Shown here: piece by piece, positions 1 to 64,000 of the stretch | How the letters are laid out: each line of letters starts with the position of its first letter | Position numbering within the stretch: position 1 is the first letter of the stretch | From: Desulfobacterales bacterium | Lineage (GTDB): Bacteria > Desulfobacterota > Desulfobacteria > Desulfobacterales > UBA11574 | Length of the DNA: 64,000 nucleotides | Direction: 5' to 3' | Assembly: GCA_022340885.1 (NCBI GenBank) | Contig: JAJDND010000085.1 | Span: forward strand, 19,780 to 83,779 | Position numbers and translations under genes: made by a program | The notes under the pieces: generated by a model | What the model was told of the DNA's origin: nothing | Seen by the model: the letters and a program-made list of their open reading frames with translations, nothing else | Databases searched by the model: none

Positions 1-182
1 ATCAGATATCTCCAAGATAAAATGACGTATAATTCCGTTAAAATAAAAGCTTCAAACTTACGATTATCATAACAAAAAGCAGATGACAGGGCAAATAAAT
101 AAGGCAGAATCGATGATCATCCTGCCTTGTTTGCGTTGACGGTGGTTTCAGAAAGATAAGGGTCAGTGGGGTTATTTCACTT

Positions 183-268
183 GAAGTGGTTTCAAAACCT
201 TCAATCGTGCTCTATATCTCCCGCTAAAAACCAGCGGGATAAAAAGGCGAACTGGAACGGCCAACCGC
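183..268. repeat. Diverged partial copy of the ~148-bp MITE-like element with an inserted hairpin
   Basis: 183-207 (gaagtggtttcaaaaccttcaatcg) is identical to 40573-40597; aaggcgaactggaacggccaaccgc matches the element interior; hairpin tcccgct-aaaaacc-agcggga lies between the two parts. Confidence 0.7.
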
Positions 269-347
269 CCCGATTCTTTTGATGATTCTGCACAGTCGTA
301 GCAGTCGCTCGTACAATTCGGCATTGCTGTATCCGCAGGGGCCGCCG

Positions 348-2375
348 TCAGGACGATTTCTTTAAAAGCGCCTGCGCTTTTTCCACAACATGATACGCTG
401 AAAACCCATATTTTTCCATCATAATATTGCCCGGCGCCGAAGCACCAAAACCATCGATACCGACAACGTCGCCGCCGGAACCGACATATCGGCACCATCC
501 CATTTGAGATCCGGTCTCCACGGCCAGGCGAACCGGGACATCCGGCAAAAGGACACGATCTTTGTATTTTTGCGATGTCTTTTCAAAAAGTTCCCAACTG
601 GGCATACTGACAACCCTCACGGCAATACCTTTTTCATTGAGGAGGGACTTGGCTTCCAGAACAATATGAACTTCGGATCCCGTACCGATCAGTATGATAT
701 CAGGTTTACCTTCACAATCTTCCAGGATATAGGCCCCTTTTTCCAAGCCGTTTTCTCCGGCACCGGAATTTAGTATCGGCAGTTTCTGACGGCTCAGAAT
801 CAACGCCACCGGTCCGGTAGTGGTTTTCAGGGCCCGGCGCCAAGCCTGGGCGGTTTCGGTTGCATCGGCCGGACGGATAACGGTAAGGCCCGGAATGGCC
901 CGCAACGCGGCCAGATGCTCTACGGGCTGATGCGTGGGGCCGTCTTCGCCCACTGCGATGGAGTCGTGGGTGAAGACATATATCAGCGGTATTTTCATAA
1001 TGGCAGCCACACGCAGGGAGGGCCGCAGGTAATCCGAAAAAACCAGAAAGGTGCCCCCGTAAGGCCGAAGACCGTGGTGAAGAAACATGCCGGACATGAT
1101 GCCGCCCATGGCATGCTCCCTGACACCGAAGCGGATGTTGCGCCCGTCGTAGGCATCTTTTTGAAATTCATGGGATTCATTCAAATACGTTTTGTTGGAA
1201 GGAGCCAGATCTGCGCTGCCGCCGATGAGTGTGGGAAGTTTCGGGGCAATGGCGTTTAAAACTTTGCCGGATGCCGCCCGCGTGGCCAAAGGACCGTCCG
1301 ATGGTTTAAATACCGGGATATCCTCATCCCATCCGGTGGTGAGAAACCCGCTCATGGCATCCACCCATTTTTGCGTTATCTCCGGATATTTTTTACTGTA
1401 AGCCTTGAATTTTTCCTGCCATTCGCCCTCGGCCTTGCTTCCCATGTCAATACATTGTCTGAAGTGATTCGATACTGCTTCAGGAACATAAAAGAAGGCA
1501 TCTTCCGGCATGCCGAGGCACTTTTTGGTCAGACGGACCTCTTCTTCGCCCAGCGGCGCGCCATGGGCGTCAGCGGAATTTTGCAAGTTGGGACTTCCGC
1601 AGGCGATATACGTGCGCATAACAATCAAAGACGGCTGCTTTGTGTTGGCTTTAGCAGCCTGGACCGCGTCATAAACGGCCTGGAAATCGTTGCCGTCGTC
1701 AACGCTGACAACATGCCAGTGATACGCCTTGAATCGAAGAGCGACATCTTCGGAAAAGGTGATCGATGTGGGACCTTCAATGGAGATCCGGTTGTCGTCG
1801 TAAATGCAGATCAGTTTGCCGAGCCCCAAATGGCCGGCCAAAGACGCCGCCTCCGAAGAAATGCCTTCCATCATATCACCGTCTCCGCAGATCATATACG
1901 TGTAGTGGTCGACGATGTCATATCCGGGACGGTTAAACCGGGCGGCCAAGTGCCGTTCCGCCATGGCCATGCCCACGGCGTTGGCAAACCCCTGTCCCAG
2001 CGGACCGGTAGTGGTTTCCACCCCCGGTGTGTGACCGAATTCGGGGTGGCCGGGCGTGTTGCTGCCCCACTGGCGAAAATTTTTGATATCATCGAGACTG
2101 ACGGCATATCCCGAAAGATGAAGCAAACTGTAAAGGAGCATGGAGGCATGACCGGCTGACAGTATGAAACGATCCCTGTCGAGCCATCCGGGATTTAAAG
2201 GATTATGTTTCATTACCCGTGTCCATAGGACATATGCCGCCGGAGCGAGTCCCATGGGAGCGCCCGGATGGCCGGAATTGGCTTTTTGAACCGCATCCAT
2301 GGAAAGTCCGCGGATGGTATTGACACACAACTCATCGACGTTTATCAGGTTTTCTGCCAGGCCTTCGGTCTTCAT
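348..2375 (-). CDS. tkt: Transketolase
   Basis: [30 protein letters not shown] motif, [17 protein letters not shown]. Confidence 0.97.
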
Positions 2376-2418
2376 TCATTTCTCCTTTTTTAACATATGG
2401 CATGTGATGGTTTCTGAT

Positions 2419-3288
2419 TTACAATGCCCGTAAAAATTCCGGTTTCAGGGCGACCCTGCCCGTCAGCGCCTCATCTATAAGACGCAATGTCTTTTGTTTG
2501 TCCTTCGGCAGTCTTGCCTTAATGGGAAGATAATTTGACGCATGGTTGGCATGAAAAAGACCTTTTGAAAGTTCTGTGGCGTCAATCATGGTTTTGAGCT
2601 CTTTTAGCATGTCCTCAGGCTCAGGCAAAAAGAATTCTCCGTTTTTAAAGTCCCGGTACATGGGTGTCCCCGGAATGAGCATCAGCGTCAGCGCGCCGAC
2701 ATACTCCGGATCGATGGCGGTAAGGACCCGACCGGTTTCACGGGCATGGATATCCGACCGGGACGGACCGGCAATCCCCAGCAGCACGGTAATGGAAAGC
2801 TTAATTCCCGCGGCCTTTGCTTTTTGGCCCATTTGGATCATCTCTTTCGATGTCGCACCCTTGTTGATTTTTTTCAATGTGATGTCGTCCCCGGTCTCAA
2901 GTCCCATGTACAGGATGCCAAGGCCGTGTGCTTTGAGTGTTTCAAGGTCGTCAAGGGTTTTCATTTTCAGGCTTTTGCAATTGGCGTACGCCCCCACGCG
3001 GGTCACCCAGGGAAGCTGCCGTTTGATCTGTTGCAAAATATGCAGAAGTTTTTTTTGGGGAATGATAAGCGCATCGCCGTCACATAAAAATACGCGGCGC
3101 TGCCGTTGGCAATGCGCTGCCGCAAAGGCAATATCTTCCATAATCACCGGATCCTTTTTTATTCGGAACCGTTCACCTTTGTACGCGCCGCAGAATGTAC
3201 ATTTGTTTCTGGAACAGCCCACGGTGACCTGCAGCAGTATACTGCCGGCTTCACTGGGCGGTCGAATGATGTTTCCTTCATAGTGCAT
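2419..3288 (-). CDS. Radical SAM protein
   Basis: N-terminal RPPSEA, GCSRNKCTFC cysteine motif, YMGLETGDD, FHANHASNYL. Confidence 0.85.
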   Translation of the reverse strand: MHYEGNIIRPPSEAGSILLQVTVGCSRNKCTFCGAYKGERFRIKKDPVIMEDIAFAAAHCQRQRRVFLCDGDALIIPQKKLLHILQQIKRQLPWVTRVGAYANCKSLKMKTLDDLETLKAHGLGILYMGLETGDDITLKKINKGATSKEMIQMGQKAKAAGIKLSITVLLGIAGPSRSDIHARETGRVLTAIDPEYVGALTLMLIPGTPMYRDFKNGEFFLPEPEDMLKELKTMIDATELSKGLFHANHASNYLPIKARLPKDKQKTLRLIDEALTGRVALKPEFLRAL

Positions 3289-3437
3289 ATCAATGGTTCT
3301 CCAAAACGAAAAAATTCAAGAGATTTTAACTGAATTTAAAACTTTTATGCAACCCTTTTTCTCAAGCCGATTCATCTAAAAGGAAATAGCGTTTACATTT
3401 GTTGTATAAGTTTGATACAGTTGAAAATATTTAAATA

Positions 3438-4439
3438 ATGGAATGCAAAGCGTTGCCTATGACACTTCACCTGCTCTTATTTGTTGTCGGATTTTTAATG
3501 CTCTATTACGGTGCCCACTGGCTGGTCAAAGGATCGTCGAGTCTGGCGCGAAGTATGGGCCTTACGCCCCTTGTTATCGGTCTGACCGTCGTGGCGTTCG
3601 GGACCTCCGCCCCGGAACTGGTGGTGAGTGTCGTCTCTTCCATTAAAGGCAAAAGCATGATCGCCGTCGGAAATGTCATCGGGAGCAATATCTGCAACAT
3701 CGCCCTGGTGCTCGGCATATCGGCATTGATTCACCCCATCAGGGGCGACCGGGCCGTGTTCCGGCGGGACATACCGATCATGCTCGGCGTATCATTCTAT
3801 CTTTTGCTGATTTCATTGAATTCGAAAATCGGAAGACTTGAAGGCGCGTCTCTCTTGGCAGGTATCGTAATATATACCGCGTTCAATTATTACACTGCCG
3901 TCAAGGAAACCCGCAATAAAAGTCAAGTCGAAGGCGTTGCTTTTCGCCATGCCGCCCAAGACATCGAATATATCGCGTCCAGAAGCCGGCAGGTGGTGTG
4001 GATTGCGGCGGGAATCATCGTTGTCGTTGCCGGTGCGGAAATTCTCATTGATGCGGCGGTGGCCATCATGAAGGTATTCGGCGTCAACGAAAAATTTATC
4101 GGCCTGACCATCGTTGCGCTGGGGACATCCCTTCCCGAAATGGCGACTTCCGTTGTTGCCGCCATGAAAAAAGAAATGGATATCAGCATCGGCAATCTCG
4201 TGGGAAGCAATGTATTTAACATCCTCAGCGTTCTCGGTGCCGCCGCCCTGGTAAAACCCATCCCCATTCCCGGCGGTTTTGTTCAAAGCGGCCTTCTCAT
4301 CGATTACCTTTTCATGATGTTTGTCAGCGTTTTGCCGTGGCTGATGATGAGAAAAACATACATCGTGTCGCGCAAGGACGGCGTGGTTCTTCTTCTGTGT
4401 TACGTGGGGTATATCGTTTATCTCATCATCAAAACCTGA
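3438..4439 (+). CDS. Ca2+/Na+ (CaCA, YrbG-like) antiporter; start may be ATG 3459
   Basis: Two alpha repeats GTSAPEL..GNVIGSN and GTSLPEM..GNLVGSN; about 10 hydrophobic segments. Confidence 0.92.
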   Translation: MECKALPMTLHLLLFVVGFLMLYYGAHWLVKGSSSLARSMGLTPLVIGLTVVAFGTSAPELVVSVVSSIKGKSMIAVGNVIGSNICNIALVLGISALIHPIRGDRAVFRRDIPIMLGVSFYLLLISLNSKIGRLEGASLLAGIVIYTAFNYYTAVKETRNKSQVEGVAFRHAAQDIEYIASRSRQVVWIAAGIIVVVAGAEILIDAAVAIMKVFGVNEKFIGLTIVALGTSLPEMATSVVAAMKKEMDISIGNLVGSNVFNILSVLGAAALVKPIPIPGGFVQSGLLIDYLFMMFVSVLPWLMMRKTYIVSRKDGVVLLLCYVGYIVYLIIKT

Positions 4440-4457
4440 CGGCTTTTTTTTGGCGTT

Positions 4458-5879
4458 CTAAGGCCGGATATCCATCGTAGGATACAGCCCTTTTTGGGGG
4501 CCTTTCCCATAGGGGTGAATAATATTAAACGTTAGATCCTGCCCCATCTGAGCATGCCCCTTGTTTTGCTTTCCGTCAAAAAAAGCGCCGTTGGCCGCCA
4601 GTATATGCTCGATTCGATGTTTGAATGCTTCGATGAACCCGGCGCCGCTGCCCTGGAATCTCATCGCGCCCAATGTCAGGCTCTTCTTGACCCTTGAGAG
4701 TCTTTTTACGGAAGCGGCATGGGTTTTAAGATCATCGGCGTTTCTGATATAGCCCCAGACCACGTAATCCTCCGGTATCTTAAGGGGTTCATCGAGATCG
4801 ATGATGGTATGGGGCATGACGATACACCGATCCCCTATCTCGAGTGGAGATTCGGGTGTTCCCCGTAAAAACGCGTTGAACCCGACAAAAACATTTTTCC
4901 CCAAGCGCGCGTGGATGATTTTTCCGCCGTGGGCCGTGACATTGTTGCCTTCCAGGCGGGAATTGATGATATAGCAGTTTTCCTGGGCATTGGCGCCCTT
5001 CCCCAGCCAGGCATTTTCAAGGCAGGCGCGCTGAGCCACCAATACGTTTTCGCCGATAACGCTGTCACCTTTCACGACCGCATACCGGTTTAAGGATGCG
5101 CCGCGCGGAATTGAAATGGGCGCTTTCAGGTTTACGACATCAAAGATTTTCTGAAAATCCATTTTGCGATCTCGTATAAAATCGATGAATATGCCCCTGG
5201 GTGAGGCCCCCGGCTCCAGGGAAATATACTTTTCAAGCACGTTATTTGAAAAAATATACCGAAAATCGAATGCATCCTTTGCATGAACCCATACGGTACC
5301 GGGTTCAATATTTTGGTGAGACAGCTCCCCGGCCTGTACATAAGAAAAAGCGCCGATGACGCTGTCGTGGATTGTTGTTAGATCCACGGTTGCAAAGGGA
5401 CCGATAAAACATCCTTCCACCGGAGAACCGTGGATGTTGGCATAATGCATGGATACCGTATTTTGAATTAAAAACTCTTCTAAAATTTCCGGGTCGTGGG
5501 TATAACAATGAACCAGGGTTTTAATGAGACAGGCATCTTTAATGCGAATATTCTCATCATCGCAAACAGGAATTTCAGCCCCTTGAAAATGAAACCGGTC
5601 CCCTTTGGCTTTCAACTCATCCCCCCGGATATCGCTCTTATAAACAACGGCGTGGTCCACCGTACATCTGCCCAGAAAATAACTTCCGGATAGACTTGAT
5701 CGAAATATGCGAAAATGAAACCCTTGTCGGGGACTAATTCCGTAAAAAGCGTAAAATTTTACCAGCCGCCCCAATGGAATCGTTCGCCGCACCAAGGGTT
5801 CCGCGTCAAATTGAAATTCTCGGAGATTGACATTGATACGCGCAATGATTCGATCCATCAGATTTCCAAGCTGTTTCAT
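4458..5879 (-). CDS. Left-handed beta-helix (hexapeptide repeat) transferase / gamma-carbonic-anhydrase-like protein
   Basis: Two blocks of hexapeptide-type repeats (HGSPVEGCFIGPFATV; VTAHGGKIIHARLGKNVFVGFNA; IGDRCIVMPHTII). Confidence 0.65.
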   Translation of the reverse strand: MKQLGNLMDRIIARINVNLREFQFDAEPLVRRTIPLGRLVKFYAFYGISPRQGFHFRIFRSSLSGSYFLGRCTVDHAVVYKSDIRGDELKAKGDRFHFQGAEIPVCDDENIRIKDACLIKTLVHCYTHDPEILEEFLIQNTVSMHYANIHGSPVEGCFIGPFATVDLTTIHDSVIGAFSYVQAGELSHQNIEPGTVWVHAKDAFDFRYIFSNNVLEKYISLEPGASPRGIFIDFIRDRKMDFQKIFDVVNLKAPISIPRGASLNRYAVVKGDSVIGENVLVAQRACLENAWLGKGANAQENCYIINSRLEGNNVTAHGGKIIHARLGKNVFVGFNAFLRGTPESPLEIGDRCIVMPHTIIDLDEPLKIPEDYVVWGYIRNADDLKTHAASVKRLSRVKKSLTLGAMRFQGSGAGFIEAFKHRIEHILAANGAFFDGKQNKGHAQMGQDLTFNIIHPYGKGPQKGLYPTMDIRP

Positions 5880-5914
5880 GTGTTCGCCTCCGAATATGGT
5901 ACTGTGTAAAAGTG

Positions 5915-7291
5915 TCAGTCGTCTTCAGGTTCCAGCCCGAATCGTTTTATTTTGCGCCACAGGGAAACCCGGTCGATGCCCATGATTTTCGCGGCCCTGG
6001 TTTTATTTCCTTCACACTTATCGATAACCCATTTAATGTAATTTTTCTCCTGTTCCTCGAGGGTCGGCAGTGCTTGATCATGCCGGCGATAGGTTTCGAT
6101 GGAAAGATTGCTGATGTATTCCGGCAGTTCGTTAACGGTTATTTCCGGACCGTTGGCCAGCGCAACCGCCCGTTCGATGACATTCTCCAGTTCTCTGATA
6201 TTTCCCGGCCAGCCATACTGGCACAGCAATTCCATGCATTCTTTTTGAATCAATTGAACATCTTTGTTCATGTCCTTGCTCTTTTGAAACAAGAAGTGAT
6301 ACGCCAGAAGCGGAATATCGCCGTTCCGCTCGGTAAGTGATGGAAGTTCTATGGTGATGACATTCAACCGGTAAAACAAATCCTGTCTAAAATGCCCTTT
6401 TTCCACATCTTCCTTGAGCTCGCGATGGGTGGCCGCGATAAAGCGGACATCCACGGGAACCGGTGTTTCGCCTCCCACCGGCAAGACTTCCTTTTCCTGA
6501 ATCACGCGCAACAACTTCACCTGCATGCTCAGCGGCATATCCCCGATCTCATCCAGAAAAACCGTGCCGCCGTCGGCGGTCTTGATCAACCCTGCTTTGG
6601 CCCTTGTCGCACCGGTAAATGCATCCTTTTCATGACCGAACAGCTCATTGGCCATGAGTTCTTCCGTAAACGAACCGCAGTTAAATGCGATGAATTCTTT
6701 TTCTGAACGGGGACTGAACCGGTGGATGGATCGGGCGACCAGTTCTTTGCCGGTGCCGCTTTCACCGAGAATCAAGACGTTGATGTCCGAAGGGGCGATC
6801 TGGTGAATTGTTTTCTGAATCTCCATCATGACCTTGCTTTGTCCGACAATGGATGAAATCTTTTGCTGTTTTTTGAGGGTTTCCTTGAGCTCGATGTTCT
6901 CAAGCCGAAGACGCCGTTTTAACAGCGCCTCCTTGGTAATCTGGCGAACTTCTCCGATGTTATAGGGTTTGGCGATATAATAATAGGCACCGTCATGCAT
7001 GGCCTGAACCGATGTTTCTATCGTGGCGTAGCCGGTGATCATAATGACTTCCGTGTAAGGCTGAAGCGTTTTTGTTTTATGAAGCACCTGCATGCCGTCG
7101 ACTTTGTCCATTTTCAGATCGGTAATCACAAGATCGAAATTTTGTGACTGAAGCATGTCAATGGCCTTTTGGCCGTTGTTGACGGCAACGACATCGTAGC
7201 CGGTTTTGATCAGAATATGCTCCAGGTTTTTTCTTGCAATATCCTCGTCTTCGACAACCAGAATGATTTCATTTCTGTTTTTCACGTTCAT
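5915..7291 (-). CDS. Sigma54-dependent response regulator (NtrC/AtoC family: REC-AAA+-Fis HTH)
   Basis: Receiver [27 protein letters not shown] (GAFTGA variant), [16 protein letters not shown]-terminal [11 protein letters not shown]. Confidence 0.95.
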
Positions 7292-7296
7292 CCTTA

Positions 7297-8724
7297 TTAT
7301 AATTGGCGCTCTCCGGCCTGATGATACGGCAGGAAACAGGTGAAGGTTGTACCTTTCCCGATTTCGCTGGAAACAGATATCTTCCCGTCATGTTGTTCCA
7401 TGATGCCGTAAACAATGGAAAGCCCCAGCCCCGATCCCTTTCCGACACCTTTTGTGGTAAAAAAAGGGTCAAAAATTTTTGAGAGGATTTTTTCATCGAT
7501 GCCTTCACCCGTGTCGATCACGTGAAAAGAAAATCCATCTTGCGCCTTCTCATGTCTGGCGCTGATGGTAATCTCACCGCCGTCCTTCATGGCATGAACG
7601 GCATTGACGATAAGATTGATCAACACCCGTTCTATTCTCTGGGGTCCCAGGGTAGCCCGGATATCTTCGGGAACATCGATGTTGAAATGTATATTGTCCG
7701 GCACCTGAGATCGAACTTGGGATATGGCGCTGTCCACCAAATCTTTAAACACCACGTGTTTCAAGCTTAAAGACCGCTCCCTGGCGAACTCCAACAGAGA
7801 TCGAACGATCTCCTTGCCCCGCTCCACTTCTTTTTCAGCGCCGGTCAGCAGTTCTTTTTTATATTCCAGGTTGTTTTCCGCCAGTTCCTCGATAAGGATC
7901 TGAAGGGAGGTAGATATATTGTTGAGCGGATTGTTCAGTTCATGAGCCACGCCCGAGGTCAGTCTTCCCAGGGAAGCCAGCTTCTGCGCCTGCACGAGCT
8001 GCTTGCTTCGCTTGTTCAATTCATCGATCATATTATTTAGACTGGTCACCAGGGATTCGAATTCATCCCCGGTTTTAATTTCCGGGATATTGTTAAAATC
8101 TCCCCTTGCGATTCTGGTGATGGCGTTTTCAATGGTTTTCAACGGACGGTTGACATTGAAAATCAAAAACAACGCCACTAAAACAGAGAGGATAAAGACG
8201 GGGATCAGCGCCAACAGATGGATCGTCTTTGATTTTCCGATGAGATTTTGGGTAAATTGTCTTTCTTTTGTAACGATTTTTTCCAGCTCGCTGGTCAGAA
8301 TCCTACCCTGGGATCGAATGCGTTCGACGGTATTCGGGGGGACCATTAAATACCCTTGTTCTTGGAGTTTCAGAAGATTGGCGAGAGAATCCTTGTATGT
8401 CACCAGTTCGGTAATTCTTTCATCGAGGTTCTGGGCCAGGGTATATTTTGAGTATCGGGTCAATATATCGCGAAGGATATCCTCGGCCCGTTGGATATAG
8501 TTCAAGGCCTCGGTGATGTTCTTTTTATCAAAGGACAAAAAGTAGTTTTTCTCGTACCGGCGGGCCTCAAGAATGGTGTTTAAAAGATCGTACTTTCTTT
8601 CGATAATCTGGATCTTCTGATTGAGGATATACTGGCTGTAATAACTGCGTGCCCATATCAGGCTGCTGATGCCGATAAAAATAACAAAGGCTAAAAATAT
8701 TTTCCCTCTGATGCTGATTTTCAT
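7297..8724 (-). CDS. Membrane sensor histidine kinase (HAMP-HisKA-HATPase)
   Basis: Two TM segments, GVAHELNNPL H-box, NLIVNA, DTGEGI, PFFTTK..GSGLGL. Confidence 0.95.
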   Translation of the reverse strand: MKISIRGKIFLAFVIFIGISSLIWARSYYSQYILNQKIQIIERKYDLLNTILEARRYEKNYFLSFDKKNITEALNYIQRAEDILRDILTRYSKYTLAQNLDERITELVTYKDSLANLLKLQEQGYLMVPPNTVERIRSQGRILTSELEKIVTKERQFTQNLIGKSKTIHLLALIPVFILSVLVALFLIFNVNRPLKTIENAITRIARGDFNNIPEIKTGDEFESLVTSLNNMIDELNKRSKQLVQAQKLASLGRLTSGVAHELNNPLNNISTSLQILIEELAENNLEYKKELLTGAEKEVERGKEIVRSLLEFARERSLSLKHVVFKDLVDSAISQVRSQVPDNIHFNIDVPEDIRATLGPQRIERVLINLIVNAVHAMKDGGEITISARHEKAQDGFSFHVIDTGEGIDEKILSKIFDPFFTTKGVGKGSGLGLSIVYGIMEQHDGKISVSSEIGKGTTFTCFLPYHQAGERQL

Positions 8725-8771
8725 CTTTGCATATGATGGGATACAGGGTCCGACGCCGGGAACAGCGGGTA

Positions 8772-9623
8772 TCAGGTATAATAGGGCATTGCAATTTGAC
8801 AGAATACGTTGTTGACGCCGGGTATGTCGCGCGCAATTTCGGTAATCTGCCGGGTTAAATCATCCTGATAGACTTCGCCGAGATGTCGCTGCAATGCCGG
8901 ACTGACATAGCCGGATTTTTTTCGCTTCTGAGCCGCGACCGTTACATGAACGTTCCCGTTTTTAACAAAAACATCGGCCTCGCACACCGGTTGCAGGGCC
9001 GCCCGCAGCCGGCTGGCTATGGCGAAATCTTCCACGATTTGTTTCGACTCATCGGTGGTTCGGTAAGTCTTGCTCCTTGCTGCAAGACAAATGATTTCAC
9101 AGGCGTCTTCAATTGTCAAGTTTCCGATATTAATTACAATATCATAAAGCTTGGGGTCATGAATATCTGTCTTGTACAGATACCGGGTCCAGTAGATTCG
9201 ATTCTTGTCTTCATTTTCAATGATTCCGGTCGCTTTTTCTTTTGTGACGTTTTCACGCTTTTGAAGCAACTTGATCCGGTCGTCTTTATCGGCAAGGATT
9301 CTTACTTTGAGCACCTGGGGAATCTCTGTCAGCAACAGATGGCCGCCATGGCCGTGATAGACCACATTTCCTTTCCTGGCATATTCCAATAGCGCGGCTT
9401 TGATATATTCAAGATACCGGTCTCTGCCGCGGACCATCCGCTCTAAAATGTTGGGCGCGTCATTGAGCGATCGAATCAGCTTTCTTTCCGAGACATTAAA
9501 AAGCTGGGCGGCCTCCACCAGAATCTCCCGGCTCACACATTCATACCCCAGCATTTTAGCCGTCTTTTCGGCAATCTCCTGACCGTGGCTGAAACATCCT
9601 CGAGAAATGGTAATGACCGCCAT
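8772..9623 (-). CDS. Cytidylate kinase-like family protein with C-terminal extension
   Basis: MAVITISRG..G.EIA, VVYHGHGG, YDIVIN; canonical P-loop GKS/T absent. Confidence 0.8.
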   Translation of the reverse strand: MAVITISRGCFSHGQEIAEKTAKMLGYECVSREILVEAAQLFNVSERKLIRSLNDAPNILERMVRGRDRYLEYIKAALLEYARKGNVVYHGHGGHLLLTEIPQVLKVRILADKDDRIKLLQKRENVTKEKATGIIENEDKNRIYWTRYLYKTDIHDPKLYDIVINIGNLTIEDACEIICLAARSKTYRTTDESKQIVEDFAIASRLRAALQPVCEADVFVKNGNVHVTVAAQKRKKSGYVSPALQRHLGEVYQDDLTRQITEIARDIPGVNNVFCQIAMPYYT

Positions 9624-9645
9624 TGACCGCTAACCTCCTGTACCG

Positions 9646-11460
9646 TTATTGAATGCCGTAAAAGAAATAGAGAATGGCCAACTCCACCGCTAAAAAGATG
9701 GCTGTCATAACGGCTCCCGCCTTGGCATAATCCACGGTACGATAGCCGCCGGGTCTCATCACCAGGGCATTGACCTGATGCGTCGGGAGGACGAATGTAT
9801 TGGATGCCGACAATCCCACGACCAGTGCCGCCATTCTCGGATCTCCTCCGGCCATGACCGCCATATTCATGCACAGCGGAACCAGCAGCACTGTTGCGCC
9901 GACATTGGAAATCACCAGGGTGAAAAAAGACGTCATGATGCCCACCGCCGCCAGCAAGACGATGGGTGAGGGATTACCCAGCATCCCTAGAACGAATTTT
10001 GCAATAAACGCCGCCGTACCAGTTTTCTCAAAAGCAATGCCCAAAGGGATCAGGCCAGCCAGGAGAAACACGGTCATCCAGTCCACGGCGCGATAGGCTT
10101 CATCCACCGAGAGCACGCCGGTGATGATCATGCCCAAGGCGCCGGACATCAGCGCCACGGAAAGCTGAATCTTGAAGAAAATAATTTGCGCCAGGGCCAC
10201 GGCCAGCCAGGTCACCGCCAGTTTGGCTTTTTCAGGACGCATGATTTCACCTTCAAGGGCCGTTGCAAAGGTCAGCGCCCGGGGTTGAGGCTGATTTCTT
10301 AAAATGTGAAATTTCTCCCAGGGTGCCTGGAGCAGCAAAGTATCGCCCATTTGCAGCCGGACGTGGGTCAAGTTGCTGTAAATAATTTTATTGCCGGTAA
10401 ACAGCGCCACCGGGTTTACGCCGTACATTTCCTTAAAATTAACCTGGCTCATGGTTTTGCCGATCAGTTCCGAACGGGGGGAGACCACCGTTTCCGCCAT
10501 TCCGGCATTGATGACCGCAAGGCTCTCTCCAAAAACATCCAGTCCGTTCTTGATCTCCCACCCGTATTCGTCGGCCAGCATTCTCACCATTTTTTCCTTG
10601 CCGATGACGGCGATGTCATCACCCGGAGAAATCGCATCGCTGCTTTTGGGCACAAAGGATTTTTCATTTTCCGCTGAAAAGCTGATGGCCACCACGGTCA
10701 CCAGAAACTTCGGCCGGATGGCCAGATCTTGAAGCGTCTTAGGGCCTTCAAAGGAATCCGGTATGTGTATTTCAAATGTATTTTCAAGCCCTTGGTAGGC
10801 TTCCATCAACAGCGCCGTAACCCCTTTTTCCGCTTCTCCTTCTGCCGCCGGCAAGATAAATTTTCCGAAAAAGATAAAATAAATGATGGCGCTTGAAAGC
10901 AGGCAGATGCCGATGGGGGTTTGAGTGAAAAGACCGAAGGGTTGCAGCTTTTTCCCGCCGAGAACCATCAGGTCATTCAAAAGAATCGTGGGGCTGGCCC
11001 CCACCAGCGTGATGGTACCACCGATGATGGCGCAGAACCCCATGGGCATCAGGAGTCGAGATATCGGGATCCCCATTCTTTTGGAGATCCGCTGGGTCGC
11101 CGGAAGAAACAGGGCCGCAGCGCCGATGTTCTGCATCATGCTCGATATGATGCCAACCGTACCGGATACAAGGGTAATGACCTTTTTCTCGCTGCTGCCG
11201 GCCAGCTTGATAATGGGGCCGGCCACCTTGTTCATGACCCCTGTCTTGTCAAGACCGGCGCCGATGATAATAACTGCCATGATGGAAACAACGGCATTAC
11301 TGCTCAAGCCGACAAATGCCTCTTTCGGCGAAATCAGGCCGATAAGGGGAAGCAGCGCCATCATGATAATTCCCACGACATCGACCCTTACCCATTCAAA
11401 AATAAACAGAACGACGGCAAAACCAAGTACAATCATTGTCAGGATCATCTCAGGTGTCAT
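9646..11460 (-). CDS. SLC13/DASS family permease with TrkA-C domains
   Basis: MMQNIGAAALFLP, GGTITLVGASPTI, two soluble TrkA-C-like repeats, ISNVGATVLLVP, PTHQVN..PGGY. Confidence 0.9.
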   Translation of the reverse strand: MTPEMILTMIVLGFAVVLFIFEWVRVDVVGIIMMALLPLIGLISPKEAFVGLSSNAVVSIMAVIIIGAGLDKTGVMNKVAGPIIKLAGSSEKKVITLVSGTVGIISSMMQNIGAAALFLPATQRISKRMGIPISRLLMPMGFCAIIGGTITLVGASPTILLNDLMVLGGKKLQPFGLFTQTPIGICLLSSAIIYFIFFGKFILPAAEGEAEKGVTALLMEAYQGLENTFEIHIPDSFEGPKTLQDLAIRPKFLVTVVAISFSAENEKSFVPKSSDAISPGDDIAVIGKEKMVRMLADEYGWEIKNGLDVFGESLAVINAGMAETVVSPRSELIGKTMSQVNFKEMYGVNPVALFTGNKIIYSNLTHVRLQMGDTLLLQAPWEKFHILRNQPQPRALTFATALEGEIMRPEKAKLAVTWLAVALAQIIFFKIQLSVALMSGALGMIITGVLSVDEAYRAVDWMTVFLLAGLIPLGIAFEKTGTAAFIAKFVLGMLGNPSPIVLLAAVGIMTSFFTLVISNVGATVLLVPLCMNMAVMAGGDPRMAALVVGLSASNTFVLPTHQVNALVMRPGGYRTVDYAKAGAVMTAIFLAVELAILYFFYGIQ

Positions 11461-11521
11461 CGCTAAATATCCCTTCCTGTGTCATCTCGTGTGATTTTCA
11501 AAATCTTAACGACATCTCCGG

Positions 11522-11602
11522 TCATTTCTTTTTTCTGAACTTAAAACACAGCCAGAAAGCAAAACCGATCAGCACAAGACCAAAAATGAAATGTGAATCC
11601 AC
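11522..11602 (-). CDS. Putative 26-aa membrane peptide (not in ORF track)
   Basis: AGGGAGG RBS 5 nt before GTG; MDSHFIFGLVLIGFAFWLCFKFRKKK = one hydrophobic helix plus basic tail. Confidence 0.45.
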   Translation of the reverse strand: MDSHFIFGLVLIGFAFWLCFKFRKKK

Positions 11603-12075
11603 GCCATCCTCCCTATTTTGATTTTAAAAAGAGTCATATAATGCATAGATTTAAAATTTTTGCAATATGGAATATGGTTTCCGCTCAAAAAAAAAGAAAT
11701 CCTGAAATCCACATAAAATCAGAATCTTCTGTTTCAAGCGCATGGTCAATTCTTGGGAATTAATGGCGTTATAACGTATTTTGTTTATGGCCAATAGTGA
11801 CCTATCCGCCACATCGAGTTTCATTCTGAAACAAACTTCACCTCAACCGCCCAATCCTTGTTTCAAACACGATCGGGGAAATTCAGCGGTTCGAAAAAGC
11901 GATCCTTTGATGAATATTTCGGTTCTGGAATTTTGTGTTGTCCCGAAAGATATCGATTTGAGAATTGTTTCAGTATTTTTCGATTGAATCCTTTAATAAT
12001 TTTTGCTAAGGGCAGGTGAACTATTTTTTCTATGAAGACCATTTTAAAAAAGTGAATACCGACAAAGGAGACTGC

Positions 12076-13626
12076 ATGGACTCAAAAGAAATACTCGATA
12101 AACTCGAGGAAAAGAACCGGGCAGCCATGGAAGGCGGTGGTCCTGATCGAATCCAAAAACAGCATGATTCAGGGAAGCTCACCGCCCGGGAGCGGATCGA
12201 TAAACTTCTGGATGACGGAACGTTTGTCGAGTTCGATCGATTCAAAGTGCATCGCTGTACAGACTTTGGAATGGAGAAAAAAAAGATCCCCGGCGACGGT
12301 GTCGTTACAGGGCACGGGCTGATGAATGGAAGACAAGTATTTGTATTTGCACAAGATTTTACCGCACACGGCGGCTCTCTTTCTCTGGCCCACGCTGAAA
12401 AAATATGCAAAGTTCTCCAGCATGCCATGCGAGTCGGCGCCCCGGTCATCGGACTCAACGACTCCGGCGGCGCAAGAATTCAGGAAGGGGTCATGAGTCT
12501 GGCCGGATACGGCGATATTTTCCTTTTAAATGTTCTGGCATCCGGCGTTATCCCGCAGATCAGCGCCATCATGGGGCCCTCGGCCGGAGGGGCGGTCTAT
12601 TCTCCGGCGCTGACCGACTGGGTGTTTATGGTCGAAAACACCAGTTATATGTTTATCACCGGACCCGAAGTCGTCAAGGCCGTTACCCGGGAAGACGTCA
12701 CCATGGAAGAACTCGGCGGTGCAATGGCGCACAGTGCCAAAAGTGGTGTGGCGCACTTTCCCTGTCCCGATGATGAAACCTGTATCGATAAAATTCGAGA
12801 ACTCATGTCGTTTCTGCCCCAGAACAACATGGAAGATCCGCCTCGGCAATCAACGGACGACGACCCCATGCGTCGCCAGGAAAACATTCGCGACATCGTC
12901 CCTTCGGACCCCAACAAGCCTTATGACATGCGAAATGTCATTACCGCCTGCCTGGACGACAACTATTTTTTCGAAGTACACGAACATTGGGCGCCCAGTA
13001 TCGTCGTTGGATTCGGCAGGTTTGACGGTATGGCGGTGGGGGTTGTCGCCAATCAGCCCGCGGCCATGGCCGGGGTTCTCGACATCAACGCATCCAATAA
13101 AGGTGCCCGGTTTGTCCGTTTTTGCGACTGTTTTAATATACCGCTGGTTATTTTTGAAGATGTGCCGGGGTTTATGCCCGGCACGCACCAGGAACACGGC
13201 GGAATCATCAAGCACGGCGCCAAATTGATCTATGCATTTGCCGAATCCACCGTCCCGCGCGTGACCGTCATCACCCGCAAGGCATACGGCGGCGCCTATA
13301 TTGTCATGAGCTCGAAACATCTTCGGGGGGATATCATTTTGGCTTACCCCAATGCGGAGATTGCGGTCATGGGCGCCGACGGCGCCGTAAATATCATTTG
13401 CCGCAGTCAGATAAAAAAAGCCGACGACCCTGAAGCGGAAAGACAGCGACTGATCGAGGACTATCGGGAAAAATTCTCGAATCCGTACCGGGCCGCGGAA
13501 CACGGTTATATCGATGAGGTCATCGATCCGGCGGACACCCGGCTGAAAATCATCCAGGCCCTAAGGATGCTCAGCAACAAACGAGACAGCAATCCTCCGA
13601 AAAAACATGGAAACATTCCCCTTTAA
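12076..13626 (+). CDS. mmdA: Acyl-CoA carboxyltransferase, methylmalonyl-CoA decarboxylase alpha-like (PccB family)
   Basis: GKLTARERI, DSGGARIQEG, DVPGFMPG, RKAYGGAY, C-terminal KKHGNIPL; AAGGAG RBS before ATG 12076. Confidence 0.85.
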   Translation: MDSKEILDKLEEKNRAAMEGGGPDRIQKQHDSGKLTARERIDKLLDDGTFVEFDRFKVHRCTDFGMEKKKIPGDGVVTGHGLMNGRQVFVFAQDFTAHGGSLSLAHAEKICKVLQHAMRVGAPVIGLNDSGGARIQEGVMSLAGYGDIFLLNVLASGVIPQISAIMGPSAGGAVYSPALTDWVFMVENTSYMFITGPEVVKAVTREDVTMEELGGAMAHSAKSGVAHFPCPDDETCIDKIRELMSFLPQNNMEDPPRQSTDDDPMRRQENIRDIVPSDPNKPYDMRNVITACLDDNYFFEVHEHWAPSIVVGFGRFDGMAVGVVANQPAAMAGVLDINASNKGARFVRFCDCFNIPLVIFEDVPGFMPGTHQEHGGIIKHGAKLIYAFAESTVPRVTVITRKAYGGAYIVMSSKHLRGDIILAYPNAEIAVMGADGAVNIICRSQIKKADDPEAERQRLIEDYREKFSNPYRAAEHGYIDEVIDPADTRLKIIQALRMLSNKRDSNPPKKHGNIPL

Positions 13627-13649
13627 ACCTTTAGAAAGGAGCGCGTTAC

Positions 13650-14798
13650 ATGAGCTGGGATCAAGTATTGGAACTGATTAAAAGCATCCTTTTAACGCAG
13701 ACAGGCATACCGAACCTGGATATCGGCCAGGTGATCATGATCCTCATTTCCTTTTTTTTCCTTTACCTGGCCGTCGCCAAAGAGTATGAACCGCTGCTGC
13801 TCGTTCCCATCGGCTTCGGCATATTTTTGGTGAATTTCCCCCTTGCACCGCTCATGGGATTTACCGAGCACGGCGATCCCCAACTCATCCAGGCCTTTTA
13901 TAAATACGGTGTTCAGTGGGAAATCATTCCCTGCCTGATCTTTTTGGGTCTGGGGGCAATGACGGATTTCGGGCCCCTGATCGCCAATCCGAAAACGCTG
14001 ATCATCGGCGCCGGCGCACAGCTGGGCGTATTCATCACCTATTGCGGAACCCTCTTTTTCGGCTTTACTTTAAAAGAAGCGGCTTCGGTGGGAATCATCG
14101 GCGGTGCGGACGGACCCACCACGATTTACCTGACCGCCATGCTGGCGCCGCAGCTTTTGGGCGCCAATGCTTTGGCCGCCTACTCTTACATGGCCATGGT
14201 TCCCCTCATACAGCCGCCCATCATGCGCCTGATGACCACCCCCGAACAACGGCGAATCAAAATGCGGCAGCTCAGGCCTGTTTCCGCCAAGGAAAAGCTT
14301 CTTTTTCCACTTATCGCGTCGATTTTTATAATTCTTCTGATCCCTGCCGTGGCGCCGTTGATGGGAATGTTCATGTTCGGAAATTTCATGCGCGAATGCG
14401 GCGTGGTGAAGCGTCTCAGCGAAACCGCTCAAAACGCCATGATGAACATCGTAACGATCCTCTTGGGGCTTTCGGTGGGAGCGACCATGCAGGCCGATGT
14501 TTTCTTGAGCTGGAAACCAATGCTGATTTTCGGCTTTGGGCTCTTGGACTTCATTATATGCACCTTCGGCGGCATTCTTACCGTTCACATCATGAACAAG
14601 TTTTTAAAGGAAAAGATGAACCCGCTCATCGGTTCCGCAGGGGTATCCGCAGTCCCCATGGCGGCCCGGGTTTCTCAAGTGGAAGGCCAGAAAGCCGATC
14701 CCGACAACTGGCTGATCATGCACGCCATGGGCCCCAACCTTGCCGGCGTCATCGGTTCCGCCTCCGCGGCAGGAATGTTCATTGCCATGTTCAAGTAG
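13650..14798 (+). CDS. mmdB: Na+-translocating decarboxylase beta subunit (OadB/MmdB family)
   Basis: EPLLLVPIGFG, GIIGGADGPT, YSYMAMVP, GSAGVSAVPMAARV, HAMGPN. Confidence 0.92.
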   Translation: MSWDQVLELIKSILLTQTGIPNLDIGQVIMILISFFFLYLAVAKEYEPLLLVPIGFGIFLVNFPLAPLMGFTEHGDPQLIQAFYKYGVQWEIIPCLIFLGLGAMTDFGPLIANPKTLIIGAGAQLGVFITYCGTLFFGFTLKEAASVGIIGGADGPTTIYLTAMLAPQLLGANALAAYSYMAMVPLIQPPIMRLMTTPEQRRIKMRQLRPVSAKEKLLFPLIASIFIILLIPAVAPLMGMFMFGNFMRECGVVKRLSETAQNAMMNIVTILLGLSVGATMQADVFLSWKPMLIFGFGLLDFIICTFGGILTVHIMNKFLKEKMNPLIGSAGVSAVPMAARVSQVEGQKADPDNWLIMHAMGPNLAGVIGSASAAGMFIAMFK

Positions 14799-14807
14799 GA
14801 GAGATTT

Positions 14808-15755
14808 ATGAATCGTTTAACCCATGGATTTTTCAAGAACGCCATCCGGGCGTGGCTCATTTTGGCCGGGTTGTTGGTGATCCTGGCACCTCGAACGACG
14901 GTTTATGCGGCTTTCGGCGAGGATCTGGAAAAACCCAAGCCCGAATTCACCCGTGAGGGAAATATGATCACGGCCAAGCTCATTCCCCGTGCAAAAAGCA
15001 CCAGCGTTTCGATTCACTTTACGGTTTCAGGCGGCCGACTCGTCAACGTCGAAGGCATGGATTTTCAAGAGGCTGCGCGTCCCGGGGTCGACAATAAGGA
15101 TTTCAAGTCCGAACTTTTTACTATCAAGATCGACGGGGTTCCGCCGGGCGGAGAGGCGAAGGTATCCGTCACGTCGGATTTTTTCAGCAGTTCGACCGAG
15201 TATTGGATATTCAACCGAAACTTGAAAGAACCCTGGATGAATGCCGATGCAAAGAATATCAGCCTGCCGGACATGGTCCAAGAACTTTTGGTTTCGGTAA
15301 AAGACGGCGGGCCTTTTGACAGTGACGGCGCTGTAAATGGCCGGATTACGCTATCGGGAGGACCCAAGGACTCTTTTTGGGGATATGCCCTGGGCACCCT
15401 TTTTATCCGATTCTTCGGTATTTTTCTTGTTTTGTCCATTCTTATGATCGGTATGATCCTTTCGGGCAAAATCTTTCAAATGATAGACAAAAAAAAGGCG
15501 AAAAGGGAAAAAGAGATTCAAGTGCAGCCGGAAGTCCCGGCACCCGATATCCAGCCGACCGAGGCCATTGAACCGGAACTTGCCGCTGCTGTCTGTGCAG
15601 CGCTGCATTTGCACTTTTCAGGGCGCCGGTCCGGGGCAGCGAGTTCCCCATCTATCACGCCGGCGGTATCGCCCTGGGTCCGGCAGGGCCGTGAACGGAT
15701 TATGAACGCCCGATCCATACCCACAAACCGATTTAACCGCTTACAGAATCGATGA
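14808..15755 (+). CDS. OadG/MmdD-like anchor subunit fused to an N-terminal exported domain
   Basis: Signal-like N-terminus, KDGGPFDSDGAVNGRI motif, TM (FFGIFLVLSILMIGM), ELAAAVCAAL and SPWVRQGR OadG-type tail. Confidence 0.75.
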   Translation: MNRLTHGFFKNAIRAWLILAGLLVILAPRTTVYAAFGEDLEKPKPEFTREGNMITAKLIPRAKSTSVSIHFTVSGGRLVNVEGMDFQEAARPGVDNKDFKSELFTIKIDGVPPGGEAKVSVTSDFFSSSTEYWIFNRNLKEPWMNADAKNISLPDMVQELLVSVKDGGPFDSDGAVNGRITLSGGPKDSFWGYALGTLFIRFFGIFLVLSILMIGMILSGKIFQMIDKKKAKREKEIQVQPEVPAPDIQPTEAIEPELAAAVCAALHLHFSGRRSGAASSPSITPAVSPWVRQGRERIMNARSIPTNRFNRLQNR

Positions 15756-15764
15756 GGTTTTTAT

Positions 15765-16298
15765 ATGAAATACAAAATTGCAGTCAATGACCGTACCTTT
15801 GAAGTTGAAATCAATGACATAAAGGAAGGTATTGCCCAGGTAAACGTCGACGGCCGGCCCTATGACGTTCTCATTGAAAACTACAAAGACATCGCAGCAG
15901 GATCGAAGACTTTGAGCCCGGCATTGGTACCCGCTGATGCACCGGCATCCGGGACCATCCCGTCATCACCGGCGAAACCGGCGCCGATATCACCCAAGGT
16001 GCCGAAACCGGCAACGGATACCGCTGCGGCCCCGGCGAAACCGGCAACGCCGACCCCGGCTCCGGCGCCCAAAAAAGTGCAGGCTGCAGGTGAAATCGTG
16101 GCACCGATTCCCGGACGTATCCTGGAAATCAAGGTGAACGTCGGAGATCCGGTGGCCAAGGGTCAAACCGTGGCGACCATGGAAGCGATGAAAATGGAAA
16201 ATAATATTGCCAGCACCATGGACGGTGTTGTTCAGACGATACGGGTTCAAAAAGATTCGGAAGTCGCCACCGGTGAAGTCATTATGATCATCGAATAA
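15765..16298 (+). CDS. mmdC: Biotin carboxyl carrier protein (MmdC-like)
   Basis: EAMKMEN biotinylation motif, Pro/Ala-rich linker. Confidence 0.88.
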   Translation: MKYKIAVNDRTFEVEINDIKEGIAQVNVDGRPYDVLIENYKDIAAGSKTLSPALVPADAPASGTIPSSPAKPAPISPKVPKPATDTAAAPAKPATPTPAPAPKKVQAAGEIVAPIPGRILEIKVNVGDPVAKGQTVATMEAMKMENNIASTMDGVVQTIRVQKDSEVATGEVIMIIE

Positions 16299-16336
16299 TC
16301 GATTCTCTTGTATATCCGGCGACATCGGCGCAAAAG

Positions 16337-16368
16337 AAAATCCGGCCTTTTAAGAAAGGCCGGATTTT
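16337..16368. terminator. Bidirectional intrinsic terminator
   Basis: aaaatccggccttt-taag-aaaggccggatttt perfect stem between convergent genes. Confidence 0.85.
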
Positions 16369-16400
16369 GAGATTTTATGCAGGAAATATCTTAGCGTTCA

Positions 16401-16958
16401 TCAGACCATGGAATAAACATAAAGATTCCGGCGAAGACGCTCCCCCTCTTCGACTCTGCTGTCCTCTCGGTCTTCCAAGGTTTCCGAAACCACAAAAGCG
16501 ATGTCTTTTTGCTCTCTGGTGATGGATTCCAGCGCCTCTTCTGGTTCGCTGAACATCACGATATGGTGAAACGGAATCCCTTTTTCGGCGGCTGCTTCTT
16601 GAAACAAACCGGCATTTTTTTCAGACATGCTCTTAAACTCTTCACAGACCTGATTGCGGGAAGATGAAAACAGCTTGAATGTTTCGCAGGACAGCGGCGC
16701 CGTATTCAGGGCCAAAATTTCATAGGACATCCGCTGTGCCATATCAAGAGCATAGTCAATGATCTCTTTTGAAAAATCGCTTTCTCTGCCCATAACCAGC
16801 AGTTTGGTGGGCGCCTGAACTTCTTTTTGATCCGCCATTGTTTCCATGGCATATTCGGATTCGCCGGCTTCGGCAAAGGTAATCGCTTCTTGATATTTGT
16901 CCATTTTATTGCCGGTTCTGCTCATTTTTCGTTTGATTCTTCCAAAAATTCCAGCCAT
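16401..16958 (-). CDS. Hypothetical protein, USP-like fold, with FAEAGE motif
   Basis: GGAGG RBS; EAITFAEAGESEYAM; KLLVMG..IIDYALDMAQR resembles a USP N-terminus. Confidence 0.75.
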   Translation of the reverse strand: MAGIFGRIKRKMSRTGNKMDKYQEAITFAEAGESEYAMETMADQKEVQAPTKLLVMGRESDFSKEIIDYALDMAQRMSYEILALNTAPLSCETFKLFSSSRNQVCEEFKSMSEKNAGLFQEAAAEKGIPFHHIVMFSEPEEALESITREQKDIAFVVSETLEDREDSRVEEGERLRRNLYVYSMV

Positions 16959-17009
16959 TTTTACCTCCTCCTTCAGTCATCTATATTTTCATTTTCAGGT
17001 TTTTGATTT

Positions 17010-17510
17010 CTAACTGTGAACCGTGACCACTGGAACGGATAAACTTCTCTTTATATTCGCAAGGGTGGTTTTCTTTTCAAAAATATCCGCAGTCCCGCTG
17101 TCTCCGGAAGCATCGTATATAGTCAAAATAACATCCCGATGGTCGTTGACATAATCGACGATCTCTTTTTCCGGATTACCGGAACGGATCGAAAATCGAC
17201 AATGGACGCCTGCCTTTTCCGATTCTTTCAAGAGATGTTCAACCTGCTCAGAGCCTTCGGCCATCAGATCCAAGGCCGTCTCGTGCTCTCCGGCTTCCGC
17301 AAAGGCTGCCGCTGCCATGGTGCTTTCCAAAACTTTCTGTGCAATCATGGCGTTCTTCCGTATCTTTTTGATATACTTGCGATAATACTGGGGTCTGATG
17401 ACCTGGAATATGCTCAACTCGGCACTGATCCGCTTGCAAAGCGAAATCGCATAATGAAATACCTTTTGGTCGCTGGTTATACCGTCTATGGTCAATAAGA
17501 CTTTTTTCAT
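17010..17510 (-). CDS. Universal stress protein-like with FAEAGE motif
   Basis: MKKVLLTIDG, GNPEKEIV, PVVTV; internal AAAFAEAGEHETALDLM. Confidence 0.8.
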   Translation of the reverse strand: MKKVLLTIDGITSDQKVFHYAISLCKRISAELSIFQVIRPQYYRKYIKKIRKNAMIAQKVLESTMAAAAFAEAGEHETALDLMAEGSEQVEHLLKESEKAGVHCRFSIRSGNPEKEIVDYVNDHRDVILTIYDASGDSGTADIFEKKTTLANIKRSLSVPVVTVHS

Positions 17511-17547
17511 GGTGATCCCCTTTTATCCGCTGCCCATTTCAGCCTGG

Positions 17548-17724
17548 TTAAACATGCATCCTGGGACGGGTCTCTTCGCTCCGGCGAACACGGTCTTCGG
17601 CCTTTCTTCGGGACTCGCTTTCCGGGCGATCATGCATGATATCGAGCGCTGTCTCATGCTCGTTGGCCTCGGCAAAGCTAATGGCCGCCATCAATCTGTC
17701 GAAAGTTTCTTTGAATTTAAACAT
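17548..17724 (-). CDS. 58-aa protein with FAEANEHETAL motif (not in ORF track)
   Basis: GGAGG RBS; MFKFKETFDRLMAAISFAEANEHETALDIMHDRPESESRRKAEDRVRRSEETRPRMHV; motif shared with the two downstream genes. Confidence 0.8.
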   Translation of the reverse strand: MFKFKETFDRLMAAISFAEANEHETALDIMHDRPESESRRKAEDRVRRSEETRPRMHV

Positions 17725-17775
17725 GGTGGAATCCTCCGTTGCTCAATATTGTTTTTGCTGTTAATCATTGTTAGA

Positions 17776-17790
17776 GCAATTCCCGTGCCG
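17776..17790 (-). promoter_or_regulatory. Sigma54 -24/-12 promoter
   Basis: CGGCACGGGAATTGC on the minus strand, about 50 bp upstream of the 58-aa gene. Confidence 0.75.
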
Positions 17791-17868
17791 GCTTGATCAA
17801 AAACATTTATCTTATTGATATTGTTATATTTATATAGACATAAGCGGGCAAATGACATCCAAACAGAA

Positions 17869-17971
17869 TGTTGCAACATGCAACAGTTTTTCCGATGATA
17901 AAAATATTCAGTTTAATATTAGCAGGTTATACAACATTGCAAAAAAGAATGCTCCGTTGCACATTGTAACA
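17869..17971. promoter_or_regulatory. Two palindromic enhancer-type sites TGTTGCA-N3-TGCAACA
   Basis: tgttgcaacatgcaaca 17869-17885 and cgttgcacattgtaaca 17955-17971. Confidence 0.65.
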
Positions 17972-18059
17972 CCCAAATATCCCTTAAAATCCGGTCGTAA
18001 AAAATTATTGCGAAGGTCGATTGAATCTGATTGTATACAAAAAATAAAGGAATCCGATC

Positions 18060-20063
18060 ATGCGAATATTTAAGAAGGAAAAAGGACAATTGAAGGAACT
18101 GCCGGCGGAAATCAATGAATTAAGGGAAGATGTGCAAAGCGCCAAAATGCCCGAACCGGTGGAAAAGGTCGTTTACAAAGAACTCGAGCGGCTGACCAAA
18201 ACTTCTCCTTCGAGCGCTGAATACACCATCGGAATCAACTATATCGATTATCTGTTGAGTCTGCCCTGGAACAAAATGACTAACGACAACCTCGATATTA
18301 AACGGGCGGAATCCATCCTCAACGAAGATCATTTTGGGCTGGTCAAAATAAAAGACCGCATTCTGGAGCATCTATCCGTCAGGATTTTAAAGATGTCCGG
18401 CCAACATAAGATCCTGGTGGTGGATGATGAACAAATTACCCGCCAGAACCTGGAGCATGTTTTTAAAAAAGACGGCTATCACGTCAATACCGCATCGGAT
18501 GGCCAGGAAGCGTTGGATTTTCTGGGAAAAAGCGCATTTGACGTTATCGTCACGGATCTCAAAATGGGCAAAGTCGATGGCATGACGGTTCTGGAAAGCG
18601 CCAAAGCGGTCAACCCGGGCACCGAAGTGATTATCATCACTGGGTACGCCACCGTATCCACGGCCATTGAAGCCATGAAAAAAGGATCGTATCATTATCT
18701 GACCAAGCCGCTAAAACTCAATGAAATCCGGTCGACCATCCAAAAAGCATTGTATAAAAAAACGGTTCGGTTAGAGCCCAAAGGTCCGGTGCTTTGTTTT
18801 GCCGGCCCGCCCGGAACCGGAAAAACGTCTCTGGGCATGTCCATTGCCAGAAGCCTGGAACGAAAATTTGTCCGCATATCTTTGGCCGGCATGAAGGATG
18901 AGGCAGAGATAAGAGGCCACCGCAAAAGTTATGTCGGTGCGCTGCCGGGAAGAATTATTCAGGAAATTCGACGTGCTGAAACAAAGAATCCCGTGATTAT
19001 GCTCGATGAAATCGATAAAATCGGTCGTGATTTTAAAGGAGATCCTGCCGCAGCACTTCTGGAGGTTCTCGATCCCGAGCAAAATACGCATTTTGTGGAC
19101 CATTACCTGGATGTTCCCTTTGACCTGTCCCGTGTGATGTTCATTGCCACCGCAAACGCCCTGGATCTCATACCCGGACCCCTGCTGGACCGGCTGGAGG
19201 TGATCACCTTGTTGGGATACACGGAAGAAGAAAAAGAGAAAATCGCGAGCCGGTATTTAATCCCGAAAGAAATTGAAGAAGCGGGGCTCATTGAAAACTC
19301 GCCGGTGTTCACGGAGGAAACCATCCATAAGATCATCCGGGAGTACACACGGGAAGCTGGGCTGAGAAATCTTAAGCGCCAGATTGCTTCCATCTGCCGT
19401 AAGATTGCCCGTGAAACTTTGCGCGGCGGGTATAAAAACGAACCACATATCCTAACCCCTGAAATGGTGGAGGATTTTTTAGGCCCTCGAAAATTCTATT
19501 TTGAAGTTGCGGAAGCCAAAGAAAGGGTGGGCGTGGCCACGGGGCTGGCATGGACGGAGGCCGGGGGACAGATCATCTTTATTGAAGCCGCCAAGATGAA
19601 AGGGAAAGGAAATCTGATGCTCACCGGGTCATTGGGAGACGTGATGAAAGAGTCGGCCCATGCCGCGATGAGTTACATACGAAGCCACGCCGCTGCTTTC
19701 AATATCCCGGACAGCATATTCGAAACCTATGACATCCACATCCATGTGCCTGCCGGCGCGATTCCCAAAGACGGTCCATCGGCGGGCGTCACCATCGCCA
19801 TAGCGCTTATCAGCCTGATAACGGACCGATCCTGCAAAAGAAACGTAGCATTGACCGGGGAACTGACGCTGAGCGGAAGGATCCTGCCGGTGGGCGGGGT
19901 CAAGGAAAAGGTCCTGGCCGCACACCGGGCCGGTGTGAAAGCCGTGGTCTTCCCGGCCAGAAACGATTCGGACATCAAGGATATTTCCGAGGATATTAAA
20001 AAAGATATTCAGATCATCGAAATCGATGAATTGGAGGAAGTCATCGATGTGGTGTTGAATTAG
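18060..20063 (+). CDS. lon: Lon (S16) protease lacking the N-domain, with an inserted receiver domain
   Basis: [20 protein letters not shown] ~18408-18760, [33 protein letters not shown] (Ser), GGVKEK (Lys). Confidence 0.92.
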
Positions 20064-20076
20064 CGACAGGCGTTTA

Positions 20077-20568
20077 TCAGATATACTTGAACATGGCAAA
20101 AGTCAGGTCTTTTGGGGTCGGGTTTCCGGTTTTGACAAATCCGCGGCTTTGATAGAACGCTTCCGAGGAAGGAAATTTGGGAACTTCTACTTCCATCTCA
20201 CTCATTCCCATTTGCCTGAACAAATTTTCACACTGCTCATACAAAAGCGAACCATAGCCTTTTCTGGAATAGATCATTTTGACTTGCAATGTTTTGATGA
20301 CCAGCTTCACCCCCCTTCGAACCACGAGCACACAACCGATAAGATCTTCCTCATCGTTAAGCAGCATGGCCAGATATCCCCTTTTCATCTCTTCTTGAAT
20401 TTTCTCGGGCGTTGCAAAGGCCACCAGTCTTTCGAGATCTTCCGGACGATACTCGCCCTGATGAACATCCTGAGTGTTTTGCCGGATCAGAGCTGCAATT
20501 TTCTTTGCTTCGGAATCACTCAACGGTTTTGAATTTTCCCTTAAATTGTCTATGACTTTGATTTTCAT
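20077..20568 (-). CDS. GNAT family N-acetyltransferase
   Basis: LQV..YSRKGYGSLL motif A; AFYQSRGF motif B. Confidence 0.8.
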   Translation of the reverse strand: MKIKVIDNLRENSKPLSDSEAKKIAALIRQNTQDVHQGEYRPEDLERLVAFATPEKIQEEMKRGYLAMLLNDEEDLIGCVLVVRRGVKLVIKTLQVKMIYSRKGYGSLLYEQCENLFRQMGMSEMEVEVPKFPSSEAFYQSRGFVKTGNPTPKDLTFAMFKYI

Positions 20569-20605
20569 TTGTCAGGTCTTATTTTAAAATCCGGACCGTT
20601 ATCGT

Positions 20606-23206
20606 TCATTTTGAATCGAGGATATTGCAAATGTCTTTTTCGAGCTTTTGCTGGTAATGGTTCAAAGCGGCGTTGTTGCTCATGATCATGTCGAGTTGTC
20701 GGGTATGAAGCGTCAGATAACCCAGAATTTCGAGGCGGTTTTTCATGTACTCCATGTCATGGCCTTCCACCCGCGCAATGAGATTGTCTTCTCTTATATC
20801 TACTCTGAAGCCCTGTTTTTGAAGTATTTCCGCAATTAAATGAACTCTTCCGAGTCGTCTCTGATGATCTGCCGCACCCCCCTTAAATTGGAAACTGATG
20901 TAGTTTTCCGTCAAGCGTTCGCTGACCAGTGCTTCCATGATGGAAAAATGATATCCCAGTCTCGAACTTAAGCTGCAATAATTTTTGGAGATCATAAAAT
21001 AATTACGGGCACCATAGGCCGAACGAAGACCGGGAATTAAATTCCGATTGGTCGTCGATTGAAATACAACCGATGCAAAGCCCTTGCCGTCAATCGCCGG
21101 CGGGCCTTCCCAGGCAACGGCGCTGAATCCTTTCCAGAAAGCCAGCATCGGAATGGAAGCGATATTTTCAAGCGTAACATATTTGCCGCTTATCTCTTTC
21201 TTGAATCCATCATCCAAATTCAAAATCCACCATTGCATGGGGACGTTATAATAAAGTTGCTTGCTCGATTTTTCTGAAAAATTGTGCGCCTTCCCGAAAT
21301 TAAACATCTCGATTACTGCTTTTTCATGGATAAACCGGGTGATGTCATGAAGGGTTTTGCAGTTGACCGGACGAAAGTAAGGAGAGTCCGGGTCGAGCAG
21401 GTTTAAAGGGATAATCAGGCGGCTCACCCGTTTCAATGTTTCATAGACCGGGCTGCCTTGCATAAGATTCATCTTTGGTCCGGATTTTGTCGATAATGAC
21501 TTTATCTCACCTTTATAAATGGTTAAGGTATCGGCATCGACAGTAACCTGTTCACCATGATTCAGTCGATCCATAGCACCGGGTACGCCGAAGAGCGCGG
21601 GAACACCGAACTCTCTAGCTACACTGGCGAGATGTCCGGCAAAACCGCCCTGCTCCGTTATCACGGCAGCCGATCTGTTTAACAGGGAAGACCATATGGG
21701 GAGCGCCTGACGCGCAACCATAATCGCCCCCTGGGGAAACTGCAAAAGATCCATGGTCTTGTCCACCAGGAAAACCTTCCCGCTGGCCGCGCCCGGACTT
21801 GCGGTCACGCCTTGTCCTGCAATAACGGCATTATGGGATCTCGTAAATTCAGGCTCGGGGAGGTCCGTTTTCAACGGCTTTATTTGCTTCAAAGGCCGGC
21901 ACTGCAGGATGTAAATTGCATCGTCCTTGTCAACAGCCCACTCGATGTCCTGGGGTATCGCATAATATTCTTCAATCCTGGCCGCAAGTTCCGACAACTC
22001 CAATGCCTTTTTATCATCAATGGAGGGCAGATCCATTTGATCTCCGGTTAACCCCGTTTGGCAGACCCCTTCTTCGGGCAGGCATACAAATTTTATTTTT
22101 TTGGTGTTTACTTCTTTACGAATAATTTTTCCGGCAGGTTTTTTTGAAACGACAAAAAGATCATAGGCATCACTGCCGTCGACCACGGACTTGGGCAAAC
22201 CCCATGCGGAATTGATAAACATCGCGTCATCGGCAATATCAACGGGATTCCGGGTATAGGCGACGCCGCCTGCCACGGCGTCCACCATGCGCAGGCACCC
22301 CACGCACATGGCAATATCTTCATCCTTAATCCCCCTGTTCAACCGGTATGTCACAGCCTGAAACGAGTATTTGCTTGCCAGAATCTCCTTATATGCCTGA
22401 AAGATGCTGTCAAAGCCGACGTTCAGCTCGCTCCGGTACTGGCCGGCAAATGAGCTCTCCGGCATATCTTCTCCCAGGGCGCTGCTTCTTAATGCCAAAG
22501 CGACTTTTCCTTTAGCGTCCGATTCGAGTCTGGCATAGGCCCGCCTGACGGCTTCGGCCACATCGTCGGGTATTCTGGATCGGATAATAAGCTGCTGGAT
22601 TTTTGAGCTCAGGGCATAACGTCTTTCGACATTATCGCCTTCATCGGATTGAAAAAGTCGGTCAATTTCCATCTGCAAGTCGTTATCCTGGATAACCCTT
22701 TCACAGGCCGCCGCAGTAATGACAAATCCTTCTGGGATTTTGATCTGAAGTCTATTTTTAATTTCACCGAGGTTGGCCATCTTACTGCCGACAACATCCC
22801 TCATCTCCATACTTACGGCGTCAATGGGGATAACAAGCCTTTTATCTTTCATCGATTTCTTCTGCGAAAGTAATTCGTCCATCTTTTGCCGGATTTCGTT
22901 AAACCGTTTATCGAGTTCCCCGTATCTGCCTTTGGAGAGGTTTCCGATATGTTTTATCATATTAAAAACATTGACGGAAACCGCCGTACAGCTTGCCCGG
23001 ACAAAGGCCATGCCAAAAGGCTGTCCGCTCTCAAGGACCCGTTCCATATCGGCCATAATTTCAAGCGCCCTGTTATTGGCATTCAGCAGAAGTTTGAAAC
23101 TGTGATACCGTTCCTTGAACTCAATGCGAAGCTGTTCGACATCACCGGCTGCAGGTTCCGGCTTTTTAATAAAAAGCTTTTTAAAATGGTTCAACAGCGC
23201 GCTCAT
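20606..23206 (-). CDS. PEP-synthase/PPDK-like protein (nucleotide-binding plus phospho-His domain, no PEP-binding barrel)
   Basis: VGSKMANLGE, LRSSALGED..SFAGQY, PQDIEW..ILQCRPL, ITEQGGFAGHLASVAREFGVP. Confidence 0.85.
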   Translation of the reverse strand: MSALLNHFKKLFIKKPEPAAGDVEQLRIEFKERYHSFKLLLNANNRALEIMADMERVLESGQPFGMAFVRASCTAVSVNVFNMIKHIGNLSKGRYGELDKRFNEIRQKMDELLSQKKSMKDKRLVIPIDAVSMEMRDVVGSKMANLGEIKNRLQIKIPEGFVITAAACERVIQDNDLQMEIDRLFQSDEGDNVERRYALSSKIQQLIIRSRIPDDVAEAVRRAYARLESDAKGKVALALRSSALGEDMPESSFAGQYRSELNVGFDSIFQAYKEILASKYSFQAVTYRLNRGIKDEDIAMCVGCLRMVDAVAGGVAYTRNPVDIADDAMFINSAWGLPKSVVDGSDAYDLFVVSKKPAGKIIRKEVNTKKIKFVCLPEEGVCQTGLTGDQMDLPSIDDKKALELSELAARIEEYYAIPQDIEWAVDKDDAIYILQCRPLKQIKPLKTDLPEPEFTRSHNAVIAGQGVTASPGAASGKVFLVDKTMDLLQFPQGAIMVARQALPIWSSLLNRSAAVITEQGGFAGHLASVAREFGVPALFGVPGAMDRLNHGEQVTVDADTLTIYKGEIKSLSTKSGPKMNLMQGSPVYETLKRVSRLIIPLNLLDPDSPYFRPVNCKTLHDITRFIHEKAVIEMFNFGKAHNFSEKSSKQLYYNVPMQWWILNLDDGFKKEISGKYVTLENIASIPMLAFWKGFSAVAWEGPPAIDGKGFASVVFQSTTNRNLIPGLRSAYGARNYFMISKNYCSLSSRLGYHFSIMEALVSERLTENYISFQFKGGAADHQRRLGRVHLIAEILQKQGFRVDIREDNLIARVEGHDMEYMKNRLEILGYLTLHTRQLDMIMSNNAALNHYQQKLEKDICNILDSK

Positions 23207-23315
23207 AATTTTATGTTCTCAGGTGTCAAATGGATACAGGACATCTGAACAATAGGTCGAAAGCAAGGCGGGGCCGAGGCTGCCGCCGACCTTTTCAACG
23301 GATGAATTTTAACCG

Positions 23316-24002
23316 CTAATGTTCCAGTTTCAGACCCCATCCTTCGAATATACACATGACGGCAAAACCATACCAAAGTGTATAAATAACATAAAGTGCC
23401 AAAGAAATTAAGACAATAAAGGTTCGATCGGATATTTTCTCAGGCTCGATCCGGTAGTAGTTGTAAGACGTCTCCACTGCTTTTTTGACAACCAGGTCGA
23501 CCGTTTCAGCTTCCTTGAACTGTTTTTGCTTTTTTAAAACCTTATCCATTGCACCAAGCGCCTGCCACCAGTTAAAGAGGACCTGTCTTTCGTTGTACCC
23601 GTATTTTGACAAAACCGCCTTTCCGTCATTCATATACATTCGATCCGCATCCCCAAGGCAGTTGGCAAGAATTTTTCCCAGATCCCCCTCAACTTTCAAC
23701 CGGCTCCCGGACACATTGACCAAAGCGCCGCCTTTCATAAACAAAGCGGCTGTCTGTTGCGCCTGACGCTCGTCCCCCATGTCAATGCTCACATTGACCG
23801 ATCTCCCGTAATACGTGTCTGCCGTCGCTTTGACCTTCGGAATATAATAAGCCGACCCCTTTGAAATGGAATTGTACAGGTTATCTAAATATTTCAAACC
23901 GTTCTGCCCCTTAAACACCGGGGAAAATATGATAATCAATATGGCAGTAAATCCGATCAACAACCCGAAGCCAATGTAAAGTTCTTTCCTGTTCTCGTTC
24001 AT
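23316..24002 (-). CDS. Membrane protein, partner of TauE/SafE transporter
   Basis: N- and C-terminal TM segments; ATGA overlap with the upstream gene. Confidence 0.75.
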   Translation of the reverse strand: MNENRKELYIGFGLLIGFTAILIIIFSPVFKGQNGLKYLDNLYNSISKGSAYYIPKVKATADTYYGRSVNVSIDMGDERQAQQTAALFMKGGALVNVSGSRLKVEGDLGKILANCLGDADRMYMNDGKAVLSKYGYNERQVLFNWWQALGAMDKVLKKQKQFKEAETVDLVVKKAVETSYNYYRIEPEKISDRTFIVLISLALYVIYTLWYGFAVMCIFEGWGLKLEH

Positions 24003-25297
24003 GATTCAGCCTCCAGTCCTTTAAGTACTCGGATATTCATTAAAAAGGTACCGGTTACCCATACCGCGAATCCCAGTATCACCACAAAAAATGCCCATAC
24101 ACCGATTTTTTCCAGCAACGCTCCGGTTCCCTTGGATATTTTGATGATATCCATGGCGCCCAGTTTGGCCGGCAGGGCAAAGGCACGATTCACAAAACCG
24201 GCGAGGACTGCCATGGCATAGAAACCACGGATCGTGATGCCGTGTACGACCTTCGTCACAATGGCGCCGATCTGAATCCCCACCAAAGAGCCCAGAAGCA
24301 TCCCCATGGCGAGGGTATAGAAGATAAAGCCGTAAATGGCGTACTGGCTGATTGAAGCATAGCCGGCAGTGAACACAATCTGAAAGATATCGGTCCCCAC
24401 AGTGGTCATAGAAGAAACACCGAGAACATACACAAAAATCGGAAATGTTAAAAACCCGCCGCCGACACCCATGATGGCCGCCGTAAAACCCACTAAAGCA
24501 CCGCTTAAAACGAGAAATACCCAAGAAATACTTCTTCCTTCCGGTGTAAGATCATAATCGAACTTAACTTTCGGCGGCAGATTAACCGCCTGAAGTTTTT
24601 GGGGAAGACTCCCCATTTCGGCGCCTTCAACTTTTTGGCCGTGTATATCCTTTCCGTGAAATCCTTTGCGCTCGGCCTTTTTGGCCTTGAGAAAGTCGGT
24701 CATGGCATAGCTTCCCAGAAAACCGAGCATCAAAGAATAGACGGTCGTGATAAATGCATCGCTGAGAATGGGATTGATGGCGTATAATACTCGATTGATA
24801 ACGCCGCCGACGGTTGCGCCGACAATGGCGCCGATTAAAAAGACCATAGCCAACCCCACGGAAACATTCCCCAGTTTACGGTGGATGACGCTTCCCATAA
24901 TCGCTTTTGCAAAAATATGAAAAAGATCGGTTCCCACAGCCAGAATGCCTTTAACGCCGGCGCTCATCAAGGCCGGTGCAATAATAAAACCGCCGCCGGC
25001 GCCGATGCAGCCGGTAATCAAACCGGCACCCATTCCGATGAGAATGGAAACGACAAATATGCTCGTACTGTAAAATGCTGGGCTGTATGCTTTTTTACCG
25101 CCCAACAAATTCGGCAGTGCGCCGCCGATCTGGTCTGCAAACGCGAGGCCTCCCAGGATAATGGGGATGGTCAGCAGGCCTAAAATTAACAGGCGTTTTT
25201 TATCGCTAAAAACAGCCCTGGATACACCCAGTTCCCATCGCGCATGGGCCTTTGCACCCATCATCATAAATTGTCCCCATTGTTTAAAAAAGTTCAT
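23999..25297 (-). CDS. Sulfite exporter TauE/SafE family protein
   Basis: GCIGAGGGFII..AVGTDL and AIMGVGGGFLT..TVGTDI repeats. Confidence 0.9.
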   Translation of the reverse strand: MNFFKQWGQFMMMGAKAHARWELGVSRAVFSDKKRLLILGLLTIPIILGGLAFADQIGGALPNLLGGKKAYSPAFYSTSIFVVSILIGMGAGLITGCIGAGGGFIIAPALMSAGVKGILAVGTDLFHIFAKAIMGSVIHRKLGNVSVGLAMVFLIGAIVGATVGGVINRVLYAINPILSDAFITTVYSLMLGFLGSYAMTDFLKAKKAERKGFHGKDIHGQKVEGAEMGSLPQKLQAVNLPPKVKFDYDLTPEGRSISWVFLVLSGALVGFTAAIMGVGGGFLTFPIFVYVLGVSSMTTVGTDIFQIVFTAGYASISQYAIYGFIFYTLAMGMLLGSLVGIQIGAIVTKVVHGITIRGFYAMAVLAGFVNRAFALPAKLGAMDIIKISKGTGALLEKIGVWAFFVVILGFAVWVTGTFLMNIRVLKGLEAES

Positions 25298-25746
25298 GTC
25301 GATATCGCTCCTTTTTTTTGTTCCGCCCGCTTGAAATTTCCGAGTTTTTCAATTTTTTGTTTTTGTATGGTTCTCCTCTTAAAAGCATCCTGCAGTTTGC
25401 AAAAAAGCTCGTCAAAATCCGCAGGTTTCATAAGATAGTCAAAAGCGCCCGATTCCATGCCTTCGATGGCCGCTTCGATACTGGCGTGGCCGGTTAACAT
25501 GATGACTTCCATCAGAGGATCGATTCTCTTGATCTCTTTTAGCGCGTTTATTCCGCCGATACCCGGCATTCTGACATCCAGCACAACCACGTCTGCCGGT
25601 TGCCTTTTCAAATAATCGAGCGCCGCTTCTCCGCTTCCGACTCCCGCAACATCCATGCCGCGTTTTCTCATTCGCTTCATCAGCGTTTCTAAGAAATCGG
25701 TTTCGTCATCCACAAAAAGAACTTTCAAGGCTTCCAATTTCATCAC
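25294..25746 (-). CDS. Single-domain response regulator
   Basis: VDDE, LDVRMP, LTGH, MKP. Confidence 0.92.
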   Translation of the reverse strand: MMKLEALKVLFVDDETDFLETLMKRMRKRGMDVAGVGSGEAALDYLKRQPADVVVLDVRMPGIGGINALKEIKRIDPLMEVIMLTGHASIEAAIEGMESGAFDYLMKPADFDELFCKLQDAFKRRTIQKQKIEKLGNFKRAEQKKGAIST

Positions 25747-26129
25747 CTCCCGAATGACACAACGTCTTTTATTTTTGCAATGAGTTCATCAAAATCACAG
25801 GGTTTCATCAGATAATCCGAAGCACCGAGCCCGATACCGTCTCTGGCCGTTTCTTCTGATCCGTGACCTGTGAGCATAATTACCGGTAGATCCGGAACGA
25901 TGTTTTTAAAAATTTTTAAAATTTCGATACCGTCCATGTCTTCCATTTTCAGATCCAGAACCACAGCGTCAAAATCGGTCCGCCTCAATGCCTGCAACGC
26001 CTCCCTGCCGCTGTAAGCTTTGGTGACGTCGATGTTCCGCCTGGACATTCTTTTGGAAATGACGTCCACGAATCCTTTTTCATCATCGACCAGAAGAACC
26101 CTCAGTGGTTTGCTTTTGTTTTCAAACAT
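25743..26129 (-). CDS. Single-domain response regulator
   Basis: VDDE, LDLKME, LTGH, MKP. Confidence 0.92.
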   Translation of the reverse strand: MFENKSKPLRVLLVDDEKGFVDVISKRMSRRNIDVTKAYSGREALQALRRTDFDAVVLDLKMEDMDGIEILKIFKNIVPDLPVIMLTGHGSEETARDGIGLGASDYLMKPCDFDELIAKIKDVVSFGR

Positions 26130-26184
26130 GAAACGTGACCTGTTTTCCTTTTCTTTCAGCTGCCAGCTTTGAGCCTTCAGCTTT

Positions 26185-27927
26185 TTAATTTGAGTCTTCG
26201 GTCGGTCCTTGCACCGGAAGGCGGATGTAAAACGAAGTCCCAGAATCGATGCTGCTTTTCACTTCTATTCGACCCCCCATTTTTTGAATGATGCCATAAC
26301 AAATGGACAATCCGAGACCGGTCCCTTTTCCCACCGGCTTGGTGGTGAAAAACGGTTCGAATATTCTGGAAAGGTTGGCTTCCGGAATTCCCGGACCGTT
26401 GTCCGAAACTGCAATAATAATAATGCTGTCCTCAAATTCAAAACGGGTGGATATTGTCAGTTCACCCCCTTGGTTTTCCATGGCATCGATGGCATTATTG
26501 ATCAGATTCAAAAGAACCTGCTGCATTTCCGACTGGGCCACATACGTGACGGGAAGATCATTTTGGAAATCGGTATGAATCGTTATTTTGGCGTATTTTG
26601 CTCTTTGTTCCGAAAGTGCGATCAATTCTGCGATCAATTCGTTGATATGGGTTCTTTGAACCCTGAAATCTGTTTTTCTTGCAAAGCTCAACAGCTTGTG
26701 CGTAATTTCCTTGCAGCGCCGCCCCTGGGTTTTAATCTGATTCAACGCCCTTTCAAATTCATCCAGATTCTCGCTTTTACGAAATTCCTCTTCCTCCAGC
26801 AGATCCTTTATCCAGCCGGCCTCTTCCACCATAATGGCCACGGGGTTGTTGATTTCATGGGCGATTCCTGCCGCCAGTTTTCCGATGGATGCCAGTTTGC
26901 CGGTTTCTATAATCTGTTTGTCCATCATTTCCTTTTCTTCGTCCGCCATGGAAATACGACGGACCATTCTCCTGGAAAGGATAAATGCGGAAAAAACAAT
27001 CCCCAAGGCGCCGAACACCATAATCATGACGGCGACGATAATCGCCTTGTAGAGATCCAGATAAGCGTCGCGATGATTCTGCTGATAAACCAACAGCCAA
27101 TCACCATCCTTTAAAAAGGACGCGACGTAGATCATTTTATTGCCGGAGTCGTCCCTTCTCTCTACGATATGGACTTTTTTAAGATCGTCTTCCTTGATTT
27201 TCAGAAAGTCCCGATAGGGTTCATTTTTAGGGGCGACATCGAAAAAGGGTTTTGTCTGAAACTTTCCATCTCTGTTAAGGATATAGGCAAACCCTGTCTC
27301 ACCGATACGGATGTTCTTTACCAAATCGTTAAATGCCACGAAATCAATGGTCGCCCGCAAAATCCACGGATCACCATTCCAGTTATCTTTTACTGCGACG
27401 ATAAAGTGGGGAAGTCCGCGAAGACCCAAAAAAACATCGCTGATAAAATACCGTGTTTTCATGGCCTTCTTAAACCAATCCGCCTCGAAATATAATGCCT
27501 CTCCGAGTCTGAAAGGACCGGCATACGCCACCTGCAGTCCTCGCGAATTGACAACCCCCATGTCAACAAACACAGGGCCGAAAGACTGTTGCAGCAAATC
27601 CATTCTGTCCTGTAGAAAAGACGCCTCTTTTAACTCATCAAAACTAAAGGTCTCCGCCAGAAATCGGATGTCTCCCAGCTTCTCCTTTAAAAAATTATCG
27701 ATGCTCTGTTTATGCTTGAGCACCAATTCTTGAAGATGCGCTTTTACTTTTTCATGATATGACACGTGGAACTGATAAAGGATGATACTTCCCACCAGAA
27801 TCAAAGGCGTAAATGAAACAATAATGACGGTCAGAATCATTTTCCGGGTTAAAGATCGGTAATAGTCGCTTTTTTGATATCCCGTCTGTTTCATTTCCGG
27901 ATGTCTTTGATTACTTTTTCCGATCAT
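26185..27927 (-). CDS. Sensor histidine kinase with extracytoplasmic Cache-like domain
   Basis: Two TM segments, [35 protein letters not shown]. Confidence 0.93.
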
Positions 27928-28327
27928 CGGGCGTCTCGAAATTTTTCAAGCACAATTCCTTCAAAAGGTTCCAGACCACATCTTTCAAGGTTTCGCTGCT
28001 GCTTCCTTGCTTTGGAACAAACGCTGCCTTACTGATATGGGATGTGAATTCGAGATAATCATTTAGATCGCTGTGAATGACAAACGGCAGCGGCGGGACT
28101 CGATCTTCAAGGCTCTTGAACAGATTCAACTGACTGACATCAGGAATATCCGGATCAATAATAACAAGGTCGATGGGTGCGGGTCCGTAAATCAGATCCA
28201 CCAATTCCCTGCTATTCCTCGCAAGTTGAACGTTATAGCCTTCGGATTGAAACTCCCGCTTTAAAAAATTTCGGATATGGGGATTGCGATCAACAATCAG
28301 TAAATTAAATTCTTTTTGCATCAGCAT
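27911..28327 (-). CDS. Atypical single-domain receiver protein
   Basis: LLIVDRN, DLVIIDPD, HS, VPK. Confidence 0.75.
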   Translation of the reverse strand: MLMQKEFNLLIVDRNPHIRNFLKREFQSEGYNVQLARNSRELVDLIYGPAPIDLVIIDPDIPDVSQLNLFKSLEDRVPPLPFVIHSDLNDYLEFTSHISKAAFVPKQGSSSETLKDVVWNLLKELCLKNFETPDDRKK

Positions 28328-28338
28328 CTATGGATAAA

Positions 28339-29016
28339 TTAAAATGTTTCTCTAGTGACTTCACGGCGGTCTACCATGTACAGCAATCGCGCCTTTTCTT
28401 TCAGTGCTGTCTTGAGTCTGTCGATCTTAAACCGATCGATGCCGTACATACGGATATATACCCGTCGCAATCCTTCCGGAACCATGTCGTAAGACGTCAG
28501 AATACTTGCCGTACGGCCGCCATATTCCCGGATGATATCCATCACTTCTTTTATTGCGCCCGGCCGATCCTCCACTTCCATGCCGAACTGAATGCCTCTT
28601 TTTTCTGCGCCGGTCAGTGAAATAATAGTTTTGAAAATGTCATTCTGAGTCACCACACCCACCACATTTCCGTAATGATCCACCACCGGCACTCCCGAAA
28701 TTTTATGCTTTAAAAGAACTTCGGCTGTTTCTTCAATGGTATAGTCCGGAGGAACCGTAACGGGATTTTTGGTCATTATCTCCTTAATTGTAATTTTTGA
28801 AATCAAGTATAGCAGTTCATGAATTTCCAGGCTCGTCGCATCGGAAGCGGACGCCCTTTTGATATCCCGATCGGTTATAATTCCGACGATTTTGCCTTTT
28901 TCCATCACCGGCAGCATTTTGATGTCGTGTTTTTTAAGCAGCTTAATTGCATCATTCATGGACGCACCCACATCAATGGTAACGGCCGGTTTGCTCATCC
29001 AATTTTTGACCAGCAT
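28339..29016 (-). CDS. CBS+ACT domain protein (AcuB-like)
   Basis: Two CBS repeats (LPV..VGIITDRDI; PVV..VGVVTQNDI), ACT VEDRPG. Confidence 0.88.
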   Translation of the reverse strand: MLVKNWMSKPAVTIDVGASMNDAIKLLKKHDIKMLPVMEKGKIVGIITDRDIKRASASDATSLEIHELLYLISKITIKEIMTKNPVTVPPDYTIEETAEVLLKHKISGVPVVDHYGNVVGVVTQNDIFKTIISLTGAEKRGIQFGMEVEDRPGAIKEVMDIIREYGGRTASILTSYDMVPEGLRRVYIRMYGIDRFKIDRLKTALKEKARLLYMVDRREVTRETF

Positions 29017-29173
29017 GATACCCCCTCCTTTATGTTTTGTACGTGTCTAAGGAATCCATTCCTTCATAAGCATGTGCCAGGTTTTCGAGCCCTCGGGGAG
29101 CTTTTCTTTCAAATTCTTAAAAAGATTGTCCATGGAGCGCCTGTTCGAAAAACACCCCGGTTTCGCAGGTTTT

Positions 29174-31660
29174 TTAAGCCTCCATCTTTGTCAAATCTAT
29201 ATTCAATTCATAATCGCTTTCGCCGATCATCTTTTTTGCCGTAAAGCCCAGTTTTTTCCCCAAAGCCAGCATCTGGGTGTTTTCCGGCAAAACGAGCCCC
29301 CATACGTTTTCGATTCCGCGCTCTTTTGAAATCAAAAGGCATCGTTTGAGAAGTTCTGCACCGATGCCCTTCCCGTGCCATGCATCAGCCACGACAACGG
29401 CAAATTCCGCTTTTTTTCGATTATAAATGTTCGAAATCACGCGGGCGGCTCCCAGCATTTTCTCGTCGGGTTCGGTCCCTAAAAGTGCAACCAGTGCAAT
29501 TTCCCTGTCATAATCAATCTGCGTGAACCGGACGAGCATGTGGGAAGGGAGCGTTTTCATCGGGCTGAAAAACCGAAAGTAAATGCTCTGCTGTGAAAGA
29601 GATTCAAACAGCTGAACCAGCAGCGGCGCATCCTCCGGTCGAATGGGCCGGATAAAAATTTCTCCGACACCTTCACGTATCGCTCGGGTCTCATACTGGT
29701 TGGGATATGGACTGATGACCAGGTGATCGTGTGCTTTTATCATGGTGGCGCGCAAAACGATCCGGGCGTCTTTCACTCGGATATCGTTTGGTGTTACGAT
29801 AAGAGGATTGATATCGATCTCTTCGATCTCAGGAAAATCCGTTACCATTTGAGACAGTCGAATTAAAATTTCTTCGATCAAGGCCAGGTTGCATGGGGAA
29901 TAATTTTTGAAACCTTTTAGCAGCGCATATACTTTTGTTTTTTTAGTGAGCTCTCTGGCCAACAGGCGGTTTAAAGGCGGCAGCGCAACGGGTCGATCGT
30001 CTAAAACTTCAGACAAAACACCCCCCAACCCGAAATAAATGACTGGTCCGAGATCCCGGTCCTTTTTCGAACCGATCGCCAGTTCGTATTGCTGTTCTTT
30101 TTGTTCCACGCTTTGACTTGGACGATCAATTGCTTCCGAATAAACGGGGATTCCGTAAGCGCTCAACAAATCAGCTGCTTCCGTTGAAGTCAGACACAAT
30201 TCGTTTTGCGAGAGTTTTTTTTGGATCTGGATTTGCGCGCTTTTAACATCGAATTCGATCTTTCTGTCAAATTTTGGCGGAATCTCCAGAAGCACTTTTA
30301 GATTTTTCGAATAACGGTAAAGATCCATAAATGCCCTGACCGCACGCTCCGGTGTCTCAAATGTCGGGATCCCTTTTAGATTGAAGATATCCCGGCCGAT
30401 CTCCATTTGTTTCCCACCCATCCACGAAACGAATATCGGAAAAGATGTTCTTTTTATAACACCGGCCAGAGATTCAGCCACATCGGTCGGACGCGTCAAA
30501 GCCTGAGGGGCCAGGATGATCAAAAGCCCGTTCACTGCGGGATCTTTTAAACAGATATCCACGGCTTTTTCATACCGCTCGGGAGAAGCGTCTCCCAGAA
30601 TATCGACCGGGTTTGTATGGCTCCAGCCGGGAGGGAGAAGATCATCTAATTTATTGATGGTGTCGACACTTAAAACCGCAGGATCCACACCATGATCGGC
30701 AAGGGCATCCACGGCCATAACGCCCGGACTGCCGGCGTTGGTGACAATGGCTAACCCGGGGTTCAAAGGCCGCGGCTGTTTGGCCAAGAGCTCAACACAG
30801 TCGAAAAGTTCTTCGAAAGTTTTGACCCGAACGATGCCGGCACGCTCGAAAGCCGCATCATATACGGCATCTTCTCCGCCCAACCTGCCGGTATGGGATG
30901 CAATGGCCAAAGCCCCCGCTGCCGTCCGGCCGGCTTTAAGCACAATGATCGGTTTGATTCGGGATACGGATCGCGCAGCGCTCATGAAATTTCGAATCCG
31001 CGGAATACTTTCTACAAATATTACAATGCTGCCGACATGGGAGTCTCCTCCGAGATAATCGATGATATCCCCGAAATCCACATCCATCATGGATCCGAGA
31101 CTTACAAAATAGCTGAAGCCGATATGCTCTCTTAGGCAGAGATCGAGAACCGAAACGCATATCGCGCCGCTCTGGGAAACAAACGCCATTTTTCCGGGAT
31201 GCGGGGTATGAGTCGAAAAGCTGAGATTGAGTTTGGAACCGGAACAGATGATTCCGAGACAACCCGGTCCGATGATGCGAAGTCCTTGACGTCTCGCCGA
31301 ATTGACGGCGGATACTACCGTCTCTTGGCTGATTATCCCGGCCTCTTTTCCACCGGCCGAAATGATGACCAGGCCTTTCACCTTTGTATCGATGCATTCC
31401 CGGATGACTTGTGGCGCCGAATTTACGGACCCGGCAAGTACGGCCAGATCTACCACGGGATTGAGCGCTGAAAGAGACGGATAAACAGGTTGTTCCCCAA
31501 TTTTTTTGTGGCACCGATGAATCGGATACACGCCTCCCGAATATCCGCCTTCAATCAGGTTCTGCACCAGGGTTGTAAAAATTCGTCCCCCCGGTGAATC
31601 GTCCCCGATCACGGCAATGGACTTCGGCTGAAATATTTTGTCCAGGTGAATCGCACTCAT
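29174..31660 (-). CDS. Acyl-CoA ligase-like/GNAT protein lysine acetyltransferase (Pat/PatZ family) with shortened ATP-grasp region
   Basis: PKSIAVIG, SQSGA, SHTG, TNAG, NPVDILGDA, DINPL; C-terminal IRPIRPED..RFF..IDYDRE..WHGKGIG. Confidence 0.88.
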   Translation of the reverse strand: MSAIHLDKIFQPKSIAVIGDDSPGGRIFTTLVQNLIEGGYSGGVYPIHRCHKKIGEQPVYPSLSALNPVVDLAVLAGSVNSAPQVIRECIDTKVKGLVIISAGGKEAGIISQETVVSAVNSARRQGLRIIGPGCLGIICSGSKLNLSFSTHTPHPGKMAFVSQSGAICVSVLDLCLREHIGFSYFVSLGSMMDVDFGDIIDYLGGDSHVGSIVIFVESIPRIRNFMSAARSVSRIKPIIVLKAGRTAAGALAIASHTGRLGGEDAVYDAAFERAGIVRVKTFEELFDCVELLAKQPRPLNPGLAIVTNAGSPGVMAVDALADHGVDPAVLSVDTINKLDDLLPPGWSHTNPVDILGDASPERYEKAVDICLKDPAVNGLLIILAPQALTRPTDVAESLAGVIKRTSFPIFVSWMGGKQMEIGRDIFNLKGIPTFETPERAVRAFMDLYRYSKNLKVLLEIPPKFDRKIEFDVKSAQIQIQKKLSQNELCLTSTEAADLLSAYGIPVYSEAIDRPSQSVEQKEQQYELAIGSKKDRDLGPVIYFGLGGVLSEVLDDRPVALPPLNRLLARELTKKTKVYALLKGFKNYSPCNLALIEEILIRLSQMVTDFPEIEEIDINPLIVTPNDIRVKDARIVLRATMIKAHDHLVISPYPNQYETRAIREGVGEIFIRPIRPEDAPLLVQLFESLSQQSIYFRFFSPMKTLPSHMLVRFTQIDYDREIALVALLGTEPDEKMLGAARVISNIYNRKKAEFAVVVADAWHGKGIGAELLKRCLLISKERGIENVWGLVLPENTQMLALGKKLGFTAKKMIGESDYELNIDLTKMEA

Positions 31661-31713
31661 GGCTCAAAAACATGTCCTTTTTAAACGAAAAGAATGTACT
31701 GCCTTATCATGAA

Positions 31714-31850
31714 GCAATCGCTATGCCAGATGAAATCGTTGTCTGATACTTCATTAATTAATTGAAATAAAAGTGTTTTTAAGGTTGAAAAGTGATTGTT
31801 GCAAGCATCGCGAAGAAATTAGATGTCGACTTTTTTTACAAGGTGTAAAA
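31714..31850 (-). promoter_or_regulatory. Sigma54 promoter + IHF-like site + upstream activator box
   Basis: TGGCATAGCGATTGC 31714-31728; TTTCAATTAATTA 31755-31767; tgtcgactttttttaca-agg-tgtaaaa 31824-31850. Confidence 0.85.
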
Positions 31851-31855
31851 GGGGA

Positions 31856-31930
31856 CCGCAGATGAACGCAGATATTCTGAAAAAAAGAAACTGGAAGCCA
31901 TCTCAAAATGAGGATTTGCGGTTATCGGTC
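31856..31930. repeat. REP-like element of 9-nt units (degenerate right arm)
   Basis: ccgcagatgaacgcagat ... atttgcggttatcggt. Confidence 0.45.
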
Positions 31931-31932
31931 TT

Positions 31933-33645
31933 CTATTTCCTGAAATTATATTCATTGGGGGTGTTTAATTTTATCAGGGCACCGTATTTTTTGAACAAGA
32001 CTTCTCCTTTTGGTTGAAATGAAAACATGTTGGCGCCGATATCTTCAAGCTTCTCGACAATCTGCTTAATATTCTCAGAGCTCGTCAGCGATTCTATCGT
32101 TTCTATGGATACTGTTTGATCCTTGGGTTGTGATTCAAGAATCTCATATGCGTCTTCAAATTCGTCTGCGGCAAACTGAGCGGTTAAAACAATATAGTCG
32201 TCCACCCGTTGTTTCGAATCCTTCAATTCCGGCCTTTTGAGAAGAAATGCCTCCATGGTTTTTCCGGTCAGCGTCATCAATGCTTTGACCTCCTTTACCG
32301 GAAACCCCTCGGCATGCCGTCTGCGCGCAACCTCTTGAGCAAACGCTGGAACTATGTACCGTTCTCTATTTCTTACCGTTGCCGCTATGATTTGATAATT
32401 CAACATAATGTGCCACGTCAACAGTTCGCGATCCATCGTCAGGTAATTGGGAAATTGTCGCGCATTGGCAGATGTGTTTACTTCTTGCACAATGTTTTGA
32501 ATGATAGGTTCGCGCAAACGGATCAAAAGATCATAGATTCGAGTACTTTTTCTGTAAGCAGGACGGTATAGATTGATTTCGTTGCGATACACCCAGTCTT
32601 TCGGCTGGCTGGTCATTTTTTCGGTTAAAAATAAAAGGCGTCGCAGTATATGATACCGGGGGGTCGGTTTCCAGCCCAAAGCCGTGTAGGTTGCCGAAGC
32701 ATCAATATCCAGCTTCTTATCGATATATTCGGCCATCCACGGCTTTTCGAGCATTTCCTTTCCAATCATCCATCCCGAAAAAGAAAGAACATAAAATCCC
32801 ATTCTCACAAGAAATTTGGGAATTCTAAACGATCTTACATCATGTCCGTAATAATAACGGGTAGCGGTTTTAAAAAGCTCATTGTGGGAAACACTCCCAT
32901 TAGGACCCGCAATATAAACGCCCAGCTGGGGAAGGATGTCGCTGATGTCGATGACTCTGAGAAACAATTTAATGAGATCCCGGATATGGATATAGGGAAT
33001 GGCGGATTCGCCATGACCGGCCACAATTCTCGACATAAACTTGTTTTTGGATAGCCAGTACTTTAACAGCATATACAACATGGGATATTCGCACCAGTCG
33101 CTGTATACAGCCGCCAGACGGACAATGGAACATGGAAAGGATTCCGAATACTCTTTGATTAGCATTTCTGCGCGCCGCTTGCTGCAGGCATAAGGGAAAT
33201 CGCCGTCGGCAGGACTTTCTTCGGTTACGGTACTGCCTTCGGGAGGAAAATTGCAAGCCGCCACCGAACTGGAAAAGATAAAACGCTTTACTTTCATCAT
33301 GTTTGACAACTCTAGAAGATAGCGGGTGGCAATGACGTTCACCTGCTCATATACGGGGTTTTCCTGTAGTGTAAAATCGTAATATCCCGCCAGATGCAAA
33401 ACATAATCCACGTTTCCGTGATATTGAATGTATTCATATACGTTGAGCAGATCCTTCCACTTTGTTATATCGGCCTGCAGCCAGTGTATATTACTGCGAA
33501 AGGGAATTCCGACCTCTTTTTGACTGCGGCGAGCGATACAGAACAGGCGAAATTTTTCGGACACGGCAAGGACGAAATGCCTGCCGATAAATCCGGAGGC
33601 CCCGGTGACCAGTATCCCTGGTAATTTGTTAACCGCGTTACTCAT
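31933..33645 (-). CDS. NAD-dependent epimerase/dehydratase (extended SDR) with extra C-terminal helical domain
   Basis: TGASGFIG, HLAGYYD, SS, YACSK; about 200 additional C-terminal residues. Confidence 0.82.
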   Translation of the reverse strand: MSNAVNKLPGILVTGASGFIGRHFVLAVSEKFRLFCIARRSQKEVGIPFRSNIHWLQADITKWKDLLNVYEYIQYHGNVDYVLHLAGYYDFTLQENPVYEQVNVIATRYLLELSNMMKVKRFIFSSSVAACNFPPEGSTVTEESPADGDFPYACSKRRAEMLIKEYSESFPCSIVRLAAVYSDWCEYPMLYMLLKYWLSKNKFMSRIVAGHGESAIPYIHIRDLIKLFLRVIDISDILPQLGVYIAGPNGSVSHNELFKTATRYYYGHDVRSFRIPKFLVRMGFYVLSFSGWMIGKEMLEKPWMAEYIDKKLDIDASATYTALGWKPTPRYHILRRLLFLTEKMTSQPKDWVYRNEINLYRPAYRKSTRIYDLLIRLREPIIQNIVQEVNTSANARQFPNYLTMDRELLTWHIMLNYQIIAATVRNRERYIVPAFAQEVARRRHAEGFPVKEVKALMTLTGKTMEAFLLKRPELKDSKQRVDDYIVLTAQFAADEFEDAYEILESQPKDQTVSIETIESLTSSENIKQIVEKLEDIGANMFSFQPKGEVLFKKYGALIKLNTPNEYNFRK

Positions 33646-33672
33646 ATCGTTGAAAGAACTTTTTTCGGGTAT

Positions 33673-35172
33673 TTAATTGAAAATGTCTTCATGCGCTAAA
33701 TCCGGAAGCATAGCGCCGTGTTCCAACAAATTGCGATGCAGTTCAAAACATCGTATCAAATCATGCTGAATGTGCCCGAGCCTGGCATCTTTTATGTATC
33801 GATAAAGGTAGCCCCTGTAGGCAGGATGAGCACATCTTTCGATAATGATTTTTGCCCTTTGCATAGGGCCTAATCCTCTGAGATCCGCCAACCCCTGTTC
33901 GGTGACGACGATTTGAACGGAATGCTCGTTGCTGTCCACATGCGGGCACATGGGCACGATAGAAGATATTCTGCCGCCTTTTGCGATGGAGGGCGTCATG
34001 AAAACGGACAAATAGCTGTTTCTCGTAAATTCGCCGCTGCCGCCGATGCCGTTCATGATATCCATGCCGTACAGGTGCGAAGAATTAACGTTGCCGTAAA
34101 TATCCATTTCAATGGCCGTGTTCAAAGCGATGACCCCCAGCCTTCGAATAACGCCCGGGTGGTTGGAAATTTCCTGAGGCCGCAGCACAATTCGCCGGGC
34201 AAAAAAATCTATATTGTCGACAAGCTGCTTTAATTTATCAGATGTGATGGTCAAGCTGGTGGCGCTGGCGCCCAGAAGCTTCTCTTCAGCCATGAGATCC
34301 ACCATGGCATCCTGAAAAACTTCAGAATACACGCTAAACGGAGGGATATCCGGATGGCGACCCAAAGTGGCCAACATGCCGTTGGCAACATTGCCGACCC
34401 CTGACTGGATCGGCAGTAAGGTCTTGGGAATCCTTCCGCTATGCATCTCTCCCAAGAAAAACTGAACCACATGTTCGGCGATTTGGCAACTGATGTCATC
34501 CGGCGCCCCGAATTCAGTCACATTGTCGGGCTCGCGGCTTTCCACGAGGCCAATGACTTTTTGGGGATCGACAACTGCATAGGGGAAACCGATACGCGTC
34601 AGGGGGTCGTAAATATGTATGGGATACCGCTTGGGCGGCGGAGGCATCACCACGATGTCCGCCATCTCGCGAAGCCGTTCAGATTGATGACGGTTGATTT
34701 CAATGATGACTTTTTCAGCGTATCGAAGATATGTCGGAGAAGCCCCGATGGACGTCGTCAGAAATACTCGTCCGTCTGATGTTATTTCCGTGGCTTCCAC
34801 CACCGCCACATTGATTCGACCGAAAAAACCTTCGGACACGGCCTGCGGAACGTGGGAAAGGTGCATGTCCACATATTCGACCTCCTGGCGATTGATCTGT
34901 CTACGCAGTACCGATCCCGACTGATACGGCGCCCGCCATGAAACAGCTTCCGCTTGGGCCAGCTCATCATCGATGATACGTCCGCTGGAAGCGCCGGTCA
35001 GCACCCTCACTTTGAAACGATTTCCTTTTTCGTGTTCATCGTGGGCGCGAGAGGCAATGGCTCGCGGTACAACTTTTGCAGCACCGGCAGGGCTGAACCC
35101 GCTAAACGAAACCGTATCGCCATCCCTTATGTATGATGCAGCTTCATCCGGTGTTAAAATGGGATAGCTCAT
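33673..35172 (-). CDS. Acetyl-CoA hydrolase / succinate CoA-transferase
   Basis: SGFSPAG, TGASS, QSGVGN, YSEVFQD, RPQEISNHP, MNGIGGSGEF, VTEQGLAD. Confidence 0.93.
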   Translation of the reverse strand: MSYPILTPDEAASYIRDGDTVSFSGFSPAGAAKVVPRAIASRAHDEHEKGNRFKVRVLTGASSGRIIDDELAQAEAVSWRAPYQSGSVLRRQINRQEVEYVDMHLSHVPQAVSEGFFGRINVAVVEATEITSDGRVFLTTSIGASPTYLRYAEKVIIEINRHQSERLREMADIVVMPPPPKRYPIHIYDPLTRIGFPYAVVDPQKVIGLVESREPDNVTEFGAPDDISCQIAEHVVQFFLGEMHSGRIPKTLLPIQSGVGNVANGMLATLGRHPDIPPFSVYSEVFQDAMVDLMAEEKLLGASATSLTITSDKLKQLVDNIDFFARRIVLRPQEISNHPGVIRRLGVIALNTAIEMDIYGNVNSSHLYGMDIMNGIGGSGEFTRNSYLSVFMTPSIAKGGRISSIVPMCPHVDSNEHSVQIVVTEQGLADLRGLGPMQRAKIIIERCAHPAYRGYLYRYIKDARLGHIQHDLIRCFELHRNLLEHGAMLPDLAHEDIFN

Positions 35173-35206
35173 TAAAAGTATCCTCGCTTTATCGTATAAG
35201 AATTGC

Positions 35207-35569
35207 TCATACCTTCTCGGATTCCGGCTTGTTTAAGGCATGAAACATAAATGCCGATGAAATGTTGCCGTTTTTAAGGACCTCATCGATGGCCTGTTTG
35301 AGGCTGATCATTGAACGATGGCCATCAATAATGTAGATAAGTACCGGAAGGTCCGGAACCTTTTTCTTGATTTCGTTTAAAACCTGCCAGCTGTCAAAAC
35401 TTTCAGAATGAAGTCCCAAAAGCACCAAATCCGGTCGCGCATCTTTAATATATTCCCAGATCGACCCGATGGTATTTAACGTTACGACTTGAAAGTTCTC
35501 AATGGCCAGTTCTTTATATAGCGCCGAGAGAATATCCTTTTTGTCGTCGACGATTAGAATTTTGGGCAT
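35207..35569 (-). CDS. Pseudo-receiver domain protein (start uncertain, 35569-35617)
   Basis: MPKILIVDD..PDLVLLGL: Gly at the phospho-Asp position. Confidence 0.7.
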   Translation of the reverse strand: MPKILIVDDKKDILSALYKELAIENFQVVTLNTIGSIWEYIKDARPDLVLLGLHSESFDSWQVLNEIKKKVPDLPVLIYIIDGHRSMISLKQAIDEVLKNGNISSAFMFHALNKPESEKV

Positions 35570-35714
35570 ATTTAATTTTCCGTCCATTCGAATGAATATG
35601 GGGATAAAATCGTGCAACGATTTTATGAAAATCGGTGATACCGATCAGTTTGACGAAAGACACCCTGCATTTGTTTAAAAAAAGATGCGGGCACGGATTT
35701 CTTTATAAGCTTCC

Positions 35715-35830
35715 GCAAAAAACATGCCATAACGGAAAATTTAATAATATATGCTTTTACAATGGGTTATTTAATCTATCTCTTTCCATTGAAATCGGAT
35801 CTGTGTCGATATTTTTTTCAGAATGTAAAG
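35715..35830 (-). promoter_or_regulatory. Sigma54 promoter + activator box
   Basis: TGGCATGTTTTTTGC 35715-35729; tgtcgatatttttttca-gaa-tgtaaag 35804-35830. Confidence 0.75.
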
Positions 35831-35902
35831 AAAACTGATTGCGGTTGAAAAATCATAAATGGAAAACCGGAGAGATGGGGTATTTGTTTAGAAGTGGTTT
35901 CA

Positions 35903-36295
35903 TTAATGGGTGGCAGCATATTGCCCTTGATCGAGTTTATCTTCTGCCTCCTGCATATCTCTTGCATTTTCTACCGCGAAACAGGCTTTTAAGTTGAAAA
36001 GATTTTGTTGAAAGAAATCAGCGTCGGTATTGTTTTTTCCGACGAGAACGATTCTCCCGGCACCATACGCATAAATTAAATCCACGGTATTAAACAATAG
36101 ATCAAGATCATTTTGACGAACACCCGTTTTTTTATCCAAGACAGCGATACATGAGAAGTTATAGGCCAAGTCCCCGCAGGCACTTTCGATAATATTCACG
36201 TATTCTGTTATATCATTTGAATTGCCTTCTTTTAAAATGACATACATTCTATTTTTTATGGGATTTATATGAACATAATGCATATGAATCTCCAT
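35903..36295 (-). CDS. Hypothetical protein, possibly STAS/SEC14-like
   Basis: 130-aa ORF downstream of a sigma54 promoter; fold guess is from pattern only. Confidence 0.6.
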   Translation of the reverse strand: MEIHMHYVHINPIKNRMYVILKEGNSNDITEYVNIIESACGDLAYNFSCIAVLDKKTGVRQNDLDLLFNTVDLIYAYGAGRIVLVGKNNTDADFFQQNLFNLKACFAVENARDMQEAEDKLDQGQYAATH

Positions 36296-36452
36296 AGACT
36301 TTTTGATATGGTCTATTTCATTAGATTTGAATTATTCTCTGCTTGCCGATTTTTCTTTTGTTCATTAGGTCCCACAGTTTCTTCTGTGGGAGTCTCATAA
36401 AATCGTTACACGATTTTATTTTGATTTCAAATTCTCAAAATAAAAATAAGTT

Positions 36453-36593
36453 ACAATTTTCATGCCAAGACTAAACTTCAAAATCGTTATTTTTTTAACC
36501 GGCTAATAATATGAGCAAACTCCCGTTAAACAGAATTTCGTGTTTCCGATAACGAATGGGTATTGATGTCGGTTTTTTTTACAGCGTGTAAAA
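36453..36593 (-). promoter_or_regulatory. Sigma54 promoter (-12 variant) + activator box
   Basis: TGGCATGAAAATTGT 36453-36467; tgtcggttttttttaca-gcg-tgtaaaa 36567-36593. Confidence 0.72.
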
Positions 36594-36747
36594 CGCTAAC
36601 TCAAGCTTTGTCAGCCCGATTGCGATCGATGCCGGTAAACCGCGGTGGTCCGGAATTTTTTTATGGTATGATTCTTGCTGTCTACTAGTAGCGAATTAGA
36701 GGGCTTATATCTGTAAATGGATCAAAAATGAATATTGGAGGTCTCCT

Positions 36748-37227
36748 ATGAGCCTTGAAAAAATAACGGACATCCTGCGAATGTCTGATCTCTTTTGCGA
36801 ACTCTCCGACAATGAACTGCAGTCCATCGCTGAACTGTGCCGAATTGAAGAATTTGAAGCCGGAGACATCATATATCGACAAGGCAGCGTCGGAACAAAA
36901 TTATATATTTTAGCCAAAGGGCGTGTCATTCTTGAAAGAGAGATTGACCTCGGGGGCACCCGCAAGGCCAAGCTGAATGTCTTTTCCCTTATGGAACGGA
37001 CAAATAGGCGGGTGATGGGAAGCTGGTATACGCTCATTGGGGAGCAACATGTGCATATGTGCTCTGCTATATGCGAAAAACCAACGAAGATGGTCTCCGT
37101 CGGCTGTTTTAATCTTAGAAGCGCCATGGTTCAGGATTCAACGATTCGGATCAAAATCTTGGAACAGCTCGTTTTGTTGCTTCGAGATCGAATACTCAGT
37201 TCTTATGAAGCCATTGATACCCTGTAA
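36748..37227 (+). CDS. Stand-alone cyclic nucleotide-binding domain protein
   Basis: LFCELSDNEL, FEAGDIIYRQG, LYILAKGRV; GGAGG RBS. Confidence 0.85.
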   Translation: MSLEKITDILRMSDLFCELSDNELQSIAELCRIEEFEAGDIIYRQGSVGTKLYILAKGRVILEREIDLGGTRKAKLNVFSLMERTNRRVMGSWYTLIGEQHVHMCSAICEKPTKMVSVGCFNLRSAMVQDSTIRIKILEQLVLLLRDRILSSYEAIDTL

Positions 37228-37261
37228 TATTGAAATAAAACGTTAGAGAGGCTCGAACATG

Positions 37262-37305
37262 AAAAGAGGTGACAGCCATAAGGTTTGCCGGCTACCACCT
37301 CTTTT
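37262..37305. terminator. Probable bidirectional terminator
   Basis: aaaagaggtg ... cacctctttt stem between convergent genes. Confidence 0.65.
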
Positions 37306-37332
37306 ACGCTACCTTCCCCCTTCCTCTATGCG

Positions 37333-37545
37333 TTAGTCTCTTTCATATTTGAAGGAAAGCTTTACCCTGGCGCGATAAGCCGCCACTTTCCCATTTTCGA
37401 TCTTCAAATCCAGTTTGGTAATTTCCGCGATTCTAAGATCTTTGAGCGTACCTGAAGCCGTTTCCACTGCATTTCTAGCGGCATCATCCCATGAAGAACG
37501 GCTGGTTCCCACCAGTTCAATGATTTTATATACGCTGTCTGCCAT
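37333..37545 (-). CDS. Dodecin family flavin-binding protein
   Basis: VYKIIELVGTSRSSWDDAARNAV..YRARVKLSFK; AGGAG RBS. Confidence 0.92.
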   Translation of the reverse strand: MADSVYKIIELVGTSRSSWDDAARNAVETASGTLKDLRIAEITKLDLKIENGKVAAYRARVKLSFKYERD

Positions 37546-37597
37546 AACGAATCTCCTTTTATTGTCATTTAATCCATCTTTTTTCACCTGTTAATGT

Positions 37598-38080
37598 TTA
37601 TCCCGGTAGCGCCGTGATGGTTGCAGGGTCTTGTACCATGCCATAAAGCTGCCTTTTGACGCTTTTATAGCGTTCGAAATAGACCTTGGCGATTTCTTTT
37701 AAAAAAAGATATCCGATTTGATAATCTTTATGGAAGAGATCAAACAGGTCATCCGCGTTTATGGCCATCACCTCAGAATCTTCCATACAGACGGCATTCA
37801 GCGTATACTCCTGGGGCTTCATAAAACATGCCGCACCGAACAACTCGCCTTTACTCCTGTTTTCAAAGGAAATGTCAATGCCTTTTCCCGGATCGATCTT
37901 TCGCAGTTTCACCCAGCCCTTGCAAACGATATAAATCTGGTTGGCACGATCACCTTCCTTGTAGATCTGAGTTCCTTTTTTGAAGGTTTTTTTCTCCGTG
38001 ACTTTCAAGAGTTTCTCTAACTGATTATCTGAAAACGCATGAAAGAAATCGAATTTTTTGAAATCCATAATTGCTTTCAT
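37598..38080 (-). CDS. Stand-alone cyclic nucleotide-binding domain protein
   Basis: FKKGTQIYKEGD, IYIVCKGWV, GELFG. Confidence 0.87.
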   Translation of the reverse strand: MKAIMDFKKFDFFHAFSDNQLEKLLKVTEKKTFKKGTQIYKEGDRANQIYIVCKGWVKLRKIDPGKGIDISFENRSKGELFGAACFMKPQEYTLNAVCMEDSEVMAINADDLFDLFHKDYQIGYLFLKEIAKVYFERYKSVKRQLYGMVQDPATITALPG

Positions 38081-38121
38081 AATGAACCTCCTTTTTAAAA
38101 TTGGTTTAGCTTATATGAGAA

Positions 38122-39060
38122 TTAGGTCACAACCCATACCGCTCTTCTTCTGATAATGCTGATGACTTTATTGCTCACTCTACCCAGCAAAAATTCCTGG
38201 ACCTTGGATAAGCCCCTTCGGCCTAAAACGATGGTACCGTAATCTCCCTCTCTGGCTTCCTTAATGATCGCTTCTGCCCGGCTGGGGACGCCGGAAACCA
38301 GTTTGGTCGTTATTTGACCGGGTGCAAATCCGGCGTCTTCCAAACGGCGCTTTGCATTGTCGAATACAGCCTTTGCACCGGCTTCAGCTTCCTCTAAGCT
38401 TTCTTTGGAGAAAAATAGATGCGCAATCCCGGAATGAATGGATTGACCGCCTCGGATGACGTGAAACAGGTTTATTTTGAACTCGAAACCACCCAGAATC
38501 TGCGCAACATAATCTACAGCCCGAATGGCATTTTCCGAGTTGTCTACGGCCACGAGGAATTTGTTGTCAGGGGGTATTTCGCCGATCATCAACACCGGCA
38601 GGAAAGTCACTTTTTCAACGATTTTTTTCGCAACGCTTCCAACAATGACCTCTTTATAGGTGCCCATGCCCCTTCGTCCGATAATAACGGCATTATATCC
38701 ATTCTCGGCTTCTTTGACGATGTCTCTCGCAATACCTTCTTTTTTGTTGTGAATCCGCATTGAAACGGCATCTGAAGAAAAACCCGAATGGAGAAGCTTT
38801 TGCTTTGCATTTTCCATGGCGTTTTGAATCTCTTTTTTTTGCTGCATTTCCCACGCCCTGACTTCCCGGGCGGATCGACTGAATTGGGGATCTTTTCCGA
38901 GATCCAAATATGCCTCGGGTATACCGCTGAAAACATTAAAAAGCACTATCTTCATTTTATGAAAGGGGGTGAGTCCGCTGATATAATTTATCGCATGGAA
39001 AGCATGTTCGGAACCGTCAAATGTCAGTAGAATTTTTTGTTGAAATTGCGTCTTCATCAT
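38122..39060 (-). CDS. Tandem-domain universal stress protein
   Basis: ILLTFDGSE..GRRG..GSVA; LVAVDNSE..GRRG..GRVS. Confidence 0.92.
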   Translation of the reverse strand: MMKTQFQQKILLTFDGSEHAFHAINYISGLTPFHKMKIVLFNVFSGIPEAYLDLGKDPQFSRSAREVRAWEMQQKKEIQNAMENAKQKLLHSGFSSDAVSMRIHNKKEGIARDIVKEAENGYNAVIIGRRGMGTYKEVIVGSVAKKIVEKVTFLPVLMIGEIPPDNKFLVAVDNSENAIRAVDYVAQILGGFEFKINLFHVIRGGQSIHSGIAHLFFSKESLEEAEAGAKAVFDNAKRRLEDAGFAPGQITTKLVSGVPSRAEAIIKEAREGDYGTIVLGRRGLSKVQEFLLGRVSNKVISIIRRRAVWVVT

Positions 39061-39176
39061 GATCCTTCCTTTCCCGGAGCAAGGGATAGATGCCGCCTAT
39101 TATTCCAATAATCCAATAGAAAGAGACGACCGAATTTGAAATGCAAAGAGCCTTGATATCTGTTGAATAACAAGAA

Positions 39177-39314
39177 GCAATAACTATTCCAGAAATAAAA
39201 TTGTCGGCAGTAATAATATAGGGCGCTGTAATAATAGGAAATTGATCTTGTTGTGATGAAATGTTGTGCGAGAATTGAAAAACAGCCTGTCGGATATTTT
39301 TACAACGTGTAAAA
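39177..39314 (-). promoter_or_regulatory. Sigma54 promoter + activator box
   Basis: TGGAATAGTTATTGC 39177-39191; tgtcggatatttttaca-acg-tgtaaaa 39288-39314. Confidence 0.8.
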
Positions 39315-39346
39315 GGAATTTTTAAAGTTCGGCAATGCGATCTTCT

Positions 39347-39482
39347 TTTTACAGTTTGTAAAAAAACCGGACAGATCCGGTAATCGGCTTAATTTTTTTT
39401 TTGGAATTTATGACAATATTAAAAGTTAATTCATATACATACATTATTCTCCCCTTTTATCTCCCCATGGCATAATAGTTGC
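39347..39482 (+). promoter_or_regulatory. Inverted activator box + sigma54 promoter (divergent)
   Basis: ttttaca-gtt-tgtaaaaaaaccggaca 39347-39373; TGGCATAATAGTTGC 39468-39482. Confidence 0.85.
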
Positions 39483-39577
39483 AAAAATAGTCTTCAAATA
39501 GCTACGTGAACATGTAATTGCTTAGCCTTTTGAAAATCGATCGATTCAGACAAGGTTATGATTCTAAAAGGAGGTAT

Positions 39578-40360
39578 ATGATGGCAATACAAATCGGAGG
39601 TGTAAAATACATTCCGGGAATGTACGAAAAAAAAAGGCCGACCGGCTCACAACTGGCGGATAAGTATTTTCGTGATATGGACCAAAAATGGATCGAACGG
39701 AAACAAAAAGAAAAAAGACCCGAAATTTTTCCGACAATCTGTTTTTCTCGAAAAATTGGTGTCGGCGCCTTGGAGATTGCAGATATTCTTGCAAAAAAGA
39801 TTAACTATAGTGTGGTTGACAGGGGACTGCTGATGCACATCGCCCAGGAAGCGAAACTCAGCGAAAAAACTGTCTCCTATTTCGATGAACGGTATCCCGG
39901 TGTTTTGAATGAATTTGCCAAACTGCTCTTCGGTGAAAAATCGTTTATCAAAAGCGACTATAGCCGGCATCTGGCGAATGTCGTGCTTTCGATTGCCGGT
40001 TTGGAACCCACCATTTTTGTGGGCAGGGGAACCCATTTAATCCTTCCCCGGGACCGCGTGCTGGCTATCAGATGCATCTGTTCGGACGAGCACCGGACCG
40101 AGCGGTTGGCCAGAATCCTTAATGTCGGAAAAAAAGCCGCCGCCTCAAAACTGCCCCAGATCGATAAAGAACAAAGTGAATTTTTTAAAAAGGTTTTCAG
40201 CAAAAAAGAAGCCCTTCCATACGAGTTCGATATGGTGATCAATTGCGACTATATCAGCAATACACAAGATGCGGCGGAAATCGTTGAACTGGCCTTTAAG
40301 AAAAAGTTTGCCGAAGAACTTTCATCTTCCGGCTGGACCGAAACAGCAAAGGCATCTTAG
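39578..40360 (+). CDS. Cytidylate kinase-like family protein
   Basis: ICFSRKIGVGALEIA, IFVGRG, FDMVIN; AGGAGG RBS before 39578. Confidence 0.82.
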   Translation: MMAIQIGGVKYIPGMYEKKRPTGSQLADKYFRDMDQKWIERKQKEKRPEIFPTICFSRKIGVGALEIADILAKKINYSVVDRGLLMHIAQEAKLSEKTVSYFDERYPGVLNEFAKLLFGEKSFIKSDYSRHLANVVLSIAGLEPTIFVGRGTHLILPRDRVLAIRCICSDEHRTERLARILNVGKKAAASKLPQIDKEQSEFFKKVFSKKEALPYEFDMVINCDYISNTQDAAEIVELAFKKKFAEELSSSGWTETAKAS

Positions 40361-40377
40361 TCGGGAGCGCACAAAAA

Positions 40378-40413
40378 AACAAAGCACGAAAAGAAGAAGT
40401 TTCGTGCTTTGTT
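40378..40413 (+). terminator. Hairpin (terminator or REP-like)
   Basis: aacaaagcacgaaa-8 nt-tttcgtgctttgtt directly after the stop codon. Confidence 0.6.
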
Positions 40414-40427
40414 TGTTTAAGGTCAAT

Positions 40428-40572
40428 TAGTGCCCGTCGATAAATGAGGATTTTTGCTCAAGATCAAGGCTTGCGAAAAAAATAACCGCAGGCATATGTT
40501 TAATATTCCGAGGATTATTTTTTGAGCATAACGCAGAGATTGGGCAAAAAGACCATTTATTGACGGACAATA
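40428..40572. mobile_element. MITE-like element, terminus type B
   Basis: Imperfect terminal IR tagtgcccgtcgataaatg / catttattgacggacaata; core shared with the adjacent element. Confidence 0.7.
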
Positions 40573-40718
40573 GAAGTGGTTTCAAAACCTTCAATCGGGT
40601 TTAATGTCAAGGCGGACTGAGACGGGAAACCGCAGGAATATCGTGAATATTTCGAGGATTGAACGGCGCAGTCCAACACAGAGATTGAGCCCGAGGGGAG
40701 GTTTTGAAACCACTTCTA
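40571..40718. mobile_element. 148-bp MITE-like element, terminus type A
   Basis: Perfect 20-bp terminal IR tagaagtggtttcaaaacct / aggttttgaaaccacttcta; second copy at 53659-53806. Confidence 0.85.
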
Positions 40719-43700
40719 ATTAGGGGGCAAAGCGCCTCCGGTATACACTTCCCCGAATTCTTCACTGAAAACCAAATGTTTGATTTGTTCAAGGTATTCC
40801 TCGTAGCGTGAGAGATAAAACGAAAGCGGCCGGGGAAAGTTGATTCCCAAGATGCCGTCGATAAACATCTGGCTGATCTCACGGTGGCGCTGAAGCGTGA
40901 ACTGCGAACTGACCAGAATATGGCGCTCATCTACCGAAAGCGTGCGCAAAAATTGCGAAAAAGCTACGCGGGACCGCGGCTGGTACATCCAGAAATACAG
41001 CATGTCCATGGCGTGGATCATAACGATTTTTTCCAGATCTCTAGCTTCTGCATTGGCTTTCCGATTCCCGTCAGAGGCGCACTCCAGGATTTTGAAAGAC
41101 TCGACGTCCGGATAGAGCAGTTCCAATTGTGCATAAATGTCCAAAAGCTCTCTGAACTTGTTTTTATAATCACGCAAACGCATCCGGATATTCTTGTACC
41201 GGTCAGCTGTCCCTTCAATAAAACCGGCAACAAAATCCGAAGCGGCCTTGGATATAATCGCCGCCCACTTTTGCAGAATATCATTGACACCTGCTGTGTG
41301 AGACATGGTGAGGATGCCGCCGATACCGGCGTTTAATATTACAGCGACGGGAATGGACAGAATGCTGCGAAAGAAGTTCCCATATACCGCCCCTCTGGGC
41401 AAACCGCGGAAAATGTTATGTCCGGACAAATAAATACCGTTGGCCAGCGCCATAAACGTATACAAAAGGATCGGACTGGTTTCCGTCGTGATACCGAACC
41501 CCCGATCCAATATCACGGTTTTCACCACATAATCCAAAAGCGGTACGGAGAATCCGGTGAAAAGCAGGGAATCCGTGATCCTTGTCCAACTGACATAGTC
41601 ATTCCAATTCAGAAGCGGCGAGCGGCGAAAACCCCCGCCGCCCAGAACAGATTGAAGTATGTTGCGCAGACCAGTAATTCCGAACCAGATAAAGGCCCCC
41701 AGATAAGCCAGCACCCACCAATCTTTGGTCAGGGCGAAGGTCAGAAAGGCCGGAATAAATCCGATCACGACCTTGAGGGCGTTTTTCAGCTTTGAGTTCA
41801 AATATATCCACTTCAGTCCCCGCCGCCTTTTCGGCGATTCCGGCGTTTTGAGATAGAGCCCGTTAACAATTTTCTTCTGAGCACCGCCCAGGGTTACGAT
41901 ATTGCCGGAGCGAACCATACGGGTCGAGGTCGCCTGAACTTGCCAGCCTTGTCGGCGCATGACTTTCAATCGGTTGAAAACCGGAAGAATCCTTGCCAAT
42001 CCGGACAGTATGTTGTCAAACGGCCCGGCGGATTCATGCGGAATATCAATTGTGTATTTGTAAGCATCGATTCTAATGGGAATGGTTTCACGAATATTTG
42101 TTCGGCAATCCAGAACGATTTGCCGTTGCGTCCGCCTCGGCAGCGTTTCCTTGATCGCCAGTCCCATTCCGTGAACCTTGGGAGAACGGCCTGTGGAATC
42201 GCTGCCGATCCTCGATTTAAGAGGCTTTCCGGCGTAGTAAGACCTTAATATATCGATATCGTAAAGTATCGCAATTAATTTGTCGATTTGTTGAGCATTG
42301 GCCGAAGTCCCCGGTTCCCGGAGATCTTCAATAATCTCACGAATGATTTGCTTCAGGTGAATCGGGCTCCCGTCGTTGATCGCCTCCTGCAAACGACTGA
42401 TTTCCGCAATTTGGGCGGTTTTGCCCGCGGCATAATCCTTTAGATTGAATATCTCGAGCCGGGTGATCATTCCCTGACAATCGTATAGCAACTCAACGAC
42501 ATCCCCGGCTTTCAAATCGGTTAAATTCAGCGTCACCCGGTACCCCGAATGGAGCTGAGCGAGCCGTCTCAAAATTTCAAATGGACTGAGTTGCAGCAAT
42601 TCCGGGATGTCCGGACCATCATCCACCATCTGAGGATATCTGATTCCGGGATTTTTTTCAGGGGCCAGATATTCTTCGATGACGGATTCGATATCCAGCG
42701 TGTTCATGGACTCGATCCATTGGGTGATGGCATCCCGCCGCTCGGGACTTGCAGAGGCAAATTCTTCCTTTAACCGGTCTGTCTCACCCTGCAACACTTT
42801 CAACATCCGGTCGTGGATGAATTTCGCCAGATGCAATCTCGATTTCTGTCCGATTCCCACATACGCTAAAAACTCTTTTTCATCAATGGGTGGCAGCTCG
42901 ATCTCGTAAATCCGATTTATCTCCGGCCGGTGGCTTTCGTTAAATTTCTCAAAAAGCACCGACACACATTCCTGCTGATAGGCCGACACCTTTCGGCCGG
43001 CCTCCATGATTTTCATGACGGCCGGTTCTGCTAAAAAGCATAAGAATGCCTGGGCATCGTTAAACCCGCGTGGAACCCATATCAATTGCGCGTATTTGTC
43101 CCGGAATCGCGCGTAAAACTCAATGCCGATTCGAATGTCGATTTTCAGGACTTTGGCGGCTTCGAGGAGTTCGGCCGCAAAGCGGGGTTCGATAAAATTA
43201 TAATGAATCACCCGCAGGCGTTGGATGCCTTTTATCCATGCGTCCATGATAAGATGGGTGGAAGATTTGCGTCCCTTGGTGTTGACATCGTGGACATGAT
43301 CGTCAAAGGCGATTTGATTCCAATCTTCGGGCATCTCCAATAGATGATAGCGCTTGAGCTGCCGCCGGATGATGCGCGGTTTTCCGGATGCCGCCATTCG
43401 GAAGTCATGGGCCAGTTGAAGCTGCTTGTGGTAATCGCCGTGAACGCGCACCAAATCCTTCATGATTTGCAGTAACACCCTGGCGGTATTTTTCGGCATT
43501 GGGCCTTCGGCGGTGTCGATCACTTCATTGCGCAAAAGGCGCAATGCATTGATACGCTCATCAACCCCGCCGACTTCCAGAGAACTGAGCAGGTGGACCA
43601 CCGCATAGGCAATCCGTAAACCCCGGGTTTCAATCATTTCTTTGATACCGTGGGAGTGGAAGTACGGATAGTAAAATCGGCGGGCGTGCTTGTAGCTGCT

Positions 43701-43784
43701 TTTCCCTTCCAGCACGTCATTGACGATTCGGATCAGCTCGTTGTCGTGTTTGTCAAATAGAATTCCGGAGACTTTATCGTTCAT
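40716..43784 (-). CDS. 1022-aa protein with degenerate PHP-like domain and C-terminal membrane region
   Basis: FDDHVHD..KG, IRIGIEF, LEIFN, IGSDS; several hydrophobic helices after about aa 670. Confidence 0.7.
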   Translation of the reverse strand: MNDKVSGILFDKHDNELIRIVNDVLEGKSSYKHARRFYYPYFHSHGIKEMIETRGLRIAYAVVHLLSSLEVGGVDERINALRLLRNEVIDTAEGPMPKNTARVLLQIMKDLVRVHGDYHKQLQLAHDFRMAASGKPRIIRRQLKRYHLLEMPEDWNQIAFDDHVHDVNTKGRKSSTHLIMDAWIKGIQRLRVIHYNFIEPRFAAELLEAAKVLKIDIRIGIEFYARFRDKYAQLIWVPRGFNDAQAFLCFLAEPAVMKIMEAGRKVSAYQQECVSVLFEKFNESHRPEINRIYEIELPPIDEKEFLAYVGIGQKSRLHLAKFIHDRMLKVLQGETDRLKEEFASASPERRDAITQWIESMNTLDIESVIEEYLAPEKNPGIRYPQMVDDGPDIPELLQLSPFEILRRLAQLHSGYRVTLNLTDLKAGDVVELLYDCQGMITRLEIFNLKDYAAGKTAQIAEISRLQEAINDGSPIHLKQIIREIIEDLREPGTSANAQQIDKLIAILYDIDILRSYYAGKPLKSRIGSDSTGRSPKVHGMGLAIKETLPRRTQRQIVLDCRTNIRETIPIRIDAYKYTIDIPHESAGPFDNILSGLARILPVFNRLKVMRRQGWQVQATSTRMVRSGNIVTLGGAQKKIVNGLYLKTPESPKRRRGLKWIYLNSKLKNALKVVIGFIPAFLTFALTKDWWVLAYLGAFIWFGITGLRNILQSVLGGGGFRRSPLLNWNDYVSWTRITDSLLFTGFSVPLLDYVVKTVILDRGFGITTETSPILLYTFMALANGIYLSGHNIFRGLPRGAVYGNFFRSILSIPVAVILNAGIGGILTMSHTAGVNDILQKWAAIISKAASDFVAGFIEGTADRYKNIRMRLRDYKNKFRELLDIYAQLELLYPDVESFKILECASDGNRKANAEARDLEKIVMIHAMDMLYFWMYQPRSRVAFSQFLRTLSVDERHILVSSQFTLQRHREISQMFIDGILGINFPRPLSFYLSRYEEYLEQIKHLVFSEEFGEVYTGGALPPN

Positions 43785-43863
43785 AAATCAGCCGTGATAA
43801 AAATTCGTTCCATCCATTGACGATTATCAGAATTGATGGTCTTGTAAAAAAAAATCCAAAATT

Positions 43864-43936
43864 CACCGCGAAGATCACGAATCAATAAAAAAATATTTAA
43901 TAATTTCAAATTCGTCAACTCGTGTTCTTCGTGGTT
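43864..43936. repeat. REP-like inverted element of 9-nt units
   Basis: caccgcgaagatcacga ... tcgtgttcttcgtggtt. Confidence 0.55.
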
Positions 43937-43966
43937 TTAATTAAAAATACGTTCTATGCAGATAAT

Positions 43967-44094
43967 GCAAAAGATATGCCATTAAGTAAACACTTTTTAT
44001 TTTCTGCGTCAACCTGTTGAGATCCAGAATAATCTCAATTTGAAAACGTTTATGGGTTTTATAACTATTTGCTGAATTATCGAAAATTTTTACC
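43967..44094 (-). promoter_or_regulatory. Sigma54 promoter + degenerate activator half-site
   Basis: TGGCATATCTTTTGC 43967-43981; tatcgaaaatttttacc 44078-44094 at the usual ~97-bp spacing. Confidence 0.75.
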
Positions 44095-44253
44095 TGAAAA
44101 CCGGATTCCTGGATCTATAAATCCGCAGGGGATAAGGCAGGGTCCTGCCGCTTTGTCAAAGCGCTCAGAATGGGTGTAGGTAAAATGGTCGTGAACATAA
44201 TGACAACCACCATCATGTAAAAAATATCATCAGTCTGTATCACTCCGCTTGTC

Positions 44254-44703
44254 CTACTCCATCCTGCGGGTTCTGATGATCAGCAACGGACGGTCTATTT
44301 TTTGCAATACGCCGGCAGTGACACTGCCGTAAAAGGTTCGGAACAAGCCGCCAAGACCGTGACTGGCCATTAGAACGATGTCCACACCCATTTCTTCGGC
44401 AGCGTTTAATATCGACTTCACCACCGGTCCATGGACAACGCGCGCGTCTGCCCGAATGCCATTATCTTGGAATTCGGTTTCGATCTGACTCAGATACGCT
44501 TCCGATGCTGTCTTTCGTTCATTAAACCTTTCGCGACAATTATCCAGATCCACGACCTCATCCCACTCCAGCATAACGAACAGTTCCTCGACACGAAGAA
44601 AAATTATTTCAGCCCCGTATCGGGTTGCCATTTCCGCTGCATGGGGCAGAATTGCCTCCGCTCGTTTCGAACCATCCAGGGGGACCAGAATTTTTTTATA
44701 CAT
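44254..44703 (-). CDS. Universal stress protein
   Basis: MYKKILVPLDGS..MASHG..YGSVT; AAAGGAG RBS. Confidence 0.93.
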   Translation of the reverse strand: MYKKILVPLDGSKRAEAILPHAAEMATRYGAEIIFLRVEELFVMLEWDEVVDLDNCRERFNERKTASEAYLSQIETEFQDNGIRADARVVHGPVVKSILNAAEEMGVDIVLMASHGLGGLFRTFYGSVTAGVLQKIDRPLLIIRTRRME

Positions 44704-44815
44704 GACAGGCTCCTTTGATGACGTCGTTGGGTAATAAGCTGCGGTATCTTTAAATTTCAAATTGCTTTAAAGACACGCTACGACCAATTCCATAAGAAGA
44801 CACTTACGGGCGCCA

Positions 44816-45067
44816 TTATTTTAACAATCGTTTCGGCCCGCGCTGTGGTTCATGTTTGCCGGACGTATTCGCCGGTATTTCTGATTGCTCTTTGGTAGTG
44901 GACAGATGAAACAGTGCGTAAATCGGGCACCACCCAATAATCGCAGTCAGTAGAATCAGAATGCCCAAAATCGCCCATAACGCGCTGATATAAATACTAC
45001 CAAATGCAATGACAAACGCAACCGTCATCCGAATCAGCCGATCGGCTTTATTCATATTGCTTAACAT
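44816..45067 (-). CDS. DUF2892 (YgaP-like) membrane protein
   Basis: NM..DRLIR..LTAIIGWCPIYALFHLST. Confidence 0.88.
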   Translation of the reverse strand: MLSNMNKADRLIRMTVAFVIAFGSIYISALWAILGILILLTAIIGWCPIYALFHLSTTKEQSEIPANTSGKHEPQRGPKRLLK

Positions 45068-45127
45068 GCGTCGCCCCTTTGATTAAAATCGATAACTACC
45101 GGAACGTGATGGACATTTTTAAAAAGC

Positions 45128-45334
45128 CTATGCTTCCTTTTTTTCTTTGGATTTTTTCATCAGCAGACCGACGCCTTCGCAAAGAAAGAATACGGCATAT
45201 CCCCACCACACCGTGTAAACTACATAAAATACAATGATGCCGATGATCCCCCAGGCGTGCTGCGAAGCAGAGGATGCTTCTATTCCATAAAAGTTAAATG
45301 CCGGTTCAAGGGCCTTGATTCGTATCGTCTCCAA
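45128..45334 (-). pseudogene. C-terminal fragment of a TauE-partner paralog
   Basis: ALEPAFNFYGIE..YVVYTVWWGYAVFFLCEGVGL aligns with the C-terminus of 23316-24002. Confidence 0.75.
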
Positions 45335-45339
45335 AGATT

Positions 45340-46035
45340 TTATTTCAGCGACTGCAGTTTCCGGGCAGCTTTTGATATTTCCACCTTTTTTTCATGTTTT
45401 GCCTGTACGACCTTTCCTGATTTTTTAAGGCGAAAGTAATCCTGCATGGCATAGGATCCGAGACAGCCGAGCAGCGCAACGTAGATAATGCTGATGAACG
45501 CATCGCTCAGCACCGGATTTATAGTATAAATCGTTCTATTTATATATCCGCCGCAGGTAACGCCGATAAAAGAGCCGAACACAAATGCGACGGCTAGCCG
45601 ATAGTTCACGTTTCCCAGTTTTTTGTGCACGCCGGTTCCCATAATTCCCTTGGCAAACATGTGTAAAAGATCGGTACCCACCACCACGATCCCCCTGATT
45701 CCCGCGCTCATCAAGGCCTGAGTGATGACAACGCCGCCGCCGACACCGATGGCACCCGTCATCAATCCTGCCGCAAACCCCACCAATATGGCGACAATAA
45801 AAGCGCCAGCGGCAAAACCGATCGGCGGGGCATACGCCTTGCTTCCTCCGAGGATTAGAGCACCTTTTGCATAGACCAAAACTGTCGCCGTGGAGACCAG
45901 GACAACGGACAGAATTAGCAAAAAAAGCAGTTTCTTCTTGTTTCTAAGAATTGACCTGCTTGTTTCATATTCCCATTTTGCATGGGCGTATGCCCCGCAC
46001 ATGAGCATGTCGTATATTTTTCTCAATCCCTTCAT
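45340..46035 (-). pseudogene. Truncated TauE/SafE paralog (N-terminal half only)
   Basis: Aligns with 23999-25297 up to KLQ, then stops; second repeat is missing. Confidence 0.75.
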
Positions 46036-46114
46036 TTGCTACCCTCTTGCTCTTCATTTTTATATAGAAATCTATATTATGCGGATAAAATTAAAAGACT
46101 CGATCATAAACATC

Positions 46115-46251
46115 GCAAAAGGTATGCCAAAGGGGTCTTGTAAAAGGTGCCTATATAACTCTTTGATAAATCCGCTAATTTTAAAGGCTCCCTTAACGTT
46201 TCTCTATATAAGAAAAATAATTGATGTCAGTATTTTTTACAGGATGTAAAA
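46115..46251 (-). promoter_or_regulatory. Sigma54 promoter + IHF site + activator box
   Basis: TGGCATACCTTTTGC 46115-46129; TATCAAAGAGTTA 46156-46168; tgtcagtattttttaca-gga-tgtaaaa 46225-46251. Confidence 0.87.
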
Positions 46252-46347
46252 GGAAGTTGGCGGATAGAAGTAAAAATATAAATTGGAATTTGTGATTTAA
46301 AAAGTGAGGCTGGCGCTTGGGAAAGACCTGATAAGATCTTTATTTTC

Positions 46348-48048
46348 CTATGATTTTGCCCGATATTTTTTGGATCGCTGTTTTTCAACAGCCCGGTGTC
46401 TTTTTGGAAAACGGATGATATTTCGCCCATCCGGACTCACTAATGGGAGCCTAATGGCTGCCGGATCTTTTCTGCTTGTTTTACGATATGCTTTTTGACT
46501 TGAGATTTTATGGATATCAGGAGCACCGAAATTCGGCCGGTGAATAAGTGGACGTTGAAGCACCTTTTCATATAGATCGATGTATTGCTTTGCGGTAACC
46601 TGATGATTAAATATTGCGGCGCTCTGGGTCATTATTCGACGGATCTGCCGTTCTTTGATATCAGGGGACATCTTATAAAACTGCATGGCCTGGTCGATGG
46701 CCCACGAAAGACCGCCTGAGTCGAATGTTTTGAACAAAAATCCGTTGCCCGTATTCTTTGGAACATCCAAATGAAAAACCGTATCGTGAATACCGCCGGT
46801 ATCGTGAGCCACCGGAAGAGCACCGTATATTGCGCCGATCATCTGGGGAAGCCCGCAGGGTTCAAAGCTTGAAGGCATGAACACAAAATCCGATGCCCCA
46901 TAAGCCAGCCGGGTCAGGCGCTCATTAAAATCACATATGGCCACACGATCGGACAAACCGTGATATTCAACAATGTCTTTAAAATGCCTTTGAAATTCCC
47001 CGTCCGCCACAAAAACAATTTCCAGATTCTCTTTCCAATACCGGGAAACGACCCCATAAAGAATATCCGTCAGTAGTTGGCATCCCTTTTGAACCGGATC
47101 GAGACGTGAAGGCCAAAAAAAGACGGGAGCTCGGGCATCCCGGATCAAACCCAATTTTTTTTGAAATATCCGCTTATTGGTCTTTTTTCCCAAAACATGA
47201 TTGCTTGCAGAATACGTGCAGGGCTGTACCTCATCATTGGAAGGGTGATAAGAAGGGTCTGGGGCATTTAAAATCCCGACGGCACATCCGGCGCTAATTT
47301 TGTTGGAGAGCTCTTGTTGCATACATTTTTTTACAAATCCGTGTCGGCCTTCGACCATTTCTTCTAAAAATCTGGGGCTTACCGTATTAACAAAATGAGC
47401 GGCAAAAACACCGCTGGCCAAAAAATCAATGGGAATCGAGTTTCTGGTATTTTCATAACTGGAAGGGAAATATTCATAAAAAAGGCTCTGCCAGAAAAAA
47501 GCACTGTCAATGCCCCTGTCCTCGATTTCAGAAAGGGTGCATTTAACCGTATGGATGTTGTGAATGGTAAACAAACAGGGAATGCCCAACTGTCTGGCCA
47601 TGGCCGGAATCAGGGCGGTCATCCAGTCGTTGCAATGGATTAAATCCGGCTGCACCCTGGGGACAATATTGTTGATCACCTCTCGTTGAAAAGCCAGCGA
47701 TATTTTAAGGTTTTCAGACTCATAATCGGAATAGATATGGTTCAGATAGAAAAACGCCCGGTCTTGCGCCAGATGGATCCTTTCTTCCGGAACGCTCTTT
47801 TTTATTATACCAAGTTCTTTTCTTACAATGGGAGACATTCTGCCGTTGAATATGGACCGATAATCCGGCAAGGCGACATGGACATCGGCGCCTTGATTGT
47901 ACAGCGCATTAATCAGAGCTGCCGACACATCTGCAAGCCCGCCGGCTTTGGCATTCAAACCATCGGCGGATCGCCCCATACCATGGGGAAGATAGGTGAC
48001 CTCAGGGGTCACCAGCAGAACCCGGGGATTTGCTGATTTCTTGCTCAT
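46348..48048 (-). CDS. glgA: Glycogen/starch synthase (GT5)
   Basis: KAGGLADV, IHCNDW, FTIHN, SRLDPVQKG, MPSSFEPCGL. Confidence 0.9.
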   Translation of the reverse strand: MSKKSANPRVLLVTPEVTYLPHGMGRSADGLNAKAGGLADVSAALINALYNQGADVHVALPDYRSIFNGRMSPIVRKELGIIKKSVPEERIHLAQDRAFFYLNHIYSDYESENLKISLAFQREVINNIVPRVQPDLIHCNDWMTALIPAMARQLGIPCLFTIHNIHTVKCTLSEIEDRGIDSAFFWQSLFYEYFPSSYENTRNSIPIDFLASGVFAAHFVNTVSPRFLEEMVEGRHGFVKKCMQQELSNKISAGCAVGILNAPDPSYHPSNDEVQPCTYSASNHVLGKKTNKRIFQKKLGLIRDARAPVFFWPSRLDPVQKGCQLLTDILYGVVSRYWKENLEIVFVADGEFQRHFKDIVEYHGLSDRVAICDFNERLTRLAYGASDFVFMPSSFEPCGLPQMIGAIYGALPVAHDTGGIHDTVFHLDVPKNTGNGFLFKTFDSGGLSWAIDQAMQFYKMSPDIKERQIRRIMTQSAAIFNHQVTAKQYIDLYEKVLQRPLIHRPNFGAPDIHKISSQKAYRKTSRKDPAAIRLPLVSPDGRNIIRFPKRHRAVEKQRSKKYRAKS

Positions 48049-48079
48049 GATCTATTGCCGTAATACAAACCAGACGCCG

Positions 48080-48367
48080 TCAGAGTGCATTGCTCCCTTG
48101 CGGTGCAATCTTTGCCCCATATTCCCCGGTAAATGTCAGAGCATGGGATAGTTTTTTGATCGAACTGCTTTTTTGAAATACCTCAAGGCCGAACGGATGA
48201 ACGGAAGAAAGCGCACACGTGTCAATAAAAACCTTTCCGCCATTTCCGTGATATCTCTCTAAGGTACGAATCAGCTCATAGGCGGATGTACCATCAAAGT
48301 CTCCCAATAGCTTTAGATGAAGATTATCGCTGTTTTGGTGACAATAGATTCTGAAATTGGATGCCAT
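48080..48367 (-). CDS. STAS-like small protein
   Basis: LKLLGDFDG..VFIDTCALSSVHPFGL resembles SpoIIAA without the DSS phospho-Ser. Confidence 0.6.
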   Translation of the reverse strand: MASNFRIYCHQNSDNLHLKLLGDFDGTSAYELIRTLERYHGNGGKVFIDTCALSSVHPFGLEVFQKSSSIKKLSHALTFTGEYGAKIAPQGSNAL

Positions 48368-48520
48368 TGCTTCACCTCTTTTAGCCGGCTCACTTTAATG
48401 TCTCCACTCAAGCCGATAGTTATTTATTGCCCGACGAGAAATCGCTAAGCTTTTTGGGTTTGTGCCCTTCTGACGCTTTTATTGATGTGATCATTACTTA
48501 AGGAAAAGAAATCATCTGAA

Positions 48521-48817
48521 TTATGATTCGGTAAGGTTAATAACACTATTATATGTTCCGAAACAGTTTTGGCACAGACGATCGTTTGAAGGGTCCTCTC
48601 TCCACTGCCCGTCGACCAGAAACTTATATTCGTGATTTCCGGGGAAAAGCATCACTGTCTTGTTCCATGTCCCTTTTTCGTCTCTTTGCATAGGGTGTTT
48701 TTTCGAACTCCAATTGTTAAAATCTCCCATCAATATCACTTCTTGGGCATCTTTCGCTTCCAGCATAAATGTCCATCTTTTTCGTTTGGTTTTCTGATTA
48801 GATTTTCCTTTTGACAT
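48521..48817 (-). CDS. Stand-alone glycogen-binding (CBM48/AMPK-beta-like) protein
   Basis: [27 protein letters not shown]. Confidence 0.9.
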   Translation of the reverse strand: MSKGKSNQKTKRKRWTFMLEAKDAQEVILMGDFNNWSSKKHPMQRDEKGTWNKTVMLFPGNHEYKFLVDGQWREDPSNDRLCQNCFGTYNSVINLTES

Positions 48818-48835
48818 GTTACACCTCCTATAGCC

Positions 48836-49015
48836 TCAATCTTTTATCGCTTTTTCCTTCAGGCAGTATTCACGCCAAATACAATCTTTGCGGTCGCAGT
48901 CCCCGTTTGATTCGCCGAAACAGTCCGGATTTCCCTCGATACGTTGAATGCTCTGGATGAAATGTGTTAAATCCGGGAATTGATCGTTTAACTTATTGTC
49001 CAGATTGTCTGCCAT
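48836..49015 (-). CDS. 59-aa four-Cys protein (not in ORF track)
   Basis: MADNLDNKLNDQFPDLTHFIQSIQRIEGNPDCFGESNGDCDRKDCIWREYCLKEKAIKD; AGGTG upstream; co-oriented first gene of the glgA run. Confidence 0.75.
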   Translation of the reverse strand: MADNLDNKLNDQFPDLTHFIQSIQRIEGNPDCFGESNGDCDRKDCIWREYCLKEKAIKD

Positions 49016-49104
49016 TCACACCTGCCAGAATTCCAACAATCTTGTGTTCTGAGGATATGAAAAGAAAACAAAATTAGCTTAGCTGGAATTTTGATTTATT
49101 ATTA

Positions 49105-49185
49105 TCGACTTTACCAAATTTGTCCATAGAGCGGCAGCTTCATTTTTTCTGAGGAAATGTCCTATGGGGGAATTATCCCCATACA
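49105..49185 (-). promoter_or_regulatory. Conserved 80-bp regulatory block, copy 1 (tandem GGGGAA..TCCCCAT palindromes)
   Basis: Colinear similarity with 54457-54536. Confidence 0.75.
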
Positions 49186-49230
49186 GGGGCGGGAAACAAT
49201 GGAGACCCGGAGTCAAAGATTAATGAAAAA

Positions 49231-49908
49231 TTATTCTTTCCATAATTCGACATCGATGAGGCCGAGCTTTGCAGCATAACGGGTCAGCTCAATCGTGCTG
49301 TGCAAATCGAGCTTTCGCATGATGCTGTGCCGGTGGTTTTCAACGGTTTTCCGGCTGATGAAGAGTTTATCGGAAACCTGGTCTGTAGACAGTCCTTCAG
49401 CCAAAAGACCCATAACTTCCTGTTCTCTGGCGGTCAGCAAATCGTAGCCGGTACCTGCCAACGCCACCTGCTTTTCCGGCAGCCCGATAAGTTTTTTGAC
49501 CACCTGATGGGATACCGACGTATCCATGTAATAATGGCCCTTTAACACGTGGTCTATACCATCCAGGAGCAAATCCGCAGCAGATTCTTTTACCAGGTAC
49601 CCCATGGCACCGCACTGAAATGCCTTTACGATATAGTCGATTTTGGAATGCATACTGACAACCATGACACGGATTTTAGGGGAACACCTTAAAATATCTC
49701 CGATCAAAACAAGCCCTCTGACATCCGGCAAACCCACGTCCAACAAAACCAAATCCGGCTTGAATTCCTTGACCATTTCAAGCCCTTGGCGGCCAGTACC
49801 AGATTCTCCGACGATTTCATATCCGGGGTTATGTCCGATGATTGCCTTGATGCCTTCCCTGAAAAGGGGATGGTCGTCAATAATCAATATACGCTTTTTG
49901 GGACTCAC
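49231..49908 (-). CDS. NarL/LuxR family response regulator
   Basis: IDDHPLFR, LLDVGLP, LTAREQEV..ISRKTVENHR. Confidence 0.95.
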   Translation of the reverse strand: MSPKKRILIIDDHPLFREGIKAIIGHNPGYEIVGESGTGRQGLEMVKEFKPDLVLLDVGLPDVRGLVLIGDILRCSPKIRVMVVSMHSKIDYIVKAFQCGAMGYLVKESAADLLLDGIDHVLKGHYYMDTSVSHQVVKKLIGLPEKQVALAGTGYDLLTAREQEVMGLLAEGLSTDQVSDKLFISRKTVENHRHSIMRKLDLHSTIELTRYAAKLGLIDVELWKE

Positions 49909-51349
49909 GAACCTCCTCCTGGCAAGGTATTTTAATAAATATCCTTGTTCCTTGCATCGGGCGCGCTTGAACGATCATTTGACCGCCCAGCAAGCCGGTC
50001 CTTTCTTTCATGCTTCGAAGGCCCATCCGTTTTTCATCGCCCAATTCATGCTCCCGCTTTTGGATATCAAAACCTTTTCCGCTGTCTTCAATGCGAAGAA
50101 TGATATTCGGAAATACGCCCACAAGCCTGACAACGGCCCGGTCTGTATCGGCATGTTTACGAATATTGTTCAGACCTTCTTGAACCAAACGGTACAGATG
50201 GATTTCGGTATTCGAATCCAGTCTGAATAAATTTAACCCTGCTGATTGAAAGTCCACCTTTATTCCCAGTTGCGTTGAAAATTCTTCACAATAAATCTCG
50301 AGCGCTTTCACAAGACCCATTTCCGCCAGGGCCGGAGGCTGCAAATCATAAGAGAGGTCTCGTATGGCGTTAATGGCCCTTTGGAGGCAATTTGAGATGT
50401 CCAGCATTTTTTCTTTTACTGCGGTGTCCAATGCAGGCTGATCCTTCAAGAGCATATCAAACCCGATTTTTGAGGCGGAAAGATCTTGTGCCACTCGGTC
50501 GTGAAGTTCACAGGAAATCATTTGACGCTCGGTCTCCTGTGCTTTCAATAATTGTTGAGACAAACGTCGAATACGCGATTCTGCGCGTTTTCGTTCACTA
50601 ATATCTCGATTGACACCCCTGTAGCAGATTAGGTTTCCATTTTTGTCCAGACAGGGTACGCCGCTGGTCTCCATGATGACTTCAAATCCGTCTTTTCGAA
50701 CCAGAATATTATCAAAGGACTTGATGGGTTTTAATTCGGCCATCAATTTAAAGATTCTCTCTTTTAAGATGGTTTTATTGTCTGAAGAGAAAAAATCGTA
50801 AAAGTATTTGCCGATCACCTCGTCACAGCAATAACCGGTGATGTCTTCTACAACGGGGTTTGAATAGATATAACTGCCTTGAGCGTCCATTTCCCAGACC
50901 CAGTCCGATATATTTTCAGCGATGTCCTGAAATCGTTTTTCGAATTTTAAAAGGGATTGTTCGAGTCTGTTTTTGCGAACCACTTTTTCAATGACTGCAG
51001 GAAGCAGTGTAAAAAAATCTCTCGATTTGACCAAATAATCGATAGCTCCGGATTTCATAGCGCGAACAGCAATATTCTCGTCTCCCTGACCCGTAATCAT
51101 AATCACCGGGATATCTCCGTCCTTTTGCCTTAAGGTTTCTAAAAACTCGATCCCGTTCATACCGGGCAGAAGGTAATCCGTAATGATAACCGTGGGTATA
51201 ATGCCATCAAGGCCTTCAAGGCATGTGGTCGCTTCCTGGAAATGATATAGCAAGGCGTTCGGAAATTCTTTGGTAATGGCCCGCTTCATCAGGCTGAAAT
51301 GGGCTTCATCGTCCTCGATGATGACGAGCTTCAACGGTTCCACTGTCAA
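49877..51349 (-). CDS. REC-PAS-HisKA_3 histidine kinase
   Basis: EDDE..TDYLLP, PAS/PAC, ISCELHDRVAQ, QEGLNNIRKH, DSGKGF, MGL. Confidence 0.92.
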   Translation of the reverse strand: MTVEPLKLVIIEDDEAHFSLMKRAITKEFPNALLYHFQEATTCLEGLDGIIPTVIITDYLLPGMNGIEFLETLRQKDGDIPVIMITGQGDENIAVRAMKSGAIDYLVKSRDFFTLLPAVIEKVVRKNRLEQSLLKFEKRFQDIAENISDWVWEMDAQGSYIYSNPVVEDITGYCCDEVIGKYFYDFFSSDNKTILKERIFKLMAELKPIKSFDNILVRKDGFEVIMETSGVPCLDKNGNLICYRGVNRDISERKRAESRIRRLSQQLLKAQETERQMISCELHDRVAQDLSASKIGFDMLLKDQPALDTAVKEKMLDISNCLQRAINAIRDLSYDLQPPALAEMGLVKALEIYCEEFSTQLGIKVDFQSAGLNLFRLDSNTEIHLYRLVQEGLNNIRKHADTDRAVVRLVGVFPNIILRIEDSGKGFDIQKREHELGDEKRMGLRSMKERTGLLGGQMIVQARPMQGTRIFIKIPCQEEVRESQKAYIDY

Positions 51350-51386
51350 AACTCCTAAATTTTTTCTGCCGGCGCAAAAAATATCT

Positions 51387-51836
51387 TTATCCGTTTAAAA
51401 CAGGCGGTTTATTGAGAATCATCCAGTAAAACTCGATTTGCATGATTTTTTCCTCAAATTCCTTGAATCCAACCGGTTTGGTCAAGTAGCTGTTGGCAAA
51501 ATGATTATAGGACCGGGCGATGTCCTCTTCGCGTTCCGATGTGGTCAGCATGATCACCGGTATTCGTTTCAGCAAATCATCTTGTTTGATCTTCTTTAAA
51601 ACCTCTATGCCGTCGATGCCGGGCAGCTTGATATCCAACAAAATCAATCCGGGCAAAGGATATTTGACGCTATTTTTATACTTTCCCCGGTGGTACAGAA
51701 AGTCGAAGGCTTCCTCTCCATCGGAAACAATGAAGATCCGGTTGGCGTTTCCCGCTTTTCGAATGGCACGTCTGGTCAGTTCCGCATGGGCCGGCTCATC
51801 TTCCACAAGCAATATATCCAAGGGTTCGTAATCCAT
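51387..51836 (-). CDS. Single-domain response regulator (Rcp1-like)
   Basis: VEDE, LLDIKLPGIDG, MLTTS, ANSYLTKPV. Confidence 0.92.
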   Translation of the reverse strand: MDYEPLDILLVEDEPAHAELTRRAIRKAGNANRIFIVSDGEEAFDFLYHRGKYKNSVKYPLPGLILLDIKLPGIDGIEVLKKIKQDDLLKRIPVIMLTTSEREEDIARSYNHFANSYLTKPVGFKEFEEKIMQIEFYWMILNKPPVLNG

Positions 51837-51840
51837 GGAT

Positions 51841-53490
51841 TCATGCCTCCTTCCCTTTTAGGATGAAAAAAAACGAGGTCCCCTTCCCTGGCTCGGAATC
51901 CAGCCAGATTTTACCGCCATGATGTTCGATGATGCGCTTTACGATGGTCATGCCGACGCCTGTCCCCTCCGCGGATTTTTTTGCAGCCGGGAGCCGTTGA
52001 AAGATCTCGAAAATCTTTTGATGATATCTTTTTTCGATACCGATGCCGTTGTCTCGAACAAAAAATACCTTTTGGCCGTTTCGATCCATCGCGCCCACAT
52101 CGATCCGTGGAAAAGGATTCTCCTTTCCGATGTATTTAACGGCGTTGGACAACAGGTTTTCCATCACCTGGCACAAACGTTCCATTTCACCATAAACCAC
52201 GGGAAGCCCTTTTTCAACATTTATTGCGACCCCGCTTTCATCGATTTGACGCTGTAGCGTTTTTAGGACTTTTTCCATGAGATCGTCAAAGGAAAATTCC
52301 GTTTTTCTTTCCGGCAGCCGTCCGATGCGGGAAAGATACAACAAGTCGTCGATTAACAGTTCCATATTCCGGGAAGCATCGCTCATGTAATTGAGATATT
52401 TTTCAGCACTCCCATCGATCATATCTCCAAAGTCTTCTCGAAGGGCGCCGATAAATCCCTCGATGGTGACAATAGGGGTTTTTAAATCATGGGAAACCGT
52501 GTACACAAAGGTTTCAAGTTCCGTATTTTTGTCGGCGAGTTCGGAGAGCGCGGCTTCCAATTTTTTTTCATTTTCCTTTAATGCTGTTTCCGTGCGTTTT
52601 CGTTCGCTGATCTCCTTAAACGCCTGGTCCCTGGCTTGCCGGTACATTTGCATTCGTTCGAGAAGAAGATGAAGGAGCATCGAAAGGAACGCCGAAATGA
52701 TGAGCCCAAAAATAAGAAAAGAAACATGCCAACCTCCACCGGACGGGTAAATAATGTCCTTTGGAACAAGATCCAGCATCCAGGTTTTGCCGGGGAACCG
52801 AAACTCCCGGATCACCTGCAACCCACTCTTATGCGGTATGCCGCCACTTTGAATTTCATTGGAGTAAATCAATCGATCCCTTTCGTACAAGCGAACCCAA
52901 AATTCATTGGAAATGTCCTTGGCCAGACTGACGTCCATAATACCTTTAATTCGGAACACACCGTTCAGATACCCTTGAATCCTGCCGGAATAGACGAGAG
53001 GCAAAAACGTGTTGAAGCCGAGTCCCCCCTGTATCAGTTCCGCACAAGGGGTTATGATATTTTGATTGGAATGTAGTATCTGGAATTTTTCATGAAAACG
53101 AGGGCTTCCAGGTTCATAAATCTGCTTGTCGACAATACCTTCATTGCCTTTTCTGGGAAAAACCCATCGAACGACCCCCGCAGGATCGATCCAGTTGATT
53201 CCCATGAAACCCGGATTATGGGAATAAAACACCTTGGCAAAGTCAAGAAAACGCGTCTTGCTGAAATCCGGCGGAACCCTCCCAGTCCATCTTTCCGCGA
53301 GCAACTCCAGTGATGCCATGCGCGCACGCATCAGGACTTCGATACGGCTTATTATCTGCCTCGAAGAAGTTTCCGCATGTCTCAGGGCAAGTTCCCGTTC
53401 GTAACTGTTCTGATTTTGCCACAGCAACACGGTAATGCTGCCGAAAATCAAAAACGCAATAACCGGAGACAATTTTTTCAAATGCCGCAT
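51841..53490 (-). CDS. CHASE-like domain sensor histidine kinase
   Basis: Two TM segments; LIQGG.GF..FLP; FVYTVSHDLKTP; NLLSNAVKY; DNGIGI; GTGVG. Confidence 0.92.
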   Translation of the reverse strand: MRHLKKLSPVIAFLIFGSITVLLWQNQNSYERELALRHAETSSRQIISRIEVLMRARMASLELLAERWTGRVPPDFSKTRFLDFAKVFYSHNPGFMGINWIDPAGVVRWVFPRKGNEGIVDKQIYEPGSPRFHEKFQILHSNQNIITPCAELIQGGLGFNTFLPLVYSGRIQGYLNGVFRIKGIMDVSLAKDISNEFWVRLYERDRLIYSNEIQSGGIPHKSGLQVIREFRFPGKTWMLDLVPKDIIYPSGGGWHVSFLIFGLIISAFLSMLLHLLLERMQMYRQARDQAFKEISERKRTETALKENEKKLEAALSELADKNTELETFVYTVSHDLKTPIVTIEGFIGALREDFGDMIDGSAEKYLNYMSDASRNMELLIDDLLYLSRIGRLPERKTEFSFDDLMEKVLKTLQRQIDESGVAINVEKGLPVVYGEMERLCQVMENLLSNAVKYIGKENPFPRIDVGAMDRNGQKVFFVRDNGIGIEKRYHQKIFEIFQRLPAAKKSAEGTGVGMTIVKRIIEHHGGKIWLDSEPGKGTSFFFILKGKEA

Positions 53491-53658
53491 TGAATTCTTT
53501 TATCCATGCAAAAAAGGCGAGAATGCCTGATTTTCAACGTCTCACCTTTTTCATATACCGAGTTTTTTTGGTAATGCAAAGAAACACCATCCAGGTTATG
53601 CAACTTTAATTTTATGCGTTTTTTTTTGACCTTTTCCTCCTTGGAAAGCGTTATGGTT

Positions 53659-53806
53659 TAGAAGTGGTTTCAAAATCTCCCCTCAGCCTCAATCTCTGTG
53701 TTGGACCGAGCCAGCCAATCCTCGAAGTATTCCCGATATTCCTGCGGTTGGCCGTCTCAGTCCGCCTTGACCTTAAACCCGGTTGAAGGTTTTGAAGCCA
53801 CTCCTG
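53659..53806. mobile_element. 148-bp MITE-like element, type A, opposite orientation
   Basis: Reverse-complement homolog of 40571-40718 with the same length and termini. Confidence 0.85.
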
Positions 53807-53825
53807 GATAAATGACGACATTTCT

Positions 53826-54398
53826 CTATGATCCGGATAGTGTGTAATTTTCAACAAAATACTTCAGCTTTTTCATTGCGGCAGATTTTAGCCCTTCAAA
53901 CTGCACTCGATTCTGCCGCATCTTAATAGAATTGATCGTGAAATCGTCGGATATTTCCATATCGGCAATGTCTTTAAACATCAAACTTTCAAGGTAAAAG
54001 CCGGAATCAGCGACCAGTATGTCCAGCACCAGCGATCGAACAGATCGCTCCTCGTCGTTGATATAACGAAACAGAAGCCCGCCCATGCTGATGTCAATGA
54101 TTCTGCCGAACCTGACCGGTTTCGATCGATATACGGCACATGCAATTTGTGCCATACTCTGCTCTGCAATACGCAAATGTCCGGCGCCAGCCGGTCGTAT
54201 CAGGGCAAAGGCATCTTTTTTAGCTTGAAATCGTTCATGTGCCCTTTTTTCAGGACTTTTCACCGGATTTGTATCCATCATTTGCATCATCAGCGACTGG
54301 TTCGCACCTTCTGTTTCATGATCGAATTTGGAAATTTCGTCGGCAATTTCCATACCATCGGATTGAAAAATATCCTCTAAAAAATAGAGATTATCCAT
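53826..54398 (-). CDS. PilZ domain (c-di-GMP-binding) protein
   Basis: KRAHERF (RxxxR) and IDISMGG (DxSxxG). Confidence 0.82.
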   Translation of the reverse strand: MDNLYFLEDIFQSDGMEIADEISKFDHETEGANQSLMMQMMDTNPVKSPEKRAHERFQAKKDAFALIRPAGAGHLRIAEQSMAQIACAVYRSKPVRFGRIIDISMGGLLFRYINDEERSVRSLVLDILVADSGFYLESLMFKDIADMEISDDFTINSIKMRQNRVQFEGLKSAAMKKLKYFVENYTLSGS

Positions 54399-54456
54399 TA
54401 TTTCCCCTGATGTCCGTCATTTTTCCTATTTTCTTTCAGTAACCAATTATTTATCC

Positions 54457-54536
54457 TCGACTTGATCGATTTTGTCCATAGGGAAAAGCTTCATTTTTTC
54501 TGGGGAAATCTCCCATACGGGAATTTTCCCCATACA
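54457..54536 (-). promoter_or_regulatory. Conserved 80-bp regulatory block, copy 2
   Basis: tggggaaatctcccat-acgggaattttccccat; matches 49105-49185. Confidence 0.75.
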
Positions 54537-54651
54537 TTGAAAAAATGTTTTTCTCCTCTCGACTTTCCTATTTCGTTTTTTTCAGCTCAAAGGTTAACAC
54601 ACAAACTGAATCATAAAGACCGACCGAACCCCTCTTCACCAGATATCCGTG

Positions 54652-57201
54652 CTAAGACCAGGTGATCAACTGGGGCAAAAATTTTAAATAATCATCACCG
54701 GCGGGAACGACCCTGACCGTAAATCCATATCGGCCGGACAGCCTGCAGGGGACCTGACATCCGTAACGATAATTTCCAGCATCCAAGTGTTCAGCGACGG
54801 TCATGGGAATCGTATTGATGCCCTCCAGCATATCCACGGATTTCATATGCCCGTTGTAAAGCTCCACACAGACCTCTTCCGGATCGAGTCCCCCCAGATG
54901 GACATCTGCCCTAACTTCGAAGCGATCTCCAACGCGAAACGGTCCCTTATTGGTCTGGATAGGCCGCCCGATTCGGATGTCGTTCCACAGGCTCTGTAGC
55001 CGCTGTTGTTGGAAGGCCAAGTCTCGGGCTTCCTGACCGTTTTTATTCAACAGCGCCTTTAACCTGTGAATGATGGGCATGTAAAAACGCTGTTCATATT
55101 CTCCAACCATTCTCAAGCTGCAAAAATTCTTCATGGCCATTTTCATAGAGGCCTTCATCATTCTAATCCAACGCTTGGGAAGTTCTCCCTCGTTCTCTTC
55201 GTAAAAGCATGGGATTACATCATTTTCCAACACGTTATACAGGGCCTGACTCTCTGTGGCATCCTGGTATTCATGATCGACATATTCTTCACCGCCCCCG
55301 ATTCGCCATCCTCGTTCTTCAGAATAACCTTCGCACCACCATCCATCTAAAATACTCACATTGAGCACCCCATTGACGGCAGCTTTCATCCCGGATGTGC
55401 CGCAGGCCTCTAAAGGTCTGCGGGGAGTACTCAGCCAGACATCGGCGCCCTGAACCAGAGATCTTGCCAGTGCCATGTCGTAACCCTCAATAAATACTGC
55501 ATGCGGACGGATTTCCGGCCGGCGAATAAATTCAATTAGACGTTTGATGATTTCTTTGCCTTTCTTGTCCTGAGGATGGGCTTTACCGGCAAAAATAATT
55601 TGTACGGGACGGGTATCGTTGTTGAGAATCGTCGCCAGCCGACCGGGATCTTCAAGGAGCAGATGCGCTCGCTTGTATGCCGCAAATCTGCGGGCAAAGG
55701 CTATGGTCAACACTTCAGGATTCAGGATGGCTTCGATCTTATCGATAACGCTTTTGGGAGCATTGCGCCTTTCGTATTGTTGTTTTAATAGCCCCCGGCA
55801 GGTGCGAATCAACCGGGAGCGGCTCATTTCATGAGCCCGCCAGAGCTCGTCGTCGTAAATCTCGTCAATACGGTCAACGTTTTCAGGTCGCCGTGAACTC
55901 ATGTACCATTCCGGCCCCAGGTAACGTTCAAACAGCGGCCAGATTTCCTGAGAAATAAACGTTGAGACATGTATTCCGTTGGTCACATAAGAAATCGGGA
56001 TCTCGTCTTCCGACAGGCCCGGCCAAAGATGAGCCCACATCTTTCTGGTGGTGCGGCCATGGAGGCGGCTGACGCCGTTACGATGCTGAGACATTCGCAA
56101 ACCCAGAATACACATGTAAAACGGCGCGTCTTTATCGAAAGATTTTGTTTGCCCCCAAGATAAAATTTCTTCTTCACTGGCCCCCAGACGTTCTTGTAAA
56201 GGTCGAATCCAGGGTTTGATCAAATCGACGGGGAAGGAATCATGTCCGGCAGCGACCGGGGTATGAGTGGTAAATATCGTACAACGAGGAATAATTTGCA
56301 AGGCAGTGTTTAAATCGACGTGATAACGCTCCATGAACATTGCAAGACGCTCCAGTGCGGAGAAGGCTGAATGTCCTTCATTCATGTGACAAACAGAAGG
56401 AAAGAGATCCATAGCCGCCAACGCCCGCATACCGCCAATGCCAAGCAGTATTTCCTGGGCAAGCCGAATTTTGGGCTCAGCTACATAAAGGCGGGCCGTA
56501 ATTTCTCGGGCTTCCGGTGTATTTTCAGGCAGATTCGTATCGAGCAAAAACAGTGGGGTGCGGCCCACCCGAATTTTCCAGACAAACGCATGAATCTCAC
56601 CCTCTGGCCCGGTAATTGAAATTGTGATTTCATTGCCCTGGGTATCCCGGGCGCGCTCCAGCGGAAGATAATAAAATTCTATTTCCGGATATTCTTCCTG
56701 CTGCAATCCCTCTTGATCGAGATATTGGCGGAAGTAGCCCTTGCGATACAGCAAGCCGATCCCGACGAGGGACGACGCCATGTTGGAGGCGGCTTTTAAA
56801 TGGTCTCCGGCAAGGACACCCAGTCCGCCGGCAAAAATGGGAATATTTTCATTTACACCGAATTCCATCGAAAAATAGGCTACTGGCCCCATTTTTTTAT
56901 AAATAGACTTTGAAGGATCCGAACTATCGGCAACCCGCTTTTTGTAGCGATCTTTAACCCGTTGCAGATGGTTCAAAAAACTGTCGTCCCCGGCCAGTTC
57001 CTCTAAGCGCTTCTGGCTGACATGGGACAAAAGGTAAATCGGGTTTCCTCTGGATTCTATCCAGAGTTGCGGTTCGATACGTCGAAACAGCGTGAGGGCA
57101 TCCTGTTTCCAGCACCACCAGAGATTACGCGCCAAGACTTCCAAAAAGGCCAATGATTTTGGGATAGAGGGATAGATCTGGTATGTGAGAATGCGCTTCA
57201 C
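54652..57201 (-). CDS. glgP: Alpha-glucan (glycogen) phosphorylase
   Basis: NLWW.W, YFSMEFG, GGLGVLAGDHLK, HMNEGH, ARRFAAYKR, EACGTSGMKA PLP motif. Confidence 0.96.
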   Translation of the reverse strand: MKRILTYQIYPSIPKSLAFLEVLARNLWWCWKQDALTLFRRIEPQLWIESRGNPIYLLSHVSQKRLEELAGDDSFLNHLQRVKDRYKKRVADSSDPSKSIYKKMGPVAYFSMEFGVNENIPIFAGGLGVLAGDHLKAASNMASSLVGIGLLYRKGYFRQYLDQEGLQQEEYPEIEFYYLPLERARDTQGNEITISITGPEGEIHAFVWKIRVGRTPLFLLDTNLPENTPEAREITARLYVAEPKIRLAQEILLGIGGMRALAAMDLFPSVCHMNEGHSAFSALERLAMFMERYHVDLNTALQIIPRCTIFTTHTPVAAGHDSFPVDLIKPWIRPLQERLGASEEEILSWGQTKSFDKDAPFYMCILGLRMSQHRNGVSRLHGRTTRKMWAHLWPGLSEDEIPISYVTNGIHVSTFISQEIWPLFERYLGPEWYMSSRRPENVDRIDEIYDDELWRAHEMSRSRLIRTCRGLLKQQYERRNAPKSVIDKIEAILNPEVLTIAFARRFAAYKRAHLLLEDPGRLATILNNDTRPVQIIFAGKAHPQDKKGKEIIKRLIEFIRRPEIRPHAVFIEGYDMALARSLVQGADVWLSTPRRPLEACGTSGMKAAVNGVLNVSILDGWWCEGYSEERGWRIGGGEEYVDHEYQDATESQALYNVLENDVIPCFYEENEGELPKRWIRMMKASMKMAMKNFCSLRMVGEYEQRFYMPIIHRLKALLNKNGQEARDLAFQQQRLQSLWNDIRIGRPIQTNKGPFRVGDRFEVRADVHLGGLDPEEVCVELYNGHMKSVDMLEGINTIPMTVAEHLDAGNYRYGCQVPCRLSGRYGFTVRVVPAGDDYLKFLPQLITWS

Positions 57202-57338
57202 GCGTGTTATCCTGAGCGATTAAGATTCATGAAAAATCGATTCCCCGAGATTCTCGAAAGAAAATGTATTGAATATATGATGGCCGTCATAGTCCAGAAC
57301 CCGTAAATCATTCGTCTGGTCATGAGACTTTTTTGCGC

Positions 57339-57785
57339 CTAATCATCCCTTCGTGACCGAATAATCAGCAGCGGCCGATCGATCAGATTCAATACACCGG
57401 CCGTTACACTCCCATAAAAAGCCCTGGCCAAACCGGTTCTTCCGTGACTGGACATAGCGACGAGATCGGCATTTTCTCTCAAAGCGCAGTCGATAATCTG
57501 CTCGACCACCGGACCGCCCACAACGCATGTTTTGGCTTCGATGCCCTTTTCTCGAAATTCTCCCTTCAGGGAATCCAAGTAAGATTCAGCCTGCTTGCCT
57601 ATTTCTTCCAGGTTATGATGGTACAGCAGAATTGCACTCTCATCATACCCCACAAGATTGGGGAATGTAACCACCTGCAAAAAAATTATCCTGCTGTTCA
57701 AACATTGAGCCAAAGCCTCGACGTGTTTCAAAATCCGTTCCGCTCGCTTTGATCCGTCCAACGGCACTAAAATCGTTTTATACAT
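57339..57785 (-). CDS. Universal stress protein
   Basis: MYKTILVPLDGS..MSSHGRTG..YGSVT; paralog of 44254-44703. Confidence 0.93.
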   Translation of the reverse strand: MYKTILVPLDGSKRAERILKHVEALAQCLNSRIIFLQVVTFPNLVGYDESAILLYHHNLEEIGKQAESYLDSLKGEFREKGIEAKTCVVGGPVVEQIIDCALRENADLVAMSSHGRTGLARAFYGSVTAGVLNLIDRPLLIIRSRRDD

Positions 57786-57829
57786 AATCGCTCCCCTTGA
57801 AGAAAACATCTGCCGGTTAATCTGATTAA

Positions 57830-58300
57830 TCATCGATCCATATCTTTATCTTTGCGTAAACTTAACAACGGCACCGGGCAATGACGGAACATCTTTTCCG
57901 CGGTTGTTCCGAAAAGAATGCCTGCAAGATTGGTGCGGCCCTTTCGCCCCATCACCACAAGATCGACGCCGCTATCTTTAACCGCTTGTATCAGCTCACG
58001 AAACGGGACGCCTGTCTTGATCTTTATCTCTACAGGAATGTGTTTGACGGACATCTCTTCGACTGTTTGATGGATCTGTTCCCGTCGATCTTTTTTCCTG
58101 TCTTTGATAAATTCGTCCGCGGAGAAACTAATGCTTTCTATTTCCGCTCTCCGTACGGCTTCAACATCTCTTTGGTTGATGACATTGACGATCATCAGAT
58201 CGCTTTTTAGCTCATCGGCCAATTCAAGAGCAAACGACAAAGCTTCTTTGGAGTAGTCGGAAAAGTCATACGCCACCATGATTTTTCTTATTTTTTCCAT
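57830..58300 (-). CDS. Universal stress protein
   Basis: [24 protein letters not shown]. Confidence 0.92.
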
Positions 58301-58317
58301 TTCTTCCTTCCACGGTA

Positions 58318-58614
58318 TTATGTTTCGGTCAATCGGATAACACTGTTGTAAGTGCCAAATCGATTGGGACATCTCGAGTTATTCCGGGGATCTTCCAGCC
58401 ACTGTCCATCCACTAAAAATTTATATTCATAGCTTCCCGGTGAAAGAATTACCCGTTTTTTCCATGTCCCATTTTTATCTTTTCGCATGGGATGCTTTTC
58501 CTGGCTCCAGTCATTGAAATCTCCCGTCAGAAAGACTTCCTTGGCATTCGACGCTTCCAGTAAAAATGTCCAGCTTTTGCGTTTATTGCTCTGCTTTGAT
58601 TTGGGCCCCAACAT
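58318..58614 (-). CDS. Stand-alone glycogen-binding (CBM48-like) protein
   Basis: [17 protein letters not shown]; close paralog of 48521-48817. Confidence 0.9.
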
Positions 58615-58726
58615 GATCCACCTCCTTAAATCTCAATCTATCGTTACCGATTTTTTTGAAACCAATTGAAATCATATAAATTCCGTTTACCAATCCCTGT
58701 TGCGTAAATCAGCTAACAAAAAGAAC

Positions 58727-58862
58727 GCAAAAGATATGCCAGCTATCAATCATCCCGGTGTGTTGGATAAACGGCTGATAAATAATTATTTTTTTTAGCT
58801 CATTTAAAATCTTCACCATAGGTGAAATAGATTGGTGTCAGAATTTTTTACAGAATGTAAAA
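58727..58862 (-). promoter_or_regulatory. Sigma54 promoter + IHF-like site + activator box
   Basis: TGGCATATCTTTTGC 58727-58741; TATCAGCCGTTTA 58768-58780; tgtcagaattttttaca-gaa-tgtaaaa 58836-58862. Confidence 0.87.
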
Positions 58863-58961
58863 TGGGTTGCAACCGAATGGCTTGATATTCAATAAAACAG
58901 AAAGTAGCAAATATTTTTGGTTTCAGCGTGTCCCTCGGAGAAACAAAAAGAGAAATTTTAT

Positions 58962-59037
58962 CACGAAAAAACGAAATTCGGAAAGCACGAAAAAGAATGT
59001 TTACTATTTCGTGCTTTCGTCCTTTCGTGTTTTCGTG
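58962..59037. repeat. REP-like inverted element
   Basis: cacgaaaaaacgaaattcggaaagcacgaaa ... tttcgtgctttcgtcctttcgtgttttcgtg. Confidence 0.65.
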
Positions 59038-59100
59038 TTTGATTTTTAATCATATTTCAAGAATCGATGCAAATCGCTTACCATGGCTGATTCAGCACTT

Positions 59101-60840
59101 TTATCCCGCCTTTTTATAGGACTTTGATTTAACGAAATCGAAAACAAATAAGAAGTTCAGAATAAACATCACCAGCAGAATCACCATCACCGACCACCCG
59201 GGAACCGGTTTTGCGGCAATCGCACCGGGCTGAACCACAACGATAAACCATAGGAGTCCCGCTGTAACGGTAATCCAGAGCAGCCAGGCGGGAATCACCG
59301 CGACATTGGCATATCCGGATTTCAGCTTTTTCGCGACATAAGCAGCACCGGTCATGAGTGCGATGGATGCGATCAGCTGGTTTGCAGCGCCAAAGGATCC
59401 CCAGATAACGAGCCAGTTGCCGCTGGCCGCAAGGTAGATGCCGATGGCTGCGGGGATAATCGACGCCACCAACCGCTGGGTCAGCAAATTGTATAGTCCT
59501 TGAGCATTTTCCTTCAGCGGCGCAGCCATTTCCGACAAACAGTATCTGGCCAGGCGGTTGGTCGTGTCCAGCGTGGTCATGGCAAAAGACGCCACCCACA
59601 TTCCGGCAAGCACTTTGACATATTGAACAGGTATAAATGAAAGCCATGTCGACGCCACCATGTCGGCATAAGATTGCACAAAGAGGTTGGCTTGTGAAAG
59701 CCCCAATTTTGCGGAGATTCCCGTAAAGGTTGCGCCCCAGTTGGATGCATTGAGGGTGAATTCCACCGCCTTTGCCGCGGCAGCCGCCTTGAGGGCCGCA
59801 TAACCGAAACCGGCAATAGCGACAACGACAATCGTCGAGAGGAATCCTTCCATAAACATGGCGCCGTAACCGATCAACAGGCCGTCGCTTTCTTTGTCGA
59901 GCTGCTTGGAAGATGTTCCCGAAGCCACCAGCGAGTGGAATCCGGACAGCGAACCGCAGGCAATGACTAGGGGAATCGCCGGCCAGAACGGTGTCGCCTT
60001 GCCTCCCAGCAGCACCGGAGAAAAACCGGCGAATGCCGGCACCTCGAACCCTTTGAAGGCAAAGATGGCGGCGACAAACCCCAGAACCAGTCCGGCATAA
60101 AGTAGCCAGGAGTTCAGATAATCCCTGGGCTGGAGAAGAACATTTACCGGAATCGCCGATGCAATGATGATGTAGAAAAAGAAAACCCACATCCAGATCG
60201 GATAAGATGCCTTGATAGGAATGACGGTGCCGAGCCAAATCGCAAAGGCAAGCATGACAATACCGATGATCGTCGCCAGGCCGAAGTTCATCTTTACCCG
60301 GTATATCAGCACCCCCAGAATCAGGGCGGCAATGATTTTAAAAAGATATGCCGATGCAATGGCCGGCGTTCGGACGAACATTCCGCCGATAATGGCAGCG
60401 AAGGCGGCGACCACAAGGATCAACAGGAAAAAAACGATCCAGTAAAACGCATACCCCGTCCGCTTGCCGATAAGATCGGTGGCAACGAACTGCACGGATT
60501 TCCCGTCGTAACGAACCGATGCCATCAGCGACAGATAGTCATGGACGGCACCGATAAAAATATTGCCGAACCAGACCCATAAAAGCGCCGGCGCCCACCC
60601 CCAGCAAATCGCCAATGCCGGTCCGATGATAGGGGCCGCACCGGCAATGGAGGCAAAGTGATGCCCCAAAAGCACCTCCTTTCGCGCCGGGATATAATCG
60701 ACACCGTCATAAAGGCGATGAGACGGTGTCGCCTGATCGATTGAAACCTTTACCACATCACTTTCAAGTTTCTTTCCGTATGTTAGATAAAGGACAAAAT
60801 AAATGAAAAACCCAACAACAATAATAAGCGTCGTCATCAT
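59101..60840 (-). CDS. cstA: Carbon starvation protein A family transporter
   Basis: GHHFASIAGAAPIIGP, GAVHDY, LLQPRDYLN, IACGSLSGFH, TTLDT, FGAANQL. Confidence 0.93.
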   Translation of the reverse strand: MMTTLIIVVGFFIYFVLYLTYGKKLESDVVKVSIDQATPSHRLYDGVDYIPARKEVLLGHHFASIAGAAPIIGPALAICWGWAPALLWVWFGNIFIGAVHDYLSLMASVRYDGKSVQFVATDLIGKRTGYAFYWIVFFLLILVVAAFAAIIGGMFVRTPAIASAYLFKIIAALILGVLIYRVKMNFGLATIIGIVMLAFAIWLGTVIPIKASYPIWMWVFFFYIIIASAIPVNVLLQPRDYLNSWLLYAGLVLGFVAAIFAFKGFEVPAFAGFSPVLLGGKATPFWPAIPLVIACGSLSGFHSLVASGTSSKQLDKESDGLLIGYGAMFMEGFLSTIVVVAIAGFGYAALKAAAAAKAVEFTLNASNWGATFTGISAKLGLSQANLFVQSYADMVASTWLSFIPVQYVKVLAGMWVASFAMTTLDTTNRLARYCLSEMAAPLKENAQGLYNLLTQRLVASIIPAAIGIYLAASGNWLVIWGSFGAANQLIASIALMTGAAYVAKKLKSGYANVAVIPAWLLWITVTAGLLWFIVVVQPGAIAAKPVPGWSVMVILLVMFILNFLFVFDFVKSKSYKKAG

Positions 60841-60962
60841 TTCCTCCTTTCTTTGTAAATCAGAGAATATTTTCTTAAAAAAGTTCTGTTACAAACTTCC
60901 TGACAGTATCGTTTCATTTTTTGTACCGGCATTTTTAAAATGCATGGCTTTGAATCAAAATG

Positions 60963-61101
60963 GCAAAAGACATGCCAAGATAAACTTTGCAGGCAAGATC
61001 AAATAATTCCCTGATAAGTCATGGTATTCTCAGTAGATCCATCAACTTTTCGACATGGACAAGGAGGATATTGGTGTCAGATTTTTTTACACGCTGTAAA
61101 A
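60963..61101 (-). promoter_or_regulatory. Sigma54 promoter + IHF-like site + activator box
   Basis: TGGCATGTCTTTTGC 60963-60977; TATCAGGGAATTA 61004-61016; tgtcagatttttttaca-cgc-tgtaaaa 61075-61101. Confidence 0.87.
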
Positions 61102-61156
61102 AAAATTAGGGTTTGACATTATTGCGAGTAATATACGATTTGAAATCTTCTGAGTG

Positions 61157-62770
61157 TCAATTTATTTTTTTCTTTTGATTTTCATACCATTTTGCAAACA
61201 GTTTATCGAAATACTTCTCGTCTTCGATCATCTCTTTGGTGATGTGATACGTCCCTCTGACTCCCATATAATTTAAGGCGGATGCGCCGGAAAGAAATTT
61301 TTTAAGCGTCTCGTATATCTGGAGGTTATGCTGGTGTGCATAGTTTTCAAAATAATCTTGCACCGATTCATCCAAGATGAGTTCGATCCCATATTCTTTT
61401 TTAAAATTCTCTACATAATCGACAAATGGAGATCTTTCCAGCATTTTCAAAAGAAAATCCTTAGGTTTTTCACACAACTCCCGATTTACTTTCAAAAATG
61501 AAAAATTGGAACCCGGAAGTTCGAATTGAAAATCCGTCAAGATGTTCTCCCATACGCTGACAAGGGCACGGGCGCCTGTCTTTCGATTTTCCGCAGTTTC
61601 CGCAACATATTCGATGGCGTTTTGAGTAAACTCGAGATCGATATTGAAGAGCTTGAATTCCATTATATACTGATTGAGGATCGAATCCTTGGTGTCCTGC
61701 ATAATGCGAATCAAATCGTTTTTGGATAACAGGTTGACAAAGGTTCGTATGGGAGACCTGCCGATCAGCTCGGGAAGAAGTCCGAAATTAATATAATCAT
61801 CCGCTTCCGCTTCCTTGTAATAGTTTCTCAACCGACTCTTTTCGTTTTTTTTCTTTTCGGAAGCGAATCCTTTGATCTCGACACTGCCATCATCTTTTAC
61901 ACGGCCCTTATGCTGCAGACGTTTTTTTACGATAGACTCCAAATTGTCGCCCATTCTTTCAAAAGATCCTCCCAAAATAAACAGGATATTCTCCGTACTG
62001 ATCATACTGTCTCTTTTGCCGCTTTTTTCCCCTCTCTGTCGATCGATGACCTCCTGGATTTGCGAGGCAGCGGAATACGGATTGTTGATGGGAACGAGTT
62101 TTCTTTCTATCAGCTTTAAAACCGATCGCTGAAATCCTTCTCTTGAGATGTCGTGTCCGGCCAACGATCCGTCTTTTGCCTTTTTGTCGATTTCATCGAT
62201 ACAGATCAAGCCCCCATATCTGCTGATAAACCGCGCCTGCTCCTCACGACGGTGTCCCGGAGCCATATCAATCAATTCGCGAACCATGTCATCGGCACTC
62301 TTGCCCACATAACCGGCTTCGGTGTAGTCCGTGGCATCGATAATGAGTGTGGGGACCTGCAAAAGATCGCCTAAGACCTCCACGCAATAGGTTTTCCCAC
62401 TGCCTGATGGTCCCGCGGTGATCGTATTTTTCTTTCGAAATCTTTTTACCGTTTCATCTTCCGGATGCTCTCTGAGGTATTTGATCATGGCGAAATGATA
62501 GCCTGCGGCAATGGCCAGCCGCTTTTTATATTCCTCCTGGCCGATGACATATTTGTCCAGATGTTTTTTGATTTCTTTGGGTGTATAGATTTTGGGTTCA
62601 CCGGTTTCCGGTGTCTTTTTTTGCGAGGAAAATCGATTCTCTAGAAAAGACTGGAATGCCTCGCCGGCCCTTTCCTGGGCATCCAGGTATGCCTTGGCCG
62701 CTTCTTCTTCCGTGCAATTATAATCGGCCATGATCTGAGTGATAGCTTCTTTTGGAATGGATATTTTCAT
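61157..62770 (-). CDS. ClpX-like AAA+ ATPase without zinc-binding domain
   Basis: TPKEIKKHLDKYVIGQ, GPSGSGKT, DAT..TEAGYVG, IDEIDK, PELIGR, TGARAL. Confidence 0.87.
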   Translation of the reverse strand: MKISIPKEAITQIMADYNCTEEEAAKAYLDAQERAGEAFQSFLENRFSSQKKTPETGEPKIYTPKEIKKHLDKYVIGQEEYKKRLAIAAGYHFAMIKYLREHPEDETVKRFRKKNTITAGPSGSGKTYCVEVLGDLLQVPTLIIDATDYTEAGYVGKSADDMVRELIDMAPGHRREEQARFISRYGGLICIDEIDKKAKDGSLAGHDISREGFQRSVLKLIERKLVPINNPYSAASQIQEVIDRQRGEKSGKRDSMISTENILFILGGSFERMGDNLESIVKKRLQHKGRVKDDGSVEIKGFASEKKKNEKSRLRNYYKEAEADDYINFGLLPELIGRSPIRTFVNLLSKNDLIRIMQDTKDSILNQYIMEFKLFNIDLEFTQNAIEYVAETAENRKTGARALVSVWENILTDFQFELPGSNFSFLKVNRELCEKPKDFLLKMLERSPFVDYVENFKKEYGIELILDESVQDYFENYAHQHNLQIYETLKKFLSGASALNYMGVRGTYHITKEMIEDEKYFDKLFAKWYENQKKKIN

Positions 62771-62794
62771 AAACTTGCTCGCTTAGAAAACAGT

Positions 62795-62866
62795 AACCGC
62801 AAATGGACGCAAATAAACATAAATATTATTTTTTTAATTTGTGTTTATTCGTGTTCATCCGTGGTT
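62795..62866. repeat. REP-like inverted element of 9-nt units
   Basis: aaccgcaaatggacgcaaataaacataaat ... atttgtgtttattcgtgttcatccgtggtt. Confidence 0.65.
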
Positions 62867-62916
62867 TTATTTTTTCTCTTCCCTCTTTTCTCTTTCCTAT
62901 CTTTATGGTTTAGAAT

Positions 62917-63864
62917 TTAGGTTACAATCCACACCGCCATCTCTCTAGCCATTTGTACGATCTTGTTGCTTACCCGCCCCATGTCGAACTCTTTTACATT
63001 CGAAAATCCCCTTCGTCCGACAACTATGGTTCCATATCCTCCGTTTAAGGCCTCCATCACAATTGCACCGGTTCGGCTGGGAACCGGGCTAACGATTCTG
63101 GTATGGATTTTATTTCGATTAAAACCGGCTTTCTCAAAATGATCCGCGGCCTCTTTAAAAATAAAACTCATGATTTTTTCAATGTGTTCCGATTTTATTC
63201 CATCGACATCTCTGATCGCATGAATCAGGGAGACTTCCCAGCGTGAGCTGTCTGCCATGGCGCCGACATAATCGATAGTTCTCTTTGCGCCTTCCGACGC
63301 ATCTATGGCCAAAAGAATTTTCCCGACAAGGGGTGTGCCCCCCACAACGCAAACCGCCGTATGGGTAAGACGTCCGATCAGTTTATTGGCAACGCTTCCC
63401 CATAAAAAATCTTTAAGCATGCTCGTTCCCCAGCGGCCCACAACCACGCCATCATAATTATCACGAGACTCATGGACAATATCTCTGGCAATGCCTGCTT
63501 TTCTTGCTTGGATTTTAATTTGAACGGCATTTTGCGGAAAGTTTTGCTCCATAAACAACCGGCGCGCTTTTTCCATGAATATGTCAACTTTTTGGTTCTG
63601 TTCCACCTCCCAGGATCGGATGCGGTCATCCTCATGATGGTTTCCGGTCTCTGTTTCAATATCCCAAAAACTTTCCGGAAACTGTGTCAGCACATTAAAA
63701 AGAACAACCTCCGTACGATCCGGCGGAAACAACCGGCCGGCATAGCGCACCGCCTCAAAAGACTGGTTCGAACCATCCACTGCCAGCAGAAATTTTCTTT
63801 TGGATTTTCCCACGGAATGCTCCTTTTTGGATTTTTTAACGACATCTGCGTTGTCAACGATCAC
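62917..63864 (-). CDS. Tandem-domain universal stress protein
   Basis: LLAVDGS..VGRWG..GSVA; LLAIDAS..GRRG..GRVS; paralog of 38122-39060. Confidence 0.92.
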   Translation of the reverse strand: MIVDNADVVKKSKKEHSVGKSKRKFLLAVDGSNQSFEAVRYAGRLFPPDRTEVVLFNVLTQFPESFWDIETETGNHHEDDRIRSWEVEQNQKVDIFMEKARRLFMEQNFPQNAVQIKIQARKAGIARDIVHESRDNYDGVVVGRWGTSMLKDFLWGSVANKLIGRLTHTAVCVVGGTPLVGKILLAIDASEGAKRTIDYVGAMADSSRWEVSLIHAIRDVDGIKSEHIEKIMSFIFKEAADHFEKAGFNRNKIHTRIVSPVPSRTGAIVMEALNGGYGTIVVGRRGFSNVKEFDMGRVSNKIVQMAREMAVWIVT

Positions 63865-63905
63865 CCTGTGAGCGGATGATCATCAATTTCAATATAAATA
63901 TCGCC

Positions 63906-63960
63906 GCAAAAGACATGCCAAAATCGACCGTTTATGGAAAGATGGACTAACACATTGATT
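63906..63960 (-). promoter_or_regulatory. Sigma54 promoter + IHF site (activator box expected beyond the window end)
   Basis: TGGCATGTCTTTTGC 63906-63920; AATCAATGTGTTA 63948-63960. Confidence 0.82.
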
Positions 63961-64000
63961 AGAAGCCATCTCAAAAATGTCTTTTGTCCCAATTTCTGCG

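Follow-up and report, generated by a model that had tools for sequence, protein, structure and literature searches.

[quoted passage not shown]

In Desulfovibrio vulgaris Hildenborough, DVU3303, DVU3304, and DVU3305 are described as a Lon-type response regulator, a kinase, and a sigma-54 activator, respectively (PMC3333781; PMC4641369). A three-component system of this kind, including a phosphorylation-dependent protease activity, was proposed by Rajeev 2011 (PMC3333781), and the idea is in print for DVU3303-3305 in both Rajeev 2011 and Kazakov 2015. DVU3303-3305 are listed without a sigma-54 promoter and DVU3302-3298 with one (footnote of PMC4641369), and a pairwise cofitness above 0.9 is reported among the three genes (Trotter 2023; PMC10102598).

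Here, we describe a locus of this kind in a 64,000-nucleotide stretch of DNA from a Desulfobacterales bacterium, hereafter the window. The locus probably represents an orthologous counterpart of the three-component stress system typified by DVU3303-DVU3305, in which one kinase would feed both an activator and a Lon protease containing a receiver domain (REC-Lon). This orthology is drawn from the agreement of descriptions; no named Desulfovibrio occurred among the 120 matches listed for a Desulfohalobiaceae REC-Lon query. The two systems share a receiver-containing Lon together with one kinase and one NtrC-type activator, a divergent sigma-54-dependent operon encoding Usp-type proteins and an anion transporter (DVU3302-3298 in D. 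vulgaris), a lon side devoid of sigma-54 promoter, and a proposed activation of the protease by phosphorylation. Because Rajeev 2011 (PMC3333781) already proposes the same three-component system, the idea is not novel: the receiver-Lon signalling trio is real but not new.

The REC-Lon gene (18060..20063, forward strand) encodes a 667-residue LonA without N-domain and with a receiver before Walker A, as judged from Pfam, NCBIfam, alignment, and an AF2 model. The protein is made up of a helical N-region (residues 1-113), the REC domain (118-235; 18411..18764, forward strand), an AAA+ module (about 244-457), and the Lon_C protease domain (466-666). Pfam accordingly reports Response_reg at 118-227, AAA at 245-386, Lon_lid at 406-457, and Lon_C at 466-666 (E 1.3e-86), and a Pfam scan for LON_substr_bdg (PF02190) gave no match. 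Upstream of the ATG there are just four more open codons (671 vs. 667 residues), and homologues are mostly about 665-670 residues long. In an alignment with canonical LonA paralogues, the start falls inside the helical region, the N-terminal portion of LonA being absent, and the REC is inserted exactly between the last N-terminal helix and AAA+ strand 1, just before Walker A. Both Pfam and this alignment thus agree with the preliminary description of a Lon that starts at the helical bundle and lacks the substrate-binding N-domain. The NCBIfam model TIGR00763 matches in two stretches (755.8 bits, cut-off 608.05), and each of the full-length or near-full-length Lon chains in the PDB list also matches in two stretches, which flank the REC. 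In the AF2 model (mean pLDDT 79.8), a (beta/alpha)5 fold is predicted at residues 117-237, with a linker to AAA+ of about 6 residues past helix 5.

The kinase and the activator are encoded on the reverse strand. The sensor histidine kinase (7297..8724, 475 residues; Pfam and hydropathy) has predicted membrane helices at residues ~7-28 and ~165-195, separated by about 140 residues and followed by HAMP, HisKA (H261), and HATPase_c domains. The NtrC-type sigma-54 activator (5915..7291, 458 residues; Pfam and NCBIfam) contains a REC (D58), Sigma54_activat, and HTH_8. Its loop at the GAFTGA position reads DAFTGA, compared with GAFSGA in DVU3305; among 24 close orthologue cores, DAFTGA occurs in 11 and GAFTGA in 10. 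A cytidylate-kinase-like protein (PF13189; 8772..9623, reverse strand) is co-transcribed with the kinase and syntenic in relatives. Next to it lies the gene for an anion permease of CitMHS/DASS type, which carries two TrkA_C domains (9646..11460, reverse strand; Pfam and NCBIfam). The preliminary description, in which this gene is called SLC13, had attributed sensing to the permease module. This attribution is not supported: an SLC13 query gave no match in the REC-Lon loci of records titled Nitrospirota, the D. vulgaris anion transporter is presented as a regulatory target in PMC10102598, and the kinase has its own segment of about 140 residues between its two predicted membrane helices. More probably, the permease is a target of regulation and not the sensing component.

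Two features of gene order distinguish the window from DVU3303-3305. First, the window kinase and activator close the permease operon, on the side of the Usp genes, whereas the published D. vulgaris order places them downstream of lon. Second, the window cluster is split by a Na+-translocating carboxyl-transferase/decarboxylase operon (12016..16298, forward strand; Carboxyl_trans, OAD_beta, OAD_gamma, and biotinyl carrier, from Pfam and synteny). This operon splits the cluster only in the window and in loci L009 and L010; it is an insertion that lies outside the signalling system. The window kinase and response regulator (RR) are 9.3-10.8 kb from lon, past the inserted operon, and in separate transcription units.

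REC-Lon is widespread. PF00072 and Lon_C were both found in all of the best 120 matches listed in each of two homologue searches, and the domain-architecture search suggested by the preliminary description revealed a large conserved REC-within-Lon family in Desulfobacterota and Nitrospirota, the latter in records so titled. In a phylum sample, the full helix-REC-Walker A junction was counted by hand in at least 45 of 401 genomes, about one in nine. Orthologues of the window kinase and activator commonly adjoin REC-Lon or lie within 10 kb of it. In 25 loci, the flanks on each side of REC-Lon reach 8 kb or more; with a partner RR defined by an identity of 49.5% or more to that of the window, a partner is found within 10 kb of REC-Lon in 18 of these loci and is absent from that interval in 7. 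The orthologous kinase appears at the edge of two further loci. A single kinase, the RR, and Lon are immediate neighbours in 17 loci, and in seven close relatives the trio is contiguous except for permease and Usp genes. In the phylum sample, which is separate from these loci, at least 34 of the 45 genomes with REC-Lon also have an NtrC-type REC match on the REC-Lon contig, at most about 12 kb away. In locus L045, a further REC-Lon comes after a kinase that is 53% identical to that of the window, and no RR match separates them; two loci (L037, L076) have neither kinase nor RR. The linkage expected from the preliminary description is therefore observed (18/25 loci; at least 34/45 genomes).

The receivers of REC-Lon and of the activator are closely related. 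Lon residues 118-235 align without gaps to RR residues 10-127 with 60 identities out of 118, exactly the number first estimated by eye, and the same alignment carried into the post-REC linker gives 63/122. In tblastn searches of the genome, which is 89% complete, the two domains are reciprocal best matches (137 bits; runners-up 111 and 108 bits) among 54 and 51 receiver matches. In a tree of 198 receivers, one split (SH-aLRT 93) takes in every one of the 70 Lon RECs and 33 partner RECs, along with 5 extra rows, including 3 truncated REC-Lons; the two REC families form a joint clade. The mean identity of Lon REC is 52.5% to partner RECs (n=33), falling to 40.1% (n=11) when NtrC-type RECs other than the partner, from the same loci, are compared and to 34.4% (n=35) with other receivers. 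Helix 1 of the Lon REC (residues 125-137) contains the motif NLEH (130-133), which is common to the two window domains and was not found in 3 other window receivers tested or in 46 receivers elsewhere in the genome. Across the family, NLEH is present in 28 of 33 partner RECs and 41 of 70 Lon RECs, compared with 0/35, 0/11, and 0/46 in the other receiver groups. The statement that helix 1 differs in the other window receivers consequently stands for the three tested; elsewhere, a receiver on contig C109 equals the partner RR over 13 helix-1 positions (7/13 identities), but without NLEH.

Such a relationship could also mean that the Lon REC is a mere duplicate of the activator REC and that Lon now receives its phosphoryl group from a different kinase, from acetyl phosphate, or through cross-talk, without any branched pathway. 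Indeed, identity between Lon and partner RECs is essentially no higher within a locus (53.1%, n=29) than across loci (51.6%, n=812), hence no lineage-specific covariation is apparent, and common descent alone could account for the similarity of these sequences. The separation of the window genes by about 10 kb in distinct transcription units, the 7 of 25 well-flanked loci with no partner RR nearby, and a genome with about 50 receivers and many kinases also agree with this explanation. Nevertheless, we consider it quite unlikely, since synteny holds across two phyla with a single kinase gene directly beside both genes in 17 loci, the helix-1 signature is kept in both REC families and in no other receiver tested, and in D. 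vulgaris the cofitness exceeds 0.9 for all three genes (PMC10102598).

Alternatively, the Lon REC might work mainly by forming a REC-REC heterodimer with the activator or as a phosphate sink, Lon degrading or draining the activator in a negative feedback instead of working on distinct clients. The sister relationship of the two REC families, the continuation of their alignment into the post-REC linker, and the lack of an own substrate-binding domain in REC-Lon fit this possibility. However, a Lon that removes the activator should oppose the activator-mutant phenotype, whereas the D. vulgaris mutants behave alike according to PMC10102598 (cofitness above 0.9), which makes this mechanism highly unlikely.

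The Lon REC carries the acidic pair D122/D123, the phospho-acceptor D166 (nt 18555-18557), T194, and K216. Across 36 family members, down to 58% identity, D122, D123, D166, K216, and P217 never vary, and T194 is retained by 90% or more. Also invariant in 36/36 sequences are the Walker A motif GPPGTGKT (residues 249-256; 18804..18827, forward strand), the Walker B residues D316/E317 (nt 19005-19010), and S574 (nt 19779-19781) and K617 (nt 19908-19910), which span 19779..19910 on the forward strand and which we take, from the LonA motif, to be the catalytic Ser-Lys dyad. Pfam and conservation hence confirm an intact receiver before Walker A, with intact ATPase motifs and dyad. A structural pseudo-receiver standing in for the missing N-domain and never phosphorylated, compatible with the fact that neither biochemical phosphotransfer nor protease data on REC-Lon were found in the literature searched, is extremely unlikely in view of these conserved residues and of a Response_reg (PF00072) score of 98.4 bits vs. 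a gathering threshold of 30.2. The branched reading, one kinase feeding both the activator and REC-Lon, had been put forward in the preliminary description; it is well supported on comparative grounds, by synteny, the joint REC clade, NLEH, and the D. vulgaris cofitness above 0.9.

The region between the Usp genes and lon contains putative regulatory sites. A sigma-54 -24/-12 promoter-like site, CGGCACGGGAATTGCT (17775..17790, reverse strand), points toward the 58-residue protein and Usp genes, with one mismatch to the consensus. A perfect palindrome, TGTTGCA-N3-TGCAACA (17869..17885), lies about 80 bp upstream of the -24 element and is a candidate activator binding site; a second one, CGTTGCACATTGTAACA (17955..17971, two mismatches), is about 105 bp before the lon ATG. 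Among 22 orthologous intergenic regions, 20 have a sigma-54 site toward the Usp genes, none has one toward lon, and 21 have at least one palindrome. Relatives have a second sigma-54 promoter of the same kind ahead of the permease-kinase-activator genes; none was found upstream of the permease-kinase-RR unit of the window.

Three reverse-strand genes follow this promoter. The first encodes a 58-residue protein (17548..17724) whose N-terminal helix motif is FAEANE; it has a basic tail and ends, at the C-terminus, in a conserved R-P-x-(L/M)-x-(V/L). The second is a 166-residue universal stress protein (Usp; 17010..17510; Pfam), with FAEAGE inserted at residues ~66-90. The third is a 185-residue protein (16401..16958) with an N-terminal FAEAGE motif, the remainder of which matches Pfam Usp weakly (E 0.081). 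The FAEAGE-motif family, so far undescribed, co-occurs with REC-Lon. The motif, x-M-x-A-x-x-F-A-E-A-G-E-x-x-T-A, is also seen fused to the C-termini of stand-alone receivers.

In the three-component reading, the membrane kinase would autophosphorylate at H261 and pass its phosphoryl group to the two sister receivers, at D58 of the activator and D166 of REC-Lon. The phosphorylated activator would bind the TGTTGCA-N3-TGCAACA palindromes and fire the sigma-54 promoter (17790-17775), leading to the 58-residue FAEAGE protein, the Usp, and the 185-residue FAEAGE protein. In parallel, REC phosphorylation would switch proteolysis by a Lon without substrate-binding N-domain. Phosphotransfer, the direction of its effect on the protease, and the substrates are what we infer here. 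A tentative extension, on balance unlikely, is that the 58-residue, Usp, and 185-residue proteins are dedicated clients, adaptors, or anti-adaptors of a phospho-gated Lon in a produce-and-destroy pulse circuit, the motif being a signalling peptide module. If so, one kinase would both induce the FAEAGE proteins, via the activator, and govern their removal, via REC-Lon, and the motif would be a peptide module without prior description.

Should phosphotransfer from the kinase to the Lon receiver indeed occur, the ATPase ring of this protease would bear its own two-component switch, and a membrane sensor would govern protein degradation directly, without adaptor protein, alongside transcription. 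The family is widespread, and genetic data from a tractable model organism support it. To the published hypothesis are added the exact REC insertion point, the deep sister relationship of the two receiver families, their common helix-1 signature, a conserved promoter and palindrome layout, and co-conserved small proteins as candidate substrates.

Finally, REC-Lon can be set beside three better-known groups. With canonical LonA (endopeptidase La, TIGR00763), it shares the AAA+ module, the lid, and the S16 protease with its Ser-Lys dyad, and its core is 63-68% identical to full-length LonAs; it differs in lacking the N-terminal substrate-binding domain and in carrying about 125 residues of REC and linker before AAA+ strand 1. 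The solved receivers closest to the Lon REC are those of NtrC1/NtrC4-type activators (PDB 1ny5, 1zy2, 4l4u, 3dzd; E ~1e-24 to 6e-21), in which a REC is also joined to an AAA+ ring ATPase, but the output is sigma-54 remodelling instead of a protease ring. By analogy with NtrC1-type receivers, the switch would most likely act on REC-REC contacts controlling ring assembly or pore access. The NtrC1 receiver keeps ring assembly repressed until it is phosphorylated. As with RssB-ClpXP and CpdR-ClpXP, a two-component receiver would govern regulated proteolysis, and NCBIfam models of RssB and CpdR match the Lon REC weakly, at the REC level. However, in those systems, the receiver is a separate adaptor acting on ClpXP, whereas in REC-Lon the protease is a Lon and the receiver is a covalent part of its subunit.

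REC-Lon, the product of the 667-codon open reading frame at 18060-20063 on the plus strand, is a LonA protease with a built-in receiver. Pfam recognizes Response_reg (residues 118-227), AAA (245-386), Lon_lid (406-457), and Lon_C (466-666) domains but no Lon N-terminal substrate-binding domain. The protein passes the NCBIfam endopeptidase La model (755.8 bits vs. a cut-off of 608) in two stretches, one on each side of the receiver. Upstream of the ATG, the frame is open for four codons only. REC-Lon was aligned with the canonical LonA paralogues of the same genome and with the nearest full-length LonAs of other genomes. Its start falls within the helical region preceding the AAA+ module, and the receiver and its linker stand in place of a loop of 4-5 residues between a helix and a strand. 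An AlphaFold2 model based on the sequences of 36 family members has a mean pLDDT of 79.8 and predicts a regular (beta/alpha)5 receiver at residues 117 to 237, the helix 5 of which leads, after about six residues, to strand 1 of the ATPase. Within these same 36 REC-Lons (58-96% identical to the window protein), D122, D123, D166, K216, P217, Walker A, D316/E317, S574, and K617 are invariant (36/36), and T194 is conserved in at least 90% of the sequences. Domain content, alignment, and conservation therefore bear out the preliminary description of a Lon devoid of N-domain and carrying an intact receiver before its ATPase.

This architecture defines a recurring family. All of the 120 database matches listed for the window protein combine PF00072 with Lon_C. 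Their length is mostly about 665-670 residues, and the names given at source are no more specific than "endopeptidase La" or "ATP-dependent Lon protease." With a Desulfohalobiaceae REC-Lon as query, both domains are likewise found in 120/120 matches listed, and no named Desulfovibrio protein is among them. In an even sampling of the window's phylum (401 genomes), a complete helix-REC-Walker A junction, in frames 671-855 residues long, occurs in at least 45 genomes (the window's own among them), as counted by hand among the matches listed. The titles of 79 loci fetched from other genomes include Desulfobacterales, Desulfobulbaceae, Desulfohalobiaceae, and many Nitrospirota/Thermodesulfovibrionales. 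The architecture is absent from the solved structures searched, where the match to full-length or near-full-length Lon chains is split into two stretches; the nearest solved relatives of the receiver are those of NtrC1 and NtrC4. The window's genome has four further LonA-like genes (contigs C33, C147, C211, and C166; open frames of 752-826 residues), an unusually large Lon complement. Because these four are ordinary LonA-like genes, REC-Lon is an accessory Lon. Loci L081-L087 resembled N-truncated, REC-less Lons because their tblastn matches were short, and were rejected since the ORFs, 771-790 residues long, encode full-length LonAs of the ordinary kind. Some loci harbor a second copy: the Desulfobulbaceae contig L045 has two REC-Lon genes (10001-12010 and 19237-20694), the second coming after a kinase that has 53% identity to that of the window, with no response regulator (RR) match between them, and L050 has a second, partial REC-Lon.

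The receiver of REC-Lon is closely related to that of the NtrC-type sigma-54 activator encoded at 5915-7291 on the minus strand. Residues 118-235 of Lon align with residues 10-127 of the activator without gaps, with 60/118 identities, exactly the number estimated by eye beforehand, and the match continues into the linker (63/122). The two are reciprocal best receiver matches in their genome (137 bits vs. 111 and 108 for the next best), among 54 and 51 receiver matches in a genome sequence that is 89% complete. A phylogeny was built for 198 receivers: RECs of Lon (70), of the partners (33), and of other NtrC-type proteins of the loci (11), other receivers of the loci (38, three of them from cut REC-Lons), and receivers found elsewhere in the window's genome (46). 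All 103 Lon and partner RECs fall in one split (SH-aLRT 93), together with five more rows, namely those of the three cut REC-Lons, of a divergent NtrC-type REC, and of a receiver of contig C182. Inside this split, partner RECs form one group (support 85) and Lon RECs form two, with a support of only 4 for their join. The C182 receiver (1241-1618) lies inside the partner clade, on a long branch beside L075_2410. On average, a Lon REC is 52.5% identical to its partner REC (n=33); the average drops to 40.1% for other NtrC-type RECs of the same loci (n=11) and to 34.4% for other receivers (n=35). The window Lon REC averages 34.0% with the 46 receivers elsewhere in its genome.

Kinase-specificity residues sit in receiver helix 1. 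There, the sequence NLEH is found in 28/33 partner RECs and 41/70 Lon RECs, the remainder being mostly one position off, and in 0/35, 0/11, and 0/46 of the other receivers. Helix 1 is distinctive, as proposed earlier, with respect to this signature; however, over the whole helix an unrelated C109 receiver has 7/13 identities to Lon, as many as the partner. Within-genome co-variation or gene conversion of the two receivers was also considered and leaves no signal (53.1% identity for same-locus pairs vs. 51.6% for cross-locus pairs). As being encoded at the same locus does not raise the identity of a pair, the likeness is an old, family-wide property. It does not by itself separate common descent from a shared kinase.

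Gene neighborhoods bear on this point. In the window, the activator gene is preceded on the minus strand by those of the kinase (7297-8724), a cytidylate-kinase-like protein (8772-9623), and a permease (9646-11460). The window proteins were searched against the 79 loci and the window itself, 69 of which have a full REC-Lon. Among these 69, many of them too short to judge, 32 have an RR whose identity to the window activator is 49.5% or more, and a kinase match is present in 44. Where at least 8 kb is available on both sides of REC-Lon, the partner RR is present in 18 of 25 loci. The orthologous kinases of L009 and L029 (93% and 49% identical) are truncated by the locus edge, and since L010 shares the window's arrangement, its RR would fall beyond 10 kb. 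The RR of L048 is 43% identical to the window activator, and the only kinase match of L069 is at 31%. In L037 and L076, searches with the window proteins found neither kinase nor RR near REC-Lon. In the phylum sample, at least 34 of the 45 genomes have, by hand count, an NtrC-type receiver match no more than about 12 kb from REC-Lon on its contig. The neighborhood survey links REC-Lon to the kinase and RR.

Two layouts are observed. In 17 loci, mostly with Nitrospirota-type titles, Lon, one kinase, and RR are directly adjacent. In seven close relatives of the window (L014, L016, L018, L021, L031, L032, and L077), the order is RR, kinase, with or without the cytidylate-kinase-like gene, permease, 185-residue protein, and universal stress protein (Usp), all divergent from Lon. 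This second order is also that of the window, L009, and L010, with a Na+-translocating carboxyl-transferase/decarboxylase operon (12016-16298 in the window; Carboxyl_trans, OAD_beta, OAD_gamma, and biotinyl carrier) between the permease and 185-residue protein genes, a position it occupies in these three only. Because nothing of the kind separates the two genes in the other relatives matching both, the operon looks like a recent insertion splitting the cluster; it accounts for the 9.3 kb that separate kinase and lon in the window. Just downstream of lon, at 20606-23206 on the minus strand, is a gene for an 866-residue protein with PPDK_N and PEP-utilizers (mobile) domains; relatives 30-36% identical to it are near REC-Lon in L036, L046, L048, L059, L063, and L064, in both phyla.

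Sigma-54 promoters were scored against their -24/-12 consensus. The 549-bp spacer between the Usp gene and lon carries the promoter-like site CGGCACGGGAATTGCT on the minus strand (17790-17775), with one mismatch. It faces the 58-residue ORF, the Usp gene, and the 185-residue protein gene. Two palindromes lie in the spacer as well: TGTTGCA-N3-TGCAACA at 17869-17885 is perfect, and its second copy at 17955-17971 has two mismatches. Of 22 orthologous spacers, 20 have the sigma-54 site and 21 have one palindrome or more; none has a sigma-54 site directed toward lon. Upstream of the window's permease gene, no sigma-54 site is found even with up to two mismatches; four relatives have an additional site (one mismatch) and like palindromes ahead of this gene. 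The sigma-54 contact loop of the window activator (residues 223-228) reads DAFTGA, not GAFTGA; in 24 close orthologue cores, the D is shared by 11 and GAFTGA occurs in 10. For DVU3305, a sigma-54 activator of D. vulgaris, the loop is listed as GAFSGA in the sections available of PMC4641369.

All three genes downstream of the sigma-54 promoter (16401-16958, 17010-17510, and 17548-17724, all on the minus strand) encode F-A-E-A-(G/N)-E in a conserved helix-like stretch, x-M-x-A-x-x-F-A-E-A-G/N-E-x-x-T-A. With a strict pattern, such an ORF lies within 3 kb of lon in 44 of 63 evaluable REC-Lon loci (L009-L080). Six-frame translation of the whole 3.55-Mb genome gives 10 matches, three of them in the lon cluster. 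Twenty-six small FAEAGE proteins (54-62 residues) align well; the N-terminal motif and a basic tail are common to them, as is the conserved C-terminal end R-(P/K)-x-L-R. The motif is also found as an N-terminal extension of proteins of about 160-190 residues, with weak Pfam Usp matches (E 0.016-0.08), or as an insert in a Usp. No significant Pfam or NCBIfam match was obtained for FAEAGE proteins except for the Usp domain of the 166-residue protein, and a literature search for "FAEAGE" returned one occurrence, in an unrelated paper. For the FAEAGE proteins as possible clients of the N-domain-less Lon, a complex prediction for the REC-Lon and 58-residue FAEAGE families reached 0.01 for a mark of 0.32, with the controls left unfolded, and speaks neither for nor against binding. 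Two receiver proteins directly after the REC-Lon of L028 (2458-3584) end in the FAEAGE motif, and so do, with a FAEAGE-type motif, two receiver proteins about 7 kb past the window end. The latter two belong to a second signaling cluster at positions 84172-94311 of the window's contig (C186), 0.4-10.5 kb past the window end; its ORFs resemble an NtrC-type RR, two kinases, several single-domain receivers, and a putative 537-residue membrane protein.

In the preliminary description, one kinase feeds both the activator and Lon, in response to what the permease senses. The core of this branched pathway is supported, and the kinase probably serves both receivers. This reading is favored by the conserved neighborhoods with one kinase and two receivers, by the sister receivers with their private helix-1 signature, by the invariant phospho-acceptor residues, and by published cofitness: DVU3303 (a Lon-type response regulator), DVU3304 (a kinase), and DVU3305 of D. 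vulgaris have pairwise cofitness above 0.9 in the available text of Trotter et al. (2023; PMC10102598). The sensing role of the permease is unsupported, because no permease match occurs in Nitrospirota-titled loci, because the anion transporter DVU3299 of D. vulgaris is described by Trotter et al. as a regulatory target, and because the kinase has its own segment of about 140 residues between two hydrophobic helices. In D. vulgaris, mutants of lon, kinase, and RR have fitness effects of the same sign (same source), which argues against a Lon that simply destroys the activator. The Lon REC is placed at the N-terminal side of the ATPase, a site taken in ordinary LonA by the substrate-binding domain. 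From this position and from the NtrC1-type nearest solved receivers, our best guess is that phosphorylation may control ring assembly or pore access through REC-REC contacts.

A literature search found no biochemical work on a receiver-containing Lon. The interpretation with one kinase, an activator, and REC-Lon has already been published as a hypothesis with genetic backing. In the portions available, Rajeev et al. (2011; PMC3333781) propose this three-component system, with a protease activity that depends on phosphorylation. They report that DVU3305 controls the upstream, divergent DVU3302-3298 genes, some with UspA domains, and that the two have associated orthologues in further genomes, Thermodesulfovibrio among them. 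The accessible parts of Kazakov et al. (2015; PMC4641369) give DVU3302-3298 as sigma-54-dependent and mark DVU3303-3305 as devoid of such a promoter. The published features of the DVU3303-3305 system are all reproduced in the window, with a different order of the genes. As likened by description and layout rather than by comparison with the DVU sequences, the window cluster is a member of the DVU3303-3305 system type.

Follow-up and report, generated by a model that had tools for sequence, protein, structure and literature searches.

Why do three consecutive proteins of a Desulfobacterales bacterium carry the same short motif, and is that motif connected with the Lon protease whose gene diverges from theirs? 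The genes lie in the window, by which is meant the whole 64,000-nucleotide stretch of DNA that was analysed. A first-pass annotation had proposed that the motif is a portable docking helix, a degron or an adaptor tag, and that the smallest protein, little more than the motif itself, could be a competitor or an adaptor replacing the missing Lon N-domain. The shared motif is referred to below as the handle or the hairpin module. The three genes and the divergent protease gene are as follows.

17548..17724, minus strand: 58-aa small protein, with a predicted N-terminal amphipathic helix and hairpin (module at about 17605-17718), a basic linker and a conserved C-terminal tail
17010..17510, minus strand: 166-aa universal stress protein (USP), with the module at 17232-17345, inserted after the second strand
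16401..16958, minus strand: 185-aa USP-fold protein, with the module at 16806-16919, in a flexible N-terminal extension
18060..20063, plus strand: REC-Lon, a Lon protease in which a receiver domain is inserted at aa 118-227, ahead of the AAA+ module

The motif is genuinely common to the three proteins. Each of the minus-strand genes encodes one copy of a module of about 30 residues with the core A-x-x-F-A-E-A-G-E-x-E-T-A, and the motif strings quoted in the first-pass annotation are present letter for letter at residues 13-30 of the 58-aa protein, 64-81 of the 166-aa protein and 23-40 of the 185-aa protein. In a 38-residue alignment of these copies with two more from the same genome, the A, F-A-E-A and A positions are invariant. 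A six-frame scan of the whole 3.55-Mb assembly found the extended pattern in the three window ORFs alone, so that chance is no explanation for the sharing; the bare hexamer F-A-E-A-[GN]-E occurs five times, in the three window ORFs, in an 830-aa epimerase/GcvH-domain ORF on contig C165, and in one unrelated match on contig C215. A profile search of the genome gave six module matches, namely the three window ORFs, the C165 ORF and two receiver proteins encoded about 7 kb past the window's end. In the C165 protein a direct repeat flanks the module, which could in principle mark a mobile in-frame cassette; no flanking direct repeats of this kind accompany the three window copies.

The 58-aa ORF, which carried no annotation, is a genuine gene. 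Its relatives form 159 clusters, and among the 120 listed there are 87 with a length of exactly 58 aa; the median dN/dS is 0.13 (27 usable of 32 close orthologues), and GGAGGA stands 8 nt ahead of the ATG. The C-terminal tail has the conserved form R-P-x-M/L-R/H-x, and the layout of hairpin, basic linker and conserved tail agrees with the adaptor-like character first suggested for this protein. RNA libraries of three studies contain contigs over parts of the operon, and two of these contigs (17207-17785 and 17244-17752) bridge the 166-aa and 58-aa genes, which establishes presence in RNA libraries and is no proof of transcription.

The two larger proteins had been described as otherwise dissimilar, but both have the USP fold, if membership is judged by a Pfam score above cut-off or by the fold itself. 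The 166-aa protein matches Pfam Usp (PF00582) with E 4e-9 and 37.6 bits against a cut-off of 24, while the 185-aa protein reaches E 0.08 and 13.9 bits, under the cut-off, and is placed by Foldseek, in which the top matches of its domain are USPs (best E 2.6e-4, probability 1.0). The placement of the module differs between these two hosts, since it follows strand 2 in the one and occupies an N-terminal extension in the other.

The module extends far beyond this operon. A profile built from five copies and searched against 1.84 billion representative proteins matches 1022 representative clusters at E <= 1e-3, and 88 at E <= 1e-10. Among the best 150 of the 1022, 39 proteins have one copy, 93 have two, 17 have three and one has four, so that 111 carry 2-4 copies, with variable linkers between them. 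In the same best 150, copies are followed by a USP-like domain as in the 185-aa protein in 15 cases and by a USP related to the 166-aa protein in 20; copies are combined with a C-terminal G-L-x-G...Y-G element in 31 and with a basic tail ending R-x-x-hydrophobic-R in 17; the remainder are 61 other small proteins and 6 other hosts. In the fetched loci, where ORF calling simply took the longest frame, the module is also found at the C-terminus of two families of single-domain receivers, directly after helix 5, and at the N-terminus of a small membrane protein; two neighbouring receiver-plus-handle genes of the present genome correspond to one fused chain in two other proteins (P0323 and P0330). 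The portability that had been proposed for the motif is thus borne out by its occurrence on small proteins, two USP families, receivers, a membrane protein and an epimerase-GcvH fusion. Taxon labels of the matches include Thermodesulfobacteriota, Nitrospirota, Deferribacteres and one Euryarchaeota MAG.

Pfam, NCBIfam and the PDB contain no entry for this module. The 58-aa protein has no match at E <= 1 in Pfam or NCBIfam, and matches of twelve relatives to TPR, FimV-C-terminal and EIIA-Lac models are all sub-threshold. The module profile finds one chance-level match (E 1.9) among PDB sequences, the ESM Atlas holds unnamed clusters of the protein's own kind only, and a search of full-text literature for the motif strings returned no match save one unrelated listing. 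The names on source records are 'hypothetical protein', 'universal stress protein', 'response regulator' and, once, 'tetratricopeptide repeat protein'.

Conservation within the module was computed from 605 distinct copies in 370 proteins. Counted from the core phenylalanine, the residues A(-3), F(0), A(+1) and E(+2) are kept in 87%, 88%, 90% and 90% of copies, and A(+3), G(+4), E(+5) and A(+9) in 77%, 76%, 69% and 91%; a second hydrophobic stripe runs through positions -12, -9, -5 and -2. The predicted structure is a long amphipathic helix joined by a G-E-x-E turn to a second, short helix; in the 185-aa protein this hairpin is predicted to be loosely tethered to the USP domain. In the AF2 model of the 185-aa protein, helix 5-30, a turn and helix 34-42 have pLDDT values of 47-56, so that this hairpin is not confidently packed on the USP domain, which is itself confident (pLDDT about 90). 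In a natural two-copy protein, taken as a proxy for packing of hairpin on hairpin, each hairpin is modelled confidently (H2-20/H24-31 and H35-59/H63-71, mean pLDDT 83.9), but the pTM of 0.42 means that AF2 gives no confident packing of one hairpin against the other; Foldseek found nothing at E <= 1e-3 for this model. The retention of the surface glutamate E(+2) at 90%, together with the free hydrophobic stripe, points to a binding partner rather than to a mere element of the fold.

The receiver-fused protease is the candidate partner suggested by the gene order. REC-Lon has Lon_C, AAA, Lon_lid and Response_reg domains and no match to an N-domain model in Pfam or NCBIfam, so that the earlier description of the operon as divergent from an N-domain-less Lon was correct. 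Across 47 orthologues, D122, D166, K216, Walker A, S574 and K617 are invariant, which comprise the acidic pocket, phospho-acceptor and lysine of the receiver, the Walker A motif, and the catalytic serine and lysine. In 32 closely related loci the block is kept (small gene 32/32, 166-aa gene 32/32, 185-aa gene 30/32, REC-Lon 29/32), apart from misses which are at contig ends, while the downstream flank is variable and holds either a decarboxylase operon, as here, or a CitMHS permease.

A wider sample of 401 genomes of the phylum, from 255 genera, contains the module in 58 genomes and 40 genera. Forty-four of the 58 positive genomes have at least two module matches, mostly within a few kb, and operons with 2-4 handle proteins recur among the fetched loci. 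Full-length REC-Lon, which separates cleanly from ordinary Lon, is found at 46 loci in 45 of the 401 genomes. Both occur in 29 genomes, the module alone in 29, REC-Lon alone in 16 and neither in 327, counts which overstate the support for an association because related genomes are not independent. Forty-five of the 46 REC-Lon loci were examined, one in genome G041 being left out. A small module ORF (<=100 aa) lies within 1 kb in 22 of the 45, upstream and divergent in 21 of those 22, and within 4 kb in 27; a USP-like gene lies within 4 kb in 33, with the module in 13 of these. The gene most often found immediately beside REC-Lon is one for a protein of the 58-aa type. No module ORF at E < 0.05 was found in 16 of the 45 loci within the stretch examined, and in one of these (L082) a 58-aa module ORF lies 5.3 kb upstream, beyond that stretch. 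The 16 loci are mostly GC-rich and Desulfovibrio-like, and in most of them a longer USP-like gene is retained, with a TauE permease gene after it.

The module is therefore tied genomically to the N-domain-less REC-Lon in many families, and not exclusively. The correlation that the first-pass annotation led one to expect across the phylum is present as linkage, in the 22 of 45 loci with a small module ORF within 1 kb, but fails as exclusivity, and the stronger idea of a tag dedicated to REC-Lon is contradicted by the same figures: the handle is neither necessary nor specific for REC-Lon, because 16 of 45 REC-Lon loci are without a handle ORF at E < 0.05 in the stretch examined and 29 of 58 handle genomes are without REC-Lon. 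The earlier interpretation was accordingly right in part. The module is real and portable and is under selection; its predicted form is a hairpin, and the genomes link it to REC-Lon.

The remaining genes of the system lie elsewhere in the window.

9646..11460, minus strand: CitMHS/TrkA-C anion permease, separated here from the 185-aa gene by an inserted decarboxylase operon
7297..8724, minus strand: HAMP histidine kinase (HAMP-HisKA-HATPase)
5915..7291, minus strand: NtrC-type sigma-54 activator (REC-Sigma54_activat-HTH_8)

Of the 32 closely related loci, 20 have the permease gene directly after the 185-aa gene. The kinase and activator genes are contiguous with the operon in another locus (L035); here they stand 10 kb away, behind the decarboxylase operon. 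Of the proteins of this genome, the activator is the closest relative of those activators that adjoin REC-Lon elsewhere, and its receiver is 51% identical to that of REC-Lon. A TauE gene lies about 4 kb beyond REC-Lon.

Candidate control sites are found in the divergent promoter region and at the far end of the operon.

17776..17790, minus strand: sigma-54-type promoter-like site GGCAC-N5-TTGC, with one mismatch to TGGCAC-N5-TTGC, 52 nt before the ATG of the 58-aa gene
17869..17885, unstranded: palindrome TGTTGCA-N3-TGCAACA, first candidate site for an enhancer-binding protein in the divergent promoter region
17955..17971, unstranded: second copy of the palindrome, with 2 mismatches, the two candidate sites being 86 bp apart
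16337..16368, unstranded: terminator-like palindromic hairpin, placed where the decarboxylase operon and the three-gene operon converge

The RNA-library contigs end about 20 nt beyond the start expected from the sigma-54-type site, which does not fix the start, and none covers 17786-17940. Among 26 distant loci only 3 have a similar site ahead of the small gene, so that it is no general feature. The palindrome, with at most 2 mismatches, is present in the divergent promoter zone of 29 of the 45 REC-Lon loci; 20 have two sites, which are 76-90 bp apart in 19 of the 20. The zone accounts for 33,563 of 476,881 bases and holds 49 of the 82 palindrome matches, the enriched form being the looser one with up to 2 mismatches, since the exact palindrome recurs in 3 other loci only.

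The reading to which these results lead, and to which we assign a probability of roughly 0.4, is that the module is a portable docking handle, that handles pair with one another, that the 58-aa protein links the resulting set to REC-Lon, and that phosphorylation couples transcription with turnover. The conserved glutamate, the free hydrophobic stripe, the loose tethering, the multi-copy arrays and the presence of several handle genes in one operon argue for a docking handle and against a structural part of each host, and the layout of the 58-aa protein, together with its position as the commonest neighbour of REC-Lon, is the reason for reading it as an adaptor or gate for that protease. One sigma-54-type operon would then encode three handle-bearing proteins, the 58-aa protein (handle plus basic tail) and two USP-fold proteins, and would belong to a stress module of kinase, sigma-54 activator, REC-Lon, USPs and anion permease. 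The handles may pair hairpin to hairpin and so join the co-encoded proteins, which the 58-aa protein would bridge or gate to REC-Lon through its conserved C-terminal tail, thereby standing in, as adaptor or anti-adaptor, for the N-domain that this Lon lacks. Phosphorylation of both twin receivers would couple the operon's transcription to the turnover of its products. We infer any binding, the identity of the partners and the direction of control.

A more ambitious version, which we hold to be doubtful, is that the hairpin serves as an address label in a modular proteolytic circuit, in which the receiver-gated Lon, having lost a substrate-binding domain of its own, reads the handle through the 58-aa adaptor and the carriers of the label are USP proteins, single-domain response regulators and small proteins. 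If this were true, one phosphorylation signal would both switch on the operon and set the lifetime of its products, and the system would be a Lon counterpart of the ClpXP adaptor/anti-adaptor networks.

The gene neighbourhoods also bear on a different proposal, which is possible though on the whole unlikely: that the handle binds receiver domains, with the small and USP proteins acting as anti-adaptor-like regulators on REC-Lon and on the twin receiver of the activator, and with the fused handle of the single-domain regulators perhaps folding back on, or dimerising, its own receiver. The fusion of the handle directly after helix 5 in two receiver families and the adjacency of small handle genes to REC-Lon are what it would predict, and where a locus has no REC-Lon, the handle cluster stands beside an NtrC-type regulator with a receiver 46-50% identical to that of Lon. 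In 20 module clusters picked solely for clustered matches, a receiver-domain protein is nearby in 18 and a histidine kinase in 17, and sigma-54 activators and receivers are frequent; receivers are, however, very common in these genomes, so that their proximity is weak evidence for such binding, and the multi-copy arrays on USP proteins are not obviously explained by it.

If the handle were instead a degron, the strongest form of the first-pass proposal, REC-Lon would recognise the hairpin and degrade its carriers, and the small protein would be a competing decoy. Adjacency to REC-Lon across many families, the conserved catalytic residues of that protease and its lack of the usual substrate-binding N-domain are consistent with this, but half of the handle-bearing genomes are without REC-Lon, purifying selection acts along the whole length of the small protein, and arrays of 2-4 copies resemble a binding module more than a degradation tag, so that the proposal appears quite improbable.

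It is harder still to credit that the handle has no common partner and is a generic TPR-like capping or solubility element spread by lineage duplication, its neighbourhoods reflecting common ancestry only. The TPR matches are sub-threshold, AF2 confidence for any packing is low, and the compared genomes are related to each other, all of which such an element would lead one to expect. Against it stand the near-invariant core, which includes a surface glutamate, in 605 copies from unrelated hosts, the independent insertion of the module at N-termini, at C-termini and inside domains, and the fact that, between two host genes of this genome, most differences in the module are synonymous.

There is very little probability that the handle docks regulators on the neighbouring anion transporters (TauE, CitMHS/TrkA-C, DASS), or that its acidic turn binds a small ligand or cation, for although an anion transporter (TauE, CitMHS, Na_sulph_symp) lies within 4-5 kb of 16 of the 20 module clusters, a small handle-plus-membrane protein directly precedes the TauE gene in one of its two loci (L038), and the solved USP relative TeaD is, in the available description, encoded with a transporter, the transporter families differ and have no common soluble domain, and the turn histidine is present in only 36% of copies.

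The gene system itself is already known, because papers on Desulfovibrio vulgaris Hildenborough describe DVU3298-3305 in the passages that served for this comparison. Rajeev 2011 (PMC3333781) reports there a receiver-Lon (DVU3303), a kinase (DVU3304) and a sigma-54 activator (DVU3305), with the upstream operon DVU3302-3298 as target; several stresses induce this operon, which encodes membrane and hypothetical proteins, some with UspA-type domains. Stresses reported for D. vulgaris in this context are high pH, heat and chlorate. The passages of Trotter 2023 (PMC10102598) give pairwise cofitness values above 0.9 for DVU3303-3305 and connect a chlorate phenotype with the anion transporter DVU3299, and Kazakov 2015 (PMC4641369), in the part used here, lists the same regulon. 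Regulation of the USP/anion-transporter operon is thus on record in these papers. Like the window, this system as described has a Lon protease fused to a receiver, together with a kinase and an NtrC-type activator, and, in a divergent operon, USP-type proteins and an anion transporter, a match which rests on the papers' descriptions of the D. vulgaris genes. The window has the REC-inserted, N-domain-less Lon, the partner kinase and activator, and the divergent USP/anion-transporter operon by which membership of the DVU3303-3305 type was judged. It differs in the hairpin module, of which these passages make no mention and which the Desulfovibrio-like loci of the present sample are without, and in the position of its kinase and activator genes, which lie 10 kb off, on the far side of the decarboxylase insertion. 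In relatives of the window, the transporter gene that comes directly after the three genes is of the CitMHS/TrkA-C type, while the family of DVU3299 is unnamed in those descriptions.

What the module adds to this system is a concrete hypothesis, in the form of a short invariant handle, for how an N-domain-less, receiver-gated Lon of the DVU3303 type could choose its substrates. The stress system concerned has, according to the same passages, a fitness phenotype under chlorate stress in D. vulgaris, and the handle is present on more than 1000 protein clusters and adjoins REC-Lon in many families. Lon adaptors are, to our knowledge, rare. Independently of Lon, the module merits a family entry, which would annotate many 'hypothetical' small proteins and explain the extensions of USPs and receivers in bacteria of the sulfate-reducer type.

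Among adaptors and anti-adaptors, SspB, RssB and IraP/IraM/IraD offer what we take to be the closest parallel to the 58-aa protein, being, we assume, likewise small and built from a binding element and a flexible linker that leads to a short, conserved tail at the C-terminus, and the pairing of a small protein with an AAA+ protease and a receiver domain is presumably a further likeness. The tail of the 58-aa protein may resemble a protease-tethering peptide. There is no sequence relation, the partner here would be Lon and not ClpXP, and the likeness is one of layout only.

For the 185-aa protein the parallel is TeaD, of the TeaABC TRAP transporter (PDB 3hgm), with which its domain has the USP fold in common (Foldseek E 4.9e-4). 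The description available for TeaD has it encoded with its transporter, and the 185-aa gene directly precedes the permease gene in relatives; the 185-aa protein differs from TeaD in its extra hairpin handle and in that an ATP-binding glycine motif is not evident on reading its sequence.

The module itself is most nearly compared with TPR hairpins (TPR_4, TPR_12 and TPR_14, and TIGR03504, the FimV C-terminal model), which it resembles in its helix-turn-helix form and similar length, in the small residues at the helix crossing, and in an aromatic residue nine positions ahead of a conserved alanine. The weak model matches, the one member named a TPR protein at NCBI and the weak Foldseek rows, which are mostly TPR proteins, point the same way. 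The best scores of twelve relatives fall below the family cut-offs, at 17.8 bits against 27 for TPR_4 and 20.8 against 30.1 for TPR_12. The two antiparallel helices and tight turn of a TPR are predicted for the module, but it does not form a contiguous superhelical array, since 39 of the best 150 proteins have a single copy and the copies of the others are separated by variable linkers of 10-30 residues; in addition, its second helix is short, and its F-A-E-A-G-E core is far more invariant than the TPR consensus. The module is thus an unannotated, TPR-like and portable hairpin in an otherwise known stress-signalling system.

The module, a predicted TPR-like helix-turn-helix hairpin of about 30 residues with the core A-x-x-F-A-E-A-G-E-x-E-T-A, is also carried in the same genome by proteins encoded outside the window, and it recurs as a repeated unit in a family of small proteins:

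Contig C165, L001:720-3212: ORF of 830 aa with epimerase and GcvH domains and one module, at 2232-2345.
Contig C186, 90292-91288 (L002:6293-7271), minus strand, about 7 kb past the window end: two neighbouring single-domain receiver proteins, each with the module at its C-terminal end.
L035:11787-12095 and relatives (alignment A7): family of proteins of about 100 aa in which the module occurs twice and the C-terminal part holds a conserved V-G-L-x-G-V-R-x-x-Y-G element.

A direct repeat of 78 nt, with 74% identity and a start-to-start spacing of 156 nt, flanks the module in the 830-aa ORF. The nearest copy to this module at the DNA level is that of the receiver protein, from which it differs mostly by synonymous changes. 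Judging by the flanking repeat, it is as if the module and a duplicate of the preceding helix had been inserted together. The genes around the receiver pair encode kinases, other receivers and a membrane protein of 537 aa; pairs of this type are found again in many genomes, behind a two-copy small protein, and are joined into a single chain in the proteins P0323 and P0330. In some members of the two-copy family the C-terminal element is doubled.

Within the window, two gene groups adjoin the module operon and REC-Lon, the receiver-fused Lon without an N-domain:

12016-16298, plus strand: operon of four genes (536, 382, 315 and 177 aa) between the gene of the 185-aa USP-fold module protein and the CitMHS permease gene.
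20077-27927, past REC-Lon: GNAT acetyltransferase, PPDK_N/PEP-utilizer protein, TauE permease, single-domain receiver and dCache kinase.

The translations of the first group look like those of a decarboxylase operon comprising a carboxyltransferase, a membrane beta-subunit and a biotin carrier, and because the permease directly follows the 185-aa gene in 20 of 32 closely related loci, this operon looks like an insertion or rearrangement. The second group looks like another transporter-plus-signalling set, adjoining that of the REC-Lon system.

The window is enriched in sigma-54-type promoter-like sites: with up to one mismatch allowed it has 12 matches, where 4.3 would be expected and none of 100 shuffles gave more than 10; examples lie at 31714, 35715, 43967, 46115, 58727, 60963 and 63906 (minus strand).

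Two further features belong to the REC-Lon locus itself:

17869-17885 and 17955-17971: paired palindromes TGTTGCA-N3-TGCAACA in the divergent promoter zone of REC-Lon.
17548-17570: C-terminal tail region of the 58-aa small module protein.

Palindromes of this type occur in the same zone at 29 of 45 REC-Lon loci, 20 of which have two sites, spaced by 76-90 bp in all but one (19/20), and the paired palindromes are candidate binding sites of an activator of the DVU3305 type. In the small module proteins encoded next to REC-Lon, the C-terminus is a conserved basic tail of the form R-P-x-L/M-R-x or R-x-R-x-Y-R-x. Some protease adaptors are tethered to their unfoldase through short C-terminal peptides, and we take the apparent resemblance of the basic tail to such peptides as a lead.

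Follow-up and report, generated by a model that had tools for sequence, protein, structure and literature searches.

A cluster of carbon- and energy-stress genes in a Desulfobacterales draft genome, lying in a 64,000-nucleotide stretch of DNA (the window), carries a recurrent, oriented DNA box ahead of its sigma-54 promoters. As a whole, the arrangement is probably best explained as the sigma-54 regulon of a single two-component system encoded directly upstream of the cluster. The box has a defined motif and geometry, is exclusive to sigma-54 promoters, is conserved before orthologous genes in relatives, and both co-occurs and co-localises with the gene of one regulator; these observations support the proposal, made in a first-pass annotation, of one activator acting through a shared box on a clustered carbon/energy-stress regulon. 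Because the box travels order-wide with one activator gene, we regard the regulon as real and conserved, and as an architecturally ordinary stress and carbon-storage regulon.

The window contains 13 matches to the pattern TGGNAT-N5-TTGY, where 1.8 would be expected, and all ten -24/-12 elements of the first-pass annotation are among them, each in an intergenic gap with an ORF ahead of it. Three further matches, at 23001, 36664 (plus strand) and 54343, were missing from that list. Eight of the cluster’s sites match TGGCAY-N5-TTGC exactly; this stricter pattern occurs 72 times in the genome, so that 8 of 72 fall inside the 33-kb cluster stretch, where 0.67 would be expected. The genome encodes one RpoN, recognised by a sole PF04552 match (215 bits) on contig C86. 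Records of the Desulfobacterales type are nearer to this organism than Desulfovibrio is.

Nine of the ten elements are on the minus strand. The element TGGCATAGCGATTGC (31714-31728) lies 54 bp upstream of a gene for a Pat-like ADP-forming acyl-CoA synthetase-GNAT fusion (828 aa). This gene would open a putative operon (20077-31660, minus strand; Pfam matches and ORFs, extent suggested by tight same-strand packing) that continues with a CBS protein, a receiver and a dCache histidine kinase, followed by two receivers, a TauE protein (432 aa), a hypothetical protein, a PPDK_N/PEP-utiliser protein (866 aa) and a GNAT protein. Genes for a receiver (136 aa), an acetyl-CoA hydrolase/transferase (499 aa) and an SDR/epimerase-like protein (570 aa), assigned with Pfam at 31933-35617, follow TGGCATGTTTTTTGC (35715-35729). 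Behind TGGCATGAAAATTGT (36453-36467) is a 130-aa hypothetical (35903-36295), behind TGGAATAGTTATTGC (39177-39191) are a tandem-USP (312 aa), a cNMP-binding protein (160 aa) and a dodecin (84 aa; 37333-39060), and behind TGGCATATCTTTTGC (43967-43981) is a conserved hypothetical of 1022 aa (40716-43784). The elements at 46115-46129, 60963-60977 and 63906-63920 precede, respectively, genes for TauE (231 aa), a YgaP-like protein (83 aa) and a USP (168 aa; 44254-46035), the gene for CstA (59101-60840), and genes for a tandem-USP (315 aa) and a ClpX-like AAA+ ATPase (537 aa; 61157-63864). On the plus strand, TGGCATAATAGTTGC (39468-39482) precedes a cytidylate-kinase-like gene (39518-40360). The element at 58727-58741 lies before genes for a CBM48 protein (98 aa), two USPs and an alpha-glucan phosphorylase (849 aa; 54652-58614), and its transcript possibly continues past glgP into the genes at 46348-54398, which encode kinases, receivers, a LuxR-type regulator, a second CBM48 protein and a GlgA-like synthase. 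A transcript boundary beyond glgP was looked for and none was resolved; it is their place in the gene order that suggests glgA and the internal kinases as regulon members.

The box consensus spans 27 bp and is oriented, TTTTACA-N3-TGTAAAAAA-N3/4-GACA, with three TGT/ACA half-sites and with GACA always facing the promoter. As expected of an enhancer-type site, this 7-3-7 palindrome plus GACA is specific to sigma-54 promoters. Each promoter has a single composite site, a point against an NtrC-type activator, many of which work through at least two dyads. The sequence TGT-N11-ACA-N3-TGTAAAA occurs exactly at seven sites in the window, where 0.11 matches are expected, and the exact core palindrome TTTTACA-N3-TGTAAAA is found eight times in the 3.55-Mb draft genome, every copy on the contig of the cluster. 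With distances measured from the palindrome centre to the GG of the -24 element, the exact boxes on the minus strand are at 31821-31853 (match at 31824; 44.2 bits, 115 bp), 36564-36596 (36567; 44.6 bits, 119 bp), 39285-39317 (39288; 42.5 bits, 116 bp), 46222-46254 (46225; 47.4 bits, 115 bp), 58833-58865 (58836; 44.4 bits, 114 bp) and 61072-61104 (61075; 43.7 bits, 117 bp). One, at 39344-39376 (39347; 40.9 bits), has the opposite orientation and lies 114 bp from the GG of the plus-strand promoter. Eight boxes had been claimed in the window; besides these seven, the site at 35804 proved to be a near match (35801-35833, minus strand; CTTTACA-N3-TGAAAAA...CGACA, 25.7 bits), with two palindrome positions off the consensus. 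Its shorter spacing, also pointed out before, was confirmed (94 bp versus 114-119 bp elsewhere). The ‘degenerate copy’ reported at 44078 did not hold up, since the best matrix score upstream of the 43967 promoter is -4.6 bits. Situated mid-cluster, this boxless promoter has an alternative conserved sequence at ~116 bp, and may respond to another activator.

A matrix scan of the genome returned 11 sites of at least 25 bits, while shuffled genomes top out at 16-24 bits. Each is followed, in the orientation of the box, by a sigma-54 element, in line with the earlier suggestion that the motif is tied to such promoters. The distance from palindrome centre to GG is 114-119 bp at nine sites, 94 bp at one and 262 bp at one; ten of the 11 boxes thus lie within 94-119 bp of the GG, against a chance expectation of 0.03. 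Two of the strong boxes are on contigs C70 and C110, each with a sigma-54 element at 116 bp, which places part of the regulon outside the cluster: the description ‘island-wide’ is right as to the clustering and wrong as a boundary. Neither base composition nor tRNA genes mark the cluster as a mobile island: its GC content is 41-48% (genome, 47.3%), and the window contains no tRNA.

The 262-bp spacing belongs to the 63906 promoter. A box beyond the end of the window had been predicted for it at 64015-64045; the box exists, but at extrapolated positions 64160-64192 (C186 83939-83971; minus strand, 44.2 bits), and it is the ninth of the cluster. The spacing is explained by a hairpin-forming dispersed repeat of 148 bp between box and promoter (114 + 148), of which the first 44 bp occupy 63957-64000 and which runs on to extrapolated position 64106 (C186 83736-83885). 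At the same promoter in relative G006 the repeat is missing and the box is at 117 bp. This element is present in at least 51 places, in a genome rich in dispersed repeats, and the -24/-12 cores of several promoters are near-identical, as would be expected if the shared box had come about through the copying of promoter cassettes, or with a repeat element, and had no regulatory function. We consider this very improbable, because the sequences that link box, IHF-like site and promoter are unrelated between promoters, and because among 48 distinct box sites compared the box and the -24/-12 element are the only conserved blocks. Moreover, the box is kept across families of the order with constant orientation and spacing, although its flanks have diverged.

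IHF-like WATCARN4TTR sites had been reported at five promoters. Four are exact, namely TATCAAAGAGTTA (46156-46168), TATCAGCCGTTTA (58768-58780) and TATCAGGGAATTA (61004-61016), each starting 39 bp upstream of TGG, and AATCAATGTGTTA (63948-63960), starting 40 bp upstream, all on the minus strand; the fifth, at 31755, departs from the pattern at one position. Taken together, the five begin 39-40 bp upstream of the T of TGG. In a survey of 12 promoters the site was exact in four, present with one mismatch (at 38-41 bp) in four, and absent in four. Seven genes of the genome match PF00216, a family whose matches do not separate IHF from HU.

Directly upstream of the last box, past the end of the window, lies the gene of the candidate activator (478 aa; extrapolated 64393-65829, L001 1172-2608, minus strand), which combines a receiver (PF00072, 109 bits), a sigma-54 AAA+ domain (PF00158, 250 bits) and a Fis-type HTH (PF02954, 51 bits), and is the best PF00158 match of the genome. 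Its translation contains GAFTGA, the Walker A sequence GESGTGKE and the phospho-acceptor Asp in LVILDMRLPG. Judged by these predicted features, it is an NtrC-type response regulator, that is, a bacterial enhancer-binding protein. Identity with NtrC (TIGR01818, 488.5 bits; cut-off 558.6) and with AtoC (NF008469, 480.4 bits; cut-off 714) was considered and rejected; as the protein scores below both NCBIfam equivalog cut-offs, it is neither. The gene of its putative cognate histidine kinase (4HB_MCP sensor, HisKA, HATPase; extrapolated 65801-67306, L001 2580-4085, minus strand) overlaps the activator gene by 29 bp.

The distribution of the box follows that of this regulator. Of 15 other species in the genus, 13 have the box pattern, as do 66 of 151 genomes sampled across the order, while a reversed control pattern had no matches in any genome scanned. 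In the genus, an ortholog of the regulator (at least 82% identity) was found in 11 of 15 species, all 11 of which have three or more boxes, and it was found in neither of the two box-less species (G004 and G012). Orthologs of Pat and of the cluster’s glgP were not found in these two species either, so that presence in the genus is patchy, as it may be in a mobile island; cluster synteny is retained in G002, G006 and G010. Across the order, the exact box occurs in 56 of 84 genomes with the regulator ortholog versus 9 of 66 without it, a comparison of related genomes whose non-independence means that a Fisher p-value overstates the association between box and regulator. In 35 of the 56 a box shares the regulator’s contig, and in 13 genomes one follows the regulator’s stop codon within 600 bp, on the same strand. 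We inspected 20 of the 28 ortholog-bearing genomes that have no exact box. A box of at least 18.8 bits follows the regulator gene within 1 kb in six of them, with a sigma-54 element at 105-116 bp, and in another five the box-like site is weaker and its sigma-54 element lies 82-113 bp away; in eight, nothing box-like was seen just downstream of the regulator gene. In 1.32 Mb of sequence around 80 homologs from other phyla, the box was found only in a record labelled Desulfobacterium, with a homolog of 63% identity.

The positions of the relatives’ boxes are conserved as well. Nineteen loci from seven relatives contain 39 boxes; a sigma-54 element lies downstream of 37 of them, in 28 cases at 113-119 bp. 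These boxes precede orthologs of Pat (in G010, G006 and G002), USPs, the CMK-like protein, TauE, CstA, CBM48 proteins, the receiver/acetyl-CoA hydrolase pair and the kinase on C110. Even the deviant box of the 35804 type is retained, as an identical 33-mer in G010 and G002 and as a close variant (28.2 bits) in G006. Metatranscriptome contigs represent a close relative, not necessarily the same strain, and contigs cannot reveal starts or co-induction.

The box could be an enhancer bound by another of the genome’s roughly 30 full-length sigma-54 activators (37 PF00158 matches), and several genomes have boxes where the ortholog was not found: G009 (11 boxes), G016 (five boxes) and nine genomes of the order with one exact box apiece. 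We think this unlikely. The exceptions are fragmented, incomplete assemblies (G009, 87% complete in 720 contigs; G016, 84% complete in 230 contigs), whereas the ortholog is present in 33 of 33 genomes of the order with two or more boxes, and the boxes close behind the regulator gene, both the exact ones in 13 genomes and the diverged ones in further genomes, point to the same protein. In addition, the contig’s two other sigma-54 activators have orthologs (79-88%) in the box-less species.

Similarly, the box might be the site of a co-regulator that is not an AAA+ protein, such as the cluster’s LuxR/NarL-type regulator (225 aa), with the true enhancer elsewhere. The cluster does encode a DosS/DosR-like pair, consisting of a receiver-PAS-HisKA_3 hybrid kinase and this LuxR-type regulator, and G016 combines boxes with a LuxR-type ortholog (72%), the sigma-54 activator ortholog not being found there. 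Sigma-54 promoters, however, require an AAA+ activator, and comparison of the 48 distinct sites showed nothing else conserved upstream of the box. The LuxR-type regulator was also not found (E ≤ 1e-30) in G022 and G024 (97-98% complete), which nonetheless have box-promoter pairs beside the activator ortholog. We therefore consider a role of this kind decidedly improbable.

Our preferred reading remains regulation by the two-component system upstream of the cluster, for which we propose the following mechanism. The membrane histidine kinase, with a four-helix-bundle sensor, would phosphorylate the NtrC-family response regulator, which, once activated, would bind the oriented 27-bp box. Measured from the inferred start of transcription, the box centre would lie ~140 bp upstream and keep to one face of the helix, with centre-to-GG distances of 94, 114-119 and 262 bp corresponding to ~9, 11 and 25 turns. 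The DNA between box and promoter would be bent, at some promoters perhaps through IHF binding 39-40 bp upstream of the -24 element, so that the AAA+ ring could touch the sigma-54 holoenzyme and open the promoter. At least 11 promoters would be driven in this way, of which nine belong to the cluster and two sit on other contigs. Predicted to be induced are seven USP genes, alpha-glucan phosphorylase, CBM48 proteins and possibly glycogen synthase; enzymes of acetyl-CoA metabolism and acetylation (the Pat-like protein and acetyl-CoA hydrolase/transferase); and CstA, the ClpX-like ATPase, the PPDK-like enzyme and, as a second tier, further kinases and receivers. Binding, looping and the use of IHF are what we infer, as are the operon extents and the physiological signal; our guess is that energy or carbon starvation, or redox stress, triggers a dormancy-like programme.

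A regulon of similar content is known from Mycobacterium tuberculosis, where many USP genes as well as storage and central-carbon enzymes are under the control of one two-component system, DosS/DosT-DosR. DosR is a LuxR/NarL-type activator of sigma-70-type promoters and not a sigma-54 enhancer-binding protein, so the analogy is one of function only. In architecture, the system resembles NtrB/NtrC at glnAp2 and the activators of Desulfovibrio vulgaris, which likewise consist of a receiver, an AAA+ domain with GAFTGA and a Fis-type HTH with the cognate kinase encoded upstream, and likewise use a TGT/ACA dyad ~100-140 bp upstream of -24/-12, with the regulator near its targets. Many NtrC-family systems use tandem dyads, in contrast to the one composite oriented site per promoter in this cluster, and NtrC controls nitrogen genes rather than stress and storage genes. 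In Desulfovibrio, Kazakov et al. (2015) assigned activators by co-localisation and described motifs with TGT/ACA half-sites 9, 11 or 12 bp apart, including one case with three half-sites (PMC4641369). Most activator regulons of D. vulgaris comprise 1-4 operons, with maxima of 6, 9 and 12 (PMC4641369); with at least 11 promoters, the present regulon would rank among the largest of that set. The architecture is textbook, whereas the regulon and the motif appear to be undescribed, though a similar motif may be present in the additional files of PMC4641369. In Myxococcus xanthus, the NtrC-like response regulator NmpR of the NmpRSTU system also drives several sigma-54 promoters; it is reportedly part of a network of multiple kinases and receivers with a proposed response to oxygen limitation, and universal stress proteins are discussed (12 mentions; PMC11841059). 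The NmpR site is reported to be GCGCA-N5-TGCGC, usually in two copies 14-15 bp apart, and the kinase binds haem, whereas here the box is single, composite and A/T-rich and the kinase is of the 4HB_MCP type.

We speculate, more tentatively, that the regulon represents an ancient, order-wide sigma-54 programme for dormancy or starvation, run by one kinase-activator pair through an enhancer with hard constraints on orientation and phase. Such a programme of Desulfobacterales-type sulfate reducers would join USPs, glycogen turnover, enzymes of acetyl-CoA metabolism and protein acetylation, CstA and a ClpX-like unfoldase, and would have expanded to at least 11 promoters in this genus. Its enhancer would be a single asymmetric box of three half-sites, working solely in a single orientation and from the same face of the helix (~9, 11 or 25 turns), and the 148-bp insertion would be tolerated because it amounts to ~14 turns and keeps the phase. 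This would be an unusual enhancer, unlike the classical, position-independent kind.

To our knowledge, sigma-54 activators in this group are very numerous and targets are known for almost none of them. The results provide a testable regulon, a DNA motif and a named candidate regulator for mostly uncultured, environmentally important sulfate-reducer-like bacteria, and the motif is ready for annotating this regulon in the 66 genomes of the order, out of 151 sampled, that have the box pattern. The orientation of the box, its helical phasing and the natural, phase-keeping insertion of 148 bp offer a clean test system for the geometry of looping between enhancer and sigma-54 promoter. Finally, the stress, storage and dormancy gene content bears on the persistence of these bacteria in sediments.

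Seven of the eight activator boxes claimed in the first-pass annotation carry the sequence TGT-N11-ACA-N3-TGTAAAA exactly, against 0.11 matches expected in the window; the eighth, at 35804, is only a near match (25.7 bits). Oriented with transcription, the box has the sequence TTTTACA-N3-TGTAAAAAA-N3/4-GACA: its 7-3-7 palindrome is perfect, and a third ACA half-site comes after it, in every case on the promoter side. The exact palindrome occurs eight times in the whole draft genome (3.55 Mb, 228 contigs, 47.3% GC, 89% completeness), and all eight copies are located on contig C186, of which the window covers positions 19780-83779, with the eighth just beyond the window end. A weight matrix trained on these eight sites (leave-one-out scores 30-44 bits) retrieved 11 genomic sites of at least 25 bits, which are the training sites, the 35804 site, and one site each on contigs C70 (34.9 bits) and C110 (33.0 bits). 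The next-best genomic hit scored 23.2 bits and has no promoter, and the maxima in three shuffled genomes were 16.2, 24.4 and 19.7 bits.

The 11 sites are all linked to promoters: each is followed, in the orientation of the box, by a sigma-54 element that departs from TGGCAY-N5-TTGC at no more than one position. The motif is therefore absent away from sigma-54 promoters, and the condition named beforehand as refuting the regulon does not hold. The distance from the palindrome centre to the GG of the -24 element is 115, 119, 114, 115, 117, 116, 114, 116 and 116 bp at nine sites, and 94 and 262 bp at the other two; by chance, 0.03 of 11 boxes would be expected to have such an element at 90-125 bp. 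The distance classes (94, 114-119 and 262 bp) lie near 9, 11 and 25 turns of 10.5 bp, which we interpret as a face-of-helix constraint. A comparison of 48 distinct sites shows no other conserved sequence upstream of the box, which argues against a second upstream dimer site; a model of two dimers, in which another TGT would precede the distal ACA by 11 bp, was rejected, as these sites show no conservation at -9 to -7. Within-genus alignments of the regions upstream of CstA and of Pat, an acyl-CoA synthetase-GNAT fusion, are 82-85% identical overall and too conserved to footprint.

The canonical sigma-54 pattern TGGCAC-N5-TTGC has no match in the window. The promoters here use TGGCAT, and we therefore relaxed the pattern to TGGNAT-N5-TTGY, which gave 13 matches against 1.8 expected. 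These include all ten -24/-12 promoters originally proposed, each of which is intergenic and oriented toward an ORF. Exact sigma-54 patterns number 72 in the genome, and eight of them fall inside a 33-kb stretch where 0.67 would be expected. Two relaxed matches without a box, at 54343-54357 (-) in the 5' end of a 190-aa ORF and at 23001-23015 (-) within a PPDK-like gene, are probably due to chance. An extra sigma-54-like element, TGGTATGATTCTTGC at 36664-36678 (+), is found 70 bp upstream of an ORF at 36748-37227 (+) that has a good ribosome-binding site and whose cNMP-binding match is weak (25.2 bits against a cut-off of 27.5); the 140-aa ORF opposite is probably a shadow ORF. The palindrome at 36577 is just 80 bp from the GG of this element, and the equivalent promoter in the related genome G002 has its own box (20.8 bits) at 114 bp.

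Promoter 43967 has no matrix box. The degenerate copy that had been assigned to it, at 44078, reaches a best score of -4.6 bits and was excluded from the regulon, and a differing sequence is conserved at the equivalent box position in the relatives G006 and G010. We have left this promoter outside the box regulon. It precedes a 1022-aa conserved hypothetical protein (40716-43784 (-)) that is 87-92% conserved in G002, G006 and G010 and falls in protein-atlas clusters without names, mainly from Thermodesulfobacteriota.

An activator site, a bend and a sigma-54 promoter form a textbook layout, and the three-part arrangement that had been proposed for this island is found at a subset of its promoters, not at all of them. 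The IHF-like pattern WATCARN4TTR is not enriched across the window (12 matches against 7.1 expected); four of the 12 start 39-40 bp upstream of the TGG, at promoters 46115, 58727, 60963 and 63906. Four of the five IHF-like sites listed earlier are exact, and the fifth, at 31755, has one mismatch. One-mismatch sites at 38-41 bp are present at the promoters of Pat, the 130-aa gene, the 1022-aa gene and the C110 gene, and four of the twelve promoters examined have no IHF-like site at that offset. The genome has seven HU/IHF-family genes, a count that pools IHF and HU.

From 20 to 64 kb, the window contains no sigma-54 activator gene. Of the 37 PF00158 matches in the genome, the best is encoded shortly after the window end and immediately upstream of the last box. 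This candidate activator (478 residues) combines a receiver, a GAFTGA-containing AAA+ domain and a Fis-type HTH, and reaches the NCBIfam cut-off of neither NtrC nor AtoC. A kinase gene, whose product has a four-helix-bundle sensor followed by HisKA and HATPase domains, shares 29 bp with the activator gene. Another sigma-54 element, TGGCACACTCCTTGC, at 8343-8357 (-) of the fetched locus L001 (C186 91343), is preceded by dyads of a different kind, AAAACGTTTCAA...TTGAACGTTTT and TTGATTCATTATGAATCAA. It stands at the head of a run of genes on one strand: four for receivers, one for a CitMHS/Na-sulfate symporter and, at the end, those for the kinase and the activator. This arrangement may represent a cascade via another activator.

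A next box had been predicted at about 64015-64045; it exists, but at 64160-64192 (extrapolated beyond the window end), 262 bp from promoter 63906. The additional spacing is due to a 148-bp element that has terminal inverted repeats and folds into a single long hairpin (-57.8 kcal/mol); it spans 63957-64000 and continues to about 64106 past the end (C186 83736-83885). The orthologous USP/ClpX-like promoter of G006 has its box at 117 bp and lacks the element, and the insertion is therefore derived. Without the insert the distance would be the canonical 114 bp (262 minus 148), and the length of the insert corresponds to about 14 helical turns. Counting hits of 130 bp or longer (median identity 80%), the draft genome has copies of the element in 51 or more places; the element has no Rfam match, and a search of 29000-64000 at the Rfam gathering threshold gave none. 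A copy of a related subfamily is located at about 53660-53805, between a kinase gene and the 190-aa ORF. Metatranscriptome contigs from three runs of one study are 90-99% alike over parts of 44001-64000; they belong to a close relative, show neither starts, strand, co-induction nor transcription of the present strain, and carry no meaning where parts are uncovered. By far the highest depth in these contigs is at the 53660-53805 repeat copy.

For comparison among relatives we used the exact pattern TTTACA-N3-TGTAAAA-N6-GACA. It occurs in 13 of 15 other species of the genus (up to 13 copies) and, including the present genome, in 66 of 151 sampled genomes and 50 of 110 genera of the order; related genomes are not independent, and the genus and order counts describe a pattern, not a probability. 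The reversed pattern, used as a control, is absent from all these genomes. In 19 loci fetched from seven relatives, 39 boxes exceed 20 bits; a sigma-54 element follows 37 of them (28 at 113-119 bp, four at 93-94 bp and five at 82, 107, 127, 130 and 278 bp) and two have none. The genes behind these boxes are orthologs of those in the present regulon.

The box and the regulator largely co-occur. Within the genus, a regulator ortholog of at least 82% identity is found in 11 of 15 species, all 11 with at least three boxes. G004 and G012 have neither a box nor a regulator ortholog (best hit 41-42%) and also lack orthologs of Pat and of the cluster's phosphorylase, so that cluster and regulator are gained or lost jointly. 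The regulator ortholog was not found in G005, which has one box, or in G009, an exception with 11 boxes (87% complete, 720 contigs). Across the order, an exact box is present in 56 of 84 genomes with the ortholog (28 without) and in nine of 66 genomes lacking it (one box each; 57 without), and the ortholog is found in every one of the 33 genomes that have at least two boxes. A box shares a contig with the regulator gene in 35 of the 56, and in 13 genomes one lies on the same strand within 600 bp after the regulator stop codon. We inspected the region downstream of the regulator gene in 20 of the 28 ortholog-bearing genomes without an exact box: in six, a box scoring 18.8 bits or more lies within 1 kb, with a sigma-54 element at 105-116 bp, five have a weaker box-like site with an element at 82-113 bp, one has a 26.6-bit box with no promoter detected, and eight have nothing box-like just after the gene. 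A homolog search returned mostly distant, paralog-level proteins (39-49% identity), which served as a negative control for the box, and just two close ones, at 63% and, for a partial sequence, 73%. In the surroundings of 80 homologs from other phyla, 1.32 Mb in total, the box occurs solely in the 63%-identical record, labelled Desulfobacterium sp., before a USP gene and with a sigma-54 element at 116 bp.

Judged from the sequences, it is likely that the box is bound by the adjacent regulator. The box could instead be bound by another sigma-54 activator of the genome or by the cluster's LuxR-type regulator. However, box-less species have orthologs (79-88%) of both remaining sigma-54 activators of the contig, and the LuxR-type regulator was not found in G022 and G024, although box-promoter pairs adjoin the ortholog of the preferred activator there.

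Genes behind the promoters were assigned by Pfam and NCBIfam, with transcript extents predicted from gene order. Promoter 31714 precedes genes for a Pat-like ADP-forming acyl-CoA synthetase-GNAT fusion, a CBS protein, receivers, a dCache kinase, TauE, a PPDK_N/PEP-utiliser protein and a GNAT protein; 35715 a receiver, an acetyl-CoA hydrolase/transferase and an SDR-like protein; 36453 a 130-aa hypothetical; 39177 a tandem USP, a cNMP-binding protein and dodecin; and 39468 (+) a cytidylate-kinase-like protein. Behind 46115 are TauE, a YgaP-like protein and a USP; behind 58727 a CBM48 protein, two USPs and an alpha-glucan phosphorylase; behind 60963 CstA; and behind 63906 a tandem USP and a ClpX-like ATPase that scores under the ClpX cut-off. 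The C70 box precedes two hypotheticals, a TAT-signal metallo-beta-lactamase-fold protein and a CobW-like GTPase, and the C110 box an APH/AAA_33 kinase-like protein, divergent from which is a diadenylate cyclase with DACND/DACNH sensor domains (9938-11362 (+) of the fetched C110 locus L003). Sigma-70 promoter and terminator scans were at chance (30 against 30.6, 28 against 23.7, 32 against 30.1 and 28 against 25.5), and operon ends were therefore not set. By gene order, the 58727 transcript possibly runs on into kinases, receivers, the LuxR-type regulator, a second CBM48 protein and a GlgA-like synthase. The 1022-aa, 130-aa, 140-aa, 190-aa and 95-aa proteins and the 91-aa and 471-aa proteins of C70 have no Pfam or NCBIfam match.

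The alpha-glucan phosphorylase (54652-57201 (-)) represents a second paralog that is specific to the regulon: G009 encodes both its ortholog (87%) and the 59% paralog, whereas box-less G004 and G012 and one-box G005 have the 59% paralog only. At 49231-51349 (-), a receiver-PAS-HisKA_3 hybrid kinase gene overlaps that of a LuxR/NarL-type response regulator, within the cluster and beside another kinase and receiver. With this DosS/DosR-like pair, there may be a second tier of regulation below the sigma-54 activator.

In Kazakov et al. (2015; PMC4641369), Desulfovibrio activators are assigned by conserved co-localisation, and their motifs have TGT/ACA half-sites 9, 11 or 12 bp apart, with three half-sites in one case; the present box likewise contains a TGT-N11-ACA unit. 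Regulons there mostly comprise 1-4 operons (maxima 6, 9 and 12), among which the present regulon, with at least 11 promoters, would rank as one of the largest. In function, the nearest parallel found is Myxococcus xanthus NmpR, an NtrC-like regulator of an oxygen-utilization regulon, described in a paper that also discusses universal stress proteins; its site, GCGCA-N5-TGCGC, is unlike the present box (PMC11841059). The DosR regulon of mycobacteria is analogous to the present one solely in its content. The box and regulon are not described in the literature searched on sigma-54 activators, the Desulfovibrio regulome, Desulfobacterales and USPs, a scope outside which the supplementary tables of PMC4641369 and PMC12316311 may hold a related motif. 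The regulon is a new, apparently undescribed member of a well-known type of system.

The observation behind the first-pass annotation is confirmed and extended, and its interpretation, that one activator acting at a shared box controls a clustered sigma-54 regulon, is supported with corrections. From the USP, glycogen, acetyl-CoA and CstA content, our guess is that the physiological signal is energy or carbon starvation or redox stress. The regulon is notable for its size, for its order-wide conservation and for a single composite enhancer whose orientation and phasing are rigid.
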